Positions 1-64,000 of a stretch of 64,000 bases of DNA are shown here, one piece after another (the first letter of the stretch is position 1; the number at the start of each line of letters is the position of its first letter). The stretch comes from Klebsiella phage KP2025, in sequence record PP919962.1. The stretch is one strand, 5' to 3'. Below the pieces are notes generated by a model, which was not told the origin of the DNA, did no database searches, and worked only from the letters and a program-made list of their open reading frames with translations. Position numbers and translations under genes: made by a program.

Positions 1-3
1 ACA

Positions 4-372
4 TTAAAGTTTCCTCATTTTGTGAATGTGTTTAGGGGCAATATAACTTACAGTGTTAAAAATTTCCATCTCTTCTTTATCTACATGTACATTACCAGTT
101 TCAGCACAAAACACACTTCCTAACCACACGTACATACAACGGCTATCACCAACGCCAAAGCAAGGCTTATCATTCATATCCCCAAAAATAAAATTCTCCT
201 CTTTATTCATAGGAACACCATCAATGAACAGAATGTACCCTGCATCCTTAAGTTCTTGCATTTCAATTGCTCGTGTAAGCCCTTTCACGAAGCGACGATA
301 TGAGAGTTTGTTTCTGAAATCACCCTCTTGAATTTCCGTTAGATGGCTTTTATTGATTTTAACATTTTTCAT
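4..372 (-). CDS. hypothetical protein, C-terminus truncated by window edge
   Basis: Open frame runs off position 1 without a stop. ATG at 372 with GAGGAC RBS. TTGACT-N16-TAAGAT promoter-like on minus strand at about 393-425. Confidence 0.5.
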   Translation of the reverse strand: MKNVKINKSHLTEIQEGDFRNKLSYRRFVKGLTRAIEMQELKDAGYILFIDGVPMNKEENFIFGDMNDKPCFGVGDSRCMYVWLGSVFCAETGNVHVDKEEMEIFNTVSYIAPKHIHKMRKL

Positions 373-488
373 GATTTGTCCTCTTGACTAGGTATGCAAC
401 AATCTTATCAAACCGAAAAAGAAAGTCAAGACTTGACAGAAAATAAATTTCAGATAAGATGAAGCTATCTTAACAAAAGGAGGAACCC

Positions 489-719
489 ATGAAGAAACTT
501 ATTCTGATCGCAGCACTGCTGCTTGCTGGTTGTGACGCTTACACCGATGATGTAAGTGGTCGTTATGAACTGCCTAAAGGTCTAAAAGATTGTGAAGTGT
601 ATCGTATGACCGCCTCACGAGGCAAAGATCTTTATGTTGTACGTTGTCCTAACAGCACAACTGGTGTATCATACACTGAAAACAAAAACACGGTATCCAC
701 CACAACCATTTCGGAGTAA
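489..719 (+). CDS. small lipoprotein
   Basis: AAAGGAGG RBS 5 nt before ATG. Signal peptide with lipobox LLAGC. Confidence 0.7.
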   Translation: MKKLILIAALLLAGCDAYTDDVSGRYELPKGLKDCEVYRMTASRGKDLYVVRCPNSTTGVSYTENKNTVSTTTISE

Positions 720-721
720 TA

Positions 722-1015
722 ATGAATATCACTGCGTCTACTAAGAACATCTCAGAAACCGCAGAAGGTTATGGCATCATTATTGCCATTCACGGTGTTA
801 ATGAGAAGTGGTTAGCTTCTTTCGAGGAGGACGAAGAGCGCAACATTCGTCTGGATGCACCAATCAAGGTGCTGCATCAAATTGGTGAGGAGAAGACATG
901 CTTGCGTTCATATCAAGAGTGGAGTGTCACCAACGAGTTGATTAAAATGCTTGACTTTGTGATCGACTTGTTCGATACTGCACCTACCGAAACGAAGAAA
1001 GTGTTGGCATTCTAA
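722..1015 (+). CDS. hypothetical protein
   Basis: Tight ATG after upstream stop; coding-like composition. Confidence 0.6.
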   Translation: MNITASTKNISETAEGYGIIIAIHGVNEKWLASFEEDEERNIRLDAPIKVLHQIGEEKTCLRSYQEWSVTNELIKMLDFVIDLFDTAPTETKKVLAF

Positions 1016-1028
1016 GAGGAGAACTCAA

Positions 1029-1499
1029 ATGGCTATTCCTGATTACGCAGACGAACGTTCATACGGTAACTTTAGTCGTGGTTTTGTTGGCACAGCACAC
1101 GGGGACAATGGTTCTAGTTATCGCACCAGTTGGAATACCCAGTGTGATGCAGAACCCACTAAAATGATTCTCACATATGGGCGTCCAGTATGCGCCTATT
1201 GTGGTAATATGGGCTTGGCTCTTCAACCCAATATTGATCGGTTCCGGGACTACGACGTCGTAGGTTACACTTGCGTATGCAAGGATGCTATGGATGAAGC
1301 AGAGTGGCGAAACGAAATGATAGCTCTTCAAAATAAGCATGAAGAAGAAATCCAAGCATTAAAATGTCGTGAGCCAAAGACAAACCCAGATGTAATTAAA
1401 CGCATCATTACACGCTTGACAAGCAAGCTTGAAGACGCTAAAACTATGTCAGAAGTGCAAGATATCCTAGAACAACTAAAAGCTGTACGCGAGGAGTAA
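1029..1499 (+). CDS. hypothetical protein with CxxC pairs
   Basis: AAGAGGAG RBS. CAYCGN and CVCKD motifs suggest a zinc site. Confidence 0.65.
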   Translation: MAIPDYADERSYGNFSRGFVGTAHGDNGSSYRTSWNTQCDAEPTKMILTYGRPVCAYCGNMGLALQPNIDRFRDYDVVGYTCVCKDAMDEAEWRNEMIALQNKHEEEIQALKCREPKTNPDVIKRIITRLTSKLEDAKTMSEVQDILEQLKAVREE

Positions 1500-1503
1500 G
1501 AAT

Positions 1504-1896
1504 ATGAAGAATGAGAAAGGCGATACCATTACCGAAGTGATCCTGGAGAAAGAAGATGTGTTGGATCTGGATACTACTCTCGCCACCATCATTTTTCAGG
1601 GGTTGTGTCAGTTCCGGGTAGTGATTGCAAATGATCCATTCCGCGCTGTTCCTAGTCTGCTGTTGCGTGAGATGTTCCCAACTGTTTCACAGGGAGAGCA
1701 TACGGAAGAACAAATTGAACAGGCTGATAAAGAGTGGTTGCGGATTGTTGACCGCATGATTGAGGCATTTGATCAGAGCAAAGGCATCATTCATCATTCA
1801 GACCCTTATTATGTTGCAAAACGTACAGAACGTCTTGACATTGAACGAGAAGGGCGTATACTCTTTGCTAAATACTTCAACAGCCTCTATAACTAA
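1504..1896 (+). CDS. hypothetical protein
   Basis: ORF packed 4 nt after upstream stop; acidic. Confidence 0.6.
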   Translation: MKNEKGDTITEVILEKEDVLDLDTTLATIIFQGLCQFRVVIANDPFRAVPSLLLREMFPTVSQGEHTEEQIEQADKEWLRIVDRMIEAFDQSKGIIHHSDPYYVAKRTERLDIEREGRILFAKYFNSLYN

Positions 1897-1905
1897 GGAG
1901 AAAAT

Positions 1906-2241
1906 ATGTTTAGCCCAAACGTACTGGAAATGTTTGAACACTTGGTTGATAATGATATTGACGTGTCTTTGCATAAACGCGAAGATGGGATTTACTACGC
2001 TGATCTACATAGCTTAGCTAAGAGCCACTTGCACGTTTTCGAGCAAAATGGTAAAGTGGTGTTTGATATGCGTTATGGCAGACAGGAAGAGGTTTCTCGT
2101 GAGGAAGATGCAGAAGCTCTTCTTTACCAAGCTGCTTGCTGCTTCGCTTACCACTGTATCTGTGGGCGTAGCTTCGGTAATCATGCGTGGAATAAACTTT
2201 GTAGAGAATTGGATATTACCGTTAATTATGGAGAACTGTAA
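1906..2241 (+). CDS. hypothetical protein
   Basis: AAGGAGAAAAT ATG. Confidence 0.65.
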   Translation: MFSPNVLEMFEHLVDNDIDVSLHKREDGIYYADLHSLAKSHLHVFEQNGKVVFDMRYGRQEEVSREEDAEALLYQAACCFAYHCICGRSFGNHAWNKLCRELDITVNYGEL

Positions 2242-2483
2242 TGAACTTCGGTAAAGGTCAGAAGATAACGGTTTATTGCGAAGACGATATGATCTTTGCA
2301 CTGGAACTGCTTGAAGATGCAGGTTTCAAATGGATCAACGGTAATGAGAAGCCGACAGAATGGCTTCCACATGAAAAAATTGCTGGACATACGTTTCCTG
2401 ATAGCATAAACTGGCATTCAGACGGCAAGATTTGCCGAGGAAACTATCCGTCAGGTAAAGAGTGGACGACGAGGGTATTTTGA
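2241..2483 (+). CDS. hypothetical protein
   Basis: ATGA stop-start overlap with upstream gene. Confidence 0.55.
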   Translation: MNFGKGQKITVYCEDDMIFALELLEDAGFKWINGNEKPTEWLPHEKIAGHTFPDSINWHSDGKICRGNYPSGKEWTTRVF

Positions 2484-2731
2484 TTAAAGTTAAAAAGAAA
2501 ATGATCTCCGAAGATGCAGCAGACCATTTGTACCTCTGCGGCAAGGTATGGCGTGAGTACGTCGCTGGTAAGGAAGTAGTGGTTGTCACCGAACATAAGA
2601 TCTGCGCCACAGAGTTATTCGGAGATTATTATAAAATAATCAAGTTAGGTATTGACAAAGGACTAGTACAACTAGTAACCTTGTCTCAAGTTAAAGCAGA
2701 ACACTTTGATAAGTGTTTGGTAGAATTCTAG
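2462..2731 (+). CDS. hypothetical protein (start uncertain)
   Basis: ORF overlaps upstream gene by 22 nt. Alternative ATG at 2501. Confidence 0.35.
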   Translation: MDDEGILIKVKKKMISEDAADHLYLCGKVWREYVAGKEVVVVTEHKICATELFGDYYKIIKLGIDKGLVQLVTLSQVKAEHFDKCLVEF

Positions 2732-2745
2732 CAGAGGGGACTGAC

Positions 2746-3138
2746 ATGGATAAACAATTAGAAGTAAAAGCAAGTGAATTACTCGTCAAAATGATCGATG
2801 TTACCGTTCAATCCGTTAGTGATGTAGTTGAATTTGGTAAGCAGCAAATACCAGAGGTTATTCATCAGCTTCTGATGTGGAATGCACTCAAAGCCAGTAT
2901 CTGGGTGGTTGTTGCAGTAGTATTCAGCATCTTTCTCTGTACAGTGGTTAACCGTGCGAAGCCTGTACTCAACGAGTCAGAATCCGGTTTCGGTACTTTC
3001 ATACAGATTCTGGGTTGGCTGATTGCGATGGTAGTTGGCGGATCGGTGTTCATGATTAACTTGCTGCAAGCAGCATACATCTTGATTGCACCGAAGGTAT
3101 GGCTCATTGAATACGCAGCAGAGTTGATTAAAAAATGA
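2746..3138 (+). CDS. membrane protein (two predicted TM helices)
   Basis: GAGGGGA RBS then ATG 2746; hydrophobic segments. Confidence 0.55.
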   Translation: MDKQLEVKASELLVKMIDVTVQSVSDVVEFGKQQIPEVIHQLLMWNALKASIWVVVAVVFSIFLCTVVNRAKPVLNESESGFGTFIQILGWLIAMVVGGSVFMINLLQAAYILIAPKVWLIEYAAELIKK

Positions 3139-3338
3139 CAGAATTATTTATTCAAAAACTAACCTTGGTAGTCTTTTTGATTGGTTGGTTGTGTGGCTCC
3201 ATCTGGTTCTGGTTCAAAGGGGATTGGGTGATAAGGAAAGACTTTGTTTTATCCTTTTTGGCTGGTCTTATATGTAGCGCGGGAGCAATCATAACAGTTT
3301 ACAGTATTATTTTCACAGTCTTATTTTTAATTTCATAA
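3135..3338 (+). CDS. small membrane protein
   Basis: ATGA overlap with upstream gene; hydrophobic. Confidence 0.5.
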   Translation: MTELFIQKLTLVVFLIGWLCGSIWFWFKGDWVIRKDFVLSFLAGLICSAGAIITVYSIIFTVLFLIS

Positions 3339-3347
3339 GGAGGCAAT

Positions 3348-4472
3348 GTGTCATACACAATTTATGGGGATATTGCAGTAGTGGATAAAGAGGCGGGTGT
3401 TAAGAGTGAAACTCTCCCCGCTGGTTTCTGGACAGTGAGCCGTGATCCACTGGGGAACTACTTCCTGAGTCGTGGTGATTTGACAGGCGTACCAAGCGTC
3501 TTGTATGGTGAAACAGAGAAACGTGCCGCGCATATCATTTCCACCTACAAACGTCGTGCAGAGCAGGGCAAGAACACAGGTGTTCTCCTGTCAGGCACAA
3601 AAGGTAGCGGTAAAACCATGCTGGCTAAAGTAATTAGCCGTAAGCTCGCCGCCGAAGGTTTGCCAGTGATTATGGTAACGCAAGCGTATAGCGATGCCAA
3701 CTTCATTGAACTGATGAGCAAGATTGCAGAAAAAGCCATCATCATCTTCGATGAGTTTGACAAAGTGTACGAGAAGAAACAGGATCAGGAGGCGCTGTTA
3801 ACGCTTCTGGATGGAACTGGTAGCGGTAATAAACTATTCATTCTCACGAAGAATAGTGGTTTTATCTCCGAGTTCTTCCTGAACCGTCCAAGCCGTGTGT
3901 TCTATAGTTTCAACTATGATAAGATCTCCTTGGAAACAATGCTTGATTATCTGGATAAGAATCTGGATAATAAGGAGCATCAGGCAAGCTTCCAGCGTCT
4001 GTGGGATGTGAGTTTAGAACTCTCCTTCGATGTGATTCAAGGCATCGTGGAAGAGCTTAACTTCTACAAAGACATGACCTTCAAAGCATGTCTGGATATG
4101 ATGGGTATTTCCCTGGGCGGTGAAGCCAAGTGGGATATCAGTAGTATCACCGTGAACGGCAAACTGGCAGAAGTGAACTGGGTTAGCAACTGGCATGGAT
4201 TCAATCCAATGTCATTCCTGAGTGGCATCAAAACCCTTGATGTTTACCTGCGTCCGGCAACGCAGGACAATCAGGAAGCATTCGAAGACTGTTCCGCAGT
4301 CACCATCGATGACGAAGGTGATCCACGCATTCACCTGAACGCCACGAAGTGGAAAACAGACCTGATTGCAGGTGGTAAACTGGTGGTTTACAGTGATGTG
4401 CCAGGTGATAGTTTCCGAATTGTGTTAGAGCCAAGTACAACACGTTCAGCAAATCTGTCACTGCTTTACTAA
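3348..4472 (+). CDS. AAA-family ATPase (P-loop NTPase)
   Basis: AAGGAGG RBS then GTG start. Walker A GTKGSGKT and Walker B IIIFDEFD. Confidence 0.7.
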   Translation: MSYTIYGDIAVVDKEAGVKSETLPAGFWTVSRDPLGNYFLSRGDLTGVPSVLYGETEKRAAHIISTYKRRAEQGKNTGVLLSGTKGSGKTMLAKVISRKLAAEGLPVIMVTQAYSDANFIELMSKIAEKAIIIFDEFDKVYEKKQDQEALLTLLDGTGSGNKLFILTKNSGFISEFFLNRPSRVFYSFNYDKISLETMLDYLDKNLDNKEHQASFQRLWDVSLELSFDVIQGIVEELNFYKDMTFKACLDMMGISLGGEAKWDISSITVNGKLAEVNWVSNWHGFNPMSFLSGIKTLDVYLRPATQDNQEAFEDCSAVTIDDEGDPRIHLNATKWKTDLIAGGKLVVYSDVPGDSFRIVLEPSTTRSANLSLLY

Positions 4473-4476
4473 AATA

Positions 4477-4497
4477 AGCCCCGGAAGGGGCTTTCTT
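4477..4497 (+). terminator. rho-independent terminator
   Basis: AGCCCC-GGAA-GGGGCT followed by TTCTTC. Confidence 0.6.
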
Positions 4498-4513
4498 CAT
4501 GTGGAGGGTTAAA

Positions 4514-4861
4514 ATGAAAGTAGAAGTTGCAGTTGCAGTTGTACGTTGGGAAGAAGTAGACCTCGTAGAAGCAATGGAGTTTCATCGTATTGCTTGGGAC
4601 TATGACATTATTACAGGTAATTTTGCAGAACGCTACTATCCTGCGGAGAGGGATGATGTTATTCTGGAGATAAACCAAGAGCTAGTTAATACATGGGGTG
4701 GAGGTAATGACAGCCATAGTATTGCATGGTTGGAGTGTGCTTCGTTATTACCTATTCTTGAAGGTCTGCGCGGCAGTGATATTAAACGTGCAGTGGTACA
4801 GTATGTTAAAGACAATATCGAACGTGTGATTGACACAAATAAAACAGGAGGTTATTGGTGA
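4514..4861 (+). CDS. hypothetical protein
   Basis: GGAGGG RBS 6 nt before ATG 4514. Confidence 0.55.
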   Translation: MKVEVAVAVVRWEEVDLVEAMEFHRIAWDYDIITGNFAERYYPAERDDVILEINQELVNTWGGGNDSHSIAWLECASLLPILEGLRGSDIKRAVVQYVKDNIERVIDTNKTGGYW

Positions 4862-5475
4862 AATTTGATAACCTAATCGTAGTGGGTATGCGAGACAAAA
4901 TACCGGAAGGGTTTACAGTGGTTAACACTACGAGTCGTGATAAAGAGGGCTATGGACAGCAGCTTAGCCCGTTCTATTTACGTAATATACCAATGTACGA
5001 TGGCATAATAGCAAAGAATATGGAGAACGCCTGGCAGTTTAGTAAAGTGTACGAAGAGCACGTAGACGAGAATGGTGATCCGACGGAAGCGTATTACACG
5101 TGGGCGCGAGCTGGTTGGGCCAACTGGAGAGCAGAACGCTACCCTATGGGTAAGGGTAGAAAGCCTCTATACAACCTATGGGACGGCAAGAAACTGGACT
5201 ACATCTCCGCTCGTCGTAATCTCTACTTCCCAATGTACGCTCGTGCAGTGGTGCAAACAGAAACGTTCAAAGATCTGTGGAAACGGGTTAATGATGGTGA
5301 AAAGATTGCACTATTGGACTTTGACGGCTATCATTACCAAAAGTTAAGTATGGATTATTATGATGTAATTCATGCTGAGGACAAAAAGTGTGGTCATGGT
5401 TTCGTTATCTACGGGTTAATTCAAAGAGAACTAATTCTAAGTGGCGACCGACTTTTCCTACCAATGCTAGGCTAA
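4858..5475 (+). CDS. hypothetical protein
   Basis: AGGAGG RBS then GTG 4858 (track used TTG 4855). 205 aa; no motif recognised. Confidence 0.55.
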   Translation: MKFDNLIVVGMRDKIPEGFTVVNTTSRDKEGYGQQLSPFYLRNIPMYDGIIAKNMENAWQFSKVYEEHVDENGDPTEAYYTWARAGWANWRAERYPMGKGRKPLYNLWDGKKLDYISARRNLYFPMYARAVVQTETFKDLWKRVNDGEKIALLDFDGYHYQKLSMDYYDVIHAEDKKCGHGFVIYGLIQRELILSGDRLFLPMLG

Positions 5476-5694
5476 CCTGATATTATCTGATATTTTAAAA
5501 ATTTTATTTTTAGAATAAAGGGGGCGGGGGTTCAGATTTCCAGAGCCTCCAGCTTTCTAATCTAAATTACTACGTATTCTTAATAAATGATAACCGAATG
5601 TTCTCCCTACTTAAAACCAATTTGGAGCGAACATTTTTTGTTGCATAAACAGGTCATAAAACATAACCCTACCTTAGTTATAGAACAAATCAAA

Positions 5695-5930
5695 GGAAAA
5701 GTTTCTAAAATTATTTAAAGTTTCTACAGATTTCTTTGAACTTTTACCTAAAAACAAAATTTAAAATTTCCCTAAATTATTTAAACTTTTTCTGTATCTT
5801 ACTACAGAAAAAACGTAAACTAAAATTTAAAATTTCCAAAAAATTCCCCAATTATTAAAAGTTTTTCAACTTTTCGATCTGCATTTTTCCAAAAGCAAAA
5901 TTTAGAATTCTCTAAAAATTTCCAGATGCA
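5695..5930. repeat. A+T-rich imperfect direct repeats (units about 65 bp containing AAAATTTAAAATTTCC)
   Basis: AAAATTTAAAATTTCC at about 5756 and 5822, diverged copy at about 5898. Repeated ATTATTTAAA(G/C)TTT. Not CRISPR-like. Confidence 0.6.
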
Positions 5931-5949
5931 TATGATAATCATTATTATT

Positions 5950-6032
5950 TGCAAATGAGAATCATTCCCATTTAAAAAGTTGAATGAGAATCATTCTCAT
6001 CTACAAACCGAAATGATTCTCATTCGCATCTG
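5950..6032. repeat. three copies of inverted repeat ATGAGAATCATTC(T/C)CAT, third copy inverted
   Basis: TGAGAA-TCAT-TTCTCA dyad at about 5956, 5985 and 6012. Related copies at 15964, 17405, 19164 and 19333. Confidence 0.6.
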
Positions 6033-6281
6033 CGGAATGACAGGCAGGTTCGGTGTTTGTCTCGCGATTCCCGTTACCCCTCGCCATGTAGAAATAATAA
6101 CACAACCAACACCAGGATCAAGCGTCTTTACATTTCTTTACAAAACTCATTAAGGCGATCTACCGGCGATCTACCTTACATCCAGTGCCCTGGTATGCTA
6201 GCCCCGTTTAACGCCAGGGGCGGCGCTTCCTCTTCTGTATGTGATGATTATAGCCCAGCTTGCGCCAGGCTGTCAACACGT

Positions 6282-6476
6282 TTAATGAGAATCCTGGGAC
6301 AATCTTTTCTCGATCTCTCGTTTAGCCCGCTCCAGGCCTATCTCACCTTTATAGCCGATGATAGCGCAACGTGTGGAATGTGTGATCCCTGTCTTATACA
6401 CGTCATAACCGTATCCAACAATCTTTACCCAATATTTACCGCAAGGTGATTCGTAAGCAATATCTGACTCTTTCAT
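6282..6476 (-). CDS. hypothetical protein (only minus-strand gene in the early block)
   Basis: 64 aa ORF; GGAGG upstream of the ATG. Confidence 0.4.
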   Translation of the reverse strand: MKESDIAYESPCGKYWVKIVGYGYDVYKTGITHSTRCAIIGYKGEIGLERAKREIEKRLSQDSH

Positions 6477-6662
6477 TTTATTAACCTCGTTATGCCTCCA
6501 CCGTGGCGGCTTGATAACTACTATATACTAATGAAGGTAAAACGCAAGCGAAAAGATTTAGAAAATATTTGCATCCAAGTATTGACGCGAGGATCACACC
6601 GAGCTATTATTTCCTACACAAGGCGAGGCGATAGGCGCTGCGCGCACTAGGAAGAAAAGAAA

Positions 6663-6884
6663 ATGGCAACATTACACGTCGTAGTTTATAAGCACGCTGT
6701 AACGGGTGATGATATGATCCAGGTGCTTGTTAATGGCTTTTGTGAAATGGAAAGAGAAGGCGATTTTAACGGTTATTGTATTGTGTGTGCTTTCCTTGAT
6801 TCCCTGGTCGAAATGTGCGTGATCACTCACGACCAGCGCGAAGCGAAGATCAACCGCCTGAAAAAACTTTTAGATATCGAATAA
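6663..6884 (+). CDS. hypothetical early protein
   Basis: TTGACG-N17-TATTAT promoter at about 6577-6605 and GC hairpin upstream. Confidence 0.55.
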   Translation: MATLHVVVYKHAVTGDDMIQVLVNGFCEMEREGDFNGYCIVCAFLDSLVEMCVITHDQREAKINRLKKLLDIE

Positions 6885-6891
6885 AAACCGC

Positions 6892-6953
6892 TTGACAGAT
6901 TCACACAGTAACGTATAATTCACTTCATAGGCAGCGGGAATGGTTCCCGCGCC
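6892..6953 (+). promoter_or_regulatory. sigma70-type promoter plus 5' UTR stem-loop module
   Basis: TTGACA 6892-6897, TATAAT 6914-6919, hairpin GCAGCGGGAATGGTTCCCGCGCC 6931-6953. Confidence 0.65.
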
Positions 6954-6973
6954 GATACAAAGAGATTAAAATT

Positions 6974-7510
6974 ATGTCTGACATCATCGAAACTTTCAAA
7001 TTCTCCCGTAATAACATCGACTTTACTGTTAATGTAGTATGTGCACAATGTTATGATGGTTTTGGTGATCAATGGAAGATGACCGATACGCACGAGGGCG
7101 GCGTGACTATCAAAAATGCCGACGCCGGGCGGAATAGTTATAAATATGCCATTCCCCAGCAAACTACCCTGGCGGAGCTGGCAAGCTACTACGCTGCACA
7201 AGGGCGAGAAAACCCTAGCCGCGAAGCCTATGAAAGTTTACAGCGGCAATTATCACGAGATATTAACGCAAGTGATTATTATTTCACGGTTGACGCTAGC
7301 GCCGGATCTCATACCCTGTTAGATGGTGCGGTGATCGCTTGCGGGTTCGACTACTCATATGATGATGAGGGATCATTGTTAGACGCCGCCCAGGAAGTGT
7401 GGAAAGAGCACGATGGGGAAGCCGAAGCCCTGGAAGAGGCAACAAAAGCGGCGCGTGTTCTCTTGGAAGCTGTGGATGTGTTGAAAAGTATTGTTGAAAA
7501 CGCGCAATAA
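6974..7510 (+). CDS. hypothetical acidic early protein
   Basis: AAAGAGATTAAAATT ATG leader shared with sibling genes. 178 aa, D/E-rich. Confidence 0.65.
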   Translation: MSDIIETFKFSRNNIDFTVNVVCAQCYDGFGDQWKMTDTHEGGVTIKNADAGRNSYKYAIPQQTTLAELASYYAAQGRENPSREAYESLQRQLSRDINASDYYFTVDASAGSHTLLDGAVIACGFDYSYDDEGSLLDAAQEVWKEHDGEAEALEEATKAARVLLEAVDVLKSIVENAQ

Positions 7511-7513
7511 TAC

Positions 7514-7542
7514 TTGACGCGCCCAAAGAAAGGGCGCATAAT
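7514..7542 (+). promoter_or_regulatory. promoter with palindromic spacer
   Basis: TTGACG, spacer GCGCCCAAAGAAAGGGCG, then CATAAT. Confidence 0.6.
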
Positions 7543-7572
7543 TCTCCTACACCAACAAAAGAGATTTGAAAA

Positions 7573-7863
7573 ATGAAAATTTCAGAGAACAAAGATTTAA
7601 TTTTCACCGTTAAAAATTATATCCGCCACCCGTATGAATTTGGCGGATATCCGAAAATTTTAATTATGCGTGATGGTAGTTGCCTTTGCTCAAAGTGTAC
7701 GCATGAAAATTTTCCCCGCCTATTGGAAGAATTAAGAGATGAGAGTGATCTAGCATGGATGCCCGCGGACGTGGATGTTTTCTGGGAAGGTGCGGATTTC
7801 CCGTGTGGTAATTGCGGGACTCCGATCCATAGTGCATATGGAGATCCCGAAGAAGAAGAATAA
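7573..7863 (+). CDS. small zinc-finger protein
   Basis: CLCSKC...CGNCG pairs; acidic tail. Confidence 0.6.
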   Translation: MKISENKDLIFTVKNYIRHPYEFGGYPKILIMRDGSCLCSKCTHENFPRLLEELRDESDLAWMPADVDVFWEGADFPCGNCGTPIHSAYGDPEEEE

Positions 7864-7866
7864 ATA

Positions 7867-7924
7867 TTGACAAGCATCTAAAAGATAATAAACTGTTAAT
7901 CAAAGGGCGGGAATGGTTCCCGCC
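7867..7924 (+). promoter_or_regulatory. promoter plus 5' UTR stem-loop module
   Basis: TTGACA 7867, TAAACT -10, hairpin GGGCGGGAATGGTTCCCGCC 7905-7924. Near-duplicate of module at 9452. Confidence 0.6.
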
Positions 7925-7944
7925 ACAATAAAGAGAGAAAAATT

Positions 7945-8091
7945 ATGAAACAACGTGTAATGAAAATCCACACCAACACCGGATCAACCGTTGTAACTCC
8001 CTCCCGTTTCGCTATCGCAAGCCGTTGCGCTCGTTTGAAACGTGAGTTAAAATCTAACCAGGGCGCGGGGTTTACCAGATGGGGGAAATAA
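7945..8091 (+). CDS. small basic hypothetical protein (48 aa)
   Basis: Conserved leader AAAGAGAGAAAAATT ATG after hairpin. Below the track's 60 aa cutoff. Confidence 0.45.
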   Translation: MKQRVMKIHTNTGSTVVTPSRFAIASRCARLKRELKSNQGAGFTRWGK

Positions 8092-8098
8092 TAACGTA

Positions 8099-8359
8099 AT
8101 GAAGCCACTGTTTTTAAACTGTGAGGGCGAGGTGATCGCCTTCATGGATTCAACAGCCTACGATCTGGCACGGTATGCAATGACGTTTAAAGAGAACGTT
8201 TACAAACGGATTGGCGGCGGATACACTATCTTTAATCATCGTAATGCTGAGGTAAAGGACGTCACAAAGGTCGAGATAGGCAAATATCGGATCGGATGGA
8301 TGCCGTCAAGAGACGCGGCGAGCCTTTACCGTGTTTGCGAGTTAGTAACAAGGGGTTAG
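8099..8359 (+). CDS. hypothetical protein
   Basis: ORF with weak RBS. Confidence 0.45.
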   Translation: MKPLFLNCEGEVIAFMDSTAYDLARYAMTFKENVYKRIGGGYTIFNHRNAEVKDVTKVEIGKYRIGWMPSRDAASLYRVCELVTRG

Positions 8360-8362
8360 CCT

Positions 8363-8911
8363 ATGGGGCGCGAGCATGTTGTACAATCTTGGGTAAAACA
8401 TGATGAGGATGATTGGCGGGTAATACCGCCCCACCTCCTAGAAACTGCCAGCGGATACAGTGGCGAGCAAGTGGGGCAACGTGTAGCCCGTAACAACGGG
8501 AACACGGCGATTCGCGCCACGATTCCTGGTTGGCTGCCAAATGGCCGCGCCGACATTGCAGGGGCGGCAGATCCAGCGGATGAAGCAAAAGGTGATCCGC
8601 TACTGCTAGTAGATCCAGCGTTTAAGACGCTGTTAGAATACCCTAGCAAGGTGGCGGCACTGGAAGCGGCGTATCGGGCGGGTAAATTGCCGGATAGCTT
8701 ATATCGTAGCGCCTTGCGCGTCTTAGACGTGAAAGCAGATAAGGCACAGCGTAAAATTGATAAGCTGATTGGATCTGTCCTCCTGGAGGAAGAGAACGCG
8801 CCGGAGGAAGAGCCGGAGCTTGACCCGGTAGTCCTGGAAGAGGACGCGATCACGCCGTATCATCCTACGCCGGAAGAGGCAGCGCAAGCCCTGCGAAATT
8901 ATTTCAAATAA
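8363..8911 (+). CDS. hypothetical protein
   Basis: 182 aa. An antisense SG-rich ORF on the minus strand is judged spurious. Confidence 0.6.
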   Translation: MGREHVVQSWVKHDEDDWRVIPPHLLETASGYSGEQVGQRVARNNGNTAIRATIPGWLPNGRADIAGAADPADEAKGDPLLLVDPAFKTLLEYPSKVAALEAAYRAGKLPDSLYRSALRVLDVKADKAQRKIDKLIGSVLLEEENAPEEEPELDPVVLEEDAITPYHPTPEEAAQALRNYFK

Positions 8912-8915
8912 GGGA

Positions 8916-8973
8916 TTGACAAGCGCCCAAGAGGGGCGCATAATTCATCACATAGGGCGGCAATGATGCCGAC
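8916..8973 (+). promoter_or_regulatory. promoter with palindromic spacer plus 5' UTR stem-loop
   Basis: TTGACA, spacer AGCGCCCAAGAGGGGCG, CATAAT 8939-8944, hairpin GGGCGGCAATGATGCCGAC. Confidence 0.6.
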
Positions 8974-8990
8974 ACCAAAGAGGATAGATT

Positions 8991-9107
8991 ATGTTAATCA
9001 AGAAAGAAAACTGCTTTTTCACTGGTATTATTAATGCGCTGATCCTTTCGGTTCCATTGTGGGTAGTTATCGGTTTTACTTTGTGGTTAGTATCAAAAGC
9101 AGCGTAA
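8991..9107 (+). CDS. small membrane peptide (38 aa)
   Basis: AAAGAGGATAGATT ATG; hydrophobic core. Confidence 0.4.
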   Translation: MLIKKENCFFTGIINALILSVPLWVVIGFTLWLVSKAA

Positions 9108-9196
9108 AAACTAGTTGACAGGCAGATCCAAAGGGTCTAATATTCATATCAAGGCGGGGAGATAGGCGAACCGCCAAAGCTGAAAAGGTTAGCATT

Positions 9197-9424
9197 ATGG
9201 CAAAGTCAAAAGGTTTTAACGGTCACAAAAACTGGAATCATTGGAACGTTTCATTATGGATCAATAATGACGAGGGATTATACCGCCTTGCAATGAATTG
9301 CATTTCATCCACTGACAACCGCGACGAAGCCGCCGCCAAAATGTTGCGCAGCGTGAGCAAGAAAACGCCGGACGGCGCACCGTACAGCAAAACCACGATC
9401 CGCGCTGCGATGGTTGGAATGTAG
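9197..9424 (+). CDS. hypothetical protein
   Basis: TTGACA-N17-TAATAT promoter at about 9113 and GGCGG..CCGCC hairpin upstream. Confidence 0.55.
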   Translation: MAKSKGFNGHKNWNHWNVSLWINNDEGLYRLAMNCISSTDNRDEAAAKMLRSVSKKTPDGAPYSKTTIRAAMVGM

Positions 9425-9451
9425 AAAAATCGTCAATCTTATAAAATAAGG

Positions 9452-9507
9452 TTGACAACCTTCTAAAATAAAGTAAACTGTTAATCAAGGCGGGAATAGT
9501 TCCCGCC
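9452..9507 (+). promoter_or_regulatory. promoter plus 5' UTR stem-loop module
   Basis: TTGACA 9452, TAAACT -10, hairpin GGCGGGAATAGTTCCCGCC. Confidence 0.6.
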
Positions 9508-9526
9508 ACAACAAAGAGAGAAAATT

Positions 9527-9688
9527 ATGATTGCCATGAATACTCGCGAAGCCGCTCGCAACGTAGCCCGTAAAGTTAACGCCGTTGCACCTGCTAAATT
9601 GAAAGCACCAGTGAAAGGCGAAAACGGCTGGATCTTCCCTGGCTTGTCTCATGCTGACGGAAAAGGCACCTTGAGCCTGAAAAAATAA
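9527..9688 (+). CDS. small hypothetical protein (53 aa)
   Basis: Leader AAAGAGAGAAAATT ATG identical in style to 7945 gene. Confidence 0.45.
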   Translation: MIAMNTREAARNVARKVNAVAPAKLKAPVKGENGWIFPGLSHADGKGTLSLKK

Positions 9689-9689
9689 G

Positions 9690-9726
9690 TTGACTTTTCG
9701 TTATGCCGTGCTATCCTGTACGGCAT
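9690..9726 (+). promoter_or_regulatory. promoter with -10 inside hairpin loop
   Basis: AAAAATAAG TTGACTTTTCG then ATGCCGT-GCTATCCTGT-ACGGCAT. Confidence 0.5.
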
Positions 9727-9781
9727 AGAGAAAAAGAAACATCCGGCAATAATGCCAAAATCATCAATAAAGGAGATAAAC

Positions 9782-10027
9782 ATGACTACTACTAACCTGC
9801 TGAAAACCCCGCGTATCGGTGATTCTGTATTCATTGGTTTTGCCACTAATGGGGACGGCAAAATGGTTAAAGGTGGCGCTGAAATTCCGTTCGATAAGGT
9901 GGCGGCAATCTACGCCGAAACTTCCACCACTAAGGACGGCAAAATCATGCATCATGTACGCACAGCAAGCGGCGACGCCGTTGCAGTGATCGGTTGTTCA
10001 AAAAACTACTGGCACGCTGTTAAATAA
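9782..10027 (+). CDS. hypothetical protein
   Basis: AAAGGAGATAAAC ATG. Confidence 0.55.
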   Translation: MTTTNLLKTPRIGDSVFIGFATNGDGKMVKGGAEIPFDKVAAIYAETSTTKDGKIMHHVRTASGDAVAVIGCSKNYWHAVK

Positions 10028-10033
10028 ATATCG

Positions 10034-10070
10034 TTGACTTTTCGTTATAGCGTCCTATAATGGGCGCTAT
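10034..10070 (+). promoter_or_regulatory. promoter with TATAAT inside hairpin loop
   Basis: TTGACTTTTCG...TATAGCG-TCCTATAATGG-GCGCTATA. Confidence 0.55.
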
Positions 10071-10108
10071 AGAGAAGAGAAACTAGCCCAACAAAAGAGA
10101 GTAAGAAA

Positions 10109-10282
10109 ATGGAAATTATCGCAGAACTTAGAATAAAAGGTATCGATCCGGTCATTATGACTTATGAGGATCTGCAATATACCGTAACATATGGTGAACA
10201 ATCTGAAACTTACGATTATTACGATGAAGCGGAGCAGGCTTTTAACGCGTTTGCCGAGATTGCCCTAGATGAATATCGTTAA
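10109..10282 (+). CDS. small acidic hypothetical protein (57 aa)
   Basis: AAGAGAGTAAGAAA ATG. Confidence 0.5.
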   Translation: MEIIAELRIKGIDPVIMTYEDLQYTVTYGEQSETYDYYDEAEQAFNAFAEIALDEYR

Positions 10283-10289
10283 AAATAAG

Positions 10290-10326
10290 TTGACTTTCTG
10301 TGATGCCCCTTTATAATAAGGGGCAT
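10290..10326 (+). promoter_or_regulatory. promoter with TATAAT inside hairpin loop
   Basis: TTGACTTTCTG then ATGCCCCTT-TATAAT-AAGGGGCAT. Confidence 0.55.
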
Positions 10327-10362
10327 TGAAGAGAGAAGACCAACAATCTAACGAGGTGTAAA

Positions 10363-10584
10363 ATGGTTACATTTGCAATTATTTCCCTGGTGGCTGGCAA
10401 CGTGTTTATCAATGATACTTTCGCGGCGGATGATAGCAAGCCAGGAGAAATCAGCACAGCTTATGCAGATTGTAAAGCCGCTGAACGTATGTTATCGCCT
10501 TGCCTGCTGATGAGTGAACGCGAGGACGGGAAAATCGTATTCACCAACGTTGAAACCTGGTATCAATTGGTAGTTGCAAAATAA
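10363..10584 (+). CDS. small secreted protein (signal-peptide-like N-terminus)
   Basis: Hydrophobic N-terminus ending FAADD. Confidence 0.5.
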   Translation: MVTFAIISLVAGNVFINDTFAADDSKPGEISTAYADCKAAERMLSPCLLMSEREDGKIVFTNVETWYQLVVAK

Positions 10585-10632
10585 ATTTCATCTGATAGAA
10601 TACTGACATCACTTAAGTAAAAGGGAAATAAT

Positions 10633-10860
10633 ATGAAACGCAAAATCACTATTTCTTATGAGTGGACGCAAGCAGATGGTAGTGAAGTACTGGATCACCA
10701 CAAAGAGTACTTGGAAGAGTCAGCCGATGAGCGTATCCGGGAACAGATTGGAGCAGGTTGTATTAAGGGGCAATTGCTCGACAACATCCACACGCAGGAA
10801 GATCCCGACGACCACGAAGGGACAGAGTATAAAGGTTGGTGGACTTTAATTATCGAGTAA
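10633..10860 (+). CDS. hypothetical acidic protein
   Basis: AAAGGGAAATAAT ATG. Confidence 0.5.
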   Translation: MKRKITISYEWTQADGSEVLDHHKEYLEESADERIREQIGAGCIKGQLLDNIHTQEDPDDHEGTEYKGWWTLIIE

Positions 10861-10947
10861 AATTAGTGGCAAAATAAATTTAGTACTTTATAATACTTAC
10901 CTACAGACAGATAGTCTGTTCTTATTTGACTACAACAGAGTAATGAA

Positions 10948-11100
10948 ATGAATCCTAATCATAAAATGATGATGGAAGCAAGCCGTTTTATCAATAAAAC
11001 AGAAAAAAGAAAATGTTTTGTTTTATGTCTCATAACGCTTGCAATTGGTTTAGCTTGTGTTATTATTACTTACGCTGATTTATCAAATACCACTAAATAA
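10948..11100 (+). CDS. small membrane protein (50 aa)
   Basis: ORF with one TM segment; weak RBS. Confidence 0.35.
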   Translation: MNPNHKMMMEASRFINKTEKRKCFVLCLITLAIGLACVIITYADLSNTTK

Positions 11101-11111
11101 GAGATAAGATT

Positions 11112-11468
11112 ATGAATAACATCCTGATCGAGAAACGCGCCGAACTGCTGGAAGTTAAACAGGCTATCTATGCAAAACAGAGGGAGATCCGCAACTTCTC
11201 TTATGAGTCAACTGATGATGAGTATGATTCTTATTTGGATGGATGCTATGGCGATCTTGACGTTTGCGGCAGCACTTTCAGCGCGTCCTATGCTCTTAAA
11301 AACCTTGACCCTACGGCGTACCGTTGCGGCAAGTCAGATTATGACAGCGAAAAAGATCTTGACGATGTGCCGGAGTATGTTACACTCACGGAAGAGCTGG
11401 AAGAGCTGGAAGAGCTGGAAAGCGATCTTGAAAGTGAGATTGAAGAGCTGGAAGAGAGCGAAGAATAA
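11112..11468 (+). CDS. highly acidic coiled-coil protein
   Basis: C-terminal EELEELEELESDLESEIEELEESEE. Confidence 0.55.
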   Translation: MNNILIEKRAELLEVKQAIYAKQREIRNFSYESTDDEYDSYLDGCYGDLDVCGSTFSASYALKNLDPTAYRCGKSDYDSEKDLDDVPEYVTLTEELEELEELESDLESEIEELEESEE

Positions 11469-11560
11469 TTTTAAAAACAGGTTGACACGGTAGACGGTTT
11501 AAAGTAGATTAGTATTCAAGGGGGAGCGGTTCCCCCCACTAACAACAAAGGCGATACATC

Positions 11561-11932
11561 ATGAAATCAGCAGAGAAAATTAAATCTTACATCCTGGCGG
11601 CGATTGATTTTGAAGGTGAGAACGGCAAAACGTTTACCACCGAGGGAGAGAAGATCACCGAACTGATGCGCCGCTTTAAATGTGAATATTGGTATCCAGC
11701 AAATCAGCAGCGCTACGGCACCATGACAAAAGCAATGGCCTCGTGGTTGCAGGGATTGCCGAGTGAAATCGGCATTGCATTCTATTATGATGAGATTGAT
11801 TCTCTTTTGATTGAGTGGGGTTATCTGAAACATACTAGCCGCGAAGCAACAATTGACCGCGAGCGGGATCAATACTGGCTTTATCTGGCAGGTTCACTAA
11901 TGAGCCTTGCGAAGCGGTATAATCTAGCTTGA
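11561..11932 (+). CDS. hypothetical protein
   Basis: Promoter TTGACA 11484 and GGGGGAGCGGTTCCCCCC hairpin upstream. Confidence 0.6.
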   Translation: MKSAEKIKSYILAAIDFEGENGKTFTTEGEKITELMRRFKCEYWYPANQQRYGTMTKAMASWLQGLPSEIGIAFYYDEIDSLLIEWGYLKHTSREATIDRERDQYWLYLAGSLMSLAKRYNLA

Positions 11933-12008
11933 GATTGAATCTGGCATAAGATACACAATAAGAGCGGCAGCAATGCCGCTAACATTAAAATAAAACGAGG
12001 GTTTAAAA

Positions 12009-12143
12009 ATGAATGGTAGCCACCACGTCGAAAAAATGGCAAGCGATAAACAGCGAAAAGCATGGGACGATGAAACCGGGCGCAAAGGAGACAAGCGCAA
12101 CAAAACAAAACGAGATCGAAGTCAAAAACGGAATTGGGAATAA
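12009..12143 (+). CDS. small highly basic protein (44 aa)
   Basis: K/R-rich; followed directly by a terminator. Confidence 0.4.
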   Translation: MNGSHHVEKMASDKQRKAWDDETGRKGDKRNKTKRDRSQKRNWE

Positions 12144-12146
12144 TAA

Positions 12147-12178
12147 GGAGGGGCGCTGAATGCGCCTCTTTCCGTTTA
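12147..12178 (+). terminator. rho-independent terminator
   Basis: AGGGGCGC-TGAA-TGCGCCTCT then TTCCGTTT. Confidence 0.55.
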
Positions 12179-12260
12179 TACAGCGTTTTCTATAGTGAGC
12201 CATACAAACACCAGGGAGCACCATAAAAACCGCTTAGAACGCATTACAGGAGCTTAGACA

Positions 12261-12443
12261 ATGACATTAGAACAGATTCAAAAGGCACTAGCCCAGGGCG
12301 GCAGACTTTCAGCACGTTACCGTGATCAATGGGGCTTTATCATTAGCGGCGTGATCCTGGCTATTGAGGGCGGCGACCTGCTGATCGATACCCTGAAAAA
12401 CCGAGTGAAGCCGGAGATGGTGATATCTATCAAGTACCTTTGA
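12261..12443 (+). CDS. hypothetical protein
   Basis: RBS embedded in conserved element copy D (12229-12260). Confidence 0.5.
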   Translation: MTLEQIQKALAQGGRLSARYRDQWGFIISGVILAIEGGDLLIDTLKNRVKPEMVISIKYL

Positions 12444-12534
12444 TTGATAGGTTTAAACGATTAGACACTGCATCGATAATGGCACATAGTGAATACATAA
12501 AGCGGGGCAAAGGCCAGCTAGGGGAGGAAACGAA

Positions 12535-12918
12535 ATGAAAAAATTTATCATCGCCGCTATGCTGGCAGCAGTAAGCGCCAGCGCAGCAGCAGACACCGAG
12601 ATCAACGTGATGAGCGCAAGCCGTGATTTACGCGCCAGCATTGAAAAAATGTTAATTGTATCAGGCGATAATAACGCAACGTTACGATCTTACACCTTAT
12701 CAAAAACCTTTGAGGACGCGCTTGATTCTCAAATGATACCTATTCTCAATAATAACCCTGATGCATCATGCGAGCTTATCGCAGCGCGGATCGCGGAAAA
12801 CGGGCGGCAGAACTACGCGCCTTATCAGGTTAACCCACTTATGACAAGGGCTATCGATAATATGATCGGTAAAATGGTTGTTTATACTATGGCGCGGTGT
12901 TATTACTTAAAGGGTTGA
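12535..12918 (+). CDS. secreted or periplasmic protein
   Basis: GGGGAGGAAACGAA ATG. Signal peptide MKKFIIAAMLAAVSASAAA. Confidence 0.6.
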   Translation: MKKFIIAAMLAAVSASAAADTEINVMSASRDLRASIEKMLIVSGDNNATLRSYTLSKTFEDALDSQMIPILNNNPDASCELIAARIAENGRQNYAPYQVNPLMTRAIDNMIGKMVVYTMARCYYLKG

Positions 12919-12973
12919 CAGGAAGCACTTGATCGATTATCTTTAAGCCAGGCAAACAAAAGGGTAAAGAAAA

Positions 12974-13249
12974 ATGATTCAGGCTAACACTTTAATGATG
13001 TTTCAGGAAGTGCAAAACGCCGCTGTAATGGTTGAGCAATTCCAGGACGGCGACACCATGATCGCCACGTTGAAAGAGAACGCCGAAAGCATCCTAATCA
13101 TTAGCTTGAAAACAGTTTCAAAAGGTTACTACTCCCTTGCTTATCATTTCATTACTAATGATGATGAAACAAGCCAGGATTTTTCCTTGCCTTTCCCGGC
13201 AAATTATGCGCCTTCTTTTGTAGCGGCAATTGTTAATGATGTTTTCTAA
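12974..13249 (+). CDS. hypothetical acidic protein
   Basis: ORF with AAAGGGTAAAGAAAA ATG. Confidence 0.55.
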   Translation: MIQANTLMMFQEVQNAAVMVEQFQDGDTMIATLKENAESILIISLKTVSKGYYSLAYHFITNDDETSQDFSLPFPANYAPSFVAAIVNDVF

Positions 13250-13615
13250 TGGGTAACGAATAAAGAAAGTCAATAGCTTTTCCAGTTATTTTTCATTTTT
13301 GCGTTATGCAAAAAAGTGAATTTAAAGACTTCTCACGCAAGATGATTAAGGGTATGGCAAACGGTTAGAGCCTCTTAGAATGCGTTTTAGAGCGTTTTAG
13401 AGGGTATTGACTTTTCCCGAAATACTCAAAGCGTCTTAAATTTAGTTTCATCGTGTGATTATTTGCATACGGGTGCATTTCTATGCAATTTAGTGAATAA
13501 TGTAAAAATGCAGAATATTACATTCCTCCCTATTGACTACCGCGCCCAATTTGTTATGATTTATCACATAGGGCGGGGCAATAATGCAGCGCCACAAAAT
13601 CCGAAGGATTGCATC

Positions 13616-14074
13616 ATGAATAAATTCTGTGTAGGTCAAAAAGTTATTGATTGTTTCAATGATCGTAAACTGTTAACGATTGTTAAAACTTTTGAATCTG
13701 GTCAAATCGAGCTTGAAAACGGCGTGATCACCTATACGGATCGGGTTCAACGCCAAGAGCATTACCTTGACCATACAAATTACCTGTACCATCATTCTCG
13801 TTTTGGTGATGCTGTATGCATGATCAATGAAGCGTTTCAAGAGTACATTTCAGCACTTGCCGAAATGGGAGATTTATGCTCTTATCCTGGGGAATCTGTT
13901 TTCATAATGAAAGCGCGTACCATGTGCCAAACGTGGATCGACGAAGCCGCCGCGAGGATTGAGCATGGTTTAGCCTGGAAGCGTACAGCAGAACATAATT
14001 TATCACAGTGGTATCGTGTACCGCTTGATCATCACTTCCCATTCCTTAACCCTGAAAATGTGACAGACTACTAA
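13616..14074 (+). CDS. hypothetical protein
   Basis: TTGACT-N16-TATGAT promoter at 13536 plus GGGCGGGGCAATAATGCAGCGCC hairpin. ATG 13616 preferred over the track's upstream start. Confidence 0.55.
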   Translation: MNKFCVGQKVIDCFNDRKLLTIVKTFESGQIELENGVITYTDRVQRQEHYLDHTNYLYHHSRFGDAVCMINEAFQEYISALAEMGDLCSYPGESVFIMKARTMCQTWIDEAAARIEHGLAWKRTAEHNLSQWYRVPLDHHFPFLNPENVTDY

Positions 14075-14083
14075 AAAATAGTG

Positions 14084-14143
14084 TTGACAGCGCCCAATAA
14101 AGGGCGCATAATTCATTACATAAGGCGGGGAGTGGTTCCCCGC
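14084..14143 (+). promoter_or_regulatory. promoter with palindromic spacer plus 5' UTR stem-loop
   Basis: TTGACA, spacer GCGCCCAATAAAGGGCG, CATAAT 14107-14112, hairpin GGCGGGGAGTGGTTCCCCGC. Confidence 0.65.
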
Positions 14144-14161
14144 TAAATGAGAGATTTAATT

Positions 14162-14386
14162 ATGTTCGATTTAGACAGACTGGCAACAGCGATTGAAAAA
14201 GCAGGTGATGCAAAGTATGGCATCCAAGATCATTACTTTATCGGTCAATATCCTGATGGTACTTACTACGGTGTATTGTCTAATAAAGTGAAAAGCCGTA
14301 GCAGCGCCGCGCAACTGCGAAGCCCGGAATTTTTCGAACAAAAAGGCATTAAAGCGATCAAGGTTATGAAGCGTAAAGCTAAATAA
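14162..14386 (+). CDS. hypothetical protein
   Basis: Leader GAGATTTAATT ATG. Confidence 0.5.
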   Translation: MFDLDRLATAIEKAGDAKYGIQDHYFIGQYPDGTYYGVLSNKVKSRSSAAQLRSPEFFEQKGIKAIKVMKRKAK

Positions 14387-14388
14387 AT

Positions 14389-14418
14389 TTGACAACGCGC
14401 CCGGTAAGGGCGCATAAT
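14389..14418 (+). promoter_or_regulatory. promoter with palindromic spacer
   Basis: TTGACA, spacer ACGCGCCCGGTAAGGGCG, CATAAT 14413-14418. Confidence 0.6.
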
Positions 14419-14447
14419 GCTACCAAGTCAATAGCGAGAGCGACAAT

Positions 14448-14684
14448 ATGAAAACGAAAAGCATTCTCATTAACAAAAAATTTCCCAATCGTGTATGGGA
14501 GATCAGCGAAGTGATCAACGCGGGGACGATTGAACAATATAACCGTTTGATCGGGTATATCCGGGAAACTGAATGCGGTTATGTGTGGACTCATTCTGGA
14601 CTAAACCGCGAAAGCGCAAGCTATTTCCCAACAAAACCCCTTGCGCTGGTAGGTTTAAAGCTGGTGCATCAAGATTATAAATAA
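14448..14684 (+). CDS. hypothetical protein
   Basis: ORF after promoter 14389. Confidence 0.55.
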   Translation: MKTKSILINKKFPNRVWEISEVINAGTIEQYNRLIGYIRETECGYVWTHSGLNRESASYFPTKPLALVGLKLVHQDYK

Positions 14685-14691
14685 TTTATTT

Positions 14692-14724
14692 CGCCCCGGG
14701 GCTTGATCTCCCTGGGGCGTTTTG
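14692..14724 (+). terminator. rho-independent terminator overlapping next promoter
   Basis: CGCCCCGGGGCTTGATCTCCCTGGGGCG then TTTT. Confidence 0.6.
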
Positions 14725-14777
14725 CTATCCTTATTTTGTGGGCGGGAATGGTTCCCGACACATAACGGGGATTTAAC

Positions 14778-15077
14778 ATGCAACCTTTACAATTACTTTC
14801 CACTTTACGCGCTATCGCCAACAACACTCTGATCGCTTGCCAGCGCCAGGAGTTTAAACCTGAATTCATCTATAAGAATCATAACCAGCAGTTAGCCACA
14901 ATTGAACAGGCAATTAGTGGTTACAAAATGGGGGTAAAGGTTAACGCGAAATATAAAGCGGAGATCAAGAAAATAACGCTTGCACCAATGAAGGAAAAGA
15001 CCTATTATCTAATCAGCGAGCAGGTGAAAGGCGGCGTAAGCCAGTTAACAAGCGCCATAGAATTTATGAAGCGCTAA
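14778..15077 (+). CDS. hypothetical protein
   Basis: Preceded by GGGCGGGAATGGTTCCCGAC hairpin. Confidence 0.55.
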   Translation: MQPLQLLSTLRAIANNTLIACQRQEFKPEFIYKNHNQQLATIEQAISGYKMGVKVNAKYKAEIKKITLAPMKEKTYYLISEQVKGGVSQLTSAIEFMKR

Positions 15078-15117
15078 CAATCCAGGAGGGCGGCAGCAAT
15101 GCCGCCAACAATGAAGA

Positions 15118-15381
15118 ATGAAAAACATCATTTACCGATTGACAAAACGCAACATTCTGATCGCTACTGTGATCGCTTGCCTTTTCGCTTTCGTTAGTAA
15201 CGCAACGTTTAACGCTGTGGGCGGGATGATGTTTAACGCTGGCAACGTTTCAACAGCTAACACAATGATCGACCTTTTGCAACTTTTCTTTTATGTTGCC
15301 TTTCGTTTAAAAATAGCTTGCAAACTGGATCGCTATGATGTACCTTTTATTTGTGGCGGCGTGATAGCTATTGTATGTTAA
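15118..15381 (+). CDS. membrane protein
   Basis: Hydrophobic. Preceded by GGCGGCAGCAATGCCGCC hairpin. Confidence 0.5.
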   Translation: MKNIIYRLTKRNILIATVIACLFAFVSNATFNAVGGMMFNAGNVSTANTMIDLLQLFFYVAFRLKIACKLDRYDVPFICGGVIAIVC

Positions 15382-15394
15382 CCGGAGTAAAAAC

Positions 15395-15688
15395 ATGTTA
15401 AGATCTAACAAAAATTTAAAATTACGTCAATCCCTCGTTAATATGGCGATCAGTGTTGAGCCGTACAAACGAAAAGAGCCTAAGCAAGATATGCGAGGAC
15501 GGAAAACAACCTGGACAGATCAACAGGTATTAGAGATCCGGGCCTTACATAAATATGGCGGCATGTTACCCGCCGAAATTGCAGAACGTTACAACACGAC
15601 AAAAGGCGCAATAAATAGCTTGCTTTCTTATGTAACCCGCGTACACTTAGAGCCAGAAAGAAAACATTTACCAGCGAGAGAGGCTTGA
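15395..15688 (+). CDS. small helix-turn-helix protein (possible transcription regulator)
   Basis: CCGGAG RBS then ATG 15395. HTH-like GGMLPAEIAERYNTTKGAINSLLS. Confidence 0.5.
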   Translation: MLRSNKNLKLRQSLVNMAISVEPYKRKEPKQDMRGRKTTWTDQQVLEIRALHKYGGMLPAEIAERYNTTKGAINSLLSYVTRVHLEPERKHLPAREA

Positions 15689-15763
15689 CAATAGCAGCGG
15701 GTCTGGTAAAGTGTATCACGTAGGCCGAGGAATAAGCCGAAGCCCGTCAAAGAGGTTAGAAAC

Positions 15764-15961
15764 ATGTTTACTTACTTGCTAATTAATGATTCATCTAATG
15801 AAGTGGTACATACTGATAAACCATCTTTACCGGGTTTTCGTCATTTTGGTAAATATGAAAATTGCAAGCAAATTTCGTGCTTTACTGGAAAGGTCATTTC
15901 CACCGTTGAGGATGATTTGGAAATCCTCACAAAAATTTGTAACTTGCGTTTAACTAAATAG
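15764..15961 (+). CDS. hypothetical protein
   Basis: TTGACA 15676 promoter and AAGAGGTTAGAAAC ATG. Confidence 0.45.
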   Translation: MFTYLLINDSSNEVVHTDKPSLPGFRHFGKYENCKQISCFTGKVISTVEDDLEILTKICNLRLTK

Positions 15962-15963
15962 GA

Positions 15964-16356
15964 ATGATTCTCATGTCCAACTTCGATATCTTTTTAGCGG
16001 CTTATATTGAGGCTATGTTGTGGAGTAGTAGCGGGACAACCCCGGACGGGGAAGATCTGGAAAGTCTGGAAGGGTTCGAACTTTCCACCGAAGCAAAACG
16101 CAAGGCAAAGGAAGAATGCGAACAATTCTTATTTGTATCACAGATCCTTTTCCTGGGGCTGCCTGAATGGTACGGAAAAGGCGACGGCGGGATCTATACT
16201 TATGCGGGGCATGATTTTTGGCTTACTCGCAACGGTCACGGCGCTGGATTCTGGGATCGTGGGCTTGAGGATATAGGCGACCGCTTAACAGAAGTTAGTA
16301 AAACTTTTGGGGAGCTTGATCCATACATTGGCGACGATGGGAAAATTTATTTTTAA
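15964..16356 (+). CDS. hypothetical protein
   Basis: Start region carries the GAATGATTCTCAT motif. Alternative ATG 15973. Confidence 0.5.
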   Translation: MILMSNFDIFLAAYIEAMLWSSSGTTPDGEDLESLEGFELSTEAKRKAKEECEQFLFVSQILFLGLPEWYGKGDGGIYTYAGHDFWLTRNGHGAGFWDRGLEDIGDRLTEVSKTFGELDPYIGDDGKIYF

Positions 16357-16441
16357 AAACGCTTGCAACGCTGATCGCCGTTTGCTATAGTTACTTTGAA
16401 GGGCGGGAACTTCTCCCGCTCAATCCTCAAAGGGTAAGAAA

Positions 16442-16705
16442 ATGGAAATCATCCTGGAACGTTACACCGTCAAAGAAACTGGCCTGATCGCTTTCAAACG
16501 TTTGGTAGTGGTTCAAAATGCAAATGGACTCTTTGAGGTTGTTAAAGAAGTTGATTATGGTCGGGGCGCTGGTGTGACAGTGGCAAAGATGCCTATCAAG
16601 CCTTATAAAACCCGTAAGGGCGCAGAAAAGGCGATGCAAGCCTATCAGCCTAAACGCTATCAAATGACCCTAGTCGAGGGTTTAATGATGGAAGGTAAAA
16701 TCTAA
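16442..16705 (+). CDS. hypothetical protein
   Basis: TTGCAA-N17-TATAGT promoter 16369 and GGGCGGGAACTTCTCCCGC hairpin upstream. Confidence 0.55.
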   Translation: MEIILERYTVKETGLIAFKRLVVVQNANGLFEVVKEVDYGRGAGVTVAKMPIKPYKTRKGAEKAMQAYQPKRYQMTLVEGLMMEGKI

Positions 16706-16751
16706 CAATTCAGGGGAGCCGCTACGGTTCCCCATCTTTGGAATAATAAAA

Positions 16752-16946
16752 ATGACTAGTAGCGAAGAAATTAGAAAAGCCATAGCTGTTTTACGCTATC
16801 ATAACCGATTAAAGGTTATTAATGACCCTGATTATGTAGGATCAACATTTGAGGCGGATACATTGGACAGTATATCATCGTTAGCAGAGTTACATAAACG
16901 TATGACCGAAAGTAACAGATCGGATTTTATCGGTGGGGAAATATAA
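16752..16946 (+). CDS. hypothetical protein
   Basis: Preceded by GGGGAGCCGCTACGGTTCCCC hairpin. Confidence 0.45.
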   Translation: MTSSEEIRKAIAVLRYHNRLKVINDPDYVGSTFEADTLDSISSLAELHKRMTESNRSDFIGGEI

Positions 16947-16947
16947 T

Positions 16948-17274
16948 ATGATTATCTTTTGCAACATTCTCAAAAAGTATGTTTTCCAAATGTCAAGTTT
17001 TCGTGTCTATTGGTCTAAGCGTGGACACTACACTGCCAGCAGTAAAGCGGGAGCTATGCCAGGCACTGGAAACGGAGAGATCGAAAGCACAGGAGCCACA
17101 ACAGGAGAGGCCGTTAAAAACTTACATTTAGCCTTGATCCAACGTAGAGCAGCATTGCAAGCCAAAATTGAAGAGGTGGAGGAAGCAATGTATCAAGTCT
17201 CCCGTAATGGATGGAAAGCAGAGGATTTGTTATTGTTACCGAAAGAAGGCGAGATCGGCAGCAAGAAACGCTAA
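16948..17274 (+). CDS. hypothetical protein
   Basis: GGGGA RBS then ATG 16948 (track GTG 16933). Confidence 0.45.
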   Translation: MIIFCNILKKYVFQMSSFRVYWSKRGHYTASSKAGAMPGTGNGEIESTGATTGEAVKNLHLALIQRRAALQAKIEEVEEAMYQVSRNGWKAEDLLLLPKEGEIGSKKR

Positions 17275-17288
17275 AATCTTTACAATTC

Positions 17289-17316
17289 CAGGGCTTGCTT
17301 TTTGCCCTGGTTTTGC
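17289..17316 (+). terminator. rho-independent terminator
   Basis: CCAGGGCTTGCTTTTTGCCCTGG then TTTT. Confidence 0.6.
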
Positions 17317-17738
17317 TATTATCTTTTATAGGCGATGGCACCTGATGCAGGGGGAGACAAACACCGAACCTGCCTAGCATTCAGGGAAGCTAACCGAACC
17401 TGGACGCCTCCCTTCAAATGAGAATTACTCGCAACAAACATCGTGCCAACTTTACTTTCTAAATGAGAAAAATTCTTATTAGTGAGATCTATTTGTTTAT
17501 GAGCTAGGGTATTGCCAGGACACAAAAGCGCTTAAAATCGATTCTAGAGCGTTTTAAAGGTATGTATGTTTATACAGGACTTGAAAATAAATTTGACAAA
17601 GATTTTATAGTGTGCTATTCGCATATGATTGTTTTCTTTACAGTTCTTTACAAATCTACTCTTGCATGAAATATCGGTTATGGTATTATTTATCTCGTAG
17701 GGCAGGAACACGAAATCAACTTAACGAGGTAAACGAAA

Positions 17739-18107
17739 ATGACTATCATCAATCTGAATACTACTATTAAAGGTAAAGATTTTGGCGGCGTAGTAGATCA
17801 TGATCCGATGTGGTCACTTTCTGTTTTCAAAGGTGATTTAATCGATGTTGTAACCATTGACAGCGGGTCAGATGATTATAAGTGTGAAATTCATCTTACA
17901 AACTGGTACACTGGCAAAGTTTACGCCCTGGATCGCGTGATCATCGGTCGAATCGAAACATTAGAGGACGAAGAAACCGGAGAAACCTTTGATTATTATA
18001 TCAATAGCACTAACCGCGCAGAACGCTTGTTAGAGAAGATGAAAGAAAAAGGAACTATTGATTTATCTCACTGGGTGGACATTACAAACGATCCAGCCTA
18101 CAAATAA
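17739..18107 (+). CDS. hypothetical protein
   Basis: AACGAGGTAAACGAAA ATG. Last gene of early block. Confidence 0.6.
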   Translation: MTIINLNTTIKGKDFGGVVDHDPMWSLSVFKGDLIDVVTIDSGSDDYKCEIHLTNWYTGKVYALDRVIIGRIETLEDEETGETFDYYINSTNRAERLLEKMKEKGTIDLSHWVDITNDPAYK

Positions 18108-18120
18108 AACACCATTTCAA

Positions 18121-18149
18121 AGGGGCGCACAAAGCGCCCTTTCTTTTTG
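18121..18149 (+). terminator. rho-independent terminator
   Basis: GGGCGC-ACAAA-GCGCCC then TTTCTTTTTG. Confidence 0.7.
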
Positions 18150-19670
18150 CCTATCGTTTAATGATAGCTTTTACCGATTGAAATCACTCACAGCAGAAAA
18201 GTGAATAAATCGCGTTATGAGGTTTTCTAAGCAAGGTTGACTAACTACCAGGGGCAAACGGTAAGCCGCTTAGAATGGCTTACAGGAGCTTTAAAGGGCA
18301 TAGCCACTATCTAAATAATCAATAAGTCCATAAATCTAACGATCTAATCAATAATGATAATCAATCTCATATATCCGTGATTAATTATGCAGAATATTGC
18401 ATAGTGTGATAGTGAGAATCATTTACAATCAAAGTAACAATTGACAATTTATCCAATCATAAACAATCAAATAATAAATAGATAAATAGTTATCTTGCTA
18501 ATCTATGCACCTGATATCATTTCAATAATTAACAATAACACAATAAAACAATCAACTAGTCAATAATAAGCAATGAAACTATTATTAACACTATTAATCT
18601 ACAATTCATTCTTACAATAATAATCTATGAAATAATTAGCAAAGAATGTATTAGCAAGCCTACGCGGGAAACGTAGGCTGCTAATAATAACACAACTACA
18701 CCACCTCATTTCGGAATAATCCCTGATTATCCCTCATGTGATTATGTAGCTTGCAATGCTTGCAAGCGTAATGATGTATGTGATACATCATAACACTCAC
18801 AATCATTACGTGTGTTATTATTAGCATATAAAGTAATTAACATTCTAACAGAATCATTCATTGTGAAACAATTAGCACACTATCTATTTGCGGAGGAATT
18901 ATTGAGTGAATAACGAAAATAATTCTATAGCTAATGATTAATGATAGAACTATTACGCAGCGAAAATATTACACGCTGAAGCGTGGAATGTTGAGCATTA
19001 ATGAGAATAAGAATTAATATTATTCGGGCGAGCAAATGCCCACGAAGTGGGCTATTGTTGAGCCACTTCTCTTAAAAGAGAAATTTTTAGGAATTATCTT
19101 GATTTTCGAGCCGTTTGATGCTATGCGCAGCATACCACTGTTCACTTATACAGTGGATTTGTCATGAGAATCGTTATCAGTCGCCTTTTGTGGCAATTTG
19201 GCACCTTGTAAACACATGTTTATTAATGCCAAACTATTGATTTATAAGGATTTATTGTCAGTTTATCGTGATGGGCATGGAATACGGTCAATCTTTGACC
19301 AAAAGTGTCGTAAGTTATTGAATGATATTAAGAATGAGAATGATTCGCATTGATATTTGGGACTCGCGGAAATTTGAAAATGGGGGTGCCCGAAAATCGC
19401 GTTAAGCACCTCTCGCAAGCGAGCCATATTACCGCCAACATATTGATATTATTGACATTTCTTTGCCAAATAGGGGGTGGCTTAAAAATTCCGGATATAT
19501 GGGAGAAATTTTGTAGTTTTTGTGGTAAATTGTATGTAAAATAATCAGCAATAATAATGTTTAATTGATAGATATTTCCGATGATAATCCTATGTAAATA
19601 GGGTAGCTTTTTATTTCCGGGTGTTGTAGGATGATTGTCATGAAAGATTGCTATGTGTAAGGAGAGAAAG
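18150..19670. other. 1.5 kb A+T-rich ORF-free region with CAAT/AATAA low-complexity tracts and several hairpins
   Basis: No ORF of 60 aa or more with an RBS. Hairpins at 18656-18682, 19038-19052 and 19136-19157. Copies of ATGAGAAT motif at 19164 and 19333. Confidence 0.6.
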
Positions 19671-19766
19671 ATGGAAGCGTTAATGATACTTGGTGCTATA
19701 GTTGTGTTGCTGCTGGTACTATATTTTGCTCCAAGAGATGGTTCAGACTGGGATACATATTTCTAA
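19671..19766 (+). CDS. small membrane peptide (31 aa)
   Basis: AAGGAGAGAAAG ATG; hydrophobic. Confidence 0.35.
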   Translation: MEALMILGAIVVLLLVLYFAPRDGSDWDTYF

Positions 19767-19780
19767 GAGAGGAGAGTGCA

Positions 19781-19924
19781 ATGACGTATAGAACACGTAC
19801 AGAATGGTTGAAGAAAGGGTTGTATGTCATTCCTCATGCAAAGCCCACTGCTAAGACGAATAAAGGTGAGAGCTTGTTTAAAAGATCTCAGGTGCAATAT
19901 AGTTTCGAAGGGAGAGAGTCATGA
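19781..19924 (+). CDS. small basic protein (47 aa)
   Basis: GAGAGGAGAGTGCA ATG. Confidence 0.35.
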   Translation: MTYRTRTEWLKKGLYVIPHAKPTAKTNKGESLFKRSQVQYSFEGRES

Positions 19925-19973
19925 CAAAGGGTGAAGACGACTATTATGAAAAATTGCTAGAGGAGAGTGTTAA

Positions 19974-20285
19974 GTGCAATATGAGAGTAAAAATTTAAGA
20001 CTGGCTACGAAAGTTCTGCAAGATATGGCGAACACGCCGAATCCGCCCTTCAAGAGAAGGAAAGTAGAGAAAGTATCACTGTGCGAAGAAGAGAAAGAAA
20101 TCCTTCTTATACGATTGCTCTATGAGCAGGCTGGATGGAATGTGAAACAACTGCAAGATTGCTTCGGGAAACAACTATCTACAGTGCAGAGGATTGTGAA
20201 CTACGAAAACTATAAACATATCCTCACCGAAGGATTCCGTTTATCAGAGGAAGCTTTGATAATGTCTCAAATGGAAGTCATGTAA
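19974..20285 (+). CDS. hypothetical protein, possible HTH
   Basis: GAGGAG RBS then GTG start. 103 aa. Confidence 0.45.
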   Translation: MQYESKNLRLATKVLQDMANTPNPPFKRRKVEKVSLCEEEKEILLIRLLYEQAGWNVKQLQDCFGKQLSTVQRIVNYENYKHILTEGFRLSEEALIMSQMEVM

Positions 20286-20317
20286 TAGGCAGTGATCGTC
20301 ATAACAAAGGAGAAATT

Positions 20318-20515
20318 ATGTATCAATTGAAAGTGAACAGTGTGATTAATCATCCGATTAATCTGGTGATTAATGGTGCAATTGCCACAGGCTTCGGGGT
20401 GTATTATTATGATGGCTGGGATGCTGTAACTTATAGCTTGGCTATGTTTGCAATGATGCAAATGTTTGATGCTTTATGGGTTTACATCAAAACTAAGTGG
20501 TGCAATAAGGAGTGA
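20318..20515 (+). CDS. small membrane protein
   Basis: AAAGGAGAAATT ATG. Confidence 0.5.
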   Translation: MYQLKVNSVINHPINLVINGAIATGFGVYYYDGWDAVTYSLAMFAMMQMFDALWVYIKTKWCNKE

Positions 20516-20520
20516 TTAAC

Positions 20521-20685
20521 ATGCAAGAAGAGCGTAGTGTTTGGTATGCTGAGGGATTTGTCCATGCTCTTTCATATGGGCGATTCTATCGTCGTAATCC
20601 CTACAGGGTGGGGAGCAGACCATTTAATGAGTGGGAAGCAGGTTTTGATCATGGTGTACGTAAATATTCTGAGGAGAAGGTATGA
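20521..20685 (+). CDS. small hypothetical protein (54 aa)
   Basis: TAAGGAG RBS. ATGA overlap with next gene. Confidence 0.45.
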   Translation: MQEERSVWYAEGFVHALSYGRFYRRNPYRVGSRPFNEWEAGFDHGVRKYSEEKV

Positions 20686-21392
20686 TCAGTAAAGAAGAGT
20701 TAGAGAAGTGGGCTTTTCAGCTAAATATGGATGGTGATTGTGATGCAACAGATAAAGATATTGAAACTCTCATTACTCAGGCGCTGGACACAATGGAAGA
20801 GCTTGAAAAAGCAAAACGTTGTTTGCCTGTAGATAAAGAATTCGAAGTGAGAGGTTCATGGATTGGTTCTGTGCAAAACTACATTGTTCACCTTGAAGAG
20901 TCTTTGAAGGATGCAACTGCTTATATTGAAAAACTACGGGAGTGGAATGCAGGCTTAGCTCAAGAATCTTTTGAAAGGCAGGAACGAATTGCAGAGTTGA
21001 CAGCGGGGAAGGTTGGTAATGCTTTGCTTGAAAGAGAAAATCATCATGCCGAAGTTGTTGGACATTTGGTTGATCTGATTATTGAGCTTAAAGCAAAACT
21101 CTCAGAGTCTTCTGAGAGCGAGTTAGATCGTAACCCTGTACTAGCGTATGCCGACAGTTATCGTGATATGGCGAAACAAGGTGTCGAGTCAGTCCCAATT
21201 TGGAGCGTCATCACCGACCTAGAGCGAAACATAGCGCCGCTATGTCGCCACACGCAGCCAGCGCCGGAAGTGCCAACGTTTGATGAATGGCTGGAGCTTA
21301 GCGGTAATAAGCCACTTGGTTGGGTCAAAGACGCGATGCGCGAATCTTATGACGCCTGCCGTTCTGCCATGCTTAACGGAGGTAAATTATGA
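20682..21392 (+). CDS. hypothetical protein
   Basis: 236 aa ORF; GAGGAGAAGGT ATG. Confidence 0.65.
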   Translation: MISKEELEKWAFQLNMDGDCDATDKDIETLITQALDTMEELEKAKRCLPVDKEFEVRGSWIGSVQNYIVHLEESLKDATAYIEKLREWNAGLAQESFERQERIAELTAGKVGNALLERENHHAEVVGHLVDLIIELKAKLSESSESELDRNPVLAYADSYRDMAKQGVESVPIWSVITDLERNIAPLCRHTQPAPEVPTFDEWLELSGNKPLGWVKDAMRESYDACRSAMLNGGKL

Positions 21393-21754
21393 AGTTCGAA
21401 GAATGGTTAGCACAACAGGATGGGGTTATTGAAGTAGATTGCGGCTGTGTTACCGCAGAAGCTTTTTATCACTGGATGCGCGTAGCTTATGAGTCGGGCA
21501 ACTCTCTGGCACAATCTGATTGCTATCCGGTGCAAAACCAAGGATGGATTCCCGTAAGCGAGCGTCTACCAGAGAATAAACCGGGAGGTTACGAATACTT
21601 GGTATTTGAAACACTCAACGGATGTGTAAATCATGATTACTGGGCTGTGCCAGATACAGGACAGGAATTTACTCCTTTCTGGAACCGTTATGGCGACTAT
21701 GTAACCCACTGGATGCCACTGCCCGCTGGGCCAAAGGAGCAAGATAATGTTTAA
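21389..21754 (+). CDS. hypothetical protein
   Basis: ATGA overlap. Confidence 0.6.
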   Translation: MKFEEWLAQQDGVIEVDCGCVTAEAFYHWMRVAYESGNSLAQSDCYPVQNQGWIPVSERLPENKPGGYEYLVFETLNGCVNHDYWAVPDTGQEFTPFWNRYGDYVTHWMPLPAGPKEQDNV

Positions 21755-21944
21755 TCCTAATGAAAGTTTTACTTCTGTATTCATTGTGCTAGGAATTGTT
21801 TGTGGGGTTGTTGGATGGGCAGCCATCGAACTCCTCTGTTGGTTGTTTTCCTTCGTGCATATCACTTTTGGGAGATAAACAAGCCTTGCAATTTCTTATG
21901 AATGTGTATAATGTATGTACAAGATATAGAAATGGAGGTGGAAG

Positions 21945-22448
21945 ATGAAAATTCGTTTATTACACGATGGTGGTTATGAGGGATTAGCTAACGTGCAATT
22001 CCCTGTAGAAGTGGAAGTTGAGCGTGAGGGTTACGGCGGCGGCGTCTATGTGGGGTGGGATGCAATCTCTGCTATTCCTGAGTGGTTCTACAATAAAAAT
22101 GATGCTTACGTAGGAGGTTCTTATTATTTCTGTAAGCATGAAGTGGAACTCGTTGGCAGCGAGGTAGAGGAGCGTATCTCTGCTCTACGTGAAAAAGGCA
22201 TAACTATGTTCCCTAACCTCTCGAAGGAAGAAAAGATAGACGTGTTGTATATTGAGGATGAACCTGCGGTATCCGCTGAATGCTGTGTTGATACACGGAA
22301 AGACAAACTGATCTCGCTTGTGAGAGATTACGGGGAGATCATTACCGAGGGATACAAACACGACTCTCTTCTAGCTATGCTTGCTTGTCACGAAGAAGAG
22401 AAGCGTCTGTTGAAAGAGATCATTAAGATGATTAACGAGGGTGTTTAG
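21945..22448 (+). CDS. hypothetical protein
   Basis: AATGGAGGTGGAAG ATG. Confidence 0.6.
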   Translation: MKIRLLHDGGYEGLANVQFPVEVEVEREGYGGGVYVGWDAISAIPEWFYNKNDAYVGGSYYFCKHEVELVGSEVEERISALREKGITMFPNLSKEEKIDVLYIEDEPAVSAECCVDTRKDKLISLVRDYGEIITEGYKHDSLLAMLACHEEEKRLLKEIIKMINEGV

Positions 22449-22456
22449 GAGGGTAT

Positions 22457-22696
22457 ATGAATGTATACCGTGTAGAGTTTGACGTGGTGGACTCTGTATC
22501 ATTACTGTACCCTGCTATTCCAAGTAAAACAGGGCGTGAAGCGCTATTTATTAATGCAGAGAACCCGCAAGATGCAATGTTCTATGCTGGTATGGTGTGG
22601 ATGGAGCAGTGTGTTATTAACGGTTTCCAAATCAGATGGAAGACCTTAGAAAACGTGACTGCGATTTTTCTGGAAGAGTTGAAGGAGGGCTTATGA
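22457..22696 (+). CDS. hypothetical protein
   Basis: AGGAGGGTAT ATG. Confidence 0.55.
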   Translation: MNVYRVEFDVVDSVSLLYPAIPSKTGREALFINAENPQDAMFYAGMVWMEQCVINGFQIRWKTLENVTAIFLEELKEGL

Positions 22697-22707
22697 GAGG
22701 TAATAAG

Positions 22708-22923
22708 ATGAAAGTGAAAGATGTACCTAGTGCATACACCTTATGGTTGGCACGTCTTATTCATCAGTCGATGGTGACAAAACACCGTATGCCTCTTTCT
22801 AAGCGTATGCTGAAAAAGGGACGTACCACCTTTGGCTTCACGGCTACTGCCAGAAAGATGAGGGACTTGGGGTATATTCCCAAATATGCCCGTTATCCTT
22901 CTACTTATGCTGGGTTTGATTAA
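22708..22923 (+). CDS. hypothetical basic protein
   Basis: AGAGGTAATAAG ATG. Confidence 0.5.
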   Translation: MKVKDVPSAYTLWLARLIHQSMVTKHRMPLSKRMLKKGRTTFGFTATARKMRDLGYIPKYARYPSTYAGFD

Positions 22924-22934
22924 CAGGAGTAAAT

Positions 22935-23120
22935 ATGGAAAAGCCAGAACAAAAATTTAAGATTGGGGATCGTGTAGCGGATATTCACACAGGTAAAGTG
23001 GGAAATATCACAGCTATCCACTGGAGTGAAGGCGATAAACATAACCCAGCAGGGTTGGCATACTCTATGGATAAAATGGGGTGGTTATTTATTGGGGAAT
23101 CAGATTTAGTAGCAGTGTAA
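22935..23120 (+). CDS. hypothetical protein
   Basis: ACAGGAGTAAAT ATG. Confidence 0.5.
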   Translation: MEKPEQKFKIGDRVADIHTGKVGNITAIHWSEGDKHNPAGLAYSMDKMGWLFIGESDLVAV

Positions 23121-23130
23121 GGAGGTAGTG

Positions 23131-23301
23131 ATGCGTGTGTTTATAGATGAGTTTGATAGAGATTACAGAACTATTACCAATAACTTTGAGAAGGAGTTTG
23201 CTTCTATCCAGGAAGCAGAAGAGTGGTGCAAAGAAGCCTCTGGGTCAGGGTACACTTACCTTATTGATATGAGCTTGACAAAAGCTATAAATGAGGGTTA
23301 A
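23131..23301 (+). CDS. small acidic protein (56 aa)
   Basis: TAAGGAGGTAGTG ATG. Confidence 0.45.
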   Translation: MRVFIDEFDRDYRTITNNFEKEFASIQEAEEWCKEASGSGYTYLIDMSLTKAINEG

Positions 23302-23381
23302 ATATGCTTGTACACTTCTTGATGGATGTTTGGTTTATTATACTTATAGCTTGGGTCTTTGTATCAAGGGGAGAATTTTGA

Positions 23382-23672
23382 ATGAACGTTAAGAAACAAT
23401 CTAAAATAAAGTCTCTAGGTCGTTATAAACATTATAAAAGTTTTGGATGGTTGGCTAGAGTAGTTTATCGTCTACGCGGTGATAAAACTATTCGCCACTA
23501 TCTTGCCACTGGTAAGTATGTCAGAACAGAGTCGGAAGAAGCCTATGAACTTGTGCCAGGATCTGGTATGTTGTTCAAAGATTTATTTATCACCAGCAAA
23601 GTGAGGCGTTCACGTGTTAAAAATGTTCCTGATGGTGCGCGATTTGTGGGTAAAACATATGGTTTATCGTGA
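23382..23672 (+). CDS. hypothetical basic protein
   Basis: AAGGGGAGAATTTTGA ATG. Confidence 0.55.
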   Translation: MNVKKQSKIKSLGRYKHYKSFGWLARVVYRLRGDKTIRHYLATGKYVRTESEEAYELVPGSGMLFKDLFITSKVRRSRVKNVPDGARFVGKTYGLS

Positions 23673-23899
23673 GTATCTCATTGATAATGCACAGTATAAA
23701 CAGCTTGGGATATCTTAGGGAGGTGTTAAACCGTGGAGATTGAGAAAGTAAAGGTTGCCCCGAAGGAACGCACTCGTTTATGTGATTGTGGTCATACTAT
23801 GATTGAAACAGAGGTGTTATACTCTGATCTTTATGAGTGCTGCGTTGCATTCTGGGAATGCACACATTGTCACGATGTTTATGAGGAGTGGTTGGAGTA

Positions 23900-25108
23900 A
23901 TGGTTGCAAAGGCTTGGGAAGAGTATAAAGCAGAGTGTGAAGCAGTAGCTAAACCTGGGATAACCATCTTGGGTTGGGTTGGAGAATGGAAGGGACATGT
24001 TACAAAATTAAGATGCGTATGTGCAAAACATGGAGAGTGGCAGAGTACAACTATCCATAATTTTAAGAGTGGGCGTAGTTGTCCTGGTTGTAAGAGAAGT
24101 TTGCTTAGTCAAAATAACTCTAAAACTTGGGAGGAGTATCTCCCCTCTATTAAATCTACAGCAGAGGTAAAAGGGTATACTATAGAGGGGTATGAAGGGT
24201 GGAACGGAAATCAGACGCGGTTACGATTAGTTTGCCCTGTTCATGGAAGATTTAATAGTACCACCATCGGCAATTTCCTGCAAGGTAGTGGTTGTCCTAA
24301 ATGTGGTAAAAAAACCGCAGGGGAGAAGAATAGCAAACCTGATGAAGAGCATGTTGCAGAGTTTTTTGCGACAGGGATGTTTAAGGATGGGTGTAAGTTT
24401 TGGAGAAGTCCGAAGTTGACTGCACGGGGATGGGCGCAGTATTGGTATCACACATGCCCTATTTGTTCGGAGGACGAGTTTGTTAAAGCCGGACTTTGCA
24501 CAGGGGTTTTTGAGTCGCATACGAGTCAGTTGAAAAGAGGGGGATTACCTTGTCGGTGTTCAGGTATCTATCGTTTCACAAAAGCTCAATGGGAATGGCG
24601 TTTAGTTAAAGAATGTGAAAATAGGGGCTATGTATTCGTAGGCTGGAGAGGTAAACGTTGGGGCCGTAAGTTTAAATTTAGTTATGAATGCACTTTACAT
24701 GGAGAACAAAGTATCACTCCACATAATTTATTCGCGGGTCATGGTTGTCCTTTGTGTGCAGGTTATAATCAACAACAATGCTACATTAACTTAGTGAGCG
24801 ACCAGAACATTCCTTTGGCATGTAAAATAGGCATAGCTAAAGATTCAGAGGCTCGTTTAAAATCACAAAACCAACGTAATCTTTTTCAGATGCAACAGTT
24901 AGCCGTGTACGAATTCCCAACAGTAGAAGATTGCAAAGCCGCAGAAAGAGCTTGTCTGTCTGAGCTTACTTGTGGAGTTTTATCAGCGCAGGAACTTCAA
25001 GATGGCTATACAGAAACTGTAGCCTTGACAGACTACGATAAAGTGGTTAGTATCTATGAAAGATTCGGTGGTGCGCGTGTGGATACCCTTGCGGAGGAGG
25101 ATGAATGA
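23900..25108 (+). CDS. protein with four zinc-ribbon repeats plus C-terminal T5orf172 (GIY-YIG-like) domain
   Basis: Four repeats of about 50 aa: C..HG.(W/F)......GxxCPxC. C-terminal YINLVSD...KIGIAKDSEARLKSQN matches the T5orf172 pattern. Confidence 0.65.
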   Translation: MVAKAWEEYKAECEAVAKPGITILGWVGEWKGHVTKLRCVCAKHGEWQSTTIHNFKSGRSCPGCKRSLLSQNNSKTWEEYLPSIKSTAEVKGYTIEGYEGWNGNQTRLRLVCPVHGRFNSTTIGNFLQGSGCPKCGKKTAGEKNSKPDEEHVAEFFATGMFKDGCKFWRSPKLTARGWAQYWYHTCPICSEDEFVKAGLCTGVFESHTSQLKRGGLPCRCSGIYRFTKAQWEWRLVKECENRGYVFVGWRGKRWGRKFKFSYECTLHGEQSITPHNLFAGHGCPLCAGYNQQQCYINLVSDQNIPLACKIGIAKDSEARLKSQNQRNLFQMQQLAVYEFPTVEDCKAAERACLSELTCGVLSAQELQDGYTETVALTDYDKVVSIYERFGGARVDTLAEEDE

Positions 25109-25431
25109 CAGATCGTGAAATGGTAAATTTTATGAGAAACTACTGTTTCTCTATTGGTCATACAGACGGGACACCGTTTGATGAGGCCACAGTGACAATT
25201 CATGATGTTCGTCCTAACAGTATGAACATTATCTCAATGAAAGAGATACGGGAACTGTTAGACTACTATGGCAAGCTAGCTATGATGCTGGATTTAGGAC
25301 ATATTATCAGTCCTCCAGAGAAGTTTGTCTACTGGATGTTAAAGGACATTGGCCTCATTGATGGGTATGCTGCTCTTCAAGATGCTTTATCACATGAAGA
25401 AAATGATATTTCAAATAACATAGGAGAATAA
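25105..25431 (+). CDS. hypothetical protein
   Basis: ATGA overlap. Confidence 0.6.
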   Translation: MTDREMVNFMRNYCFSIGHTDGTPFDEATVTIHDVRPNSMNIISMKEIRELLDYYGKLAMMLDLGHIISPPEKFVYWMLKDIGLIDGYAALQDALSHEENDISNNIGE

Positions 25432-25432
25432 T

Positions 25433-26011
25433 ATGTCAAATTATGATATTTTTGCAATAGAACCACGTCAACGTGGAGGAGAACGTAACTGGTATCCGGT
25501 TCCTCATGGTGCAGCGCCATTACCGCTTACCCTGAAAGTCTTACCTCTGCCAAAAACATATGTAACAAATTTAAGTGACGTTTTTCATGACGAGTTTATG
25601 GATCGGATTAGCCCCTATCTTATCCCAGGGGATAAGCTTGTGTTCACAGGAAACGCAAACTACCATACATATTACCCTTTAGATACTACATACAGGGCTG
25701 GAGATTTTACATTTCGCCTGGAAAATTCCTCTTGTTCTTTTAATGAGGTGTTATACGCAGCGCAGGAAGGGGTCATCTTGGAGGAAGGATATATATCTGC
25801 AATGATCGATTGCCATGTAAAGACACTGATTATGAAAATGTCAGAATTTCGCCCAGGCAATGTTGAAGTATCTTTTGCTCTTCCTGACCTTATCGATCCG
25901 AGACAGTATGGTGATAAAACCTTGTATGCCTTCTTCATGTTTGAACCCCGCCATGCTAGGCTGGAAACAGAAATGTCTTTTAACGTCAGAAGTATTAAGG
26001 CAGATGAGTAA
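25433..26011 (+). CDS. hypothetical protein
   Basis: ORF with GGAGAATAAT ATG. Confidence 0.6.
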   Translation: MSNYDIFAIEPRQRGGERNWYPVPHGAAPLPLTLKVLPLPKTYVTNLSDVFHDEFMDRISPYLIPGDKLVFTGNANYHTYYPLDTTYRAGDFTFRLENSSCSFNEVLYAAQEGVILEEGYISAMIDCHVKTLIMKMSEFRPGNVEVSFALPDLIDPRQYGDKTLYAFFMFEPRHARLETEMSFNVRSIKADE

Positions 26012-26261
26012 AACTATTTGGTTAGTCCAAATACAGCGGCATGGAAGCTGCTGGCAACCAGTAGAGCCTACTTGTCGTGTAGTGTGTGCTTGCGATAGTG
26101 AAGAAGCAGCACACAAAGCAGGGCAACAGATTACATGGATGTATAATAATCCTCGGTTTAATCCTGATGCAAATCTTGCTGGAGTTGTTACACAGGATAT
26201 TTTAATCCCAGAGCTTGAATACAGGTATGCAGTTAAAAAACACGAAGGAGAATGGCATTGA
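26004..26261 (+). CDS. hypothetical protein
   Basis: ATGAGTAA start overlapping upstream stop. Confidence 0.5.
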   Translation: MSKTIWLVQIQRHGSCWQPVEPTCRVVCACDSEEAAHKAGQQITWMYNNPRFNPDANLAGVVTQDILIPELEYRYAVKKHEGEWH

Positions 26262-26479
26262 GAGAACAAATTGAATTCCATTTTATGGATACAGAAGATC
26301 CGTTGGTAATCGACCCAAAGGATATCCGACTTGTGTATAAACACCTTAATGGTTGTATTATCAGGACTTCGTGGAATGAAGAGCTGGTACTGAGTGAGAG
26401 TTATGAAACAGCGAAACGCCGTATAGCCGACTTCTATAAGCCACTGGAGAATGTTTCTGGGTGGCCTTATGGAGAATAA
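26252..26479 (+). CDS. hypothetical protein
   Basis: ORF overlapping. Confidence 0.55.
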   Translation: MALREQIEFHFMDTEDPLVIDPKDIRLVYKHLNGCIIRTSWNEELVLSESYETAKRRIADFYKPLENVSGWPYGE

Positions 26480-26951
26480 ATATCCCGTTTACCATTGGCG
26501 AGTGAAGTCTCATTGGTTGAGTGGCACTACATCTTTTGATGATGTGTACATTGCGCTTCCTGATCTGGAATTGGCAAGAGATTTCATTCAGGCTCATGTG
26601 CGGCTGCACTATGCTACTTCAGATATTCGTGTAGCTACATGCGTGTCTTTGATGAACATCATCCCACAAGTCGAAACCCTCCCTGCGGCGTACCGCCTGG
26701 AAAGTGAAGCCGTTTGGGGCGAACAAGATGTACTGGACATGTACCCTGCTATTCGTAATTATTGGGTGAGTAAAGGTTTCACAGATATTCGTATAATGCC
26801 TTGTAGACCTGTAGACGAGGATTGTCTTTATCTGGATGGTAAATGGCACAGTTACTGTCGCCATGCACACGAATGGATGCAACCAGAGGATTTATGTGCT
26901 GAATTAAAGCCTCGGCCTGCAAAGCAGCGCCGCCGTAACTGTACGGTGTAA
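26469..26951 (+). CDS. hypothetical protein
   Basis: ATG 26469 overlapping upstream stop. Confidence 0.55.
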   Translation: MENKYPVYHWRVKSHWLSGTTSFDDVYIALPDLELARDFIQAHVRLHYATSDIRVATCVSLMNIIPQVETLPAAYRLESEAVWGEQDVLDMYPAIRNYWVSKGFTDIRIMPCRPVDEDCLYLDGKWHSYCRHAHEWMQPEDLCAELKPRPAKQRRRNCTV

Positions 26952-26960
26952 GGAGAAGAG

Positions 26961-27116
26961 ATGGTGAGTGAACACTTTGTTATTCTTTGTATGTTCGGGT
27001 GGATTGCTTGGTGTTGCATTATAAATGCTGATAAGTATTCTACTCCGAAAGAAAGAGCTTTACAACTAATTCCAATTCCAGTATGCTTCCTGCTAATGGG
27101 GTTGACACTTACTTAG
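26961..27116 (+). CDS. small membrane protein (51 aa)
   Basis: AAGGAGAAGAG ATG. Confidence 0.4.
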   Translation: MVSEHFVILCMFGWIAWCCIINADKYSTPKERALQLIPIPVCFLLMGLTLT

Positions 27117-27361
27117 GAGGCGCTATGCGACGTATACTGTGTTGGTTTTTAGCTGGGGTTTTAGGGCTTTCTTTTTAGTAGTGTGTGATAAGCTGGCAGA
27201 ACTTGCAAGTGGTGCTGCACATAAGCAGAAGGTACAAACAGAAGAGTGTATCTATCTAAAATACAAAAAAGATGCTGAAAAGTTCCTTGACAAGGATTGT
27301 CAAAGGTATGTAAGATATAAGCAAGATAACTGACTAGGTAATTAACTTAGAGAGGTAGAGT

Positions 27362-27625
27362 ATGACTCTGGCAGACAAAGTGCTACAAAACGTTAAGAGT
27401 AAAGCCATAGTGTGTAGAGCTAAAGCTTTCGAATCCTATTACTATGATTTGAAGAAAATGGTGAAAGATCCTGACCTACTAGAAACAGGGGTTGTACACT
27501 ACTATCATCGTAACCATTTAACTAATCAAATATTCAACAATAGAGGCACGAATAGCAGATGGTATGCAACTACTACGTATACCACTGAAAATAAAACTGG
27601 TATTAGTCTTTCTTTAATGAGATAA
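27362..27625 (+). CDS. hypothetical protein
   Basis: GAGAGGTAGAGT ATG. Confidence 0.5.
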   Translation: MTLADKVLQNVKSKAIVCRAKAFESYYYDLKKMVKDPDLLETGVVHYYHRNHLTNQIFNNRGTNSRWYATTTYTTENKTGISLSLMR

Positions 27626-27633
27626 GGAAGTAT

Positions 27634-27876
27634 ATGAACATATTCACTGAGCAACGTATGGGTACACCAATTACAGAAGATGAAAGATTCGCTATTTCTA
27701 CAGAGCTTAACAATCTGGAAGCCCTGTGTCATGATGAAGCATGGATTGCTAAGGAGGTAGCCGCTTGCACAGATTTGATGGGAAGTTGGGATAAAGATCT
27801 AGTGCTATTGTGTCTTGAGCATGACATAAACATGTTGCGTCGTACTCTCGAAACAGGTATAGTGACAGAACATTAA
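27634..27876 (+). CDS. hypothetical protein
   Basis: TAAGGAAGTAT ATG. Confidence 0.55.
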   Translation: MNIFTEQRMGTPITEDERFAISTELNNLEALCHDEAWIAKEVAACTDLMGSWDKDLVLLCLEHDINMLRRTLETGIVTEH

Positions 27877-27901
27877 CGCTACATACAAGGTGTCTTCCAT
27901 A

Positions 27902-28192
27902 ATGAATGATATAGTTAAGTTTGCTCTGGTGATTTCAGTGTTAAGTTTGTTTGGATGGCTTATTCTCACCATAGCTTCACATTTCTTGATGAGAGAGTTA
28001 AGAAAGGAAGAGAAAGCATATGAAGAGACAATGAGACATTTAAGACTATTATGCAGACATGCAAGTTTTGCAGGAGCATATTCTGCCTATAGGGATTACT
28101 ATAAAAAGGATGAAAATCATCTTCCAGCAGATTTATTAAGAAGACACTACCAAGCCGCACGTATAGAATGGTTAGCACGTAACCCAAGATAG
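27902..28192 (+). CDS. membrane-anchored protein
   Basis: ATG 27902; N-terminal TM segment. Confidence 0.5.
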   Translation: MNDIVKFALVISVLSLFGWLILTIASHFLMRELRKEEKAYEETMRHLRLLCRHASFAGAYSAYRDYYKKDENHLPADLLRRHYQAARIEWLARNPR

Positions 28193-28202
28193 GAGAATAG
28201 AT

Positions 28203-28631
28203 ATGAATTTTAAAGTAGGCGATACGATTGTTTTTCAACCGCAAGGTAATAATATTGAAGATTACTTCCTTAACGGAGTACAAGAAGGGGATACTGGAAC
28301 TGTTACTTACGTAGATGAAGAAGACGTTGCTGCGGATATGACTACCCAGTGGGGAGAGGTTGTTGAATGTTTTTATCTTAACCCTGAAGATTGTATTGTT
28401 CAGGAGGAAACTCTTCCTTCTGTGGAAGCTACTCTACATCTAGATGCATATGGTAAGCTAGTGTTAGTTGAGCGTAGTAATTGGGAGGATGTATTCATTG
28501 CTGTAGGTAATGACTATAAGAATGGATGCCTACCTACTGGAGAAGGTATTCACCTTACAGCAGAAGAAGCTCTACAGTTAGCTTATGACATTAAACGTAT
28601 GGCTCTAGCTGTACAGAGAGGAAAACTATAA
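28203..28631 (+). CDS. hypothetical acidic protein
   Basis: TAGGAGAATAGAT ATG. Confidence 0.6.
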   Translation: MNFKVGDTIVFQPQGNNIEDYFLNGVQEGDTGTVTYVDEEDVAADMTTQWGEVVECFYLNPEDCIVQEETLPSVEATLHLDAYGKLVLVERSNWEDVFIAVGNDYKNGCLPTGEGIHLTAEEALQLAYDIKRMALAVQRGKL

Positions 28632-28720
28632 TTAATAAATAGATAGTTAATTAGTTAATAATTAATTAGTTTATTAGTTAATTGGTTAATAGGTAGTAGA
28701 TAGATTAACATAACATGTTT
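28632..28720. repeat. low-complexity tandem TTAAT(T)AG(T) repeats
   Basis: TAATTAATAAATAGATAGTTAATTAGTTAATAATTAATTAGTTTATTAGTTAATTGGTTAATAGG. Confidence 0.6.
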
Positions 28721-28841
28721 CTCATAACAAATCTACTACCTCGCTATCGCTCGGTATATAATACTAGGGTAGCATGTTTTTTCTCAAAAGTAAAACAGAT
28801 AATTCCTATTAATAAGGGGAAGATTGACAGTTGGAGGCTAT

Positions 28842-29075
28842 ATGGCAAAGAAGTCTAAAAAAGTGAATGAAGAAACCTCTGAACAAGAAACCTTTGCACA
28901 GATTGAAGATCTGTGTAATGAACCAGCGGCTCCTACAGAGGCGCTGGAAGAGGTTATGTCCTGCAAAGAAGAAAAAAGATTTTGCCCTGTTTGTGGTGGA
29001 ACAGGTTTTGTCTTTGTTGGAGAAGGACAGCTAGAAAGATGCTGGCCTTGTGAAGGCATCGGAATAGTAGTTTAA
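28842..29075 (+). CDS. small zinc-ribbon protein
   Basis: TTGGAGGCTAT ATG. CPVCGGTG...CWPCEG. Confidence 0.5.
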   Translation: MAKKSKKVNEETSEQETFAQIEDLCNEPAAPTEALEEVMSCKEEKRFCPVCGGTGFVFVGEGQLERCWPCEGIGIVV

Positions 29076-29168
29076 GCGTTTACAATGTGCGGCTACCGCA
29101 CAGAAGTAAATCGCTATATACTAAAGATCGCGCCTTCGGCGCTCGGATAAATCCTAAGCGGGGGTCAA

Positions 29169-29360
29169 ATGATTAGAAGTTATCACAGATGGTTAACCAT
29201 CCAAGAGAAGAATACCCTCCGTGGTGTTCCAGGGTACAGCCCAAGCACGGATGATATCTTAGATAAGATGGAGGAATTCTTCAACGAGCCTCGTTCTCAT
29301 CTAAAAGAGGTACTTGGGGCATGGGATGGTACGCCGGAAAGTGTAGGAGAACGTGGATGA
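29169..29360 (+). CDS. hypothetical protein
   Basis: ORF with GCGGGGGTCAA ATG. Confidence 0.5.
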   Translation: MIRSYHRWLTIQEKNTLRGVPGYSPSTDDILDKMEEFFNEPRSHLKEVLGAWDGTPESVGERG

Positions 29361-29764
29361 TTACCTTAGAGCAATTCCAAAACATGGAGCGAGGTACTAT
29401 CTTCTACGTTTGTTGTGGAGGTAACGCCAATAACCTCGTGGTAGAACGATTCCATTCACTAAAAGACTTGGACAGAGGTGAGGATAGTGTTATGGTGTTG
29501 ACTTATTGTGGTGGCAGCACTTTCCAAGGTCATCTGCACGGCGGCAATGGGTTATACCTGAACGAGGAAGAAGCCAAAGAGCACATGGCAAAACGTGCCA
29601 AATGGATACATGATCGCAGAACGGAAAATTTAAAATCCATGTTGCTTAACTTACAAGCTGACCTGGATAAGCATCTTGACAGTGAGCCTAAATTAGATTA
29701 TGTTTATCTGGACAGAACAGATGAACCTGAACCAGAGGGGTGGTGGTATGACAAAACAATATAG
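29357..29764 (+). CDS. hypothetical protein
   Basis: TAGGAGAACGTGG ATG. Confidence 0.55.
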   Translation: MITLEQFQNMERGTIFYVCCGGNANNLVVERFHSLKDLDRGEDSVMVLTYCGGSTFQGHLHGGNGLYLNEEEAKEHMAKRAKWIHDRRTENLKSMLLNLQADLDKHLDSEPKLDYVYLDRTDEPEPEGWWYDKTI

Positions 29765-30032
29765 GATTTTAGAACGCCCACAATTCGAAAAAGAAAGTGT
29801 ATATATTGTTCAACGGACTCGAAAATTCCTTTGGTTGTTTCCTTATTGGGCTACCTATCAAGGCTACACATTAGCCGGTAATGAAGATTGTATCTTCAAT
29901 ACTATAGAAGATGCTAAAAGTTTTATTAAAGATACTGCAAAGTTTAATCGCTGGTGCGCCGAGAGAGGTGATCGTGTGATTGCTGTGTACCAGCTAAATA
30001 ACGATGGTGAACTGGAGGAAGTTGAAACATGA
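29748..30032 (+). CDS. hypothetical protein
   Basis: GAGGGGTGGTGGT ATG. Confidence 0.5.
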   Translation: MTKQYRILERPQFEKESVYIVQRTRKFLWLFPYWATYQGYTLAGNEDCIFNTIEDAKSFIKDTAKFNRWCAERGDRVIAVYQLNNDGELEEVET

Positions 30033-30187
30033 AAATAGCCCTTGTGTTTTTGGTAGGATTTGTGGTATCATTCTTTATGCTTTGTGGAGGTAGTGTTCTC
30101 TTTCATTATGGACTCGATGGTTTTGCTGTCTTTTTAGGGAGTCTTGCCATTGGATCTATTACCGCGATTATTGCAGCCAATAACTAA
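30029..30187 (+). CDS. small membrane protein (52 aa)
   Basis: ATGA overlap; two hydrophobic segments. Confidence 0.4.
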   Translation: MKIALVFLVGFVVSFFMLCGGSVLFHYGLDGFAVFLGSLAIGSITAIIAANN

Positions 30188-30203
30188 TGAAGGATATTGC
30201 AAA

Positions 30204-30836
30204 ATGAAAATTGGTATCGGTGTGATCACTATGGGTGTTCGCACCATTAATAGAAAACTATTTGAAAACAGTGAACATGGGATTTTTATCTACACAGATA
30301 AGGAACGTTTAGGCCCAAGTCATGCTCGTAATAAAGTGTTAGAGCACTTTGACGGTTATGATCATATTTTTATATTTGATGATGATTGTTTCCCTACAAA
30401 ACTTGGTTGGGAAAATTATTTCATCACTCAAGCTTCTGAGCATAACATCCATTATATGGCTATTCCAGAAGTATTTGGTGGTCAGTTTGTATCTAGTGAC
30501 AAAGAAATGCAGTATTGGTTTAGCGCATTAGGTTGTTTCGTGTATCAAGATAAGGTTGCAATGGATGTTATTGGTGGGTATAATACTGCGTATAACAGAT
30601 ATGGTTATGAAGATGCAGGGCGATCTCGTAGAGCATTACAGGCTGGCTTAACAGGACATAACAATGCTTGGGGCTTTCCTGTGCGAGGGTTGTCTTACAT
30701 ACATTCTGAAGATGTATTCGGAGAGAATCCTGCCCCGAACATTCAGACTTCTGAAAAGCTGGCGTATATCGCACAAAACCAACCGATCTACCAGAAAGAG
30801 ATTGAAGGTAAACAACTTTTCTACCCATACAAATAA
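30204..30836 (+). CDS. glycosyltransferase-like protein (DxD motif)
   Basis: GVITMG...IFIFDDDCFP is typical of nucleotide-sugar GT-A-fold transferases. Confidence 0.55.
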   Translation: MKIGIGVITMGVRTINRKLFENSEHGIFIYTDKERLGPSHARNKVLEHFDGYDHIFIFDDDCFPTKLGWENYFITQASEHNIHYMAIPEVFGGQFVSSDKEMQYWFSALGCFVYQDKVAMDVIGGYNTAYNRYGYEDAGRSRRALQAGLTGHNNAWGFPVRGLSYIHSEDVFGENPAPNIQTSEKLAYIAQNQPIYQKEIEGKQLFYPYK

Positions 30837-30846
30837 GGAGAGAGAA

Positions 30847-31056
30847 ATGGAAATGCCAAACCAAGAGATTATCGAGCAAGCAATTATCCTCCTAGCTGAA
30901 AGTTGCCAGGCAGACATGGCGGTTCTGTTTGTTGCAGAGCCAACTCAGGATGCTATTGATCGTATGATCGCAGCAGACACTGCGTGGAGAGAGTTTAGCG
31001 CTGCTCACCCTGAGATTGAACAGTACGTTGATTGGAAAGAGTTGCAGGGGGATTAA
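30847..31056 (+). CDS. hypothetical acidic protein
   Basis: TAAGGAGAGAGAA ATG. Confidence 0.5.
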   Translation: MEMPNQEIIEQAIILLAESCQADMAVLFVAEPTQDAIDRMIAADTAWREFSAAHPEIEQYVDWKELQGD

Positions 31057-31057
31057 C

Positions 31058-31423
31058 ATGTTAATTAAAGAAAACTACAAAAACTATAGCAGCAGCATAA
31101 ACTTCATTGACTCCAATGATAACTTCGTTGGTTTCGATATGGGTGGTCAGTATTGCGAACAGTTCGGCTGGTACATCAGTCGTGAAGCGATTGCTTTCGA
31201 CGATTATGGAAGTTCTGTCGAACTTCAAGAAGAAGATCTGGTAGGTTATCGTTTTGATACCACTTTTGTCGATAACTACAATTTTGATGAAACTGTAGTG
31301 TTTCGTCTGGTGAGTGATAAAGGCGGTGTTGCATACCTGCATCTGTTCAACTCTCATAATGGCTACTACAGCCACGGTTGGGAGTCTACAATGGATGGCA
31401 TTTCTCGTGAAGGGTATCTATGA
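31058..31423 (+). CDS. hypothetical protein
   Basis: GGGGGATTAAC ATG. Confidence 0.55.
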   Translation: MLIKENYKNYSSSINFIDSNDNFVGFDMGGQYCEQFGWYISREAIAFDDYGSSVELQEEDLVGYRFDTTFVDNYNFDETVVFRLVSDKGGVAYLHLFNSHNGYYSHGWESTMDGISREGYL

Positions 31424-32043
31424 GTGATGCTAATTACTGGGACAGGGTGAAACCCCTCGTTCCAGGTGTAGTAGTGAAGTACGCTGGGTCAAAAAGCAGC
31501 GATTTTTACCTACTACCTGAGCTAGGTACACTACTAACTCTTATTGCAGAAGATATTCAGATGGGTTTCAACCCTGTTTGGATTTGTCTCTGGTATGATG
31601 AGGCTGGCAGAGTGAATCTCGTCCCTCTTTTGAAGAATGTGCTAGCGCCTGCCGAAGAACCGATTGATCCACGTACACAGGAAGTAGCTGATCGTTATTA
31701 TCCGTGGACAGGCAAAGCCTTAGATCTGAAATTCTTACAGAAGTCTCTTGACTCCCTGTTGAATCCAGTGCAAAATGAACCTGTTCCTGATGAGAAACCT
31801 GCCTCAAAGTTTTCTGAGGTAACGTTCCTCACTGATGGAGGTAGTGCAGCATTAAGTAACGTTCGCTTCCCTGTCACTCTACGATTGACGGACGAAGAAC
31901 ATAAACTATACCCAGAGCTAGATGGTGTTACCATCCTTGGTGGAATACTTAACATGCTTCCTGGTATTGATAAAGACCATAAATTCGATGATGATAAGTT
32001 CTACTTGTTCTACATCAACGAAGAAATCACCTATAAGGAGTAA
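31420..32043 (+). CDS. hypothetical protein
   Basis: ATGA overlap; 207 aa. Confidence 0.6.
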   Translation: MSDANYWDRVKPLVPGVVVKYAGSKSSDFYLLPELGTLLTLIAEDIQMGFNPVWICLWYDEAGRVNLVPLLKNVLAPAEEPIDPRTQEVADRYYPWTGKALDLKFLQKSLDSLLNPVQNEPVPDEKPASKFSEVTFLTDGGSAALSNVRFPVTLRLTDEEHKLYPELDGVTILGGILNMLPGIDKDHKFDDDKFYLFYINEEITYKE

Positions 32044-32168
32044 TGATGATTACCGCAATCGTATTTTTCGCGCTGGGATACCTCACCCACAAATACAAAG
32101 ACGTGCTGATCGTTAAGATTGAAGCAGCTACTGCTAAAATCCAAGCGTTCCTCGACTCTAAACGTTAA
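32043..32168 (+). CDS. small membrane peptide (41 aa)
   Basis: TAATGATG overlap. Confidence 0.35.
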   Translation: MMITAIVFFALGYLTHKYKDVLIVKIEAATAKIQAFLDSKR

Positions 32169-32223
32169 TACCTATTAAAGGCTGTATCTTGATAGGTACA
32201 GCCTATCAAAGAAGGAGAAAAGC

Positions 32224-32397
32224 ATGTTTACAGAAACCAATTTCAAGTGTGTTCATTGTGGTAAATCATTTGGCGACCATAAGGCAAAGACTTTTCATTG
32301 CCCTCGTAAAGGTCGTGGTAATTTAAAAGGTTTCGATCCATCACATGTGTATTCGCCTAACCGTGATAAGCCGGAAGAGGACAAATTCACCATCTAA
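32224..32397 (+). CDS. small zinc-ribbon protein (57 aa)
   Basis: AAGGAGAAAAGC ATG. CVHCG...HCPRKG. Confidence 0.45.
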   Translation: MFTETNFKCVHCGKSFGDHKAKTFHCPRKGRGNLKGFDPSHVYSPNRDKPEEDKFTI

Positions 32398-32406
32398 GGA
32401 GGTTTC

Positions 32407-32529
32407 ATGTCTACAGTTATAATCATCGTTACAGTGCTGATCATCTTTGGTGCTGCCAAGTACAGTCTTATTGCCGCTCTGGTAGCTGGCATGGTATTGG
32501 GACTCATTTTACCGAGGCTCATGAAATGA
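32407..32529 (+). CDS. small membrane peptide (40 aa)
   Basis: AAGGAGGTTTC ATG. Confidence 0.4.
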   Translation: MSTVIIIVTVLIIFGAAKYSLIAALVAGMVLGLILPRLMK

Positions 32530-32909
32530 AGTTGTGGCGTGTAGCAGGGAAGGACGGTAAAGGTTTCTACTACACAGAAGTAAAACCTGGTATTACGATG
32601 AGCCAAGCTGTAAGCAACGCAATCAACCGAGATATTGGGATGATGGATGAACAGCACCCTCGTCCTAGTGACGATGGTATCCCGGATGTTGAAGACCACC
32701 ACCGCTTTGCTTTCTCTTCAATGGGCCAACTGTACAATTGGTTTGATCCAGAAATGTTTTCTGCCAGTTGTAAGCAAGGTGCTATGCTTGAGGTGTGGGA
32801 AGTGGATTCACGGTATGTGAAGTTTGGTCGAACTCAAGTGTGCTTTGAACAAGATAAAGCAAAAAGAATAAAAGTAACAAGACTGGAAAAACACAAATTG
32901 AGGAGATAG
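32526..32909 (+). CDS. hypothetical protein
   Basis: ATGA overlap. Confidence 0.6.
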   Translation: MKLWRVAGKDGKGFYYTEVKPGITMSQAVSNAINRDIGMMDEQHPRPSDDGIPDVEDHHRFAFSSMGQLYNWFDPEMFSASCKQGAMLEVWEVDSRYVKFGRTQVCFEQDKAKRIKVTRLEKHKLRR

Positions 32910-32910
32910 T

Positions 32911-33201
32911 ATGGAACTCGTACAAGAAGTTTATGATAAACTGAAAGATAAAGGCTTAGATTGGCCTATGTATGCTCTTGTCGTGCTAAGAGATGATGAC
33001 GGGGAGATAAAGTTCTCATCCCTGAGTAAAGATTATATCTCAGTAAGCCCAGAGAATAATATTTATATGCGAGGCCAAGACTGTCTGTTTAATAACAGAG
33101 TGCTGCCTGAGCCGTACTTAGGATATGGTACTAAGAATGCTATGGAGATTGTGACTCGTTACGAGTTTGAACAGTTTTATTTTACTAAAGAGAATAAATA
33201 G
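32911..33201 (+). CDS. hypothetical protein
   Basis: GAGGAGATAGT ATG. Confidence 0.55.
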   Translation: MELVQEVYDKLKDKGLDWPMYALVVLRDDDGEIKFSSLSKDYISVSPENNIYMRGQDCLFNNRVLPEPYLGYGTKNAMEIVTRYEFEQFYFTKENK

Positions 33202-33209
33202 GAGAAAAT

Positions 33210-33962
33210 ATGAAAGCAAAAGTTATTAGTCCAGCAGGTTATAGTTTTGATGCTCAGGTAGTTGGTAAAGTTTTTGATGTTGTTCAGAATTACGACGTTG
33301 GTGTAGCCCTTGATATTAAAAACACGTTTAACGATGGGTTTTGGTATTTTTCTAAGGGGAATGTAGAACTGATTGAAGATACAGTTTCTGAACAAGATAA
33401 TGGAATTAAATCCTTAAAGGTAGGTAGTAAAGTTTTTCTGAATCCTAAAAGCGAATGGGTTGACTCTCGCTCCGGCAAAAAAGAAAGCTCTAATCCTCTT
33501 GATGTAGTAGGTACAGTTACTCGTTATGATCAATGGGATCTTGACCGTGGTAAGTTAGGGATCACTGTTAAATGGGATAATGGTTTAACTAACAGCTACC
33601 GTGGTGAGGATCTTATTTTAATTGAACAAAAAGAATCAAAGACTAAAGTAAAACAAAAGCCTAAGAAACAAACACAAACTAAAGTTTATATTTCTTACCG
33701 TGATGGTTCTAGTCATTTGACTAAACGTGTAGTTAATATTGTTGTACGTGCAGAAGATAAAGTTATCGCTGTAACATCCGAACGTAATGTAGACGGTTTG
33801 ATCATTCGTGAGAATGTTACTATCCCTTCTACTAGCGTAGACTGGATTGATATTACCAGTAAAGAGGCTAGTCATAGTTACTTCTTTGATGAACAGGGCC
33901 AAGTAAAAGCATCTTGTCAGTGGTTTGGAAAAGACCACAAGTTCAAAACACGTAGTCATTAA
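33210..33962 (+). CDS. hypothetical protein
   Basis: ATAGGAGAAAAT ATG; 250 aa. Confidence 0.65.
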   Translation: MKAKVISPAGYSFDAQVVGKVFDVVQNYDVGVALDIKNTFNDGFWYFSKGNVELIEDTVSEQDNGIKSLKVGSKVFLNPKSEWVDSRSGKKESSNPLDVVGTVTRYDQWDLDRGKLGITVKWDNGLTNSYRGEDLILIEQKESKTKVKQKPKKQTQTKVYISYRDGSSHLTKRVVNIVVRAEDKVIAVTSERNVDGLIIRENVTIPSTSVDWIDITSKEASHSYFFDEQGQVKASCQWFGKDHKFKTRSH

Positions 33963-33968
33963 TAAAAT

Positions 33969-33993
33969 AAACCCGCCTAGTGCGGGTTTTCTT
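33969..33993 (+). terminator. rho-independent terminator
   Basis: AACCCGC-CTAGT-GCGGGTT then TTCTTAT. Confidence 0.7.
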
Positions 33994-34007
33994 ATAGGAG
34001 AATTTTT

Positions 34008-34232
34008 ATGGATGGTCTTTACTTATATTGTCAAGTATGTAATAACTGTGTTGCAGGAGGAAATTGTGGTTGTGGGTGGACTAATCGTTATCTTAAGGAT
34101 GAACAGCCGTTATTAGAAGATATTGCAATGGAAGAACTCATCCAGGAGCTATCGTCACGACTGTTTCATTTCACCCCAGACGAGTTTGAAGATGTCTTAG
34201 ATGAGCTGAGGAGGAATTATGTTAGAGATTAA
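34008..34232 (+). CDS. small Cys-rich protein
   Basis: ATAGGAGAATTTTT ATG. CQVCNNCVAGGNCGCGW. Confidence 0.5.
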   Translation: MDGLYLYCQVCNNCVAGGNCGCGWTNRYLKDEQPLLEDIAMEELIQELSSRLFHFTPDEFEDVLDELRRNYVRD

Positions 34233-34443
34233 TGAAGGGTGTATGGCTTTCTTAGTAGATAATCCTTTTCCATTTAGTGTAGGGGTTCATGTTGGAGAAA
34301 AGATGCAAGATGGTTTATGGCATTGTGTATTGATTAGTAAGATTCATCATTACCAAGAGGTTTACCTTCATACAGATCAGATTGCTAGGATATCCGATTA
34401 TGATGATTTAGTTATTGAACTATATAGTAAGGGGGTACATTGA
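34219..34443 (+). CDS. hypothetical protein
   Basis: ORF overlapping. Confidence 0.5.
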   Translation: MLEINEGCMAFLVDNPFPFSVGVHVGEKMQDGLWHCVLISKIHHYQEVYLHTDQIARISDYDDLVIELYSKGVH

Positions 34444-34521
34444 TAGGATTTTGGGAAGGAGTGTTAGTAACACTGGTAATCGTTGTACTCATTGCAGGTT
34501 ACTTTAGTGATGAATAAAATA

Positions 34522-34552
34522 AAGCCCTCGGAGCGTTTCTGAGGGCTTTTCT
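34522..34552 (+). terminator. terminator of plus-strand operon
   Basis: AAGCCCTC...GAGGGCTTTTCT. Confidence 0.6.
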
Positions 34553-34633
34553 ATATGTAACATGACCCGATGTACTACTTTACACTAAAAGCGCTTAGAA
34601 TGCGTTTTAGAGCGTTACAGACGCTATTAAAAT

Positions 34634-34655
34634 AAAAGGGGCTTTCGCCCCTTTG
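34634..34655. terminator. bidirectional terminator at the convergence point
   Basis: AAAAGGGGC-TTTC-GCCCCTTTG, U-runs on both strands. Lies between the plus block and the Sir2-like gene stop. Confidence 0.7.
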
Positions 34656-34656
34656 A

Positions 34657-35535
34657 TTATCCGTTCAAATGGTCTTCAACCATCTTAATAAAATGTTTAT
34701 TGCTAAAGGTCTCAGCAGCCCCTGCATAGTAAACAACGACTCCCCTTTCTTCATAGAGGCTTTGTTCAAGATAATTCAAACCTGGGTTAACAACGATCAT
34801 CTTGGTTCCCATGTTTAGCGCAGGAAACAGTTCCCAGTTAAAGTTGATTACTTGGTTAGAGCAGCCAACTACAATCACCATGTCCTGAGCAGTTAAAGTA
34901 TCGAATAGTGCATACATGTCGGTGTAAAGAGGTGCAGCCTCACCGAAGAACACAACATTAGGTTTAACCCAAGGATAGTTATTAATATCCACCGCAGAGT
35001 AACCAATATCTTCAAGAATTTCATAACCACCAACTTCCCGACGATAACGGATTTCAGGGAGATAGCCATGAACATGTAGAACAGATTCACGTGCAACGCC
35101 AGCACGTTCCAGTAGATCATCTACGTTAGTAGTGATGTTATAGACGCGCTCAGGAGCCATTGCAAACCATTTAGCGATTTGCAGGTGAGCTGCGTTAGGC
35201 TCTACAGTTGCTAGTTCTACACGACGCTTGTTGTAGAAATTGTTTGTCTTCTCGTACAAATCCATCCCATCATCATCAATACCACCTACAACAGGCACAT
35301 CCGGGGATGTACGGCGGCGATAGCCAGCTTGGAATGCACCAATATCACACACTTCAGCAAGATCATACTCGTCCCATAGTGCTTTCCCACTATCGGTATC
35401 TGTACGGAATGTGCGTACACCACTATCGGCGCTAAGTCCAGCACCGGAAACCACAATTAACCTTCTTGGCATTTTTATCCCTCCACTATTTAATACACAT
35501 TGTGTTTGATAATTTATCATGTCTTGAAAATTCAT
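34657..35535 (-). CDS. Sir2-family (sirtuin-like) NAD-dependent protein
   Basis: GGAGGG RBS. VVSGAGLSADSGVRTFR matches sirtuin GAGIS..SGIP.FR NAD-binding motif. Confidence 0.7.
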   Translation of the reverse strand: MNFQDMINYQTQCVLNSGGIKMPRRLIVVSGAGLSADSGVRTFRTDTDSGKALWDEYDLAEVCDIGAFQAGYRRRTSPDVPVVGGIDDDGMDLYEKTNNFYNKRRVELATVEPNAAHLQIAKWFAMAPERVYNITTNVDDLLERAGVARESVLHVHGYLPEIRYRREVGGYEILEDIGYSAVDINNYPWVKPNVVFFGEAAPLYTDMYALFDTLTAQDMVIVVGCSNQVINFNWELFPALNMGTKMIVVNPGLNYLEQSLYEERGVVVYYAGAAETFSNKHFIKMVEDHLNG

Positions 35536-35553
35536 ATTTCACCTATACTAATA

Positions 35554-35575
35554 AAGCCCCAAGGAGGGGCTTTTA
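35554..35575 (-). terminator. hairpin terminator
   Basis: GCCCC-AAGGA-GGGGC then TTTTATT. Confidence 0.5.
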
Positions 35576-35588
35576 TTAATTTTTAGCA

Positions 35589-36248
35589 CTATACTACAGT
35601 TTTCATGTAATTGTCAAATGCTTCTTTATCCCCATTGGCAACCCAACAGGAGAAGTCTTGCTTCGGATCTGGGGTTACACCTTCTTTCCAATCCCAACGA
35701 ACATGACCACCATACTTCGCACCAGGGAAAGTATATTCCGCTGTGTGAGTGATACGTCCAGGGCCACCCTCAAACTTGGTAAAGGTGAGCTGTGGATAGC
35801 AACGCATGACTGTTTCAATCCACCAATCAAGACGATCTTTCGCCTCGTTGATGTAATAGGCATGGCGTTCCATCTCATCCCAATCCAACCAAACACCTTG
35901 TTCATTCTGGAAAAACACGAGTTTCAGAGGATCATAGATATACGTGTAGTAATCATCGTTTTCCTCTTCGCCATTATATCCTTCCCAAGCTTCGCGCAGT
36001 TCTTTGTTATCATGTGCAGAGTACATCCACCAACCATGCTCCAAAAGAGCTTTATAAGGAACATAACCCTTTTCTGCATATTGGTCAAATTCTTTCACAC
36101 GATGGACTTTACAGTATTCGTCGTCACCACCGATATCCAGCATACAAGCTCCACGACGACGAGCTGCCAAGCCGTGAGAGTCAAATACAACTACACTACC
36201 TTCATAATCATCGCGATCAACTTGATACGCCACCAGTTTCTTTGTCAT
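35589..36248 (-). CDS. hypothetical protein
   Basis: AAAGGAGTGAATA ATG; 219 aa. Confidence 0.65.
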   Translation of the reverse strand: MTKKLVAYQVDRDDYEGSVVVFDSHGLAARRRGACMLDIGGDDEYCKVHRVKEFDQYAEKGYVPYKALLEHGWWMYSAHDNKELREAWEGYNGEEENDDYYTYIYDPLKLVFFQNEQGVWLDWDEMERHAYYINEAKDRLDWWIETVMRCYPQLTFTKFEGGPGRITHTAEYTFPGAKYGGHVRWDWKEGVTPDPKQDFSCWVANGDKEAFDNYMKTVV

Positions 36249-36945
36249 TATTCACTCCTTTATTAGCTTCGAATACTGCGCGAGCAAAACCACGAGGGGT
36301 GAGAGAACGTATTGTTTTAGTTTTCTCAGACTTCCCGCCCAGCTTTTTATATTGGGTAGAAAAACCATCATCAATAGGCACAGGTAACTTCTTTGGGAAT
36401 TTAAACCCCTCGCTGACCCATAAACAAGTTTTCTTTGGGTAGGCATCTCGTCCACGAATAAACTCTGGATAATGGGGATGCTCATCATCATCAGGTAGAT
36501 ACCCTCCAAACTCATACGGATCGAAAATGTAGTCACACTTTCTCCAAAGTGTTGATAGTACACTAACCGGATTCTCTATACAATATTCTGCACCGTACTT
36601 TTCTGCAAGATCAGCAGCCACTTTTGCCACATTTGCAGCTTTTATTTGAAAGTCAGGGTCTTTCTCAGCTTTACTTTTAAAGTGTCTCGCACCACTCACT
36701 GCCATATCTGTACATGGCGGGAAAGCAATAATCAGACTTGGTACGGGATACCCTTCTATCACTGGATCGAAACCAGGCTCAATCCAAGCATCCACATAAA
36801 TGATGTTAGGGTGGATAATTTTGTGAGGATATCTTCCATGATCCCCACCGTCTGCATTAAAGCAGTAGACTATGTAACCATCCTCAGCCCAAGGTTGACC
36901 TGCTATACCACTGCCATCAAACAAACAAAATATTACTTTCGACAT
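36217..36945 (-). CDS. C5-cytosine methyltransferase-like protein lacking a target-recognition domain
   Basis: Motif I LFDGSGIAG, motif IV FPPCTDMAVSG (PC dipeptide), motif VI ENP, C-terminal RGFARAVFEA. Only 242 aa. Confidence 0.6.
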   Translation of the reverse strand: MSKVIFCLFDGSGIAGQPWAEDGYIVYCFNADGGDHGRYPHKIIHPNIIYVDAWIEPGFDPVIEGYPVPSLIIAFPPCTDMAVSGARHFKSKAEKDPDFQIKAANVAKVAADLAEKYGAEYCIENPVSVLSTLWRKCDYIFDPYEFGGYLPDDDEHPHYPEFIRGRDAYPKKTCLWVSEGFKFPKKLPVPIDDGFSTQYKKLGGKSEKTKTIRSLTPRGFARAVFEANKGVNNDKETGGVSS

Positions 36946-37334
36946 TAAATCTCCTCAGTCAAGGCAAACATCAACTGCCTGTGGTCATCTTCGCAAAGAT
37001 ATACTTTCTCTGCTGTCTCCCATTTCTGGAGCGTCTTCACTCCGGGAGCCTCCATCAGGAAACGGCAGATTTGGTATTCTTCTGCTGTTATATATCCGAG
37101 TAGAAATGCGCGACCATAAAACGGCATAAAAGAGTTTTCGTTCGCTTTACGGATGTGCTCGTCTTTAGTCATCACTTTACAGCGTAAACCCCACCAACTT
37201 TTAACCTCTACTGTCTCTTTCTCCAGACGTTCGTTAATTGGGGTATAGAGTTCACGTACACGTTTCACCTTAATAAGAGCCATACGTAGTTGATCCTTAG
37301 TAGGTGTGATATATGTATCATTTAAATAACTCAT
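36945..37334 (-). CDS. hypothetical protein
   Basis: CAAGGAGATTGA ATG. Confidence 0.6.
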   Translation of the reverse strand: MSYLNDTYITPTKDQLRMALIKVKRVRELYTPINERLEKETVEVKSWWGLRCKVMTKDEHIRKANENSFMPFYGRAFLLGYITAEEYQICRFLMEAPGVKTLQKWETAEKVYLCEDDHRQLMFALTEEI

Positions 37335-38270
37335 TCAATCTCCTTGAAATGGTTTGACCATGTGGCTGTTAGCCTTGAAACGCTCAATATAATCTGTTTC
37401 ACCCATACTTTCGTAGAACTTCATAACTACTCCGAAATTCTCCCAAGCGTACTCACGGAAGTAGCCTGACGTTATAGAGGTGCAAACTTTGCTTAAAGCC
37501 ATAACAAAACTCTGACGAGCAGGAACTTCAAAATTAAAAGGAATCTGCGAACGTTCCAGGGCTAGGACACAGCTTTCTTCGTACACACCGAGAAGACGGA
37601 TATGATTCTCCTGCTCAAAGAACTTCTCTTTGGAGGTCATCACTTCACTGTCATCTTTCATATACGATTTGTATGCAGGAACACCGAGAACTGCCACCGC
37701 TTCGTGAATGGTGTCGTGATCGTACACATATGGAACTTCGTCGCCTTTGAAGAAGTCTTTGCTCTTCACATCCAGGTTTGGGTGAGAATAGTTATAGGTT
37801 TCTTTCTCACGCATTTTGAACACATCCTCCAATTCTGCCGGGATGCTTGCACCCAGCGAACGCATGTAGTGAATGTCGTTCATGGTTTTGAAGAAATGAG
37901 GGCTATTCTTCTTATAGCGATGGCTCATTTTCAGAAGATACAGAACTTCCAGAGGAGCAACGCTATGGCGATCATCAAACATACCGATCAGGCTATCTTT
38001 GTGTTCTTCACAGTATTTCATGAGTGCCTCAGTGCTATCCCCGGGTTGAGCAATGTCATACTCAAGGTGAGCACCAGCCTCCATTTTCACATGGCCCTTA
38101 TTACCGTTACGTTCGATCAGTTCGACAAATTCATCATTTTCAAACAGTTTTACTTGTTCTTCCCACTCTGCTTCGGTGCAGAGGTAATCTAGATCTACGC
38201 AAGGACGATAAAAGTCTTTACCCATTCGACGTACCAGAATTTCAAGAGCACGGCTACCGATCAGAATCAT
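37335..38270 (-). CDS. hypothetical protein, possible minimal nucleotidyltransferase fold
   Basis: GAGGAGAAATAAC ATG. N-terminal LIGSRAL...VDLDYL resembles GS...DxD of pol-beta-type NTases (weak). Confidence 0.6.
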   Translation of the reverse strand: MILIGSRALEILVRRMGKDFYRPCVDLDYLCTEAEWEEQVKLFENDEFVELIERNGNKGHVKMEAGAHLEYDIAQPGDSTEALMKYCEEHKDSLIGMFDDRHSVAPLEVLYLLKMSHRYKKNSPHFFKTMNDIHYMRSLGASIPAELEDVFKMREKETYNYSHPNLDVKSKDFFKGDEVPYVYDHDTIHEAVAVLGVPAYKSYMKDDSEVMTSKEKFFEQENHIRLLGVYEESCVLALERSQIPFNFEVPARQSFVMALSKVCTSITSGYFREYAWENFGVVMKFYESMGETDYIERFKANSHMVKPFQGD

Positions 38271-38338
38271 GTTATTTCTCCTCTATTATTTGATGGAGAG
38301 AGTGTACCAGGTTTTGAAACTGCTGTCAACAGTTAGGC

Positions 38339-38362
38339 AATAAAAAACCCGCCGAAGCGGGT
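38339..38362 (-). terminator. rho-independent terminator (minus strand)
   Basis: Reverse complement CCCGCTTCGGCGGG then TTTTTTATT. Confidence 0.7.
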
Positions 38363-38377
38363 TGTCATTACATTTTA

Positions 38378-38647
38378 TCAGCACATCTCCGAGGAAGACA
38401 CCCAGATACCTTGGGTCAGTTTACCTTCCGCATCTGCATATTCACTTGCTCGCCAGCCTAAGTAATATTCTTCAATATCTGTACCTTTAGGATAATATGT
38501 TTGTCCATTTTCTCCATATTCGCCCCAGTAGGCTGTAACACCGCCCTCATCAGCCAAAGCGGCGATCTGATCTTTCACGGTCTCCACGTATTCCTCTGCG
38601 GCTTTCGTCAGTTCATCAATTTCTTTATCGTAATCACGTTTTTCCAT
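38378..38647 (-). CDS. W-SSS-C tail family paralog 1 (small acidic protein)
   Basis: GAGGAGAAGAAA ATG at 38647. Ends GIWVSSSEMC. The track's longer start at 38782 overlaps paralog 2. Confidence 0.55.
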   Translation of the reverse strand: MEKRDYDKEIDELTKAAEEYVETVKDQIAALADEGGVTAYWGEYGENGQTYYPKGTDIEEYYLGWRASEYADAEGKLTQGIWVSSSEMC

Positions 38648-38711
38648 TTTCTTCTCCTCTGCTTCTGCGATTAAATTTAGCTCTGGCATCAGGAATGACC
38701 AGAGCAGTTCA

Positions 38712-38936
38712 TTAGCAACTGGACGTGACCCAGACTGATCCATCTGCGTACACTCCAAACGTTTCAGAATTTCCTTCGCCAAAACAATCAGAAGACTGCC
38801 AATCTTCGAAGGTCATTTCTCCGCTGAGGGTTATCGCAAAGCCAAAATCATTTTCACGAGCTAGTTCTTCAAGTTCACGGATGGTCTTCTGCGCTTCTAC
38901 AGCTTTTGCCATTACAACGTCAATATCTCGACTCAT
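38712..38936 (-). CDS. W-SSS-C tail family paralog 2
   Basis: Ends SVWVTSSC. Helical N-terminus then FGF motif. Confidence 0.55.
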   Translation of the reverse strand: MSRDIDVVMAKAVEAQKTIRELEELARENDFGFAITLSGEMTFEDWQSSDCFGEGNSETFGVYADGSVWVTSSC

Positions 38937-38945
38937 TTTATCTCC

Positions 38946-39140
38946 TTAACAACCAAGAGAAGACGGGAACCAGTTATCACCAGTATACTCGTTCTCTTCT
39001 TCTGGATCAAAATAACCACCCATGCCGTAAGCCGGATGGAAACCAAAACCTTCACCTGTTTCCAAGGATAGGCGCTGTGCTTCTTCAAGAGCGGCTCTCG
39101 CCGCAGCTACTGCTTCACTTACTGTTTTAAATTCACTCAT
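38946..39140 (-). CDS. W-SSS-C tail family paralog 3
   Basis: Ends DNWFPSSLGC. N-terminal AVAAARAALEEA then GEGFGF. Confidence 0.6.
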   Translation of the reverse strand: MSEFKTVSEAVAAARAALEEAQRLSLETGEGFGFHPAYGMGGYFDPEEENEYTGDNWFPSSLGC

Positions 39141-39155
39141 TTTTATCTCCTATTA

Positions 39156-39593
39156 TTACCAGCAAATACTGCTTGAAATCCAACCATGCTCGTATCCAGC
39201 GTTAATGTGCGCTGAAAGAACTTGCTCTTTACCTACACTAAACTTTCCGTCTTCATAGACGAAAGGTTCTTGGATACCAGACTCTTCCCAGAGATTCATC
39301 AGCACCTGTTTAGCAGTGTTGATTTCATCCAGGCGTTCTTTACTAACCATAACATTGTTGTAGCAATAATCATAGATTGCATCTTCCTGAATAGGTTCCA
39401 TAGTCTCTTTGTTATAAGCCCATGTGGTCAGCATGTAATCATCTGTCCAATAAGGTTTAACTTCGAGAGGAATACCTTCCACATGAAGCCGCTCATCTTC
39501 ATCACCCAAGAACAAAACGGTAAATTTATATTCGCCGCTACTCAGATCGTAGTAATCTTCACCTACACGAAGGTTGTCAATGTTATTATACAT
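39156..39593 (-). CDS. W-SSS-C tail family paralog 4 (longer form)
   Basis: Ends HGWISSSICW; acidic. Confidence 0.6.
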   Translation of the reverse strand: MYNNIDNLRVGEDYYDLSSGEYKFTVLFLGDEDERLHVEGIPLEVKPYWTDDYMLTTWAYNKETMEPIQEDAIYDYCYNNVMVSKERLDEINTAKQVLMNLWEESGIQEPFVYEDGKFSVGKEQVLSAHINAGYEHGWISSSICW

Positions 39594-39603
39594 TTTAGCC
39601 CCC

Positions 39604-40023
39604 TTAACAAGTCATGCTACTAGAGCACCAAGCATGAGTACCTTGGATATAGGCAGAGCATTCGTCGTTACCAATATACACACGGTCATCTGATACAATA
39701 AGATCTCTTGTATTTACACCCAGAGACTTCAGCGTATCCACGATGTGTTGGCGTTCTTTATCTTTTCTTTTACGTTCTACAGGATCGATTAGACCGTGTT
39801 CATTAATAAATTCTTCAATATAATTATCCCCTTCAATAAATTCGTCATTATAATAATCTTCGTAAAGAATTGCATCGTTATGTTCAGGGAGTTCATTCAT
39901 TTCCTCTAGATATGCCTGTTTGTCTTCATCACTAGACCAAACACCATCAGCAAACACAATGCGAGCTACTTCATCACCCCAATTATCTTCGAATACTTGC
40001 CCAGCCACATATTTATTCTTCAC
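39604..40023 (-). CDS. W-SSS-C tail family paralog 5 (longer form)
   Basis: Ends HAWCSSSMTC. Internal GVWSSDE copy. Confidence 0.6.
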   Translation of the reverse strand: MKNKYVAGQVFEDNWGDEVARIVFADGVWSSDEDKQAYLEEMNELPEHNDAILYEDYYNDEFIEGDNYIEEFINEHGLIDPVERKRKDKERQHIVDTLKSLGVNTRDLIVSDDRVYIGNDECSAYIQGTHAWCSSSMTC

Positions 40024-40297
40024 AAGGTATCTCCTCTTCTAATACTGCTTTAATTTTAAATGCTTTACTTCCTAAGTAACCGTCGCAACGGTCTTCATCC
40101 CCATAGTGCGAATAAAAGTCAAATTGTACAGTTGATTCACTCATTAGAAAAATCATATCTGTATGCTTTGTACCTTCGGGAACAATATTTTGGATATGCG
40201 GTAGAAGTTTACAATCATAAAAACAAAGATCACCCGCACTACCTACTTCATCCCAACCTTCCCAAGACTCCACAAAAGAATGTTCTAAGCCTGCCAT
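40013..40297 (-). CDS. hypothetical acidic protein
   Basis: GAGGAGGG RBS. Confidence 0.55.
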   Translation of the reverse strand: MAGLEHSFVESWEGWDEVGSAGDLCFYDCKLLPHIQNIVPEGTKHTDMIFLMSESTVQFDFYSHYGDEDRCDGYLGSKAFKIKAVLEEEIPCEE

Positions 40298-40312
40298 ACA
40301 ACCCTCCTCTAG

Positions 40313-40471
40313 TTAACAATCATAAGAAGAACTACGCCAAGAGACATTTACTTCAACATTTTCCCCATCTTCTAAAGTAATGTTGAAATAATCATGCCCT
40401 AAACCCTCAGCACGAGCCATAACAATGGCCTCTTCTAGCTTTTGTGCAATCAGTTGCTCGATAGTTTTCAT
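40313..40471 (-). CDS. W-SSS-C tail family paralog 6 (52 aa)
   Basis: GAGGAGAAGTAA ATG. Ends VSWRSSSYDC. Below the track's 60 aa cutoff. Confidence 0.5.
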   Translation of the reverse strand: MKTIEQLIAQKLEEAIVMARAEGLGHDYFNITLEDGENVEVNVSWRSSSYDC

Positions 40472-40494
40472 TTACTTCTCCTCTATTCTAAATA

Positions 40495-40938
40495 TTACAC
40501 CAATACACTCTTGCTGATATCTTCTAAAAGAAAGCTGAATTCTAGAACTAAAAAATCTCCTTCAGAATTACTTTCTATATATACAGAAAAACCAACATCT
40601 GTGTTATCCTTAGAGAGTGGCCCCAAGTGAAGTTTATATTCTTTATGATCTTCTTTTGTATATGTTACTGTATAGAACATATCCCTAAGTAACCCAGCCA
40701 CAAAACGTTGTTTTTCTAACGGATTGGTATAAGTTAAAAGCTTCTCTTTTTGCTCCTCATTCAAAGGTCTTTCTACTGTATAGAAAGGAATTTCTTTCTT
40801 TTCTTCAGAATTAAGAATTACCGTAGAGTTTGTAGAATAAACCCTGTCTTTTAAACCCACCTCGTCTAACTTATCATTTACATATTTAGTTAAAGCAGGT
40901 GTTAATTTGAATATCTCGTTTACTTGTCTTATCGTCAT
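40495..40938 (-). CDS. hypothetical protein
   Basis: 147 aa. Confidence 0.6.
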   Translation of the reverse strand: MTIRQVNEIFKLTPALTKYVNDKLDEVGLKDRVYSTNSTVILNSEEKKEIPFYTVERPLNEEQKEKLLTYTNPLEKQRFVAGLLRDMFYTVTYTKEDHKEYKLHLGPLSKDNTDVGFSVYIESNSEGDFLVLEFSFLLEDISKSVLV

Positions 40939-41456
40939 TACCAGGTATCTCCCTTTGGCTTGATAACCTCAACGAAGAAAGAAGTTTCCATTTGCAGAGT
41001 ATTGTTTAAAATAAACCCGTATAAAGGATACGCTGTAGTTCCTGCATATTGAATAGTATCAGCAGGAGCAAAATGCACAGCTACTTTTTGTGCTCCGTTA
41101 TCTAACTCATGAACAATTGCACGTAAGATCTCATTCACCATCACGGTAGTGAATGTTTGCAGTACAGTGTTTTCAAATGGAACATACCCTAAGAAATGAA
41201 GATTAATATCTTCAATCTCTTGTTGAGTCAAATCTTTATCCAGTGGATAAAATGGAATAGTATATGCAACGTTATCTTTTGTCAAGAAGACATCACAATT
41301 ATGATAAAGGAAGTCTACTTTGTCCATAACAAAACGAGTACCTTGCCAAAGTGTATCTTGCACACGTTCTTGGATAGCCTCAGTTAAATCTACGAGATCG
41401 TGATGCATATGACTTACATTAGTACGTTCTCCTCCTCTAAGACATGCTTTAAGCAT
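40938..41456 (-). CDS. hypothetical protein
   Basis: 172 aa; ATGA-type overlap. Confidence 0.6.
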   Translation of the reverse strand: MLKACLRGGERTNVSHMHHDLVDLTEAIQERVQDTLWQGTRFVMDKVDFLYHNCDVFLTKDNVAYTIPFYPLDKDLTQQEIEDINLHFLGYVPFENTVLQTFTTVMVNEILRAIVHELDNGAQKVAVHFAPADTIQYAGTTAYPLYGFILNNTLQMETSFFVEVIKPKGDTW

Positions 41457-42021
41457 TAATTGCCTCCTCTAAAATAGGTTTAATGAACTCAAATATTTCC
41501 CGTTTACTTTTACCTCGTATGTTAAAGCAAGGAATATTAAACTGTTTTGCTAACATCCATGCAGTTCTAGTCCCTCCTTTTGCATCCCCATTTTTATCTA
41601 CATCTGAACAGGCCAATAAAAATAAAGAGGGAACAGGATTTTCCAAATCTCTTCCTAGCACCTGATGAACATTGCGTTGATGCAATTTCTTACCCCCTTG
41701 TGATAACCTATCCCAAGCAGGATGTATTTCTTTTGCATATTTAACGCTTATAGCGTAGTTCATTGTATCAGGGCTGTCAAGACAAATTTTCTCCCCTGCT
41801 ATTTCATTACCTTCAAATTTAGGCCAAGGGATGTAAATTTCTTTGTTCTCAGGAAAGTTCGACAAGGATACACCATATTCGAATGCAGAATCGGAGCCTC
41901 CTGCCTTACCTGATCTTAACTTAAGCCACTGTGCTAACCATTTAGCAACAGCAACCATTATATCCCATTCTTCATCGCTAATGTCTCGACTTCCCACGCC
42001 AGTGTAAAACAGTCCTTCCAT
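41449..42021 (-). CDS. SLOG-family Rossmann protein (DprA/DUF2493-like)
   Basis: YTGVGSRD and LRSGKAGGSD motifs. Confidence 0.45.
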   Translation of the reverse strand: MEGLFYTGVGSRDISDEEWDIMVAVAKWLAQWLKLRSGKAGGSDSAFEYGVSLSNFPENKEIYIPWPKFEGNEIAGEKICLDSPDTMNYAISVKYAKEIHPAWDRLSQGGKKLHQRNVHQVLGRDLENPVPSLFLLACSDVDKNGDAKGGTRTAWMLAKQFNIPCFNIRGKSKREIFEFIKPILEEAINA

Positions 42022-42030
42022 TATGCCACC

Positions 42031-42306
42031 TCAGCAGGTGACAGTGAATGGAGTGCTGAACGGCCAAGAACCAGTATCACGATACGGCTGTAACGGATCG
42101 TAAGGCTTCGGTGGCTTCTGAGCATCTTCCCAAATCTTTTGCAGGATTTTCCAGTTCTCATCAATGCTCTGATTAGGAACATCGGTTTCAACTTGGATAA
42201 TCTCTTTACTAACTAAGATTTGTTTCGTTAGATCAAGATCGTCTGTTTCAATGATCGTTTCTTTAATGACTTCACCGACAGTTTCTTTGATTGTTATTTT
42301 GTACAT
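42031..42306 (-). CDS. hypothetical protein
   Basis: 91 aa. Confidence 0.55.
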   Translation of the reverse strand: MYKITIKETVGEVIKETIIETDDLDLTKQILVSKEIIQVETDVPNQSIDENWKILQKIWEDAQKPPKPYDPLQPYRDTGSWPFSTPFTVTC

Positions 42307-43043
42307 TAGTCCTCCTCTAAAGTTGAATAAAACTTAACCGTTCCTTGCTCATCAAACCAACTAAATGTCAAATTATTGTTGAAACAAGACCCGGTATCCA
42401 TATACACGCGATTAGCATTTATTAGTGGTTCCGGTACATAAGAGTGACCATGAAACACATAATCTACGCCTAATACTTTAGGCAAAGAAATCCCCTCCTG
42501 AGCACAGGAAATCATATCTCTATCCCACATTAAAGACTCTGCAAAAATATTTTCCTTTTCCTTAGATAATCCCAGATTAGGTATCTCTGTTACTGGTAAA
42601 TATTCATAAGCAGAAGGATAACCTCCATGTATAAATGCTAACTTTTTACCTCTATGTTCTACTACTAAAACAACGGGGAGATTTTCTACCATTGTCGCTA
42701 GTAGACTAACACCATCTTCCCCAAGCTCACTCCAAACAGTATGCCCACCATTCTGATACCAACATTCGTAATAATCCCTACTACCTTCTAACATGCCTTT
42801 AATTAGCATATCTTCATGATTACCACGGATAGAAAAACGGTTAGACTTACGTGTGAATTCAATTACACATCGCAGATTTTGTTTACCCCTGTCAGTAAGA
42901 TCTCCGAGAGAAATAACATAATCTGTATCTCTAATTCCTAAAACTCTTTCTCCTTTTTTATAGAGATCGTAACATCCGTGTAAATCCCCTATGATAAATA
43001 AATCTTTATCATCCTCCAATTTAATAAATTCATAAAGTTTCAC
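42306..43043 (-). CDS. Ser/Thr protein phosphatase (lambda-PPase-type metallophosphoesterase)
   Basis: GDLHG, GDLTDRG and GNHE motifs. Confidence 0.85.
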   Translation of the reverse strand: MKLYEFIKLEDDKDLFIIGDLHGCYDLYKKGERVLGIRDTDYVISLGDLTDRGKQNLRCVIEFTRKSNRFSIRGNHEDMLIKGMLEGSRDYYECWYQNGGHTVWSELGEDGVSLLATMVENLPVVLVVEHRGKKLAFIHGGYPSAYEYLPVTEIPNLGLSKEKENIFAESLMWDRDMISCAQEGISLPKVLGVDYVFHGHSYVPEPLINANRVYMDTGSCFNNNLTFSWFDEQGTVKFYSTLEED

Positions 43044-43052
43044 TTTTTCTCC

Positions 43053-43625
43053 TCAATAAGTCATTCCAACAGCGTAGCTGAAGGTAGGCTCGACAATAAC
43101 AGTTGCAACAGCTATATATTTCTCATTTACTGCATAGCATTCCACACGACATACAACAATACCATTTACAATGAACTCCATACAATGAGTCATATCCTCG
43201 CATGTAAATACAGTATATGATATCCCCATAGCATTATACAATGATTTTACTTCTCTTGCAAGTTCTGCAATAGGGTCTGTTTCTGCTACAATATATGCAG
43301 CTACTATTAAACTATTTGAATAGTGTGTTGTATCTTCTAAAGATAATGATCGACAAGGAAGTAATGAAAAGTACTTACCACATGTCAATAACCCAGATCT
43401 TACTTGATTAATAACAGCTTGAGAAGGATTTGTTACATAAAACAAATTCTCTTTTGGATTATCAATATTACTACGAGCTATACACTTAGTAGGAGAATTC
43501 TGATCAAAGACATGATCAAAGTCTACACAAATAGGTAGATTATAAGTTTTAAAATTATTTTGTAGGATTGTGACAGCTTTTAAGATGCTGTCTGTATTTA
43601 TTTTACCATTAAAAGCCAAAGGCAT
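43053..43625 (-). CDS. hypothetical protein
   Basis: 190 aa. Confidence 0.6.
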   Translation of the reverse strand: MPLAFNGKINTDSILKAVTILQNNFKTYNLPICVDFDHVFDQNSPTKCIARSNIDNPKENLFYVTNPSQAVINQVRSGLLTCGKYFSLLPCRSLSLEDTTHYSNSLIVAAYIVAETDPIAELAREVKSLYNAMGISYTVFTCEDMTHCMEFIVNGIVVCRVECYAVNEKYIAVATVIVEPTFSYAVGMTY

Positions 43626-43634
43626 ATGTGCTCC

Positions 43635-43865
43635 TTAACTAGTAACATCCACCTCAGTACTTCCTTCCGTAGGAGATATTACAGTACACCTGGTTGCCAT
43701 ATAAGAAACATTCCAACCATTTGGGGAAGTTTCTATTAAAACCCTATCTTTTGCGATAAACTGGATATAATCAAGTGCTTCTCGCATAGATAAGAACGTT
43801 TTTGTAATTTGTTCTTCGTGCAATGATTCCATAGGTCTCCTCAACTTATTTCTAATTTGTGACAT
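43635..43865 (-). CDS. hypothetical protein
   Basis: 76 aa. Confidence 0.5.
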   Translation of the reverse strand: MSQIRNKLRRPMESLHEEQITKTFLSMREALDYIQFIAKDRVLIETSPNGWNVSYMATRCTVISPTEGSTEVDVTS

Positions 43866-44503
43866 AAACGTTGTACTGCTTTTGCATCGAAAGCTGCGCC
43901 TCTTATTGTTTTTTTGCCTGCCTCATTTAACCTTTTTGAAATAGTTAAAAATGGCATGTTTTGAGACCTGTATGCAGTTAACAATGGTTTAAATTCTTCT
44001 GCCCACTCCAAGGAGTACTTAGTATGTTCCTTCTTCGAGTAATCTGTTCTATGGTATTTTTCATTAGCAGCACCTAAGAGAGTGCCTTTCTCTTTAGCTA
44101 CTTTTAAACTTTTCTTAACACGATCAGAGATTCCTTTTGCTTCCTCTTCTGCAAGAACTGCAAGAATATTAATGATCATGTTTTCTGCGGAGGGCATCGT
44201 AGCTACACGCACTTGTATCATTTCCAGCAAAGCTGCAACGGAGGCTGTGTTACGTCCTAAACGGTCTACCTTAGCAACAACTAAGGTGGCTCCTGTTTGC
44301 TTGCATAGGTTAACAGCTTTAACAAGTTCCCTACGCTGACGCCAGTCGCCTTTACCCGTATAGTATTCAGCAAAACTACCAATAACAGTGCAATCTTCTT
44401 GAGTATCAAGAAATCTTTGAATGTCAATCTCTTGAGCTTCAATACCGTATTGATTACCTTGTTGTTTTCTTTTAGATAGACGATGATAAAGTACGTATTT
44501 CAT
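43841..44503 (-). CDS. small serine recombinase (resolvase/invertase family)
   Basis: N-terminal YHRLSKRKQ catalytic Ser context. 220 aa with C-terminal HTH-like segment. Confidence 0.7.
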   Translation of the reverse strand: MKYVLYHRLSKRKQQGNQYGIEAQEIDIQRFLDTQEDCTVIGSFAEYYTGKGDWRQRRELVKAVNLCKQTGATLVVAKVDRLGRNTASVAALLEMIQVRVATMPSAENMIINILAVLAEEEAKGISDRVKKSLKVAKEKGTLLGAANEKYHRTDYSKKEHTKYSLEWAEEFKPLLTAYRSQNMPFLTISKRLNEAGKKTIRGAAFDAKAVQRLCHKLEIS

Positions 44504-44552
44504 AATGCCCTCCTGCTATTTATGAAGAGTATGCACTACTCTTCATCATATG

Positions 44553-44756
44553 TCAAGTGGTTGTGATATCATCTTCCTGAATAGTTGATTCTTCATCAAC
44601 AAAAACTTTATCAGGAGTGATATTCTTTCCTGTTATACGTGATAGAAGAACAGCACCAATATCTTTTGCTTGCTGTTCATTAGCAGCATAGACATTAGTT
44701 CCTGTATCCTTCTTAGTACTTTCATTAGTGTACACTAAGTAATAACTGTATGGCAT
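44553..44756 (-). CDS. hypothetical protein
   Basis: 67 aa. Confidence 0.45.
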   Translation of the reverse strand: MPYSYYLVYTNESTKKDTGTNVYAANEQQAKDIGAVLLSRITGKNITPDKVFVDEESTIQEDDITTT

Positions 44757-44764
44757 TTTTATTC

Positions 44765-44989
44765 CTAGTAGTTATCTCGTTCATCCTGAAGACTTTTAGC
44801 AATCTTTCCGTACTCTATAGCCAGTCCAGCCATACTTTCTGCTTGCGCTGCCATAGCTTCTTTGAAGAACATAGAAATTGCTGCTTGTTGAATAGTTTCA
44901 ATACCGTCTGAATCTGTAGTGATATTGAGGCTCAAGTCATCATCTTCTTTAAAGATAAGAGAGATGTTAAAATTAAAAGTGGATTCCAT
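44765..44989 (-). CDS. hypothetical acidic protein
   Basis: 74 aa. Confidence 0.5.
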   Translation of the reverse strand: MESTFNFNISLIFKEDDDLSLNITTDSDGIETIQQAAISMFFKEAMAAQAESMAGLAIEYGKIAKSLQDERDNY

Positions 44990-44999
44990 TAGTTTCTCC

Positions 45000-45509
45000 T
45001 CATACGAAATAGAAAGGTTGCGTAAGCCCTAGACGATTCTTAGGGTCATAAACATACCACGCATATGCTGTTTTATCTGTCCCGCCACCAACAAAAGATG
45101 GTCTTTCTGACAAAACGATCAAATGATTAGGGGGATTATTTTTATGAAACTCCCTACGTTTCTTAGATTCTAAGAATCCTAAACGAAGGAGGTATATACA
45201 TACATCACATTCTTGTAGACTCTTCTCTAAGAATTGTAATGCCAGTTTAAACGGAGGATTTGTGATAATAGCATCTGGCTTTCTCTTCCAACTACTATTA
45301 AAATAATCTATCCCCTCATCTAACTCACAATATTCAGATCCTTCTGGAAAATGCTGATAGATAGCATTTGCTAAACCTCTACAAGGTTCAGCAAAAGTCC
45401 ATCCCTCTTCCACAAGATTTTTAAAATCTATAATACCGAATAAACTATCTATACACTTTTGTGGAGTAGGATAAAAATCATTATCCGGTCTTTCATAGTT
45501 GTTTGCCAA
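45000..45509 (-). CDS. phage Dam-family N6-adenine DNA methyltransferase-like protein
   Basis: FYPTP near N-terminus and catalytic NPPF tetrapeptide; about 170 aa. Confidence 0.6.
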   Translation of the reverse strand: MANNYERPDNDFYPTPQKCIDSLFGIIDFKNLVEEGWTFAEPCRGLANAIYQHFPEGSEYCELDEGIDYFNSSWKRKPDAIITNPPFKLALQFLEKSLQECDVCIYLLRLGFLESKKRREFHKNNPPNHLIVLSERPSFVGGGTDKTAYAWYVYDPKNRLGLTQPFYFV

Positions 45510-45927
45510 TTTCTAAAATATCCTCTTTAGTTAACTCTGGGTCTTCCTCGAAGGAGCTGATATCCATAAGAACTTGAAACTCCTCCAGAGACACAGGAAT
45601 TACCTGATTTTCCTCACGCGCTTTTAATACTTCCAATAAAGCATCTACCATATCAGAGTATTCATAGAACTTGAGTAGTTGATAATCTAAAGGAGATATC
45701 TTATCTTCTTGAAGTAGCCATTCTGTGGCATTATCGAGAGAACCAACAACGTGCATCATTTCTCCAAAGGCATTAACCTCCCATTGACGTGTTCTCCACC
45801 AACTTAACTTTTCAGTTAAAACATAACGTTTGTTAGAAAGATAACTTAAATAATTTTCAGCACGCTTACATGTTTGCTGATAAGCATGTACCTGTTTATC
45901 AAAAAACTCTACTGGGATAGGTAACAT
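45493..45927 (-). CDS. hypothetical protein
   Basis: 144 aa. Confidence 0.55.
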   Translation of the reverse strand: MLPIPVEFFDKQVHAYQQTCKRAENYLSYLSNKRYVLTEKLSWWRTRQWEVNAFGEMMHVVGSLDNATEWLLQEDKISPLDYQLLKFYEYSDMVDALLEVLKAREENQVIPVSLEEFQVLMDISSFEEDPELTKEDILEIGKQL

Positions 45928-45940
45928 ATCTCCTCCTTAA

Positions 45941-45965
45941 AATGCCCCGAAGGGCATTTTTTATT
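45941..45965 (-). terminator. hairpin terminator
   Basis: ATGCCC-CGAA-GGGCAT flanked by T-runs. Confidence 0.6.
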
Positions 45966-46590
45966 AGTTGTCTACACTACTCGATGTGTCTGTCTCATCT
46001 GAGCCTTCGGCTAGAATTCTATCCCCTTCTTCACCATCAGGACTACCTGTAAGGAGCAGATTTAAAAGTTGTGCTCGGGTGAATCCACGGAGATCCTCGT
46101 CAGTAATATCAACAGGAACTTTTTGCTCTTCTATGAAGGTATCTCCTCCAGAAAAAGCATCTCTAAGTTTAGCTACATCCATTGCTACCTCTGGTGTAGC
46201 GCCACTATCCAGTGCTGCTAAAGCGTAATCCGCTCCACTTCCTACAGCGTAGTATTCAGCTTCTATTGGCATTGCACGTGCTGGATTATTTCCTTCGTGA
46301 ATAAAAATTTTACCATCAGGATGAACGACAAGCGCCACAAATTCTTCATCTTCTTTATCTGGGTCAGATTGAATCATTAAACCTGGAATAGCTTCCTGTG
46401 CGGCTTGGCATTGCAGATTTTGTTCAAACCAAGAGAAAAAAGTTAAAATAGAAGATAAACGCCCTGCACCACCTACAAGATAATCACCAATTTTTCTTAC
46501 TTTTTTAAAGTTGTATTGATCTACTCTGGAGCCTACAGTCACTTTACCATCACTAAGGATTTTATTTCTTGTTGCAATAATTGTTGTCAT
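45964..46590 (-). CDS. hslV: HslV-like (ClpQ) N-terminal-threonine peptidase with acidic C-terminal extension
   Basis: AGGAGGAG RBS 7 nt before ATG 46590. Product begins M-TTIIATRN...GS...KKVRKIGDYLVGGAG...FF.WFE, matching HslV TTIVSVR...KVRRL...AGFAG. Confidence 0.7.
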   Translation of the reverse strand: MTTIIATRNKILSDGKVTVGSRVDQYNFKKVRKIGDYLVGGAGRLSSILTFFSWFEQNLQCQAAQEAIPGLMIQSDPDKEDEEFVALVVHPDGKIFIHEGNNPARAMPIEAEYYAVGSGADYALAALDSGATPEVAMDVAKLRDAFSGGDTFIEEQKVPVDITDEDLRGFTRAQLLNLLLTGSPDGEEGDRILAEGSDETDTSSSVDN

Positions 46591-46591
46591 A

Positions 46592-47083
46592 TTATTTCTC
46601 CTCCTGAAGTGTTTTAAGAACAGCTTTGCCACCATTGGTATATTTTCTTAAATAATCAATGGCTCGCAATGTTTCTTTATCTACTGTTATTTTACTGGAT
46701 ACTGCCAGAGGATGATTCAGTAAATCACTGCATTCTCTCACTAGCAAAGACTTTTTATGGAATATATTACTTAAGAACAATAGTTTACTCTCTTCTTCAT
46801 CCAGGAGAAGAAGCTCAGGAGTTGAGCCTGCTATCTCTATTATACACTCAAGTAAGCTCCCATTACTATCAGAAAGTTCTTGATAGTAGCTTAAAATATA
46901 ATTTTTATTTGTAATCCACGATAAAAACATTTTAAATTTTTGTCTTAAAGTCAGATTTTCTAATCTTAAAGATATTTCCTGCTCAATAAGATTACTACAA
47001 ATTTGTCTAAACTCATTGGGTTTTACTAACCCTGCTTGATAACACTCGTCTATTCCATTCTTATCAATCTCAACAAAAACCAT
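46592..47083 (-). CDS. hypothetical protein
   Basis: 163 aa. Stop abuts the HslV-like start. Confidence 0.6.
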   Translation of the reverse strand: MVFVEIDKNGIDECYQAGLVKPNEFRQICSNLIEQEISLRLENLTLRQKFKMFLSWITNKNYILSYYQELSDSNGSLLECIIEIAGSTPELLLLDEEESKLLFLSNIFHKKSLLVRECSDLLNHPLAVSSKITVDKETLRAIDYLRKYTNGGKAVLKTLQEEK

Positions 47084-47121
47084 TATCTCTCCTTAAAAGT
47101 GGCGTCCTTGCCTTATTATTA

Positions 47122-47877
47122 TCACTTATAAACGTCTGTCATCAACTTAGAAAGACGAGAACGTTTGTTTTCATCCGAGGACATTTCTACATAACCGATA
47201 AAGTCTACGATAGGTTGTCTATCACCATACTCATCCTCTGGTACGAGATGGTCTAGAAGATCTTTTAGACCATTAGGACGTTTCTTAATAGCATATGTTT
47301 GCCTAATATCTCCAAGAACAACAACGTGAGTATTAATACCCGCTCGCTCAACGAGAAGTTTTAAAGTATCCGGCGACATGAGCTGTGCTTCATCAATTAA
47401 AACAATGGAGTTATCCAAGGTGGCACCAAGCATGTAGTTCGGAATATTAAGCTCAATCTTACCAGAAGAAATATCATTTTCTAGCTTATTCGCGGTCATG
47501 AACTGCTGGAAGATGCGTTTCGTTGAATCATAGTGGGCTGCCAGTTTGTCTGTTTTATCTCCTGATAAAAAACCAATCTGATCATCACCGACTTCCGTTG
47601 GATTTTTAAGGAAGATAAGTTTACGATAGTCTCCTGCACGGAGCATTTGTAGTGCTTTCCATAGGGCTGTGGATGTTTTACCAGTACCTGCTGGGGCAGT
47701 AACGATAGTCAAATCATTCCACACCATACTATGTACAATATCTTGTTGCGCTTCGGTAGGATAAAATTCGTCTAAACGATAGTCATCATTTCCTACAGCC
47801 TTTTGTGCGTAGCGACTTTCGCGTTTATCATTGTTTGCTAACTCTTGACGACGAGTTTTTGCTGGTTTATTTCCCAT
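47122..47877 (-). CDS. phoH: PhoH-like ATPase
   Basis: Walker A APAGTGKT and PhoH-like core. Confidence 0.85.
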   Translation of the reverse strand: MGNKPAKTRRQELANNDKRESRYAQKAVGNDDYRLDEFYPTEAQQDIVHSMVWNDLTIVTAPAGTGKTSTALWKALQMLRAGDYRKLIFLKNPTEVGDDQIGFLSGDKTDKLAAHYDSTKRIFQQFMTANKLENDISSGKIELNIPNYMLGATLDNSIVLIDEAQLMSPDTLKLLVERAGINTHVVVLGDIRQTYAIKKRPNGLKDLLDHLVPEDEYGDRQPIVDFIGYVEMSSDENKRSRLSKLMTDVYK

Positions 47878-47892
47878 AGTACCGCTCCTTAA

Positions 47893-47914
47893 TAAGGGGC
47901 TTACGCCCCTTTGT
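47893..47914 (-). terminator. hairpin terminator
   Basis: AGGGGC-TTAC-GCCCCT. Confidence 0.5.
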
Positions 47915-48414
47915 TAGTTGTAAGCATCAAGTGTTCCAGAGGTTAGAACCTTGATTACTCGCTCTGCACGATTAGGCGTTTGTTTATACCACTTACTCTT
48001 ACGTAAGTTAATACCAGCCTGAGTATAGTACGAATTGCTTACTAATGTCAAGCTGTTTTTGAAAGATTCTGCTCCAGCAATCCCCATTTGGAATACCATA
48101 TTGATGATTGCCATTTTACGAATAGGACTAACCTTATCGTAGATAGGAGACAGGATCTTACTTTGTTTAATTTGCTTAGTCGCTTTTTCAACGTCTTTCT
48201 TAAAGATAGTACGTGCTTCTGCTTCTGTGATAACTCCATTAGTCTTACGACCTACCAGCTTATCCAGTTCAGTAATAGCAACCGCTTTATCTTTAACTTT
48301 TGTTAAGAGATGACCAATTCCAACTGTCCAGTACCCTTCGGTATCTCTATAGACAGTTAGCTTTAAGCCTTCATCTAAGCGAAGCATATCAAACTCATCT
48401 ACTACTCTAGCCAT
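47914..48414 (-). CDS. T4-type lysozyme (glycoside hydrolase family 24 endolysin)
   Basis: MLRLDEGLKLTVYRDTEGYWTVGIGHLLT matches T4 e lysozyme [29 protein letters not shown]. ATG 48414 with AAGGAAAAC RBS. Confidence 0.9.
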   Translation of the reverse strand: MARVVDEFDMLRLDEGLKLTVYRDTEGYWTVGIGHLLTKVKDKAVAITELDKLVGRKTNGVITEAEARTIFKKDVEKATKQIKQSKILSPIYDKVSPIRKMAIINMVFQMGIAGAESFKNSLTLVSNSYYTQAGINLRKSKWYKQTPNRAERVIKVLTSGTLDAYN

Positions 48415-48572
48415 GTTTTCCTTATGCGTCAACCTCACCATGATCCAGAACATCAAAAAGCATGTGTTCTTGAGTTGGTTCACGTTTCGGTTTTGTTTTC
48501 TTAGTGTGGGACTTAAGCTCTGCTGCTAAAGCACGAGAAAAGATCTTACGTTTTTGTTTACCTTTCATATTG

Positions 48573-48839
48573 TTACTCCGCAATCTGAGCCATGAATTCA
48601 CGTAGTTCTGTAAAACCGCCTACGTGTTTATAGTCCACGTCAGCATCTTCCTGTACTAGAATCTGAGGAAAAGTGCGTGGTGGGACTCCTGTTTTCTCTA
48701 CGACCACTGCTTGCATGTGGTCTAGAGAATAATCTTCATCCAAGGTAAGATATTTAAAATCCTGACCTCTCATCTCCAACAGTTGTTTAGCCATGTTGCA
48801 GAATTGGCAGTCAGGTTTACCGTAGATTACAAAATTCAT
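48573..48839 (-). CDS. glutaredoxin (NrdC/NrdH-like redoxin)
   Basis: CQFC active-site motif; 88 aa. Confidence 0.75.
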   Translation of the reverse strand: MNFVIYGKPDCQFCNMAKQLLEMRGQDFKYLTLDEDYSLDHMQAVVVEKTGVPPRTFPQILVQEDADVDYKHVGGFTELREFMAQIAE

Positions 48840-49678
48840 TCTCTCTCCTTATTTAATAGAACTTTCAGTGATTCATTAATACCGCAGACTACTGGCTTTG
48901 GATTCAGGAAGCCTTTGGTTTCAAGATAAGATTTAGCAGGACGTGGTGCCTTGGAATTATATTGCGAAGCAGATATTGGGTTAACTTTAACTGTCGTATC
49001 TATTTCGCAGAAAATAGTTGTAGCGAAGTCATACCAACTTAAATAATCCTTACCTGCATAATGAAAAATACGAGCACCAACCCCATACTCCAGCATGGTA
49101 AAGATCATCTCGGCAAGGTCAGGAGCATATGTTGGACAAGAGTAATGATCACAGATAACATCAAACTCCCGCTGGCCTGCGTTATAACGACTTAACAGTG
49201 TTTTGAGGAAGTTATTGCCAAACTCACTGTATACTGAAGCAGTACGAATAATTAAAGCTCCAGGATGAACGGCATGAACTAACTCTTCACCAAAACGTTT
49301 GGAATAACCATATACATTTAGAGGATTGGTTGGAGCACCTTCAATACCAGGGAACGAACCATCAAAAACATAATCAGTCGAAATGTGGATTAAGTCAATG
49401 TGCAATTCACTACAAACTTTAGCAATATTAGCCGCACCATAAGCATTTACTTCTAAAGCCGCTTGAATGTTATCTTCTGCTTTGTCAACATCCGTGTAAG
49501 CTGCACAGTTAATAACTGCATCTGGCATCTCATCAATAATCAAGTTACGGATTTGCTCAAAATTGGTAATGTCGCTGCGTTTACGATCAGGTCTGATGAG
49601 TTCCACGTCATTGGGTTTCACTTTCTTGAGTGCTTGGCCTAATTGTCCTTGCGCTCCCAATACTAAATAACGTTTCAT
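48836..49678 (-). CDS. rmlD: dTDP-4-dehydrorhamnose reductase
   Basis: N-terminal GAQGQLG Rossmann motif and RmlD-like length. Confidence 0.75.
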   Translation of the reverse strand: MKRYLVLGAQGQLGQALKKVKPNDVELIRPDRKRSDITNFEQIRNLIIDEMPDAVINCAAYTDVDKAEDNIQAALEVNAYGAANIAKVCSELHIDLIHISTDYVFDGSFPGIEGAPTNPLNVYGYSKRFGEELVHAVHPGALIIRTASVYSEFGNNFLKTLLSRYNAGQREFDVICDHYSCPTYAPDLAEMIFTMLEYGVGARIFHYAGKDYLSWYDFATTIFCEIDTTVKVNPISASQYNSKAPRPAKSYLETKGFLNPKPVVCGINESLKVLLNKERE

Positions 49679-50244
49679 CCAAAGATCTCCCTTAACGTTT
49701 TAGCCTCTCGGTCTTTTTGGGATAAGATAGGCTTAAAGTAGTCATCATTAAAGATGAGGTCAAATCCCCAATCAACAGCCACATCTGGATCATTCCAAGC
49801 GAGGCTACGCTCTGACGTAGGATCGTAATATTCAGTGCATTTGTACTCGAAGTCGGCAGTATCAGAAACCACAACGAAACCGTGGGCGAAGCCTGGTGGA
49901 ATCCAGAACTGCACCTTGTTTTGTTCGCTAAGTACCACACCCTCCCACTCCCCAAAGGTCGGACTACCTTCACGCAAATCAACAGCTACGTCAAAGACCA
50001 TGCCACTTGTGCATCGCACCAACTTACCTTGAGGATTTGTTTCTTGATAGTGGAGTCCACGCAGGACTCCTTTTGAAGAACGAGAATGATTGTCTTGAAC
50101 AAATGTATATTTTCCAATAAGAGTATCATAACGAGCTTGATTAAAAGATTCTAGAAAAAATCCTCGGTCATCAGCAAATACTCTAGGTGTGATTATTAGG
50201 AGACCTTCAATACCTGTCTCTCTTACGTTATGAGTATTCTCCAC
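49675..50244 (-). CDS. rmlC: dTDP-4-dehydrorhamnose 3,5-epimerase
   Basis: RGLHYQ and VFADDRGFF motifs. Start uncertain: GTG 50244 with GAGGGG RBS, or TTG 50277. Confidence 0.75.
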   Translation of the reverse strand: MENTHNVRETGIEGLLIITPRVFADDRGFFLESFNQARYDTLIGKYTFVQDNHSRSSKGVLRGLHYQETNPQGKLVRCTSGMVFDVAVDLREGSPTFGEWEGVVLSEQNKVQFWIPPGFAHGFVVVSDTADFEYKCTEYYDPTSERSLAWNDPDVAVDWGFDLIFNDDYFKPILSQKDREAKTLREIFG

Positions 50245-50255
50245 TCTTACCCCTC

Positions 50256-50582
50256 TTACCAAACATTTTGACTGCAAATGGTTGTTGTCTCAATTCCATA
50301 TTTCTCTTTAAGCTCTTTAGCAATTTCTTCAGCTTTTACAGTAAGGAATTTCAAATCTATGTCTTTTGCATAATCTCCGCCAGCTAGTTCAACGCCAAAC
50401 ATACAATCTTCTTGCGCTGCATCATAATAAGGAGAAGCAGAAACTACTTTAAGACAATCATATAGGAACCAAGTGAAATCCCCATCATATCCTTCAACAA
50501 CTTCTTCATTATCACCTAATGCTTGCTCCCAAACTGAGAAAGGAGCACCTTGAATCATTTTCCAGCCAATATCAATTCCCAT
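50256..50582 (-). CDS. hypothetical protein
   Basis: 108 aa. Confidence 0.55.
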   Translation of the reverse strand: MGIDIGWKMIQGAPFSVWEQALGDNEEVVEGYDGDFTWFLYDCLKVVSASPYYDAAQEDCMFGVELAGGDYAKDIDLKFLTVKAEEIAKELKEKYGIETTTICSQNVW

Positions 50583-50785
50583 TATAACTCCTCTTTAATC
50601 TGTTTAAGCATAGTTTTCAACTCTAGTTCTGATAACACCAACTCAAAGATATCTCCTGATTCTTCTGATTTGACGAATATGGAGTAACCTTTCTTAAGAC
50701 TTCCATCATTAGACACAAAGTCAACAGCACCACCTTCCTCAACAACTAATTCTGAAATTATACTAGCGTCTTCAAATTCAATCAT
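50582..50785 (-). CDS. hypothetical acidic protein
   Basis: 67 aa. Confidence 0.5.
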   Translation of the reverse strand: MIEFEDASIISELVVEEGGAVDFVSNDGSLKKGYSIFVKSEESGDIFELVLSELELKTMLKQIKEEL

Positions 50786-50794
50786 GTTTTCTCC

Positions 50795-51880
50795 TCAAAA
50801 ATCAAACTCTTCATCATCAGCAATATCTTTATTTGCTGAATTAAGTTTATAATCAGTGCGCTGAATCTCTTGTGCTGCTGCTTGAATTTGATCCGGGTTT
50901 AGCCACACATCCATCCAGGCTAAAGGAGTTTGTTTTGGAGCACGGAATTTGTGTTTCATCTTTAAACGACGATAAATAGGTGCAGCATTGAAGTAAACCC
51001 ATTGTTTTGACAGCTCAGCATTCAGGCCAACAATAACACGTCCTTCACTGAACAGGTAATCGCACCAATCTTCTTCTTGGGTAATAATAGTATCCAGAAT
51101 AGCAGTCAGTTCTTCAATGTTATCTTCATAAACTTTCTTCCATTCAGGTTCTTTCATCAGCGCGTCAATAATAGCATAATCCATCTTAACATGCAATACC
51201 TCATCCAACATAATTTTCTGAATCAGCTTACATGCACCAACGAACAGTTGCTGTTCTGCCAATGCAAATGTTGCGGAGAAAGAAGAAATAAACTGAATAC
51301 CTTCCAGACCAATCAGAGCAATCATACCTTTCAAGATCAGTAGACGTAGGTCGTCATTTGCTTCCAATTCACCAAGGGCGTATTTGTGACCAGCTTCATA
51401 CAGTTCGGACATAACTTCTTCCACAACACCCATACGCTGGAAAATACGGTCATTCTCCATAATCTGTTCAATCACTTCGTTTGGATTTGGAATACACTGA
51501 CGAATAATTTCAGAGTAAGTGAGAGCGTGAAGCACTTCAATTTCAGATTGCTTCATCATCATCGCACAAGCTTCGTTATTACTCAGGAACGGAGCGAACA
51601 ACGTGATAATAGATTTCGCCAAGGAATCATTCTCCCACTGGAAAGATAGGTTCTTTATCATCACATCGTAGTTATTTGCAGAACATGCTACAAAGTCTTT
51701 ACGTGTCTGATCCAGATTCACTTCATTCTCGTCCCAATCTTGTGCTTTTTGTAGTTTGTAAAGACGGTGCATTTCAGGATAAGTAACATTAATAGAATCG
51801 AAGATACCTAGTTGTTCACCTAAGAAAACAGGGTATTTACCCTCTTTATAAGTTTCGTTATGTAAATTAATTGCTGCCAT
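50795..51880 (-). CDS. nrdB: ribonucleotide reductase small (beta) subunit
   Basis: Ferritin-like diiron fold features, acidic C-terminal tail ending DDEEFDF. Adjacent to nrdA. Confidence 0.8.
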   Translation of the reverse strand: MAAINLHNETYKEGKYPVFLGEQLGIFDSINVTYPEMHRLYKLQKAQDWDENEVNLDQTRKDFVACSANNYDVMIKNLSFQWENDSLAKSIITLFAPFLSNNEACAMMMKQSEIEVLHALTYSEIIRQCIPNPNEVIEQIMENDRIFQRMGVVEEVMSELYEAGHKYALGELEANDDLRLLILKGMIALIGLEGIQFISSFSATFALAEQQLFVGACKLIQKIMLDEVLHVKMDYAIIDALMKEPEWKKVYEDNIEELTAILDTIITQEEDWCDYLFSEGRVIVGLNAELSKQWVYFNAAPIYRRLKMKHKFRAPKQTPLAWMDVWLNPDQIQAAAQEIQRTDYKLNSANKDIADDEEFDF

Positions 51881-52209
51881 TATTTTAAATCCTCCACTAT
51901 ATCACACCATGATTTTAACACTTCTATCTCACTCTCTTTCACACCATATTCTCGATAGTATTTTTCCAAACCATTCCACACACTTTGTGTTAGTAGCACA
52001 CTAAATTCTGAACCATAGGTTCTTATTCTGGATAGCGTATATGCAGTTGCCTTAGAGTCAAAAGATTCCCAGATCTCCGCACTCGTAAAATCCGTTCCTC
52101 CGATAAACTGACAACACCAATCTAATGTGAAATCTTTTGGGTCAACCAAGACATAATTCTTGAGCGGTAGTAACTTGGTTACTCCAGACAATACGATTAT
52201 AGAATTCAT
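51880..52209 (-). CDS. hypothetical protein
   Basis: GGAGG RBS then ATG 52209. Track start 52272 would span a terminator hairpin. Confidence 0.5.
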   Translation of the reverse strand: MNSIIVLSGVTKLLPLKNYVLVDPKDFTLDWCCQFIGGTDFTSAEIWESFDSKATAYTLSRIRTYGSEFSVLLTQSVWNGLEKYYREYGVKESEIEVLKSWCDIVEDLK

Positions 52210-52228
52210 AATCCTCCTTAGAAAAATA

Positions 52229-52248
52229 AAGGGGCTTTCGCCCCTTGA
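52229..52248 (-). terminator. hairpin terminator between nrdA and downstream gene
   Basis: GGGGC-TTTC-GCCCC with T-run on minus strand. Confidence 0.55.
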
Positions 52249-52250
52249 TA

Positions 52251-54500
52251 CTACATCTTGCAAGAGGAACAACCATCTTCATCAAAACCAGAATCCTCTT
52301 GGGCCAAAGATTCGGCTGACTTAGTTTTACTATTCAGATAGTAAAGAGACTTACCACCTAACTTAGCAAATGTAAAGATAAATTGCATCTGAGCTTTAAT
52401 AGATAGACGACCACCATCCATTTTCGAATAGTCAACCCATTCGTCACAGGAAATACCCTGATCCATGAATTTAGTTAACAATCCGTACATTTCCGCAATA
52501 TCTTTTGCAGGAGTATCCCATGCACTCTGATAAACAGTCTTCAGCTTTTCGTAGTCAGGTACAATGAACAATACATTACCTTTCTGACTCTGTTTATACA
52601 TGATTGTGTCACGTACTGGATATACAGAGTTGGTGGTGTTACTCACTAGGCTACTTGATTCGTTCGGTGCAATAGCTGTTAATACGCTGTTGCGGATACC
52701 CCCCTGAGCGATAATCTCTTGGCGTAATCCTTCCCAATCGTGTTTCAACTCAAAGTTGCCAATATCATCTACCGCTTTTGAGTAGGTATCAATTGGGAGC
52801 CAACCTTGAGGCCATTTGGTTTTGTCAATCCACTCTGCATTACCTTTCTCTTTCGCCAAGCGAAGAGATGCACTTGCCAACCAGAAATAGTGGCGTTCAG
52901 CTAACTCGTGAATCAGTTTCTTACCATAAGGGTCAGAATATGTTGCAAAGTTACTTGCGAGATAATGAGCGAGGTTTGTAATCCCAACACCGATGGAACG
53001 ACGAGCTTTCGCTGTGATCTCATTGTGCTTAAATGGGTAAACCATTGTCTCAATAACGTTGTCGATTGTCAATACGGTATAGTAAGCAACATCTTCATAC
53101 TCTTCTGGTTTAACTCTACCCGCAACGATAGAAGATAGGAAGCACAAGGCTAATTCCTGATCCTCAGTATTATCACCAGTGAAAAGATCCGTCATCTTGT
53201 GAAATGCTTTCGTCGGTAGGAAAATTTCCTGGCACAGATTTGACTGATACACGGTATCAATAAACGGTGTGTGATTATTTACGTTGTCAGCAAAGAACAT
53301 ATAAATACGTCCTGTTTCTGCACGTTGAATAATAATCTCCGTCAATAGGTCACGAGCTTTAACGAATTTCTTTTTAATACGTTTACGACTAACACGGTCA
53401 TAAACCTCATCAAACTCTTCTTCGCTCTTATAAAGCGCCTCATAGAGTTCTGGAGCATCATCACAACTCACCAACATCCATTCTTCACCTTTTGCTGCAC
53501 GGCGCAGGAAGGAACGGTTAACCACGACAGAATAATCTAACTTATCTACACGCTTGTCAACTGGAGTTGTTGGATTCTTGATACGGATTAAGTCATCAAA
53601 ATCTGGTTCCAAGATAGTGTATGTTACGGTAGCACTACCACCACGACTTGCCTGTTTTGAAGCACCAACACTATCTTCCATCCATTTCAAATAAGGAAGT
53701 AATCCACCGTGAATAATACGGTTTTTCTTAACCCCTTGTCCCGTAGCACGAGTCTGAAGGTTAACGCCAATACCAGCGTTATTCAGAGTATACTCGTGTG
53801 CAAGATAGTTTGCAATAGCCAACGATTCTGCTGTATCGTCTGCACGGAACAAACAACAAGAAGCACTACCCGGAATAGGAGTACGCAGTGTCGTCAGATA
53901 AGGTGACGGAAGATTGATTTTAAGATCGCTGACATAGGTGTACAGGCGCTTAATATCTTCAATGCGTCGTTCCTTCGGTTGGATCTCCATTACCTTCATT
54001 GCCACACCGATAAATAAGAACTGTGGAGATTCATGAACAATATCGTTCACGGCATCTTTAACTAGGTATTTATCTGACATTTGGCGAAGAACAGAGTAAC
54101 CATAGCCCAAGTTCTTATCGTGTTTAACAATCTTGCCGATTTCTTTAATTTCTTCTTCGGTATAGTCCATTTTGATCCAGTGGCCTTGGCTCACCATATC
54201 TCTATAGAAATCATTCAGTGAAGGGATACTGTGGTATCCCCCATGTGCCTGTTTATAAATCATACCAAGAAGTAATCGACCAGCCATATCACTATATGCT
54301 TGAGTTTTCTTGTCAATACACGCAGAGATCATTGCTTTATGCAGATCACGAGTTGACACCCCATCATAACAACGTTTTACAGCTTCTAATTCAATTTCAG
54401 ACCAGTTTAGTTTCCCGGCAGCGAATTCAGACCATTTACGAAGTTTCTCTGGATTAAACTCTTCTTTCTTTCCATTAGATTTGGTTACGTATCGAATCAC
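52251..54500 (-). CDS. nrdA: ribonucleotide reductase large (alpha) subunit, class Ia
   Basis: N-terminal ATP-cone, catalytic NLCQEIFLPT motif, C-terminal CSSCKM redox pair. Confidence 0.95.
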   Translation of the reverse strand: MIRYVTKSNGKKEEFNPEKLRKWSEFAAGKLNWSEIELEAVKRCYDGVSTRDLHKAMISACIDKKTQAYSDMAGRLLLGMIYKQAHGGYHSIPSLNDFYRDMVSQGHWIKMDYTEEEIKEIGKIVKHDKNLGYGYSVLRQMSDKYLVKDAVNDIVHESPQFLFIGVAMKVMEIQPKERRIEDIKRLYTYVSDLKINLPSPYLTTLRTPIPGSASCCLFRADDTAESLAIANYLAHEYTLNNAGIGVNLQTRATGQGVKKNRIIHGGLLPYLKWMEDSVGASKQASRGGSATVTYTILEPDFDDLIRIKNPTTPVDKRVDKLDYSVVVNRSFLRRAAKGEEWMLVSCDDAPELYEALYKSEEEFDEVYDRVSRKRIKKKFVKARDLLTEIIIQRAETGRIYMFFADNVNNHTPFIDTVYQSNLCQEIFLPTKAFHKMTDLFTGDNTEDQELALCFLSSIVAGRVKPEEYEDVAYYTVLTIDNVIETMVYPFKHNEITAKARRSIGVGITNLAHYLASNFATYSDPYGKKLIHELAERHYFWLASASLRLAKEKGNAEWIDKTKWPQGWLPIDTYSKAVDDIGNFELKHDWEGLRQEIIAQGGIRNSVLTAIAPNESSSLVSNTTNSVYPVRDTIMYKQSQKGNVLFIVPDYEKLKTVYQSAWDTPAKDIAEMYGLLTKFMDQGISCDEWVDYSKMDGGRLSIKAQMQFIFTFAKLGGKSLYYLNSKTKSAESLAQEDSGFDEDGCSSCKM

Positions 54501-54510
54501 TTCTACTCCA

Positions 54511-54759
54511 TTAATTATGCATATTTAAAACATCTACATCATACCCTGTTTTCATTTCGTTATATAAGCCATTTGCATATAAGAATCCTTCAAAATGAGT
54601 AATATCTTGAAAACCTTTTTCTTTAGCTTTACGATCTGCTTCTTGTCTTTTAGGGGATAATCGTTTAGATGTGTCTTTAATTACTGTGACATTACAGCCA
54701 ATACTTTCGTCAAAGTAAACTTCAATATCACAACCTTCATATTTATTACTTTCGGTCAT
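54511..54759 (-). CDS. hypothetical protein
   Basis: GAGAGG RBS then ATG 54759. Confidence 0.5.
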   Translation of the reverse strand: MTESNKYEGCDIEVYFDESIGCNVTVIKDTSKRLSPKRQEADRKAKEKGFQDITHFEGFLYANGLYNEMKTGYDVDVLNMHN

Positions 54760-54771
54760 TTGGCCTCTCAA

Positions 54772-55185
54772 TTAGAAATCAGAGCCATCATCATTACGTG
54801 ACGGATCATGTTCATTTCCAAAGTCTTCCATTTTAATATGAGAAACACCCCAACCTTCGAATTCTTCTTCTCCAACATGTAAAATGTCATTGTTTTGATA
54901 TACACGTTTAAATAGACAATTTGCATCTACGGGGAAAGTAAATAAAGTGGTTTTAGCATAAACAACACGACGATTATTATTACTACGAATATTCATATCG
55001 CGCTCAACAGTGTAATGTCCATTCTCAGGCATACCTAACATAACGAGAGCAGCTCGTAACACATTAGAATATTCTGAATTTGGGATTGTGCCATTATTTT
55101 CCTGTTCTTTTTTCTGCCAGATAGGTGTAGCTTTGATGGTAGACATGCTTACGGTCGCCCAAGTGGTTGTATTAATTAGTGACAT
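54772..55185 (-). CDS. hypothetical protein
   Basis: AAGGAG RBS; 137 aa. Confidence 0.6.
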   Translation of the reverse strand: MSLINTTTWATVSMSTIKATPIWQKKEQENNGTIPNSEYSNVLRAALVMLGMPENGHYTVERDMNIRSNNNRRVVYAKTTLFTFPVDANCLFKRVYQNNDILHVGEEEFEGWGVSHIKMEDFGNEHDPSRNDDGSDF

Positions 55186-55273
55186 AAATTCTCCTTATTC
55201 TCCAAAGGAGAGCTATAGCTCTCCCAACGTTATGCTATCTTACATCAATCTCAAGTAAAAGTCAATACTTAAA

Positions 55274-56242
55274 TTACCACTTGGTGTGGTTCGGTAGTAG
55301 TTGTCTATATTGCACCCATCCTTTGAAGTTGGCACTCCAGAAGTTACCATGCTTGTCTACATGGGTATAACCTTCATACCTATTAAGGGTGGCAAATACA
55401 TCTTCACCTGTTGAAGAATCAACTACTAGCATAGGGGTGGCAATATGTTCGAAAGGAGAAGCATGTACCTTACGACCAGTTAGTAAACGTCCATAGATAT
55501 CCAAAGCTTTATCTTTAGTAGAGTTTAGACGACGATAACTCACCTGAGCGCAACAAGAAGATGAGATAGCTTTAGCTTCTTGCTCATCTAGGATAACTTT
55601 CTCGCCATTTTCATCTTCTACGTAATAGCCGCAGAATACCCAGACGTCATCCCCTTCTATACCAATATTTTCGTAGAAGTGTTCTACGTAAGGTGTATGC
55701 CACTGCCCTGGATGAAGCAGTTCTGGAGTTGAAGATTCCACTTCTTTATGCATAGCTTTAGCCAGAGCTTCGATAGTAGGGTCAGCTTCCTCGTCATCTC
55801 GTAGCCACCAAAAGTTTTCATATTCTGTTGCAGTGAGCACTGTTTTCATTCTCTGGAAAGGCTCCAGGAGACGATTAGCAATCTGCTTATGATAACCAGC
55901 TTCTGCTAGTTCCTCCGCAAAACGTGCTGCACTAAGAGCAGCCAATTTCCACCATTCACGACCAGTGTATCCTGCACCCACAATGCCATCGTGTTCTACG
56001 CCCTTATCTTGCATACCTGGTTGATTAGCCCCAAACCGATAAGGCATTGCAGGTTCATTTCTAACCATTTCAATTAGTGTTTTTACTGGGATTGCGCGGC
56101 TAGAAGCAGCATTTCTACTGAATAAGCGATGTGTCATTAATTCGCTATGGATGATTCGAGGGTATTCCAACTCGAAGGTGATAATTTCATTTCCACGCCC
56201 ATTATGTGAATGAGCAATTACTTTTGCGCTAATATCTGGCAT
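55274..56242 (-). CDS. thyX: flavin-dependent thymidylate synthase
   Basis: ThyX signature RHRLFSRNAASSRAIP (RHR-X7-S). Unusually long at 322 aa. Confidence 0.9.
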   Translation of the reverse strand: MPDISAKVIAHSHNGRGNEIITFELEYPRIIHSELMTHRLFSRNAASSRAIPVKTLIEMVRNEPAMPYRFGANQPGMQDKGVEHDGIVGAGYTGREWWKLAALSAARFAEELAEAGYHKQIANRLLEPFQRMKTVLTATEYENFWWLRDDEEADPTIEALAKAMHKEVESSTPELLHPGQWHTPYVEHFYENIGIEGDDVWVFCGYYVEDENGEKVILDEQEAKAISSSCCAQVSYRRLNSTKDKALDIYGRLLTGRKVHASPFEHIATPMLVVDSSTGEDVFATLNRYEGYTHVDKHGNFWSANFKGWVQYRQLLPNHTKW

Positions 56243-56251
56243 TGTTTCTCC

Positions 56252-56863
56252 TTATTTATGATAAATGTCCACAACATTAAAGATATCCTTCCAAGGATCT
56301 TCAATTGAAGTTATCAATACATTTGGTAGTGCTTTTAATTCTTCTAAAAATGGGTCTTCGTAAATAGTATTAAAGTATACCTTTACAACATGATCAGGGA
56401 ATAGAACAAGATTTTCTGCCCGATCATCAATTGTTATGTCACAAGGTAGTAAGTATTTCTCCTTTGTTGCGAAGAAGCCATTACCTGTTCCTCTCCCAAA
56501 ATCAAATTCAGGAAGGTTACGCTTTATATAACGATATTTGGAACTAAAATGTCCACCCTTTGTATGGCTTGCAATGAGAAGTGAATCCCCCGCTTTACCA
56601 AAGTAGTTAAGTGTTTCGACACTTCCTGGTACTGTACCCATTGTGTCGTATAGATGCTGATTATCCCAGAAGGAATGTGGGTCTATCCCAAATCTCTTTT
56701 CGAAATCAGGAAAGTATGCGGATAGGTTGTAAAGTGCATCTTTGCCAGATGTTGGCAATACCACGTTATCACCACTCACAGCATTCAACCAAGCAAGCCA
56801 GGGAACATCAGCCGGAGCTATTACTAAATCACAATCACAAACGATTCTCATGTTTCTCCTCAA
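56252..56863 (-). CDS. HAD-family 5'(3')-deoxyribonucleotidase-like protein
   Basis: N-terminal DxDxV motif (CDCDLV). About 200 aa, in nucleotide-metabolism context. Confidence 0.45.
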   Translation of the reverse strand: MRRNMRIVCDCDLVIAPADVPWLAWLNAVSGDNVVLPTSGKDALYNLSAYFPDFEKRFGIDPHSFWDNQHLYDTMGTVPGSVETLNYFGKAGDSLLIASHTKGGHFSSKYRYIKRNLPEFDFGRGTGNGFFATKEKYLLPCDITIDDRAENLVLFPDHVVKVYFNTIYEDPFLEELKALPNVLITSIEDPWKDIFNVVDIYHK

Positions 56864-56864
56864 A

Positions 56865-56886
56865 GCCCCGTCTGTGGGGCTTATAT
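56865..56886 (-). terminator. hairpin just upstream of RBS
   Basis: GCCCC-GTCTGT-GGGGC. Confidence 0.45.
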
Positions 56887-56893
56887 TACTCTA

Positions 56894-57466
56894 TTAATAC
56901 TTAGATGCAAGCAAAATTTCAACTATCTGTTTTCTTCGCTTAATTATTGTACTGGCGGGAATAACCCCACGCTTTGTAAGCCAAGCTTTATCTTTTTTAG
57001 CCGAACACAAAGCAATTGCTTCTTTCTCTATCCTAGCTTCTTCAAAAGAAATCCCATGCTTATCTGCATAAGCATGTATTGCATTACACTGTTTACACAG
57101 AATACGCAAGTCTTCTTCTTTGACATATAGAAGACGTAGAACAAATCCTGGTAAATCCTCATAGCATGTTAAGGCTTTAGCTGGATGGATATGATCTACT
57201 TGGAAGTCTGCCATTTTACCTGTATGACCACAGATATCACAAGTGCAATTCCATATTTGCTTTGGCTTACCTGTTTTCTTATCTAACATGACATTACCAT
57301 CTTTGTCAAGTCTATCTACTTTGAATCTAACTGCATTGATTTTTCTTATTTTATTAGGGTGTCTCATCCATGCTTTTCGTAAACACCCTCTTATGTATGT
57401 ATAAAATTCTGCTTGTGTTTTCCAGGGAGTTCCTTCTCCCCACATTATTTTTGGTTCTTTATTCAC
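56894..57466 (-). CDS. HNH homing endonuclease
   Basis: CDICGHTG...DHIHP...CKQCN HNH motif. Confidence 0.8.
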   Translation of the reverse strand: MNKEPKIMWGEGTPWKTQAEFYTYIRGCLRKAWMRHPNKIRKINAVRFKVDRLDKDGNVMLDKKTGKPKQIWNCTCDICGHTGKMADFQVDHIHPAKALTCYEDLPGFVLRLLYVKEEDLRILCKQCNAIHAYADKHGISFEEARIEKEAIALCSAKKDKAWLTKRGVIPASTIIKRRKQIVEILLASKY

Positions 57467-57650
57467 TACTGCCTACCTTCTCTGCTGAATAATCACCCGG
57501 TGGAATGTTATATTTGAAAAATAGCATTCTATCTAAACCTGATTTACACATATGCTCAGGGATAACAATAGTATGAAGAAGTTTGCTTTTTCTTTTATTA
57601 TATATGTGATAAACATCTCCTTCCCTATATTGTTTATTCTCCGCCATCAA
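57459..57650 (-). CDS. hypothetical protein
   Basis: 63 aa. Confidence 0.4.
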   Translation of the reverse strand: MMAENKQYREGDVYHIYNKRKSKLLHTIVIPEHMCKSGLDRMLFFKYNIPPGDYSAEKVGSSE

Positions 57651-58032
57651 GTTTTCTCTTTAAAGATTCTACTTCCGCTACTGCTGCAAAGTAGTCCTGA
57701 TGAATCATAGCTTTTAATGCAGCTTGAATAAAAGGATCTTCAGAATACATGTCAATAAGGATTTCTGCTTGTTCCTTCTTCTCTTGACTATTGAACAATG
57801 GGTAGTTGCTTTTGAGATAATTTGGTGCAGAAGCACAGATATCCCGTTCAATATTAATACAATGAATGGCCTTATTTAAATTGACTAATCTATCGCCTTT
57901 ATCTCTGATGATGTATTTAGCTAGCTTAGTAAAACAAGGTGTTCCCCCAATAAGATATGCTAATTCTAGGGGTTGCATTTTAAGACGTTTGTAATGATCG
58001 CCATCTATTTGAATGTTTAATGCATCAGACAT
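57634..58032 (-). CDS. hypothetical protein
   Basis: AGGAG RBS then ATG 58032. Track start 58131 overlaps upstream gene and terminator. Confidence 0.5.
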   Translation of the reverse strand: MSDALNIQIDGDHYKRLKMQPLELAYLIGGTPCFTKLAKYIIRDKGDRLVNLNKAIHCINIERDICASAPNYLKSNYPLFNSQEKKEQAEILIDMYSEDPFIQAALKAMIHQDYFAAVAEVESLKRKLDGGE

Positions 58033-58049
58033 ATAATCTCCTAAATAAG

Positions 58050-58068
58050 AAAGGGGCCGAAGCCCCTG
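58050..58068 (-). terminator. hairpin terminator
   Basis: GGGGC-CGAA-GCCCC with T-run on minus strand. Confidence 0.6.
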
Positions 58069-58072
58069 TGTG

Positions 58073-59041
58073 TTAGATACCAATAGTTGTATTGGCACGT
58101 TTTTCTTTATTACGTAGGTTAATACGCCCACGAGACAAGCTGTTGCAAGAGGAGCAGCGCAACACTTGGAATGTACTTACCGTGGTATGATAAAACTTAC
58201 CAGGTACAATTTCTAAATGATCCTTCCCACAACGAGGACAACGAACATTCTCGTCTTCGTAATAAGCTGACAGATTAGGATGTTGAGGAATCCACGCCAA
58301 GATTTTAATATACAAATCACGTAATGAAACTACATCCCCGTCATTATATGTTTGCATACGTTCGAAAGCACTTCTATCCCCTTCGCAACAAGCTTTCCAC
58401 AATGGGAATCCTTCATTATCTAGCTTTTCGCTTTCTGTTTCAAAGTATGCACCCATTTCTTTTAACGAGTTGGACGGTAGCGCAAACTGTTTCTTGGCTG
58501 CTTTCAATGTGTCTACAACAACATACGTAGATGGTGGTTTCATACCATGATAAGCAAATCTTTGATTAATGTAGGCTCTATCAAACTTATACCCATTATG
58601 TGCGACAACCACATCAGCATCATCTAGAATCTGCCATAGGTCTTGACACAATTCCCAATCATCTGTATGATCGATATCGAACAACGGGTATGAAGTTAAG
58701 TTCTTACCTTCTACTTCTCCTGTATAAAGATCAGAAATAGAATAAGACAACAGATAACCACGTTTAATAACTTGATCTGGTGAAATAAAAGCTTTGAAAC
58801 GGCGGAAACTATAAACAATTTCCGGGGCTGTCTCTACGTCAATGATTTTGATTACAGGCTGTTTAATTCCATCTGCAATATCCCTGACTTCACTAAGACT
58901 CTCGCCACGTGCAAGAAAATCATTTACTGTGCTCTTTCTACTGGCACTTCCTAGAACTTTAGCTGCAATGTGTCTTGAAGAATAACCCGCAGCTTTCATC
59001 GATGCAATTTCGATTTTCTGTTCATTTGTTAACTTACTCAA
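58073..59041 (-). CDS. DnaQ-like 3'-5' exonuclease with N-terminal HTH and C-terminal zinc ribbon
   Basis: Exo I IDVETAP, Exo II VVAHNGYKFD, Exo III YNDGDVVSLRDLY. C-terminal CPRCG...CSSCN. TTG start with GAGGAGG RBS. Confidence 0.7.
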   Translation of the reverse strand: MSKLTNEQKIEIASMKAAGYSSRHIAAKVLGSASRKSTVNDFLARGESLSEVRDIADGIKQPVIKIIDVETAPEIVYSFRRFKAFISPDQVIKRGYLLSYSISDLYTGEVEGKNLTSYPLFDIDHTDDWELCQDLWQILDDADVVVAHNGYKFDRAYINQRFAYHGMKPPSTYVVVDTLKAAKKQFALPSNSLKEMGAYFETESEKLDNEGFPLWKACCEGDRSAFERMQTYNDGDVVSLRDLYIKILAWIPQHPNLSAYYEDENVRCPRCGKDHLEIVPGKFYHTTVSTFQVLRCSSCNSLSRGRINLRNKEKRANTTIGI

Positions 59042-60162
59042 ACTTCCTCCTCTTCTGAGATATAGCTCTGAAGCATACTCTCAAATGTTGTTTCATCTTT
59101 ATCCCAACGTTTCATATAAACCAACTGGAATATTGTTTCTAGCCATTCATCAGTAGTCAGATATACATCTACTCCATCGAAAGATGTAAAAGTAACTCCT
59201 GTAGGGAACCATTCATAGTACTGGTCTTTTACGGTTTGGAATAATTCCGCTTGGGTTTTACACTGAGATATTAATTTATAACATGTCATATCGCCAAATT
59301 TAATATCAAAATCTTGGTATGGGCGGATACTATCTGTTTTATCTCCCATAAGCATCTGGTATGCTAACCAATAACTACCCCAGCCCTTAACCTCTTTCTT
59401 TTTACTTTTTTCTACTACCCAAATATCTCCGATAGAGTCATCTATCAGAATTATCTGAGGTGTTTTAAACACACCATCTTCTTTATAGAAGTTGAATAGT
59501 AAACTAGGAGTGGATAAGCTGTCCTTATCTATTGAGCACACTATGTATGAAAATTTCCCTGTTTTAAGGTAATCTTGGTATCCCGTATACCCATATTTTT
59601 CAAGTTCATCGTCTGCTTCAATATCTGTGACTACATCCCCATTATGTTGTTCAACAAGGTAGTTTTTAGTCTCAGATAATTGTAAGGGTTTTATTTCAGA
59701 TCTTTCAGATTTGTATTCTGTTGGCATTTGGAATAAATGCCGGAATGTTTTACCTACACCAATAACGCCACGGTATTTTGTTACTTTGAGATGGTCTAAA
59801 ATACCGCCGATTTTTGTTTTTGCTGCTTGAAAAGTGAATGCAATGTTGTCAGGAGCAACTTGAACATCTTCAATGTCAAAATCTTCTTTTGAGAAAGTTT
59901 TTTTGCCTGCCTTCTCTCTTGAGCTATTTAAAGCTCCTAACCAACCCCCAATGGTTGTTTTACTACTTCCCCAAAAATCGGTACGTTTATCAAACTCTTT
60001 TGTGTTCCCGGAAGATTTGTGTATAACTTTGATTGAACGTTTCTCTAAAGCAGATGCTGCTTGGAAAGCAATCTGATCATAGTCAATTACAAGTGTTGTA
60101 TTTTCATCAATATACTTATGTAAATCTTCCGGCTCTATTAATATGTAGCCGATATTACCCTC
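59038..60162 (-). CDS. rnh: T4 RNase H-like 5'-3' exonuclease/flap endonuclease; start codon unresolved
   Basis: LVIDYDQIAFQAASAL matches T4 rnh ICLIDFSQIALSTAL. Frame open from TAG at 60163-60165 but first ATG or GTG is at 59727, after the conserved N-terminus. Confidence 0.6.
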   Translation of the reverse strand, partial: EGNIGYILIEPEDLHKYIDENTTLVIDYDQIAFQAASALEKRSIKVIHKSSGNTKEFDKRTDFWGSSKTTIGGWLGALNSSREKAGKKTFSKEDFDIEDVQVAPDNIAFTFQAAKTKIGGILDHLKVTKYRGVIGVGKTFRHLFQMPTEYKSERSEIKPLQLSETKNYLVEQHNGDVVTDIEADDELEKYGYTGYQDYLKTGKFSYIVCSIDKDSLSTPSLLFNFYKEDGVFKTPQIILIDDSIGDIWVVEKSKKKEVKGWGSYWLAYQMLMGDKTDSIRPYQDFDIKFGDMTCYKLISQCKTQAELFQTVKDQYYEWFPTGVTFTSFDGVDVYLTTDEWLETIFQLVYMKRWDKDETTFESMLQSYISEEEEV

Positions 60163-60372
60163 CTATTCATCATCCTCGTCGGTTGAAAATGTCTTTGTAT
60201 ATGGACATTGACGATTTACAGATACTTCGTAGGTGAAGTCATAATTTGAGTTAGAATAGAAACAAACTTTTGTATCACCACTCACAGTTTCTCCTGAATT
60301 TGGAATGGTTATTTGCCCTGCTTTTGCAGAAGCACTTGTGATTAATAATAAAACAAGTAGAATGTTCTTCAT
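60163..60372 (-). CDS. small secreted protein
   Basis: GAGGATAATATT ATG. Signal peptide MKNILLVLLLITSASAKAG. Same frame as rnh, separated by TAG. Confidence 0.55.
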   Translation of the reverse strand: MKNILLVLLLITSASAKAGQITIPNSGETVSGDTKVCFYSNSNYDFTYEVSVNRQCPYTKTFSTDEDDE

Positions 60373-60446
60373 AATATTATCCTCATAATGCCCACCTAAC
60401 TAAGTAGGAGGGCATGTTAACACAAACGAAGTCCGTAAGTCAAGCG

Positions 60447-61331
60447 TTATTTTTTAAAAGTCGCTTCAGCCAGATCTTCTAGCATACCGCGTATCTCTTT
60501 GAAGCACAGCAGGACTGCTGCTTCGATACTACCTTCCTCGTCGTTGAAGTATTTCGGGAACTTGATTCCACTTAGACGGAAATCTTTATCCACAATGAAG
60601 TTGACAACACCATCATACTCCAGACCAATAGCCTGAACAGATTTGCCATCTTCTTTCAGCTCTAGAGCTTTAGAGTCATACAGGGATTCTTTGCTCCAGA
60701 CAACGATACCTTCATCATCTTCCAGTTTGATGTAGTTGCCAAGAGTTAGACGCTGAAATTCATGAGTCTCTAAAATCTCACCAAAACCTTTTACAATAAG
60801 GTCTTCATGGACACCAAAACCCATAACTGCAAAACTACCCAGAACATCACGCAGGAATGCAGTAATTTCCTCGCTGACTTTCTTACTACCATTAATAACG
60901 TACAGAATGTCCATCTCAGTATCAAGCACTACGTAGTTGTAGAAATCATCTGCTTCTGTCTCCGGGAGGAGAGAGAAAATAACATCAGCTTCAATAGCTT
61001 TCTTACTTTCTTTGTCGAGGAAGAACTCAATACCGGGATTATCGATAGCATGGGCTTCTTCCATCTGTTTAATCTTAGCAGCAACCAGGCGTTTAACTTT
61101 TTTCTTGTTCACTTTCTTGACAGACTGACCAACGTTGATCAGTTGCAAACCGTTAAACTCTTTCACATAAGATTGGTCATCCTCAAACTTAACGAGGCCA
61201 ATTGTATGAGCTTGCTGACCTTCTGCAATCACGAAGTCCAGAGGACGATCAGTGATGTTATTTAGTTCGGCAATAGACAGACCTTCGGCAGCAGCCAGCG
61301 GAAGGGCAGATTTGAATTTTTTAGCAAACAT
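60447..61331 (-). CDS. RdgC-like recombination-associated protein (tentative)
   Basis: AAGGAG RBS. 294 aa with internal similarity to RdgC (DILYVINGSKKVSEEITAFLRDVLGS). Confidence 0.4.
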   Translation of the reverse strand: MFAKKFKSALPLAAAEGLSIAELNNITDRPLDFVIAEGQQAHTIGLVKFEDDQSYVKEFNGLQLINVGQSVKKVNKKKVKRLVAAKIKQMEEAHAIDNPGIEFFLDKESKKAIEADVIFSLLPETEADDFYNYVVLDTEMDILYVINGSKKVSEEITAFLRDVLGSFAVMGFGVHEDLIVKGFGEILETHEFQRLTLGNYIKLEDDEGIVVWSKESLYDSKALELKEDGKSVQAIGLEYDGVVNFIVDKDFRLSGIKFPKYFNDEEGSIEAAVLLCFKEIRGMLEDLAEATFKK

Positions 61332-61340
61332 AGTTTCTCC

Positions 61341-61625
61341 TTATTTCACTTCAACAACGAAATACTGTACCTTCTCATAGGTCACGATATAGTCAGGCAT
61401 CTTGTACTCACCCTTGTAAGTCTTACCAAACAGGCGCACAGCTTCATTTACTTTATTAGCAGGATCAGCTAACCACTGTGCTTCAGTATGGAAACGGAAC
61501 TTCATGTGTTTATTGCCACTATGCAACCCAACAACGTCTGTTGTAATGTCTTCGATACCTGCACGTTTCAGGTTTTGAATAATCTGTACTAATCCGTTCT
61601 CGAAAAGTTGAGTTTCTTCGAACAT
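61341..61625 (-). CDS. hypothetical protein
   Basis: GGAGG RBS then ATG 61625. Track start lies inside a hairpin. Confidence 0.5.
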   Translation of the reverse strand: MFEETQLFENGLVQIIQNLKRAGIEDITTDVVGLHSGNKHMKFRFHTEAQWLADPANKVNEAVRLFGKTYKGEYKMPDYIVTYEKVQYFVVEVK

Positions 61626-61662
61626 GGTTTCCTCCAAACATTGCCCCCGAAGGGGCATAAGG

Positions 61663-62385
61663 TTAGCCTACAATACTTTTAATATCAGGTTTAGAAAAGG
61701 TTGAAGGTTTCATGATCTTCCCTTTATCATCAAAAAACACATAAACTTTCTGTTTCTCATTGTAGGTGGCATGTACACCAGTATACGCACCTTCTGGACG
61801 ATCCTTATTACGCTCCTCGATTGCAGCACACTCTTGCTCCAGCGCAAAATCAATGTCCTTAGTCTCCCACACTGCCAGAAGCTGTTTGCGAGTTGGGTAT
61901 TTCGAGTCATTACTACGTAATACTTCTTTAAGAACTTTTTTGTAGTTGTACTTAGAACGGACTAGAGTGTCTCTTGCCATGCGTAGCATAGCTATAGTAA
62001 GAGGAATAATTTGTGCATCGGTTGACATTTCTTTCTCATATAAAAGAAATTCATCATACACTGCTTCAGGGAAAACATCACCAATACCTGTGCTTAAAAT
62101 CTTTTCAAGATTTTCTTCACCAGTAAACATAAAAACTAGGTAACTAGCGACTACAAAAACATCAGCGGCAGCATCCAAAAGTTCAATATGATCGTTAATC
62201 TTGGCAGCATCCTGAAATTCTTTCAACTCTTCTCTGACATAGCCTAGCTGTGCAATAAACATTTCATTGGTAAACTCAGGAGTTTCTCCTCCTCGTGCCT
62301 TAGCATTCCATGCAATAACATGTTTAGCAGCGTCAATGAAAAATTGATTATCGGCTTTAATAGGTTTATAAAAATCTGTAATCAC
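61663..62385 (-). CDS. MazG-like nucleotide pyrophosphohydrolase (tentative)
   Basis: AAGGAG RBS then GTG. VREELKEFQDA...ELLDAAADVFVV resembles MazG EExxE...D motif. Confidence 0.45.
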   Translation of the reverse strand: MITDFYKPIKADNQFFIDAAKHVIAWNAKARGGETPEFTNEMFIAQLGYVREELKEFQDAAKINDHIELLDAAADVFVVASYLVFMFTGEENLEKILSTGIGDVFPEAVYDEFLLYEKEMSTDAQIIPLTIAMLRMARDTLVRSKYNYKKVLKEVLRSNDSKYPTRKQLLAVWETKDIDFALEQECAAIEERNKDRPEGAYTGVHATYNEKQKVYVFFDDKGKIMKPSTFSKPDIKSIVG

Positions 62386-62394
62386 TCGTTCTCC

Positions 62395-62574
62395 TTAAAT
62401 TAGATTAGAAATATAGCGTGCTAGGTAATATGTAACTAAACCAAAACCAATCCCAGACATAGCCGAATCTATAACGCCAGCAATTTGTACAGGAATAGTT
62501 TTTCTTTCTTGTTCAGCAAGGGTCATAATACCGATTGCGATAATAAACAACACTAATAAAATAATGTAAAACAT
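62395..62574 (-). CDS. small membrane protein (59 aa)
   Basis: AAGGAGG RBS 4 nt before ATG; two hydrophobic segments. Confidence 0.5.
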   Translation of the reverse strand: MFYIILLVLFIIAIGIMTLAEQERKTIPVQIAGVIDSAMSGIGFGLVTYYLARYISNLI

Positions 62575-62583
62575 TTTACCTCC

Positions 62584-63702
62584 TTATTCGGCAGGTTCCC
62601 ATGTCCCGTCGATCATCTCTCTTAGACGAACACCAACTGGTTTCGTAGGAACCCCGGCGTCAGATAATTCTTCATATTCAATTTCTACAAATTGATCGAT
62701 AAGTTGGGAAGCGTTATCGGCTTTGCGGTAGTTAATGGTGGGATGTGAATCTTTCCTCATCAGGAATTCCACAATCTTATCATCTTTTGTGACCCCTGTC
62801 AACACCCCATCACCATTTTTATCAACAGTCATACCCGTTACTTTTACTTCCATGTTGCCACGAGGTTTACGTTTGATAACGTCATAGGAACGTTTACCGA
62901 ACTCGTACATACCGTCTTCGTTGCGATACACGATACCTTCGGCTTTATCTTCCAAAGCTTTTTCATAAAAAGCGTCTAACTGCTCTTGGTTTTCAATGTA
63001 CTCAGAATGCACAACATGAATAAGGTCTTCTAAGCCAGCCTGTACAACCATTTCTGCTAAGTCTTTCAAGAACTCTACACGCTTCTTGAATGGTAGATCT
63101 GGTACAGGAATATCATATACGTAGTAGCCTAACTGCTCAGTGATACCAGCCTTATACTTCTTCCATGCACCATTGATGACTTGCAGACTCAGAACACCCA
63201 AGCCAGCAAACACTTCACCATCTAAAGGATACCCAAAATCTTCCTGAATGAACTCAGGAATTTTAGTCCAGTGTTCAGGAAGTGTATACACTTCACCAGC
63301 TTTTGATAGGCATTCACCATCATCGTTAATCATAGAACGTAAACCATTCAACTTGTATTGCGCATACCCTGGGAAACGCACTTTATGAGAGAAGTCCTTA
63401 TAATCCTGACACTTCATCGGTGTAAAGGGTTCGTGATCTTGTGCTTCCTCAATGGTGTGGTAATATCCTCGTTTAAGCTGCTTCGTCCATTTTGCCAAAG
63501 CTTCTAATTCCGCTTGCTCTTCTGGTGTAGTTTCATTAGATCGACCAACATTTTTAGCTTCTGCTTCATAGGACTTCGTAGTAATCTTTCCACCAAGACG
63601 ACCATGACCAACTGTAACAGTTGCACCATCCGTATAGACAGACCATTCTTTAATATTACCTTTGGTGTCTTTACCATACAATGTAGGATTTAATTGCAGC
63701 AT
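62584..63702 (-). CDS. ATP-dependent DNA ligase
   Basis: Motif I QYKLNGLR (K-x-[DN]-G-x-R), EGIVYRNEDG motif IV/V region, C-terminal OB-like KRKPRGNMEV. Confidence 0.75.
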   Translation of the reverse strand: MLQLNPTLYGKDTKGNIKEWSVYTDGATVTVGHGRLGGKITTKSYEAEAKNVGRSNETTPEEQAELEALAKWTKQLKRGYYHTIEEAQDHEPFTPMKCQDYKDFSHKVRFPGYAQYKLNGLRSMINDDGECLSKAGEVYTLPEHWTKIPEFIQEDFGYPLDGEVFAGLGVLSLQVINGAWKKYKAGITEQLGYYVYDIPVPDLPFKKRVEFLKDLAEMVVQAGLEDLIHVVHSEYIENQEQLDAFYEKALEDKAEGIVYRNEDGMYEFGKRSYDVIKRKPRGNMEVKVTGMTVDKNGDGVLTGVTKDDKIVEFLMRKDSHPTINYRKADNASQLIDQFVEIEYEELSDAGVPTKPVGVRLREMIDGTWEPAE

Positions 63703-63711
63703 TATTTCTCC

Positions 63712-63936
63712 TTACCAATCAAAAACTGTTTCTTGGACACTAAACATCATCTGTGTTAAATCAACCTCTAAATATTCCGATGATGTAACGAGGAACGAGT
63801 TTACAATAGTGAATCCTTCATTATCCAAGACTTCGCAAATCTCTTGATACATATCTTCAATCTCTACACCTTCCCCAAAAGAGAAAAGGCATTGCTCGTG
63901 CTCACTCACGCCTCTTACATAAATAGCTGTACTCAT
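63712..63936 (-). CDS. hypothetical acidic protein
   Basis: GGGAGG RBS; 74 aa. Confidence 0.5.
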   Translation of the reverse strand: MSTAIYVRGVSEHEQCLFSFGEGVEIEDMYQEICEVLDNEGFTIVNSFLVTSSEYLEVDLTQMMFSVQETVFDW

Positions 63937-64000
63937 TCATCCTCCCACACTGCATACGCGCAGCAATCATCTGTTTCAATTTCACCTTCATTTCCGCAAA

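Follow-up and report, generated by a model that had tools for sequence, protein, structure and literature searches.

Promoter-associated stem-loop cassettes in the early gene array of a Klebsiella phage

Layout of the early array

The DNA comes from a Klebsiella phage in the subfamily Stephanstirmvirinae, and the window, that is, the whole 64-kb stretch of DNA that was analyzed, contains an early hyperplastic array at 6582–16946 on the + strand in which small ORFs are joined by ~80-nt cassettes composed of a promoter, a hairpin, and a leader. Our ORF and intergenic table contains 30 + strand ORFs of 38–182 aa between 6663 and 16946, fewer than the ~35 counted in a preliminary description of this DNA. 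The ten largest match PHROG families only, mostly of unknown function, and the array ORFs are annotated as hypothetical proteins in relatives. Promoters were scored out of 12, and a score of at least 9 was counted as a promoter. Although each ORF had been assigned its own promoter, only ~19–20 of the 30 are preceded by one at this threshold. The remaining ORFs form tight operon-like pairs (8099, 8363, 11112, 15395, and 15973), and the intergenic table reveals no hairpin at the operon-internal junctions 8091/8099, 8359/8363, 11100/11112, 15381/15395, and 15961/15973.

In front of approximately 12 of the 30 ORFs, a sigma70-like promoter is followed, after ~10 nt, by a 7–10 bp GC-rich stem-loop and an A-rich leader. 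A GC hairpin is present in most array cassettes of at least 40 nt, at any position relative to the promoter, and we refer to a hairpin after the -10 as class A, to one in the promoter spacer as class B, and to one with the -10 hexamer as its loop as class C. Class A, the type recognized initially, dominates the array hairpins; the other two positions, likewise fixed, had been missed.

The hairpins listed in the preliminary description were found to within 1–4 nt of their reported positions. The variant presented there as the main one, GGGCGGGAATGGTTCCCGCC, is exact at 7905, and the copies at 6932, 9488, and 14740 carry 1–3 mismatches; allowing up to three mismatches, this motif has four matches in the sequence versus none in 100 shuffles. 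Two further copies, at 14124 and 16401, have diverged more strongly but are recovered, with 36 and 26 bits, by a covariance model of the family, which had been suggested as a check and which we built; it recovers copies in the window and in relatives. Significant + strand matches to this model in the 64-kb window are confined to 6928–16425. Outside the array, the strong sigma70-like promoters at 433, 1835, and 27287 and, on the - strand, at 38329 and 44556 lack this hairpin, which has no matching family in Rfam. The hairpins are real and non-random, and they are restricted to the early array at 6.6–16.8 kb. Of the elements regarded as relaxed variants, those at 11520–11537, 16713–16733, 8956–8973, 11963–11980, and 15089–15106 are good hairpins, whereas the one at 9743 has only a 4-bp stem (GGCA/TGCC). 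The conserved leader ACAAYAAAGAGAGAAAA(A)TTATG was found as described, at 7925 and 9508.

Cassette anatomy and hairpin position

All cassettes described here are on the + strand. The first rightward promoter (6582–6643; TTGACG-17-TATTAT) has an imperfect hairpin at 6623–6643 with weak structure (z -1.2) upstream of gene 6663. The class A cassette at 6892–6953 consists of TTGACA-16-TATAAT (6892–6919) and a hairpin at 6930–6953 with the core GCGGGAATGGTTCCCGC (6934–6950), upstream of gene 6974; it matches the model with 31 bits, and its UTR has a predicted fold of -16.5 kcal/mol (z -3.2). The exact motif copy belongs to the cassette at 7867–7924 (TTGACA-16-TAAACT at 7867–7894; hairpin GGCGGGAATGGTTCCCGCC at 7906–7924; gene 7945), with a model match of 39 bits and a predicted fold of -14.5 kcal/mol (z -4.3). 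Its paralogue at 9452–9507 carries TTGACA-16-TAAACT and the hairpin GGCGGGAATAGTTCCCGCC at 9489–9507 in front of gene 9527 (36.5 bits). At 9115–9175, TTGACA-17-TAATAT is followed by a hairpin with a long loop, GGCGG-N13-CCGCC (9153–9175; gene 9197), which matches the model weakly (8.8 bits). Further class A cassettes are located at 11482–11537 (TTGACA-17-TAGATT; hairpin GGGGGAGCGGTTCCCCCC at 11520–11537; gene 11561), at 13533–13593 (TTGACT-16-TATGAT; imperfect hairpin GGCGGGGCAATAATGCAGCGCC at 13572–13593; gene 13616), and at 16363–16421 (TTGCAA-17-TATAGT; hairpin GGGCGGGAACTTCTCCCGCTC at 16401–16421, with one G.U pair; gene 16442), the last with a model match of 26 bits and a predicted fold at z -4.0. 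Two cassettes combine a class B with a class A hairpin. In the one at 8916–8973 (TTGACA-17-CATAAT), GCGCCC-N5-GGGCGC at 8923–8939 is followed by GGCGGCAATGATGCCGAC at 8956–8973 and gene 8991, and in the one at 14084–14144, a spacer hairpin at 14090–14107 is followed by GGCGGGGAGTGGTTCCCCGCT at 14124–14144 and gene 14162 (36.3 bits; predicted fold -16.9 kcal/mol, z -4.2). At 14692–14759, a canonical terminator (14692–14719, then TTTTG) includes in its loop a -35 (TTGATC) that belongs to a weak promoter (8/12); further downstream, at 14741–14759, is a class A hairpin (20 bits; gene 14778).

Class B hairpins alone fill the spacer of TTGACG-17-CATAAT at 7514–7542 (GCGCCC-N7-GGGCGC, 7519–7537), where the gene behind has its own unstructured 24-nt leader, and lie at 14397–14413 in the spacer of TTGACA-18-CATAAT at 14389–14418. 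The class C cassettes at 9690–9734, 10034–10079, and 10290–10335 contain a 17-bp hairpin (9695–9734) with the -10 hexamer TATCCT as its loop and two 18-bp hairpins (10038–10079 and 10294–10335) with TATAAT as the loop. Because class B and C hairpins precede the transcription start of their gene, they cannot be in its mRNA, and one function shared by all hairpins would have to involve read-through RNA or DNA.

The hairpins had been placed about 10 nt after a -10, and we find gaps of 8–14 nt at 6934, 7906, 8956, 9153, 9489, 11520, 13572, 14124, 14741, and 16401. Approximately 12 genes, where at least 11 had been claimed, have a hairpin after the -10, not all genes of the array. Across the family, hairpin starts peak sharply at +8 to +12 relative to the -10, and 50 of the 58 + strand model matches (86%) have a promoter of at least 9/12 with its -10 ending 6–14 nt upstream, versus 4.2% of random positions, a constancy that is inflated because the copies are related by descent and gene conversion. 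Of 44 distinct cassettes, 30 have a C-A 8 nt past the -10, and start sites predicted from the consensus would leave an unpaired 5' tail of 2–4 nt in 39. For most class A leaders, folding predictions leave the Shine-Dalgarno region unpaired.

Three to four hairpins are without a convincing promoter, a feature that the preliminary description had missed. The spacing fails at 15089 and at 9745, where the hairpin is ~20 nt into the transcript, and at 11963 and 16713 it applies only to a -10-like hexamer. AGCGGCAGCAATGCCGCT at 11963–11980 (gene 12009) is 10 nt past a -10-like TAAGAT with no good -35; relatives have another hairpin (CGGCGGGAACTTCCCGCC) within the same flanks at this site, and the promoter there scores 8/12 in FKP3 and 9/12 in phi1_175008. 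GGCGGCAGCAATGCCGCC at 15089–15106 is promoterless and separates two cistrons, with AGGAGG (15084) upstream of it and the ATGs at 15111 and 15118 downstream; FBKp34, phi1_175008, and KP13-16 share this hairpin, and the insertion junction of gene 15118–15381 is directly 3' of it. GGGGAGCCGCTACGGTTCCCC at 16713–16733 (gene 16752) is 11 nt past a -10-like TAAAAT with no -35, and in FKP3 this hairpin moves with its downstream gene, behind another upstream gene. At best, these four hairpins would be 5'-terminal only after RNA processing.

Covariation and crossovers among relatives

A BLAST search with the cassettes matched 60 phage records, mainly from Phapecoctavirus, Justusliebigvirus, and Klebsiella relatives; the same module occurs in E. 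coli and Klebsiella relatives, and ESCO13 and JohannJBalmer have the hairpin at many early promoters. Stem cells are paired in 91% of cases versus 76% in shuffles, and compensatory double changes affect 47 cells versus 13.6 +/- 3.3 in shuffles, with 0 of 1,000 shuffles reaching 47, although shared descent and gene conversion inflate these statistics too. On the sense strand, the stems contain 23 G.U versus 7 A.C pairs in an alignment that was itself fitted to the covariance model, and an unbiased count at internal stem positions gives 13 versus 5. The 5' arm is G-rich on the coding strand in all copies (216 G vs. 57 C). At two orthologous sites, 11963 and the leader of gene 11561, the hairpin is swapped for a different one; at the latter, the KP13-26 orthologue has GGCGGGAATTGTTCCCGCC, with the stem kept and the sequence changed. 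By these comparisons, the structure is under selection, probably as sense-strand RNA.

Two relatives carry deletions with a crossover in or beside the hairpin, which the preliminary description had likewise overlooked. In FKP3, the crossover involves the 6930–6953 hairpin and the 7867 cassette: the 6892 promoter is joined to the leader of gene 7945 with the switch within the shared GCGGGAATGGTTCCCGCGCC. In KP13-16, the change from the 7867 to the 9452 cassette occurs past the hairpin loop and before the leader begins. Similarity to KP13-26 stops inside the 16401–16421 hairpin, at 16409, and at the 14389 cassette it stops with the last nucleotide of the -10 (14418) and restarts at the ATG at 14448. 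Overall, 56 of 73 BLAST block ends are in intergenic cassettes (+/- 6 nt) versus 25% expected, a clustering that is partly survivorship in that only gene-sparing rearrangements persist. The alignments indicate that related phages gain and lose genes by crossovers at these modules.

Interpretation of the cassettes

Promoter-early stem-loop (PeSL) architecture and its recombination have been published for T4-like phages (PMC2839356, PMC4122927). We re-measured the PeSLs of RB49 and found the same hairpin positions as in the Klebsiella phage array; the three positions and the crossovers at the hairpin, in this phage and its relatives, resemble the T4-like cassettes. Rather than the dedicated system proposed in the preliminary description, the whole pattern corresponds to this published architecture, here in a new phage lineage and with the transcribed-hairpin subclass dominant. 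We lean, with modest confidence, toward the view that the array is a set of portable PeSL-type expression cassettes in which the 5' hairpin shields the mRNA and the modules recombine.

Each cassette would pair a strong promoter for host sigma70 with a GC-rich stem-loop, followed by an A-rich leader that holds the Shine-Dalgarno sequence and ATG. With the class A stem-loop starting 8–12 nt past the -10 hexamer and host RNA polymerase predicted to start at the conserved C-A 7–8 nt past it, the mRNA would begin with 2–4 unpaired nt, then the 7–10 bp hairpin, with the ribosome site ~20 nt on. Three to four unpaired 5' nt are near the upper limit for protection. Class A leaders are predicted to fold at about -10 to -17 kcal/mol, mostly from the 5' hairpin, which most likely guards short early mRNAs, mostly mono- or dicistronic, against decay that RppH and RNase E initiate in a 5'-end-dependent manner. 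The ompA and papA 5' hairpins and the hairpin in the leader of T7 gene 10 protect in this way; Emory et al. 1992 and Bouvet & Belasco 1992, both cited in PMC3997798, reportedly found that 5'-terminal stem-loops protect mRNA. At the DNA level, the 20–80 bp conserved modules would serve as homology patches at which recombination deletes, inserts, or exchanges the ORFs between them, and the repeats would let related phages swap genes.

The preliminary description read the hairpins as 5'-terminal mRNA stem-loops and not terminators, and for class A, protective 5'-terminal stem-loops would fit the geometry (fixed -10 offset, C-A at the expected start, 2–4 nt tail), as well as the free Shine-Dalgarno region, the covarying stem, the excess of G.U over A.C on the sense strand, and the absence of a U-tract. 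As had been noted, no U-tract follows the stems: none of 46 distinct copies in the window and relatives has at least five T in the 8 nt past the stem (mean 1.35 T and 4.09 A), whereas a T-run follows three of four terminator-like hairpins in or adjoining the array (14692, 17288, and 18120). We consider it unlikely that the stem-loops are terminators or attenuators, which, as proposed for PeSLs, would stop or damp transcription coming from cassettes upstream so that tandem strong promoters do not sum. The PeSL211/210 stem-loop of RB49 did lower expression of a downstream lacZ to about the same extent as rrnB T1 (PMC2839356), class B and C hairpins precede their own start sites with an A/T-rich -10 behind them, the hairpins at 15089 and 16713 are promoterless and between cistrons, and one class A-like hairpin carries a terminator annotation in the FBKp34 record (L001 4810–4853). 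However, class A hairpins are downstream of their own promoter, whose transcripts would abort, and termination needs no fixed offset from the -10; the presence of both class B and class A hairpins in the 8916 and 14084 cassettes suggests different jobs for the two.

Barriers or processing boundaries in a read-through polycistronic RNA, obstructing 3' exonucleases as REP elements do or setting cleavage boundaries, and so giving each small cistron its own stability regardless of the promoter used, would explain why most cassettes of at least 40 nt have a GC hairpin whatever its position and why the promoterless 15089 hairpin is conserved in three relatives; the 17–18 bp class C stems may also be long enough to be RNase III substrates. 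This explanation is improbable in that it accounts neither for the 6–14 nt offset of 86% of family 1 and 2 hairpins nor for the predicted 5' tail, and the operon-internal junctions are without a hairpin. Similarly low is the probability of the alternative raised in the preliminary description, that the element binds an RNA-binding protein, here taken as a phage or host protein, whether a translational repressor, an N-like antiterminator, or a mark of phage mRNA. It heads many transcripts of one temporal class, and many copies share a GGAA-UGG-UUCC or GGCA-AUGG-UGCC core across E. coli and Klebsiella phages, but the loops vary (UGG, UAG, UUG, CGG, UGA, CAC, CUU, AUGG, GCAA, and a 13-nt loop), the two stem families covary freely with zero invariant unpaired nucleotides, the hairpin has no counterpart in Rfam, and no candidate protein was found among the tested early ORFs, which are almost all in families of unknown function. 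It appears very unlikely that the inverted repeats act only as DNA, as sites for homologous recombination or for a phage nuclease at an extruded cruciform. The two independent junctions in FKP3 and KP13-16, the enrichment of block ends in cassettes, and the PeSL mini-circles reported in RB49 and phi1 (PMC2839356) would agree with such a role; against it are the G.U bias in both counts, the coding-strand orientation of every copy with its G-rich 5' arm, and the fixed promoter offset. Recombination needs identity, not pairing, yet pairing is kept when the sequence changes.

The early array and its three hairpin classes

The intergenic elements of the early array are PeSL-type cassettes (promoter-early stem-loop cassettes, known from T4-like phages) in a new phage lineage, in which the subclass with a transcribed hairpin is dominant. 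Megablast matches to positions 6890–16760 include the Klebsiella phages KP13-26 (94% covered, 93.5% identical), FKP3, phi1_175008, vB_KpM_FBKp34, and KP13-16. All five belong by classification to Stephanstirmvirinae, the subfamily that comprises the phi92- and phAPEC8-like myoviruses, whose genomes measure about 140 kb. Gene content of the array region varies among all five; the array genes are annotated as hypothetical proteins in these relatives, and the ten largest array ORFs match PHROG families only, mostly of unknown function. The PHROG matched by 7573–7863 (+ strand) is labeled "DNA ligase" and some records annotate the gene likewise; because the product of 96 aa is far too short for a ligase, this label is probably an artifact. 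Other PHROG matches in the window are to a Sir2-like NAD-dependent deacetylase (34657–35535, − strand), a glycosyltransferase (30144–30836, + strand), an HNH endonuclease (23888–25108, + strand), and an ATPase (3348–4472, + strand), and no tRNA genes were found in the window.

The preliminary description held that about 35 tiny ORFs each have their own promoter and hairpin. The core of this picture stands, but it is an over-generalization, because the array comprises 30 + strand ORFs (38–182 aa, from 6663 to 16946) and about 19–20 + strand promoters that score at least 9 of 12 against the sigma70 −35 and −10 elements (between 6582 and 16391, several of them reaching 11–12 of 12), and because five genes start 3–13 nt behind the preceding gene with neither promoter nor hairpin. 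The stem-loops themselves were found again where they had been placed, both by reading the sequence and by an exhaustive hairpin scan. What had been called the main variant occurs as an exact copy only at 7905, with 1–3 mismatches in the hairpins at 6932, 9488, and 14740; the motif has four matches as compared with none in 100 shuffles. A divergent control region occupies 6247–6610, where a perfect-consensus promoter on the − strand (TTGACA-18-TATAAT at 6276..6247) faces leftward small ORFs and the first rightward early promoter lies at 6582–6610. There is also a gap of 366 nt at 13250–13615 that holds no obvious gene and is conserved in the relatives; it carries a tandem GCGTTTTAGAG (two copies at about 13383–13404) and an extra TTGACT at about 13407, and it could accommodate regulatory sequence, a tiny ORF, or the gene for a small RNA.

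About 12 copies of the hairpin lie downstream of a −10 in the array, a position that we refer to as class A. The typical class A cassette runs from the stop codon of the upstream gene through TTGACA, a spacer of 16–17 nt, and a TAnnnT −10 to a gap of 9–11 nt, often tcatCACATA or gttaatCAA, which is followed by a hairpin with a G-rich 5′ arm, a loop of 3–5 nt, and a C-rich 3′ arm and then by an A-rich leader of about 20 nt with GAGAG or AGGAG inside it and an ATG at its end. Every cassette closes with a GAGAG- or AGGAG-like sequence and an ATG 17–23 nt past the hairpin. The hairpins at 15089, 16713, and 11963 have no convincing promoter. Around the first of these, a strong AGGAGG in the region of 15084 precedes the ATGs at 15111 and 15118 by 21–28 nt, and the hairpin (15089–15106) occupies the interval. 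By analogy with T4 gene 38, where a hairpin brings a split ribosome-binding site together, 15084–15120 is possibly a ribosome-binding site of this kind. The gene at 15118–15381 is missing in FBKp34, phi1_175008, and KP13-16, and the junction is directly 3′ of the same hairpin.

Hairpins in two further positions of the same array were overlooked in the preliminary description, which had seen class A. Class B hairpins (7519–7537, 8923–8939, 14090–14107, and 14397–14413) consist of GCGCCC-N5–7-GGGCGC, fill the spacer between −35 and −10, and end one base into a CATAAT −10. They are unlikely to be operators of a dimeric repressor: the stem stays the same from copy to copy, but the half-sites are not evenly spaced, the loops measuring 5, 5, 6, and 7 nt, and this pattern points to a nucleic-acid hairpin. 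Class C hairpins (9695–9734, 10038–10079, and 10294–10335), of which copies are also found in the sequences L001–L006 (L001 is that of FBKp34), have a stem of 17–18 bp with the −10 hexamer as the loop. Their lower stem is conserved (CTTTTCGTT / AGAGAAAAG) and their upper stem covaries strongly among copies and relatives (gccgtgc/gtacggc, agcgtcc/gggcgct, gcccctt/aaggggc), and from the sequence the length of the stem suggests substrates of RNase III in read-through RNA or cruciforms in DNA. An mRNA made from the gene's own promoter cannot include a class B or class C hairpin, and the leaders of those genes are unstructured; it is more plausible that both classes work at the level of read-through RNA or of DNA, in line with what the authors of the PeSL work proposed. 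In two cassettes, those starting at 8916 and 14084, a class A hairpin accompanies one of class B.

Pairing and position of the class A hairpin

Base pairing rather than sequence is conserved in the class A hairpin. The model alignment has 45 distinct + strand rows, in which 91% of stem cells are in standard pairs as compared with 76 ± 1% after column shuffling; compensatory double changes are seen in 47 cells as compared with 13.6 ± 3.3 in shuffled alignments, with none of 1,000 shuffles as high. The common changes are flips from G-C to C-G at two stem positions and, at a third, replacement of G-C by A-U or C-G. There are more G.U than A.C pairs, 23 against 7 in the model alignment and 13 against 5 at internal positions counted independently of the model. 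All of these numbers are inflated by the mutual relatedness of the copies and by the fitting of the alignment to the model. Different hairpins are moreover exchanged at orthologous sites with the flanks kept: the hairpin at 11963 is AGCGGCAGCAATGCCGCT in the window and CGGCGGGAACTTCCCGCC in FKP3 and phi1_175008, and the leader of gene 11561 carries GGGGGAGCGGTTCCCCCC in the window and GGCGGGAATTGTTCCCGCC in KP13-26. Taken together, the compensatory changes, the proportion of paired cells, the excess of G.U over A.C, and these swaps indicate that pairing and not sequence is what is required.

A covariance model of the hairpin, built from 17 copies with nine base pairs, was run against the whole 64-kb window, and the significant + strand matches are confined to 6928–16425; strong sigma70-like promoters elsewhere in the window have no such hairpin beside them. 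BLAST analysis of one 86-nt cassette gave 60 phage records among the matches listed, mostly Escherichia phages of Phapecoctavirus and Justusliebigvirus in addition to the Klebsiella relatives, with a few Serratia, Shigella, Acinetobacter, and Campylobacter records. We added the early regions of the coliphages ESCO13 and JohannJBalmer, in which many early promoters read TTGACA-N16/17-TAnnnT-gtatcacata-GGGCGGCAATGGTGCCGCTC, and scanned eight sequences in all for hairpins near promoter-like sites. The distance from the end of the −10 to the start of the hairpin shows two sharp peaks, at +8 to +12 and at −27 to −23. A promoter scoring at least 9 of 12 with its −10 ending 6–14 nt upstream accompanies 50 of the 58 + strand model matches (86%) versus 4.2% of random positions. 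An exact composite pattern (promoter, gap, and GGCGGGAANNNTTCCCGCC) retrieved just two contigs from IMG/VR, a pattern too strict to gauge spread, and a scan of 5000–19000 with Rfam 15 at E up to 1 returned a single chance match to mir-304 far below its gathering score.

The usual start dinucleotide, C-A, lies 8 nt past the −10 in 30 of 44 distinct cassettes, and if transcripts begin where the −10 and this conserved C-A predict, the unpaired 5′ tail is 2–4 nt long in 39 of the 44. When leaders predicted from 7 nt after the −10 were folded, the hairpin dominated the minimum-energy structure (−10 to −17 kcal/mol) and the Shine-Dalgarno region was unpaired in most of the folds. The z-score of the fold falls to −4.7 in the best copies and is weak at 6623, 8956, 13572, and 15723.

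Candidate roles of the transcribed hairpin

The preliminary description read these elements as 5′-terminal mRNA stem-loops, and the geometry, the lack of a U-tract, and the G.U bias of the sense strand support this in part. Stem-loops of the ompA/papA/T7 gene 10 type impede the 5′-end-dependent decay in which RppH and RNase E act. Such protection was reportedly first described by Emory et al. 1992 and Bouvet and Belasco 1992, two papers that PMC3997798 lists among its references. The features of class A would fit a protective role of this type, which we infer from a GC-rich hairpin a few nucleotides from the predicted 5′ end, a short leader, and an accessible ribosome site, and the predicted tail of 2–4 nt falls in the range reported to protect against 5′-end-dependent attack by RNase E. 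The ompA, papA, and T7 phi10 hairpins are single, experimentally proven cases, whereas here the start sites are predicted and the hairpin belongs to a module repeated before a dozen genes per genome; no sequence homology to them is claimed for the hairpins of the window. The hairpin at 16713–16733, GGGGAGCCGCTACGGTTCCCC, resembles the 5′-end stem-loop of the T7 gene 10 (phi10) leader, which we take to be GGGAGACCACAACGGTTTCCC, and this is probably a coincidence of form.

As short, GC-rich, intergenic stem-loops, the class A hairpins also resemble intrinsic terminators. They differ from these in standing just past a promoter and not at the end of a transcription unit, and in what follows the stem: none of 46 distinct copies has at least five T in the 8 nt past it, where the mean is 1.35 T and 4.09 A, so that the downstream sequence is A-rich. 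Hairpins that do look like terminators coexist with them, and three of the four in or beside the array have a T-run behind them (14692, 17288, and 18120). Several features speak against a role of class A in termination or insulation, namely its location past the promoter at a fixed offset, the short predicted tail, the free ribosome site, the G.U bias, and the missing U-tract. A general role as antisense terminators, in which the hairpin on the − strand is followed by CUUUGAUUAA, was rejected, as a loose terminator rule picks out the copies at 7906 and 11963 only. Promoter-proximal RNA hairpins bound by a protein, such as boxB of lambda nut (bound by N) and phage translational operators, are likewise small and are repeated across units of early-class transcripts; the class A hairpins differ in that there is no conserved loop signature and no Rfam match, the stems covary freely, and loops range from 3 to 13 nt. 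It would be surprising, in our estimate, if the hairpin were a Stephanstirmvirinae-wide "self" tag on early mRNAs, that is, a specific recognition element read by a dedicated factor and not a generic cap. Such a tag might spare the phage transcripts when the phage sets off a burst of host mRNA decay (T4 Srd and T7 gp0.7 act on RNase E), or it might recruit a phage protein and so time early-gene shut-off; no Srd-like RNase E activator was found among 20 larger ORFs scanned against PHROGs. A protective stem-loop at the 5′ end is the role that we would assign to class A.

Among the terminator-like hairpins, those at 17288–17310 and 18120–18142 have T-runs and that at 12147–12171 has none. The remaining one, at 14692–14719, is a canonical terminator with a 10-bp GC stem followed by TTTTG; its loop holds the −35 (TTGATC) of the next, weak promoter, and it is a composite terminator-promoter.

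Recombination joints and comparison with PeSL cassettes

The role of the cassettes in recombination is the best-supported statement on their function. BLAST comparison of 5000–19000 with the five Klebsiella relatives revealed a mosaic of blocks, and intergenic cassettes (± 6 nt) contain 56 of the 73 block ends as against an expected 25%, an enrichment between genes of which survivorship must account for part. Two genes between 6953 and 7907 are missing in FKP3, where the left side of the junction is the promoter of the 6892 cassette, the right side is the leader of gene 7945 in the form of KP13-26, and the switch point is inside a shared 20-mer, GCGGGAATGGTTCCCGCGCC. KP13-16 lacks 7949–9451; its junction matches the 7867 cassette up to and including the hairpin loop (TGG) and matches the 9452 leader from there on. 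Elsewhere, one and the same cassette leads into different downstream genes (16448 in FBKp34), or similarity stops at the end of the −10 (14418 in KP13-26).

PeSLs were published for RB49/phi1 (Arbiol et al. 2010, PMC2839356) and then for T4/PST and KVP40/nt-1 (Comeau et al. 2014, PMC4122927). They pair strong sigma70 promoters with stem-loops of the form G(n)-loop-C(n), and their 3′ end holds a Shine-Dalgarno sequence and ATG; the stem-loops fall into five positional subclasses, commonest in the spacer or over the −10, concentrate in hyperplastic ORFan regions, and are read by their authors as terminators or attenuators (PMC2839356, PMC4122927). The window likewise has near-consensus sigma70 promoters, GC-rich stem-loops, and a Shine-Dalgarno sequence with ATG in gaps of about 80 nt between small ORFans. 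Its cassettes show the same concentration in a hyperplastic ORFan region, with model matches absent from the rest of the window, and the stem-loops take a few discrete positions: in the spacer, with the −10 as loop, past the −10, and with the −35 in the loop (14692). As in PeSLs, indel junctions of close relatives lie within the element, stem-loop included (FKP3 and KP13-16). Our scan of the RB49 hyperplastic region found hairpin starts at −26/−24 (spacer) and −18/−16 (−10 in the loop), positions that match classes B and C of the window (−27 to −23).

The differences concern position, reading, and lineage. The hairpin after the start site (+8 to +12) is dominant here, whereas it accounts for one of 14 (at +9) in the scanned RB49 stretch; class A hairpins have no U-tract, in contrast to the interpretation of PeSL stem-loops as terminators or attenuators; and the window belongs to Stephanstirmvirinae, the PeSL phages to Straboviridae. 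No sequence homology to the PeSLs of RB49, T4, or KVP40 was found among the cassette BLAST matches listed. Because these include no T4-type phage name, the element of the window appears, on sequence comparison, to be analogous to PeSLs and not demonstrably homologous with them. The definition of PeSLs is architectural, so the missing homology limits a claim of common descent and not the claim that the elements are of the same kind. The window agrees with PeSLs on every architectural test and departs from them on lineage and sequence homology only. The searchable literature on rV5-, phi92-, and phAPEC8-like phages yielded no description of these elements and no relevant transcriptomes, which is weak evidence.

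The cassettes reveal no new mechanism. They extend the PeSL idea, that small promoter/stem-loop modules drive early ORFans and let them be shuffled, beyond the T4-like phages and into a myovirus subfamily that is unrelated to them and finds much use in phage therapy against Klebsiella and Escherichia coli. Cassettes of this sort may accordingly be a general way, possibly arrived at by convergence, of carrying fast-evolving host-takeover genes. The transcribed subclass is a compact natural expression unit of strong promoter, 5′ hairpin, A-rich leader, and ribosome site, with possible use in synthetic biology and phage engineering. For annotators, the cassettes are a guide to gene boundaries and recombination joints in these genomes. 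The hairpin GGGAGAGATAGCCTCTCCC in the FBKp34 record (L001 4810–4853) is annotated as a "terminator" but sits 10 nt past TTGCAA-16-TATAAT, as class A hairpins do; leader hairpins in these genomes may be mislabeled when terminators are called automatically.

Follow-up and report, generated by a model that had tools for sequence, protein, structure and literature searches.

A helically phased TTAGA repeat array in the intergenic cassettes of a phi92-like Klebsiella phage recurs in T5, other phages, a satellite and plasmids and is a candidate protein-binding site

Introduction

Arrays of the iteron, centromere-like and Xis/Cox types are built from three or more direct repeats, each one helical turn from the next, and are located in non-coding control regions. 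A second kind of repeated non-coding element, the PeSL 'mobile regulatory cassettes' of T4-type phages, is said to have been described by Arbiol et al. in 2010 and reportedly combines an early promoter with a stem-loop within one phage group. In phage T5, a published description of the injection stop signal region mentions DnaA boxes as well as palindromes and direct repeats, but the array considered here is not among its features (Davison, bioRxiv 10.1101/866236).

Results

The window, the whole 64-kb stretch of DNA analysed, originates from a Stephanstirmvirinae (phi92-like) Klebsiella phage and contains exactly five copies of an intergenic motif, all on the + strand, with no further match at E<=10 using an nhmmer profile of the 50-nt core; the profile was built including these five copies and their bit scores are therefore partly circular. 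The original prediction of an intergenic element at five loci is thus borne out. Its sequence claims also hold: copies A and C share an identical 23 nt core, CTTAGAATGCGTTTTAGAGCGTT, located by exact-match search at 13374-13396 and 34594-34616 (+), when none is expected in shuffled sequence; a variant common to D and E is present at 12230 and 18266; and an upstream GGCAAACGGT(T/A)AG is common to A and E. Copy B, considered a diverged version, has a diverged middle unit and the lowest nhmmer score. Repeat finding placed copy C in two families, once with A and B and once with D and E. The features are as follows.

12224-12267, + strand: copy D, core only (CCGCTTAGAACGCATTACAGGAGCTTAGAC); nhmmer 22.2 bits
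13252-13478, + strand: cassette A, an indel unit (blastn block map, three-way alignment)
13303-13473, + strand: fixed-length unit A, 171 nt as extracted; zero indels in 17 diverse homologues (pair counts)
13305-13324, + strand: Box I of unit A, TATGCAAAAAAGTGAATTTA
13327-13334, + strand: Box II of unit A; GAGATCTC in most relatives
13365-13410, + strand: copy A core, four phased units (TTAGAG, TTAGAA, TTTAGAG, TTTAGAG) with GGGTAT at the end (TRF, hexamer chain)
about 13423-13449, + strand: Box IV of unit A, after the core, CTCAAAGCGTCTTAAATTTAGTT
13462-13469, + strand: Box V of unit A, TTTGCATA
17275-17730, + strand: cassette B, a non-coding block (blastn block map)
17484-17598, + strand: B-type fixed architecture (spacing across ten sequences)
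17524-17563, + strand: copy B core with diverged middle unit (nhmmer 16.9 bits; sequence)
18197-18302, + strand: copy E (sequence, hexamer chain; nhmmer match 18262-18302, 21.8 bits)
34584-34630, + strand: copy C, core only (nhmmer 39.8 bits; sequence)

Three to five 10-bp units in tandem make up the core (TRF consensus TTAGAGCGTT); the unit core, TTAGA(G/A), is usually preceded by GCG(T) and recurs once per helical turn. In copy A, TRF detects a period of 10 with 3.6 copies at 13365-13402, and nhmmer matches 13366-13410 at 42.7 bits. Runs of at least three phased TTA[GCA]A[AG] hexamers are confined to A and E, against a shuffle mean of 0.065. Copy E, in which a Box I-like AAAAGTGAAT (18197-18206) is followed by four 10/11-nt units, GGTAAGCCGC, TTAGAATGGC, TTACAGGAGC and TTTAAAGGGCA (18260-18300), contains exactly one 10-nt unit more than A, and in the Ounavirinae phage ST-3 a single 1.4-kb non-coding region holds 13 or more TTAGAA units. 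TRF, the hexamer chains and ST-3 thus all reveal direct repeats with the helical phasing characteristic of iterons. Comparison of the TTAGA unit with known binding consensuses gave no verifiable match; we presume a partial resemblance to DeoR half-sites, Lrp, Cox boxes and KorB.

The surroundings of the copies differ. The second unit of copy D, a copy kept in KP13-26, is the AGGAG ribosome-binding site of ORF 12261-12443, as had been proposed. A terminator had been placed upstream of every copy: strong hairpins do precede D (12147-12171, -16.8 kcal/mol, ending 57 nt before the copy), E (18120-18142) and C (34521-34549), but A is preceded by a weak AT-rich hairpin only and B by none. Copy C lies alone, with no gene downstream, as predicted, between the + operon terminator and the terminator (34635-34654) of a convergent minus-strand operon, and in four close relatives it changes faster than the adjoining coding sequence and terminators.

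Copies A and B are embedded in larger units of fixed spacing. A-type units (n=17) show zero indels across 165 nt despite diverged sequence and contain Box I/V and Box I/IV inverted repeats; across four close relatives core A is unchanged and adjacent bases vary. In B-type cassettes, GAGATCTATTTGTTT (17484) is followed after 48 nt by the core (first unit 17532) and then, 30 nt on, by the palindrome ATGTATGTTTATACAG (17562-17577), with TTGACA (17593-17598) at 61 nt. This 48/30/61 spacing is preserved in nine of ten sequences, taken from phi92-like phages and the T5-like Pectobacterium phages My1 and DU_PP_V, and is 47/31/62 in FKP3. Cassette order is Box I, GAGATCT, 48 bp and the array, followed by either the palindrome and TTGACA or Box IV/V. 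The hexamer 17 bp downstream of the B-type TTGACA lacks the final T in all copies, and neither scan nor sequence revealed a convincing promoter in A-type units.

Cassettes A and B are gained, lost or swapped blockwise among close relatives. FKP3 lacks the entire 13252-13478 segment, with GAATAA microhomology at the junction, and still possesses the sigma70-like promoter detected by promoter scan at 13533-13560. Cassette B is 96-97% identical in KP13-26, FKP3 and FBKp34, whereas its flanking genes differ, and is missing from phi1_175008. Homology breakpoints are observed at 13286 and at 18296, where FBKp34 homology stops within copy E, itself situated on the left border of a non-coding stretch of 1.35-1.5 kb. 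Combined, the whole-cassette indels, the conservation of block B between variable flanks and the breakpoints reveal repeated non-coding cassettes that border variable early-gene blocks, the pattern of mobile cassettes. The genes downstream of the element differ from phage to phage. Early genes common to the window phage and T5, for example a T5.007 homologue, were also observed.

The same sequence of about 40 bp is present in 466 phage records, among them T5 with further Demerecviridae, members of the Vequintavirinae and Ounavirinae, a KVP40-like phage and a jumbo phage. Outside phages it is found in an E. coli satellite integrated at thrW (577 E. coli genomes carry the satellite) and in plasmids of the IncX type (670 plasmid places). 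This cross-family spread appears to be undescribed. Core identity is 82-92% between families with little other detectable DNA similarity and with unalignable flanks, a pattern which requires selection on the core. No protein family is common to the neighbourhoods across lineages, and no Xis/Cox-type domain was detected among the 85 window ORFs. At the loci examined the motif is almost always oriented with local transcription, which would fit an RNA-level role too; in a jumbo phage the motif is inside the terminal repeat, and one jumbo-phage copy is antisense to its genes. In IncX plasmids the motif closes a conserved 232-nt block whose neighbours are iterons, a DnaA box and a GATC cluster. The initial 60-80 nt of this block, which we take to be the PriA/n' primosome assembly site region, match thousands of small ColE1-type plasmids.

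In T5, the copy at 9343-9387 (+), AAACGCGTTAGAATGCGATCTAGGACGTTTTAGG, is matched at 27.3 bits, lies within the 'injection stop signal' misc_feature 9140-10149 directly after a terminator (9275-9296) and is accompanied by a weaker inverted copy near 6291. T5-like phages carry better copies, up to 40 bits, and Salmonella phage S114 is annotated at its copy as similar to T5 iss. The array in T5-like phages adjoins DnaA boxes and a perfect LexA-box-like palindrome (Davison, bioRxiv 10.1101/866236; also the sequence here). None of the IRD'/IRC' paired DnaA boxes with 52-bp spacer or the DRD repeats adjoins any of the five window copies.

Discussion

We tentatively favour the interpretation that the motif is a cis-acting DNA site, cooperatively bound by a conserved, probably host, protein and carried in modular early-region cassettes; as a putative binding site it is the sole survivor among the functions offered in the original prediction, in which a processing site, also named there, gained no positive support. 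The repeat anatomy, fixed spacing, cross-family spread and blockwise gain and loss are observed, and the RNA and promoter readings are unsupported. Several molecules of one DNA-binding protein would sit cooperatively on one helix face of the array, which is one box of larger non-coding cassettes with exactly spaced boxes. Placed at early-gene-block boundaries and along the margins of large non-coding control regions, these cassettes travel blockwise between genomes, and the protein-array complex may support early transcription or DNA establishment in an upstream or architectural role. The same sequence in Enterobacterales and Vibrio phages, a chromosomal satellite and plasmids with no common neighbour protein suggests that a host partner is likelier than a phage partner, and recognisable host-protein sites do adjoin the motif (the LexA-box-like palindrome and DnaA boxes in T5-like phages; iterons, DnaA box and GATC cluster in IncX). 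The nearest promoter-like site lies at differing distances by cassette type, and a simple model of an activator at a fixed position therefore fails. Copy C evolves fast where nothing is obviously regulated, which speaks against a binding site.

The two leading ideas of the original prediction, a promoter for a modified RNA polymerase or a small RNA family, now appear barely credible. TAGAAT does resemble a -10 hexamer, but its final base is T, C, A or G among 33 non-redundant copies, there is no -35 at 16-18 bp, and the next ORF begins at 0 nt (D), about 90 nt, about 180 nt or >1.3 kb (E) or is absent (C); moreover, merely five copies are present per 64 kb, and the motif extends to phage families with different transcription strategies, plasmids and the satellite. 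A small RNA would fit the terminator following copy C, but the scan revealed no promoter-like site upstream of this copy, Rfam gave no match at the gathering threshold over 64 kb and only a chance miRNA match (E=4) at a relaxed E-value over 12-20 kb, copy C diverges faster than its surroundings in close relatives, and structure is not conserved. RNAalifold, applied to the conserved RNA structure that the original prediction proposed to look for, left only a terminal inverted repeat of 7 pairs (-2.0 kcal/mol). The broader possibility of an RNA element, in which a + strand core hairpin (AGAAUGC with GCGUUUU, plus flanking CCNCU with AGNGG) or the 165-nt unit as a long irregular hairpin would act in processing, stability or termination, is unlikely. 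It is consistent with the co-orientation of every window copy with genes, predicted hairpins in some copies (-19 to -24 kcal/mol, z-scores as low as -5), outer-stem variants that pair (CCTCT/AGAGG, CCGCT/AGCGG, CCCCG/CGGGG), with a few apparently compensatory changes, and the FBKp34 D-like copy annotated as a terminator. The Box I/IV and Box I/V inverted repeats are paired in 81% of cells, yet in 16 units pairing was 81.1% versus 81.1% in shuffles and the covariation score 0.073 versus 0.076, the number of compensatory pairs likewise equalling shuffled expectation. Furthermore, z-scores are negative on both strands (-2.6 on + versus -2.0 on minus), the outer stem is lost in T5-like copies, the register varies by lineage, strong terminators already precede several copies and one jumbo-phage copy is antisense. 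An intrinsic terminator was rejected: core hairpins are weak, G-U-rich and without a T run, and no copy was called by the terminator scan. A Rho-utilisation site for antisense or convergent read-through would draw on the complementary RNA (CUCUAAAACG repeats), which is C-rich, G-poor and periodic and would be on the antisense transcript; copy C, the satellite's second copy and the array of ST-3 are each found at a convergent junction. This role is nevertheless very improbable, as rut sites do not need such sequence conservation and co-directional genes flank most copies.

At the DNA level, a replication or establishment element, iteron-like or a priming-associated site of origin-type regions or first-entering DNA, is a doubtful alternative to the bound cis-acting site. 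In its favour, the T5 copy lies among clustered DnaA boxes in the injection-stop region, the IncX block closed by the motif partly matches ColE1-type plasmids and adjoins the iterons, DnaA box and GATC cluster, and kilobase-sized non-coding regions host the motif in copy E, ST-3 and the satellite, with a terminal repeat in the jumbo phage. B-type cassettes also carry GATCTATTTGTTT 48 bp upstream of the array, which resembles the oriC 13-mer consensus GATCTnTTnTTTT. Against it are the dispersal of five copies over 22 kb, two of them core-only (D a ribosome-binding site, C between terminators), the lack of an associated initiator protein and the absence of visible similarity to the motif in the phage G4 complementary-strand origin; in addition, the replication origins of T5 are reported to lie near the middle of its genome (Davison, bioRxiv 10.1101/866236). 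An iteron-type origin in particular is contradicted by the lack of a neighbouring protein common to the lineages and by the dispersal of the five copies. That the motif has no function of its own, being a recombination linker, a hitch-hiking remnant of exchanged early-gene cassettes or a selfish MITE-like element, is improbable. Presence/absence polymorphism of the cassettes, homology blocks that end at the element, units of fixed length with terminal inverted repeats, variable downstream genes, early genes common with T5 and the decay of copy C would all fit, but the core is conserved across dissimilar families, the FKP3 deletion ends off the inverted-repeat ends with no target-site duplication, and no transposase or homing endonuclease is associated. 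A MITE-like element in particular does not fit: terminal repeats TATGCAAA/TTTGCATA are present, but the FKP3 gap is 13252-13478 and not 13305-13469, with GAATAA microhomology only.

A wider form of the cis-acting-site interpretation, which we regard as speculative and unlikely, would have the TTAGA array recognised by a conserved gammaproteobacterial DNA-binding factor and put by diverse mobile elements into the DNA that establishes them in a new cell. These elements would comprise at least five families of virulent phages, a satellite that encodes capsid proteins and IncX plasmids, and the places T5 first-step-transfer DNA, early-gene cassettes, terminal repeats and plasmid origin/transfer regions. 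If so, the array would be a common 'entry/establishment' signal of phages, satellite and plasmids, could be the missing cis-element of T5 two-step injection and could let the satellite sense or copy its helper.

Compared with known systems, the element resembles ERIC/MITE-like repeats in its fixed length, terminal and internal inverted repeats, intergenic position and presence/absence polymorphism, but differs in having no target-site duplication, precise excision or sequence match and few copies per genome. Helical-turn direct repeats whose number varies by whole units are shared with iteron, centromere, Xis and Cox arrays, whereas no cognate initiator, ParR, Xis or Cox-like gene lies near the TTAGA arrays. 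Like PeSLs, these are short, conserved, multi-copy non-coding cassettes bordering early gene blocks with modularly shuffled flanking genes; here, however, what is conserved is an array of direct repeats that has no recognisable promoter and crosses phage families, a satellite and plasmids. T5, which injects its DNA in two steps, as the window phage is not known to do, has one clear and one weaker inverted copy in its left terminal repeat rather than five dispersed copies, and its array lies beside DnaA-box inverted repeats and a LexA-box-like palindrome, both absent from the window. The likeness to the T5 iss (LTR Repeat Regions 2 and 3) is one of sequence homology, the array itself being homologous in the two phages.

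Results

Copies of a tandem array in the window

By its sequence, the window belongs to a phi92-like Klebsiella myophage (subfamily Stephanstirmvirinae). The closest record in a megablast of 12000-19000 is phage KP13-26 with 94.7% identity; FKP3, phi1_175008 and FBKp34 are related to it in a mosaic fashion. The plus strand carries every ORF between the left end and ~34.6 kb, beyond which the genes are convergent. The exact 23-mer reported for copies A and C is observed at 13374 and 34594, with a chance expectation of none, and the existence of five related loci is backed by the variant common to copies D and E and by repeat families. An nhmmer profile of 50 columns, derived from 31 non-redundant copies of many sources, matches the window exactly five times, with scores that are partly circular as the profile included the window copies.

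Motif copies in the window (position of nhmmer match, strand, description)
12224, plus: copy D, array without other boxes
13366, plus: copy A, A-type cassette; array at 13365-13402 (TRF period 10, 3.6 copies, consensus TTAGAGCGTT)
17524, plus: copy B, second (B-type) cassette
18262, plus: copy E, Box I-like start and one additional 10-nt unit; units GGTAAGCCGC TTAGAATGGC TTACAGGAGC TTTAAAGGGCA, periods 10, 10, 10, 11
34584, plus: copy C, array without other boxes

Copy D does provide a ribosome-binding site, and the upstream GGCAAACGGT(T/A)AG is indeed common to copies A and E. The original prediction that a terminator precedes every copy held in part: strong terminators are located ahead of D, E and C, but A is preceded by a weak AT-rich hairpin and B by none.

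The core is a tandem array of 10-bp units, TTAGA(G/A), rather than a single 23-mer. Chains of at least three phased TTA[GCA]A[AG] hexamers are detected in A and E only, compared with a shuffle average of 0.065, and none is found on the minus strand of the window. Among 33 non-redundant copies, the best-conserved positions are CTTAGAA, GCGTT, AG and GCGTTTTA, the array being usually preceded by an A-run and usually followed by GG(G)TAT.

Other repeats are also present in the window. Sigma70-like promoters with a GC-rich hairpin between -35 and -10, exemplified by TTGACAGCGCCCAATAAAGGGCGCATAATTC and GTTGACTTTTCGTTATGCCGTGCTATCCTGTACGGCATAGAGAA, form two families, one at 7514, 8916 and 14084 and the other at 9689, 10033 and 10289. 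A 36-nt element, in which the hairpin GGCGGGAATGGTTCCCGCC leads into an A-rich tail resembling a Shine-Dalgarno sequence, occurs just upstream of early ORFs in seven copies (6933, 7906, 8956, 9489, 11519, 14741 and 15089). Palindromes AATGAGAATCATTCTCAT, Fur-box-like with a symmetric change, are located at 5951-6006, 15954 and 29280, with related GCGAATCATTATCATTCGC palindromes in the injection stop signal (iss) region of T5-like phages.

Architecture and evolution of the cassettes

The array is embedded in longer non-coding cassettes of two types. The copy A unit was recovered from 17 sequences of diverse phages (phi92-like, Seunavirus/PVP-SE1-like and rV5-like), with identical length in 17/17 and zero indels over ~165 nt; the boxes are conserved and the stretches between them variable. 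The left half of the B-type is the same as that of the A-type, the distance from GAGATCT to the first TTAGAA being 48 bp in both. B-type spacing is 48/30/61 in nine of ten sequences, from phi92-like phages and the T5-like Pectobacterium phages My1 and DU_PP_V, and 47/31/62 in the tenth, FKP3.

Cassette boxes, in order
A-type: Box I TATGCAAAAAAGTGAATTTA; Box II GAGATCTC; array; Box IV CGCTCAAAACG.CTTAAATTTAGTT; Box V TTGCATA
B-type, right half: palindrome (C/A)TGTATAAATATACAG at +30; TTGAC at +61

Four close relatives have the central 26 nt of copy A unchanged, with variable bases on either side. Comparison of relatives shows that the cassettes are modules. FKP3 lacks the entire 13252-13478 and retains the downstream promoter, which shows cassette A to be dispensable in nature. 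Homology to FBKp34 has its left limit at 13286 and its right limit at 18296, where the E array ends. Three relatives with differing flanks share the B block (17275-17730) at 96-97% identity, and phi1_175008 lacks B. Genes downstream of the element vary between phages. MITE-type transposition was considered and rejected, as the ends of the FKP3 gap do not coincide with inverted repeats. Copy C diverges faster than the surrounding coding sequence and terminators, so that the 23-mer shared by A and C seems to reflect recent exchange or retention by chance more than strong constraint on C.

Copy E is positioned at the left edge of an ORF-free, AT-rich region of 1.35-1.5 kb. This region (18143-19670) is also full of short repeats, and may be the site of an origin, a packaging site or genome ends. 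The beginning of the FKP3 record (6570-7404) contains two tandem copies of the equivalent of window 19074-19390, which could be an assembly artefact or a sign that the non-coding region harbours a terminal repeat or the physical ends of the genome.

Distribution among phages, a satellite and plasmids

The motif is present in relatives and in unrelated phages. A 46-nt consensus is matched by 466 phage records (E<=0.05), among them T5 and other Demerecviridae, Vequintavirinae, Stephanstirmvirinae, Ounavirinae, a KVP40-like Vibrio phage and a 360-kb jumbo phage, in which the array lies within the terminal repeat, opposite to the gene strand. In Vibrio phage JSF12 (Demerecviridae) it is upstream of the A2-A1 operon, and in Salmonella phage ST-3 (Ounavirinae) at least 13 TTAGAA units occur within a 1.4-kb non-coding region. 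At 870-1250 of the ST-3 record, this non-coding region also contains more than 10 CTTAACA units, after which come TGTTAAC/GTAACAG units in inverted orientation and a poly(A) run of 40 nt. One copy each was detected in Haemophilus and Pantoea contigs.

Exact-pattern scans recovered a thrW-integrated E. coli element of ~12 kb, which is matched in 577 of 5426 complete E. coli genomes. Beside tRNA-Thr (NZ_CP022730.1, ~3647800-3660000), it encodes an integrase, a major capsid protein and a 'baseplate' protein and includes a 2.8-kb gene-free region. The element looks like a capsid-encoding phage satellite sharing non-coding sequence with phi92-like phages. Window 19196-19245 and 19351-19429 are 78% identical, in opposite orientation, to its 2.8-kb non-coding region.

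Plasmids account for 670 matches within complete E. coli assemblies. In IncX-type replicons, the array forms the right edge of a 232-nt block (2304-2534 in an IncX4 record), the only non-coding sequence retained in both of two diverged replicons of this type. The first 60-80 nt of the block, which we take to be an n'/PriA primosome assembly site region, have matches in thousands of small ColE1-type plasmids. The block adjoins iterons, a DnaA box and a cluster of four GATC sites, the latter following the block. A G4-type priming origin was also considered and set aside, its sequence having no visible similarity to the motif.

In T5, the array (9343-9387) is inside the annotated injection stop signal, directly after a terminator, and is followed by TACTGTATAAATATACAGTA and then DnaA boxes; a second, weaker, inverted copy is observed near 6291. 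Straight after the array and ahead of the iss-region DnaA boxes, T5 (~9400-9420, ~6200-6215) and T5-like phages (2545-2570 in record L002) contain TACTGTATA(A/T)ATATACAGTA, presumably a near-perfect LexA box. A one-mismatch version of this palindrome, ATGTATGTTTATACAG, is located in copy B at 17562-17577. A comparative account of the T5 region covers its palindromes, repeats and DnaA boxes but neither lists this array nor mentions LexA (Davison, bioRxiv 10.1101/866236).

Promoter, RNA and protein-partner analyses

The promoter and small-RNA readings were both rejected. As a promoter for a modified polymerase, or for sigma70, the motif has a variable base at -7, the supposedly invariant T of TAGAAT, no -35 and irregular placement, and copy C as a small RNA lacks a promoter and diverges rapidly. 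No Rfam match was obtained at gathering or relaxed thresholds. Single-sequence folding gave promising hairpins for some copies, with a few changes seemingly compensatory, but a formal count over 16 units showed that the proposed helices pair no better than column shuffles, with no excess covariation. RNAalifold retains only the terminal inverted repeat, and fold z-scores are negative on both strands. Combined, these results indicate that the inverted repeats are real and that RNA structure is not supported.

When the ORFs found up to 3 kb from the motif in ~15 lineages were compared all against all, no universal neighbour protein emerged, a homologue of T5.007/DUF7177 being the only family common to the phi92-like and T5-type lineages. 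In the window, this homologue of the T5 pre-early protein is a 91-aa plus-strand ORF at 9752-10027 (DUF7177/PF23801, phrog_3747; 44% identity); T5.007 is among the few proteins conserved across all T5-like first-step-transfer regions and is also found in My1 and DU_PP_V. No Xis/Cox/AlpA-like domain was detected by Pfam in 85 window ORFs of the early region. By visual comparison of consensus sequences, none of boxA, RfaH ops, MotA box, PhoP, CpxR, PmrA, DeoR half-site, Lrp, Fis, IHF, XerCD, KorB or Cox box is a convincing match.

Discussion

The helical phasing of the repeats, copy-number change by whole units, exact box spacing and the company of LexA-like palindromes, DnaA boxes and iterons suggest that the array would serve as a DNA site for the assembly of a protein oligomer. 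A conserved host protein is favoured as the putative binder because no gene travels with the array across the different hosts and kinds of element. Cassettes are located at the starts of early-gene blocks and the edges of large control regions, and for this reason the array may, as a tentative reading, be an architectural or upstream element for early transcription or establishment.

Other roles are less likely. Replication or priming could be served by a site that in T5 lies near DnaA boxes and in IncX-type replicons near iterons and a DnaA box. A purely recombinational role is a further candidate for cassettes that are gained or lost whole between mosaic relatives, with box spacing held exact. 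An RNA role, against which the shuffle-level pairing speaks, and one as an antisense rut are also candidates, the last being the least likely. Oligomerisation of a host protein on DNA is the reading we prefer.

Motif strings gave chance matches only in the literature, the rV5 genome paper and the T5 paper (Davison, bioRxiv 10.1101/866236) do not describe the element, and nothing relevant was found on Stephanstirmvirinae/Vequintavirinae transcriptomes or Felix O1 repeats. The T5 sequence itself has been in databases since genome deposition; no earlier description of the array, the fixed-length cassettes or their distribution across families, satellite and plasmids was found in the literature searched.

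Almost no annotation exists for non-coding DNA in virulent phages, and here a 40-bp element and exactly spaced cassettes of 100-200 bp are common to phage families with little other detectable DNA similarity, a phage satellite and a major resistance-plasmid family. If a single host protein reads the array, it would offer an experimental handle on the earliest events of large lytic phages, be relevant to the T5 injection stop signal, which has long been unsolved, and might explain reuse of the signal by satellites and plasmids. Even with a modest function, the cassettes mark recombination joints for the exchange of early-gene modules among unrelated phages. Among known systems, the element can be likened to mobile regulatory cassettes and to protein-binding repeat arrays.

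Follow-up and report, generated by a model that had tools for sequence, protein, structure and literature searches.

Six small open reading frames (ORFs) on the minus strand of Klebsiella phage KP2025, five of them consecutive, end in nearly the same short run of residues. Are these ORFs genes of a single family, as a sequence-only reading had proposed, and if so, what does their common C-terminal tail do? The window analyzed here is the whole stretch of 64,000 nucleotides from sequence record PP919962.1, which belongs to a phAPEC8-like Klebsiella phage (Stephanstirmvirinae).

The six tail-bearing genes and their family

All six ORFs were found within positions 38378-40471, each with the motif W-x-S-S-S-x-x-C or a near variant at its C terminus. 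Together with the one gene that interrupts the series, they are as follows:

ORF1, 38378-38743 or up to 38782, minus strand: ends GIWVSSSEMC, with the tail IWVSSSEMC encoded at 38381-38404
ORF2, 38712-38936, minus strand: ends SVWVTSSC, with two copies of the motif, an internal FEDWQSSDC and the terminal VWVTSSC
ORF3, 38946-39140, minus strand: ends DNWFPSSLGC, with the layout helix, ETGEGFGF, AYGMGG, NWFPSSLGC
ORF4, 39156-39593, minus strand: ends HGWISSSICW, with an extra N-terminal domain and a C-terminal module ending WISSSICW
ORF5, 39604-40023, minus strand: ends HAWCSSSMTC, with an extra N-terminal domain that holds GVWSSDE and a C-terminal module ending AWCSSSMTC
Nonmember between ORF5 and ORF6, 40013-40297, minus strand: no tail; PHROG 4991, with a relative in 10 of the 106 loci described below
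ORF6, 40313-40471, minus strand: ends VSWRSSSYDC; the minimal member, with 52 aa

The tail pattern occurs at seven ORF ends in the window, compared with a mean of 0.3 and a maximum of 2 in 100 codon shuffles. The seventh match (1328-1426) runs antisense to a genuine gene on the plus strand; since the shuffles expect 0.3 matches, it was dismissed as chance. Another ORF (42031-42306), which ends WPFSTPFTVTC, was considered as a further member and rejected; its orthologues keep P-F-T-V-T-C and have no W-x-S-S.

Each of the six ORFs is preceded by a Shine-Dalgarno-like sequence, and the tails are retained in orthologues from four related phages. Values of dN/dS against phage phi1_175008 are 0.00-0.26 for the five genes for which they could be computed (dS is saturated for ORF4). 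The Ser codons differ among the paralogues (TCT/TCC/TCG, AGT/AGC, and TCA), which rules out a DNA-level repeat or regulatory motif as the source of the tails and indicates that conservation acts at the level of the protein. The six ORFs are confirmed as real genes under purifying selection. The start of ORF1 is ambiguous, with candidates at 38782 (TTG), 38743, 38689, and 38647; its relatives begin at the equivalent of MEKRDY (38647).

The tail is somewhat less uniform than had been described. The motif or a variant of it is present in all six proteins, but ORF4 terminates in C-W rather than in C, and ORF2 has a shorter tail along with its internal WQSSDC copy. An N-terminal helix and turn had been ascribed to four of the six, whereas alignment of the last ~55 residues reveals the same layout of helix, G-hydrophobic turn, strand, and tail in all of them. 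Full-length MAFFT alignment misaligns the tails, and a single HMM of the ORF1 type misses the other five paralogues. The internal GVWSSDE reported for ORF5 does exist and sits in the extra N-terminal domain of that protein. All six products are strongly acidic, as had been claimed (pI 4.05-4.35), within a gene block that is itself acidic (median pI 4.86).

Members of the family were recognized by W-x-[S/P/A]-S-S-x(0-3)-C at or beside the C terminus, a pattern that all six ORFs carry. Relatives were found in many phages, amounting to 219 nonredundant members with the tail logo [DE]-x-G-G-W-x-[S/P/A]-S-S-x-x-C. Of these 219, 210 terminate in the Cys itself, and position +3 is Ser in every one of them, though the search pattern permitted Thr. 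In a 47-sequence alignment of homologues, the W, S(+3), S(+4), and C of the tail are invariant. The family extends across T4-like, jumbo, and other large phages, and a scan of bacterial genomes returned only three matches, all on MAG contigs that are taken to be phage DNA; one of these contigs, at 167 kb, is as large as a T4-like phage genome. The six proteins belong to a widespread family that is restricted to phages.

The six types are unevenly distributed among the 106 loci. The commonest is that of ORF3 (64 loci), which fits the family consensus AYGMGGTYYP...GWVSSSxxC, followed by the ORF1 type (GEYGxGxTYYPKG ... GxWxSSSxMC; 49 loci), whose homologues among T4-like phages include Edwardsiella PEi20 gp141, and by the ORF2 type (32 loci, T4-like phages among them). 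The ORF4 type is found only in Stephanstirmvirinae-like loci (6 loci). The ORF5 type is present in 6 loci, and many of its orthologues end in WCSSSMSC. The ORF6 type is present in 8 (orthologues P0087, P0092, and P0095), and its layout and SSSYxC tail are also found in RB69ORF136c and further T4-like phages.

PHROG 899, whose function is not annotated, is matched by ORF1 (E = 3.5e-11), ORF3 (E = 3.5e-7), and ORF2 (E = 4.3e-5). There was no significant PHROG match for ORF4, ORF5, or ORF6, and thus three of the six are members of that group. Profile-profile comparison links the ORF4 and ORF5 types with 90% probability over 73 columns, and among the paralogues it supports only the pairs ORF4-ORF5, ORF1-ORF3, and ORF2-ORF3. 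After removal of the tails, hhalign gave 56% for ORF4-ORF5 and 59% for ORF2-ORF3, with the remaining pairs at noise level. Beyond the tail, homology across all six paralogues is statistically weak, and the proteins could thus share the tail as a module that moves between genes, without having descended from one ancestor. We judge the tandem paralogue family to be genuine and the tail to be its most conserved feature.

An AlphaFold model of ORF1 (pLDDT 88, pTM 0.72) places the Trp in the last beta-strand, with the Ser/Cys end after it. Larger members of the family carry variable N-terminal heads on the constant tail module, and one of these heads is a WYL_2 domain. The small proteins have no match in Pfam, NCBIfam, or PADLOC, and searches of the PDB by sequence profile and by fold found no relative of the family. 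The earlier statement that the tail resembles no characterized family held in these databases and in the literature. The small proteins lack a signal peptide or hydrophobic segment.

The enzyme gene downstream of the array

The tail genes form arrays of 1 to 6 that immediately precede, and share a strand with, a gene for a DUF7277-DUF7275 protein of ~310 aa. In the window, a terminator and a promoter lie between the array and this gene, and the end of ORF1 is 107 nt upstream of the enzyme start:

Enzyme gene, 37335-38270, minus strand: 311 aa DUF7277-DUF7275 protein (Pfam DUF7275, E = 2.3e-74; DUF7277, E = 3.4e-11; PHROG 2141)
Sigma-70-like promoter, 38301-38329, minus strand: TTGACA and TG-TACACT with a 17 nt spacer, ahead of the enzyme gene; a match to consensus only
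Intrinsic-terminator-like hairpin, 38346-38363, minus strand: AACCCGC-TTCG-GCGGGTT followed by a T run, just past ORF1; the phAPEC8 annotation has a terminator at the same place

We pooled 106 viral loci, 80 of which were retrieved with the enzyme and 26 with the small-protein motif alone (AYGMGG-subset query). One to six tail ORFs lie within 3 kb upstream of the enzyme in 102 of them, and the DUF7277-DUF7275 gene is present in 105. Matches to the family HMM were found directly upstream in 72 of the 80 enzyme-retrieved loci, and the enzyme lies 0-1.5 kb downstream in all 26 loci retrieved by the small proteins. The tail pattern is present in 267 of 1756 upstream ORFs compared with 13 of 10981 ORFs elsewhere, and tail ORFs accompany 34 of 36 enzyme clusters (60% identity). 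Within 4 kb of the enzyme, every tail ORF (284/284) is on the enzyme's strand. The gap between array and enzyme start is ≤30 nt in 20 loci and >600 nt in 26. The same pairing is seen in a 395 kb jumbo-phage contig, a T4-like contig, and phage RB69.

The small proteins and the enzyme are co-inherited, near-obligately. Because the tail genes are almost always directly upstream of one nucleotidyltransferase-like enzyme, the two look like a two-part module, undescribed so far, that consists of an enzyme and its clients. Literature searches on the small-protein family, the enzyme family, and their pairing found none.

From its catalytic motifs, the enzyme looks like a nucleotidyltransferase. Its putative nucleotidyltransferase domain is N-terminal and has the G-S / D-x-D / E signature of the pol-beta type, while the C-terminal domain abounds in His, Asp, and Glu. 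All 32 close and 6 distant homologues keep G5-S6 and D26-L-D28, and E70 is invariant within the tail-associated subfamily; these residues correspond to the elements of the pol-beta motif (hG[GS], [DE]h[DE]h, and a third carboxylate, expected on a following strand). Three members of the enzyme family have weak Pfam matches to the nucleotidyltransferase family DUF6036 (best E = 0.0048), and some homologues have been annotated by others as nucleotidyltransferases. Profile searches of the PDB with the whole enzyme and with the C-terminal domain alone returned nothing significant, and the single-sequence AlphaFold model (pLDDT 38) is unusable for the fold.

The C-terminal domain was compared with the H...HD...D metal-binding motif of HD-domain phosphohydrolases: H117, H185-D186, H189, E231, E232, and E239 of the enzyme are invariant, and neither Pfam scans (E ≤ 10) nor profile searches of the PDB turned up an HD family. 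A HEPN reading of the C-terminal domain was rejected, as the apparent Rx6H (R118-x6-H125) varies at both positions in distant homologues. A match to RNase L in the PDB profile search was not significant (E = 0.32). Among sequenced phages, 733 genomes have homologues of the enzyme, and many of these belong to T4-like, Acinetobacter, Aeromonas, Pseudomonas, or jumbo phages. Distant homologues (~30% identity) that have no tail genes lack a set of residues, C263 and the TSITSGWFRE motif among them, that never vary in the tail-associated subfamily.

Possible roles of the tail

Our preferred reading, which is held tentatively and at somewhat less than even confidence, is that the tail is the element by which the enzyme recognizes the small proteins and most likely also the site of a covalent modification. 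On this view, the six ORFs are paralogues from an ancient family of small acidic proteins, confined to phages, that share a constant C-terminal module, made up of an amphipathic helix, a G-hydrophobic turn, and beta-strands, the last of which carries the Trp and leads to a Ser-Ser(-Ser)-x-x-Cys-COOH end at the surface. The remainder of each protein is variable, ranging from acidic loops to whole extra N-terminal domains (ORF4 and ORF5). The enzyme would recognize its clients through the tail, with the Trp and the terminal Cys as determinants of recognition, and would modify the tail at its invariant Ser, either by O-nucleotidylylation or through some related transfer of a phosphoryl group. The differing bodies of the paralogues may address different targets in early infection, for either host takeover or counterdefense. 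We infer contact between the components, covalent modification, and a biological role of this kind; the earlier suggestion that the tail is a substrate for modification at Ser or Cys is compatible with the results. Several points count against the mechanism, however. Ser-rich motifs can be purely structural, and the nucleotidylylation model gives the terminal Cys no assigned role. In addition, a terminator and promoter split the array from the enzyme here, the gap is wide (>600 nt) in 26 loci, and homology among all six proteins is statistically weak outside the tail.

The tail may instead bind the DUF7275 enzyme without any covalent chemistry, in which case the small proteins would be interchangeable adaptors, inhibitors, or activators that steer the enzyme to RNA, nucleotides, or host proteins. 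The synteny of array and enzyme supports such docking by the same evidence as it supports modification. The variable heads on a constant C-terminal module, among them the WYL_2 (Sm-like) head, resemble adaptors, and 1 to 6 different paralogues accompany each enzyme, with tails of unequal length within one locus. However, an invariant Ser (never Thr) and a run of small hydroxyl residues are features that one would sooner expect in an acceptor site than in a docking anchor, and we consider docking alone possible but unlikely.

It is improbable that the tail is only structural, a last strand and its cap, with the adjacency of the genes reflecting shared timing or ancestry and the small proteins working independently of the enzyme, be it as acidic mimics of DNA or as other inhibitors of host proteins. 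The modeled position of the Trp inside a beta-strand of the fold agrees with such a role, as do the strong acidity of the family (median pI 4.38) and the separate terminator and promoter in this window. Nonetheless, the tail is kept where the paralogue bodies no longer align, which would be unusual for a mere structural strand. Shared timing or ancestry also fits poorly with the two-way co-occurrence, with the presence of tail ORFs in 34/36 divergent enzyme clusters, and with the persistence of the pairing on very different phage backbones, and other neighbors are not conserved. Furthermore, enzyme homologues that have no tail genes lack residues that are invariant in, and specific to, the tail-associated subfamily.

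The sequence-only reading had looked to other neighbors and made no mention of the DUF7277-DUF7275 gene, proposing that the tail is a recognition signal for a lambda-type phosphatase (which would make it a phospho-Ser tail), a degron for an HslV-like peptidase or host ClpX/HslU, or a sorting signal, with a SLOG-family protein in the same operon. The phosphatase gene is as follows:

Lambda/NinI-type Ser/Thr phosphatase (calcineurin-like), 42306-43043, minus strand: Pfam Metallophos, E = 1.2e-13

An HslV-like peptidase is nearby in 1/106 loci and a SLOG/DprA-like protein in 10/106, and both were rejected as conserved partners on this basis. A lambda-type phosphatase lies within ~5 kb of the module in 21/106 loci, leaving ~80% of modules without one nearby, and so it does not qualify as a conserved partner either. 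It does recur beside the module in several lineages in differing arrangements, lying upstream of the module in Stephanstirmvirinae, whereas in jumbo phages of ~360 kb and in L092 it comes immediately after the enzyme gene; it is possibly an accessory neighbor rather than a constant partner. A Ser-rich tail could undergo phosphorylation. Since the Trp belongs to the last beta-strand in the model, the tail is predicted to be structured rather than floppy, which weakens the degron reading, and the tail is not known to resemble the tags recognized by ClpX or HslU. The absence of a signal peptide or hydrophobic segment weakens the sorting reading. Overall, these proposals now seem quite improbable.

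We regard as very improbable a role centered on the terminal Cys, which, possibly with Cys263 of the enzyme, might make a disulfide or a shared metal site that leads to oligomerization or covalent tethering in place of Ser modification. The position of the Cys at the very end of 210/219 members is in line with this, as are the two W-x-S-S-x-C units in ORF2-type proteins and the presence of C263 in 32/32 tail-associated enzymes compared with 1/6 tail-less distant homologues, a correlation that is not phylogenetically independent. However, each tail has one Cys and no His/Cys cluster, and the cytoplasm is reducing. Finally, lanthipeptide cores have similar ends, with a C-terminal Cys after a run of Ser, but a RiPP-like precursor with dehydrated Ser and a thioether or aminovinyl-Cys ring is extremely improbable given that no dehydratase, cyclase, LanD-type decarboxylase, radical-SAM enzyme, protease, or exporter was found among 18 window proteins around the array and the Pfam matches of genes in two distant contexts, that a conserved folded domain rather than a leader peptide precedes and includes the tail (pLDDT 88), and that internal tail copies exist.

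If the preferred reading of the tail as a recognition element and modification site is extended, large phages may hold a new protein modification system in which the enzyme puts a nucleotide-derived group on the Ser-rich, Cys-terminated ends of small acidic effectors and in which its second domain, rich in His, Asp, and Glu, perhaps removes that group. We consider this broader proposal doubtful, but, if true, the tail would be a portable "modify-me" tag by which many effector heads are governed by one enzyme during infection. Such a tag predicts a specific biochemical event at a defined residue, and the module could reveal a new mode of regulating the batteries of host-directed effectors of phages. 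If the tail is only a docking peptide, this would still be a new adaptor-enzyme system. A conserved 8-residue C-terminal tag on otherwise diverged proteins, together with one enzyme, is a very tractable handle, and the tail provides a rule by which every client of the enzyme could be located in a given phage genome. In the literature searched, both components are without a name, a structure, or a paper, and the phages that carry the module include model-study groups and groups considered for therapy.

Comparison with known systems

Both components are already catalogued, the small proteins as PHROG 899 and the enzyme as PHROG 2141 and DUF7277 plus DUF7275, in entries without a function; ORF1 to ORF3 match the former, and the 311 aa protein scores well above threshold against PHROG 2141 and the two DUFs. 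Like the acidic phage DNA mimics (Ocr, ArdA, and Arn), the tail proteins are small, strongly acidic, and found among phage early genes. However, the mimics have no sequence or fold similarity to them and have no conserved C-terminal motif or obligate enzyme partner. The Ser run before a C-terminal Cys recalls the lanthipeptide precursors that are substrates of LanD/EpiD, whereas here no modification enzymes are nearby among the genes scanned, the tail follows a folded conserved domain, and the proteins are acidic and reside in the cytoplasm.

In the MntA-HepT type VII toxin-antitoxin system, a minimal nucleotidyltransferase AMPylates a HEPN partner, and, as here, the nucleotidyltransferase gene adjoins that of a small protein, which in the phage module would be the substrate. 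The tail proteins have no HEPN domain, though, and the present module occurs only in phages and comprises several clients. In citrate lyase and malonate decarboxylase, the nucleotidyltransferase-fold enzymes CitX and MdcG put a nucleotide-derived prosthetic group on a Ser of a small acidic acyl carrier protein. The tail proteins would be similar in combining a small, very acidic client that has a Ser acceptor with a 2.7.7-type transferase, but there is no sequence or fold match, the acceptor Ser of the carrier proteins is internal, and the genes for synthesis of the prosthetic group are absent here. Nucleotidyltransferases also uridylylate or adenylylate a protein hydroxyl in the pairs GlnD-PII and GlnE-glutamine synthetase. 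Although the acceptor in those pairs is a Tyr rather than a Ser-rich tail, their partner genes do not form tandem arrays, there is no sequence relationship, and no HD or ACT domain could be recognized in the phage enzyme, the pol-beta-type domain of the phage enzyme would act in a comparable way on the hydroxyl of a small partner protein.

Conserved tails on small acidic proteins

Otherwise diverged small proteins of this phage share a selected, surface-ending C-terminal motif. The six minus-strand ORFs (ORF1 to ORF6, 38378-40471) to which a sequence-only reading had assigned tails of the form W-x-S-S-S-x-x-C or a close variant are present in the ORF list with those tails, although ORF4 terminates in C-W. 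ORF2 combines a short tail with an internal WQSSDC, and the start of ORF1 is ambiguous within 38647-38782. A tail pattern ends seven ORFs in the window, versus an average of 0.3 over 100 codon shuffles; the seventh, at 1328-1426, is an expected chance match antisense to a real plus-strand gene. The tails are kept by orthologues in KP13-26, phi1_175008, phAPEC8, and Citrobacter phage Tr1, and dN/dS against phi1_175008 is 0.00 to 0.26 for the five computable genes (dS is saturated for ORF4). The Ser codons vary among paralogues; thus, the conservation is at the protein level and is not that of a DNA repeat. Each of the six genes has a Shine-Dalgarno-like sequence. The ORF at 40013-40297, between ORF5 and ORF6, is unrelated (PHROG 4991).

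Across 38300-40500, the window shares 97% identity with Klebsiella phage KP13-26 and 86 to 91% with FKP3 and phi1_175008. These three phages are ~145-kb Stephanstirmvirinae of the phAPEC8/phi92 group; all eight genes under this match are annotated “hypothetical protein.” The strong acidity noted earlier for the six proteins (pI 4.05 to 4.35) stands, but the entire gene block is acidic (median pI 4.86). Between the phosphatase and SLOG/DprA-like genes, a 91-aa acidic protein (42031-42306, minus strand; PHROG 15301) ends in ...PFTVTC. In each of four related phages, the orthologue retains P-F-[TE]-[VI]-T-C with the terminal Cys and has no W-x-S-S motif. The gene block contains in this protein a member of another, separate family that also conserves a C-terminal Cys.

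Alignment of the last ~55 to 90 residues gives one layout common to all six ORFs: an amphipathic helix, a G-hydrophobic turn, one or two strands, a variable acidic stretch, and then [G]-W-x-S-S-S-x-x-C. Homology beyond the tail has partial statistical support. PHROG 899, which has no assigned function, matches ORF1, ORF2, and ORF3, and profile-profile comparison gives 90% for ORF4-ORF5, 52% for ORF1-ORF3, and 51 to 59% for ORF2-ORF3; the remaining pairs align through the tail only.

When 1.8 billion representative proteins were searched exhaustively with a profile, a family was recovered: 51 proteins at E ≤ 1e-3 (three being unrelated repeat proteins) and, in a follow-up search, 290 clusters, all unnamed or “hypothetical” and none with a Pfam domain. 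The contigs that carry them reach 395 kb, and Edwardsiella phage PEi20, Enterobacter phage Entb_45, Citrobacter phage CkP1, and Myxococcus phage Mx1 are among the phages represented. The consensus is helix-EAExIADEhGhxFxF-xAYGMGGTYYPK-(acidic linker, often W[DE]SS)-EGWVSSSxxC, in which W, two Ser, and C are invariant. The ORF1, ORF2, and ORF3 types recur in 49, 32, and 64 loci, respectively, on unrelated phage backbones, whereas the ORF4 and ORF5 types are found only in Stephanstirmvirinae-like loci.

Variable heads are carried on this constant tail module. ORF4 and ORF5 have an extra N-terminal domain, and a 172-aa protein ending in WSSSSMIC (locus L071, 3449-4030) has a WYL_2 Sm-like N-terminal domain (PF10902; 34 bits, above threshold), the sole recognisable head found. 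A 134-aa metagenomic protein (P0189) is a tandem fusion of two family domains, with the first tail (GWAASSQSC) internal and the second helix-strand module ending in ...VWDHSGCAF; either the motif can exist away from a free C terminus or this is a read-through artefact. Array genes in two other loci (L028, 3968-4399; L035, 4274-4693) match the family HMM or body and end just past the Trp (...YDYGWDL and ...YDYGWNV), with no Ser/Cys end. These are natural tail-truncated relatives, which might be used as controls.

Pairing with a nucleotidyltransferase-like enzyme

The tail-protein observation is real and extends beyond the original account. The tail proteins are near-obligately coinherited with one nucleotidyltransferase-like enzyme. 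In the window, the relevant features are as follows.

37335-38270, minus strand: 311-aa DUF7277-DUF7275 protein downstream of ORF1 (DUF7275, E = 2.3e-74; DUF7277, E = 3.4e-11; PHROG 2141)
38301-38329: sigma-70-like promoter between the array and the enzyme gene
38346-38363: strong terminator-like hairpin between the array and the enzyme gene

Because of the intervening hairpin and promoter, array and enzyme gene are here neighbours and not one strict operon. An unannotated intergenic site in 25 Vibrio phage records, the majority with Vibrio anguillarum hosts listed, matches the 42 nt around the hairpin (38335-38376) at 93% identity; the match may reflect a common terminator or chance hairpin similarity.

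On a 395-kb jumbo-phage contig and a 43-kb T4-like contig, a family gene is likewise followed by a ~310- to 350-aa protein with Pfam DUF7277 and DUF7275. The association was checked in both directions. Among 80 viral loci retrieved via the enzyme, 72 have family HMM matches directly upstream on the same strand, and nearly all of the other 8 have tail-pattern ORFs in that position; in all 26 loci for which the AYGMGG motif was the sole means of retrieval, the enzyme lies 0 to 1.5 kb downstream. When the loci are pooled, 102 of 106 have one to six tail ORFs within 3 kb upstream of the enzyme (median, 2; the six of the window are the maximum), and of the four loci that seem to be exceptions, one (L061) carries a WVQSSC variant missed by the pattern. 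The pattern ends 267 of 1,756 upstream ORFs versus 13 of 10,981 elsewhere. When the enzymes are clustered at 60% identity, 34 of the 36 clusters are accompanied by tail ORFs. The 284 tail ORFs within 4 kb share the strand of the enzyme without exception, and in 20 loci the enzyme starts after a gap of ≤30 nt.

The RB69 module lies between genes e.3 and e.2 (ORF139c/138c, ORF137c, ORF136c, and then ORF134c). In the RB69 reference genome (L114, 3372-3678), the ORF1-type member is split over two frames: ORF139c ends in ...YYPKGEIVSQWYEK, and the next frame runs on to ...GAWVSSPALC. A pseudogene, a sequencing error, or a frameshift might each account for the split.

Features of the enzyme

The enzyme invariants G5-S6, D26-x-D28, and E70 make up the pol-beta-type nucleotidyltransferase signature; three members give weak matches to the nucleotidyltransferase family DUF6036, and some GenBank records name homologues “nucleotidyltransferase.” Invariant C-terminal residues (K114, H117, K128, H185-D186, H189, E231, E232, E239, and R240) suggest a second, metal-dependent site, and family and profile searches detected no HD or other family in this domain. 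A HEPN assignment failed its membership test, the apparent Rx6H motif not being conserved. The single-sequence structure model was not usable (pLDDT, 38).

Homologues occur in 733 phage records and in only 3 of 185,579 species genomes of bacteria and archaea, in each case on a MAG contig (one of 167 kb, a T4-like genome size) that we took to be phage DNA. Distant homologues (~30% identity; KVP40.0037, BillNye gp180, DSS3_VP1 gp100, and actinophage proteins) have no upstream tail genes, and most distant homologues lack R118, T129, R154, Y161, H163, C263, and the TSITSGWFRE motif, which are invariant in the tail-associated subfamily. RNA-repair or tRNA genes lie near distant or jumbo-phage DUF7275 homologues (L116, L115, L005, L121, and L122). 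Examples are the metallophosphoesterase and RNA ligase 2 genes of DSS3_VP1, a polynucleotide kinase gene of BillNye, an RNA ligase gene on the 395-kb contig, and, in Gordonia phage Norvs and Rhodococcus phage NiceHouse, clusters of tRNA genes. RNA ends may be what the ancestral enzyme acts on.

Possible roles of the tail and relation to known systems

The enzyme would recognise the small proteins via the tail and, in the favoured reading, would covalently modify an invariant tail Ser by nucleotidyl or phosphoryl transfer. Modification of Ser is favoured because position +3 is always Ser and never Thr, small hydroxyl residues follow one another in the motif, and repeat copies of the W-x-S-S unit are frequent ahead of the terminus. 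A tail-mediated enzyme-client relationship of this kind is a tentative proposal, somewhat short of an even chance; Ser nucleotidylylation specifically is a good deal less probable. Noncovalent docking or an adaptor role for the tail, at about one chance in four, is the strongest rival, and a purely structural tail on small proteins with independent functions is rather improbable.

The sequence-only reading had looked to a lambda-type phosphatase or an HslV-like peptidase as the tail's partner, and a phosphatase or protease signal now seems quite unlikely. Counting genes up to about 5 kb from the module, the 106 loci contain the peptidase once and the phosphatase 21 times, too few for a constant partner. 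However, the phosphatase does recur, upstream of the module in Stephanstirmvirinae and directly downstream of the enzyme in ~360-kb jumbo phages and one 117-kb contig, so that a secondary link is possible. The SLOG/DprA-like protein is not a conserved neighbour either (10 loci). Sir2 is near the module in 5 loci; a Sir2-family gene lies 2 to 3 kb downstream of the DUF7275 gene in this phage group (in the window at 34657-35535, minus strand) and in Vibrio phage KVP40 (L117, 6052-6792). Farther away, relatives L001 and L002 have an annotated dTDP-rhamnose-type sugar pathway (window, ~47900-50300, minus strand) with dTDP-4-dehydrorhamnose reductase, 3,5-epimerase, and nucleotide-sugar epimerase genes adjoining a thioredoxin-like gene and PhoH. 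For a phage, this is an unusual set of metabolic genes. Tethering or a metal site mediated by the tail Cys is slightly less probable still than a phosphatase or protease signal, and RiPP-like chemistry, for which the membership test failed, is very improbable.

As first supposed, the tail matches no characterised family: the closest catalogued entries to the module are PHROG 899, PHROG 2141, and Pfam DUF7275/DUF7277, none of which carries a function, and literature searches returned nothing on the small-protein or enzyme family. GlnD-PII, MntA-HepT, and CitX/MdcG with acyl carrier proteins are functional analogies, with no sequence or fold similarity behind any of them. We rate the pairing of tail genes and enzyme as accommodated by no known system, its function and mechanism being those that we infer, and the six-copy array of the window is the most expanded example seen here of a widespread two-component phage module.
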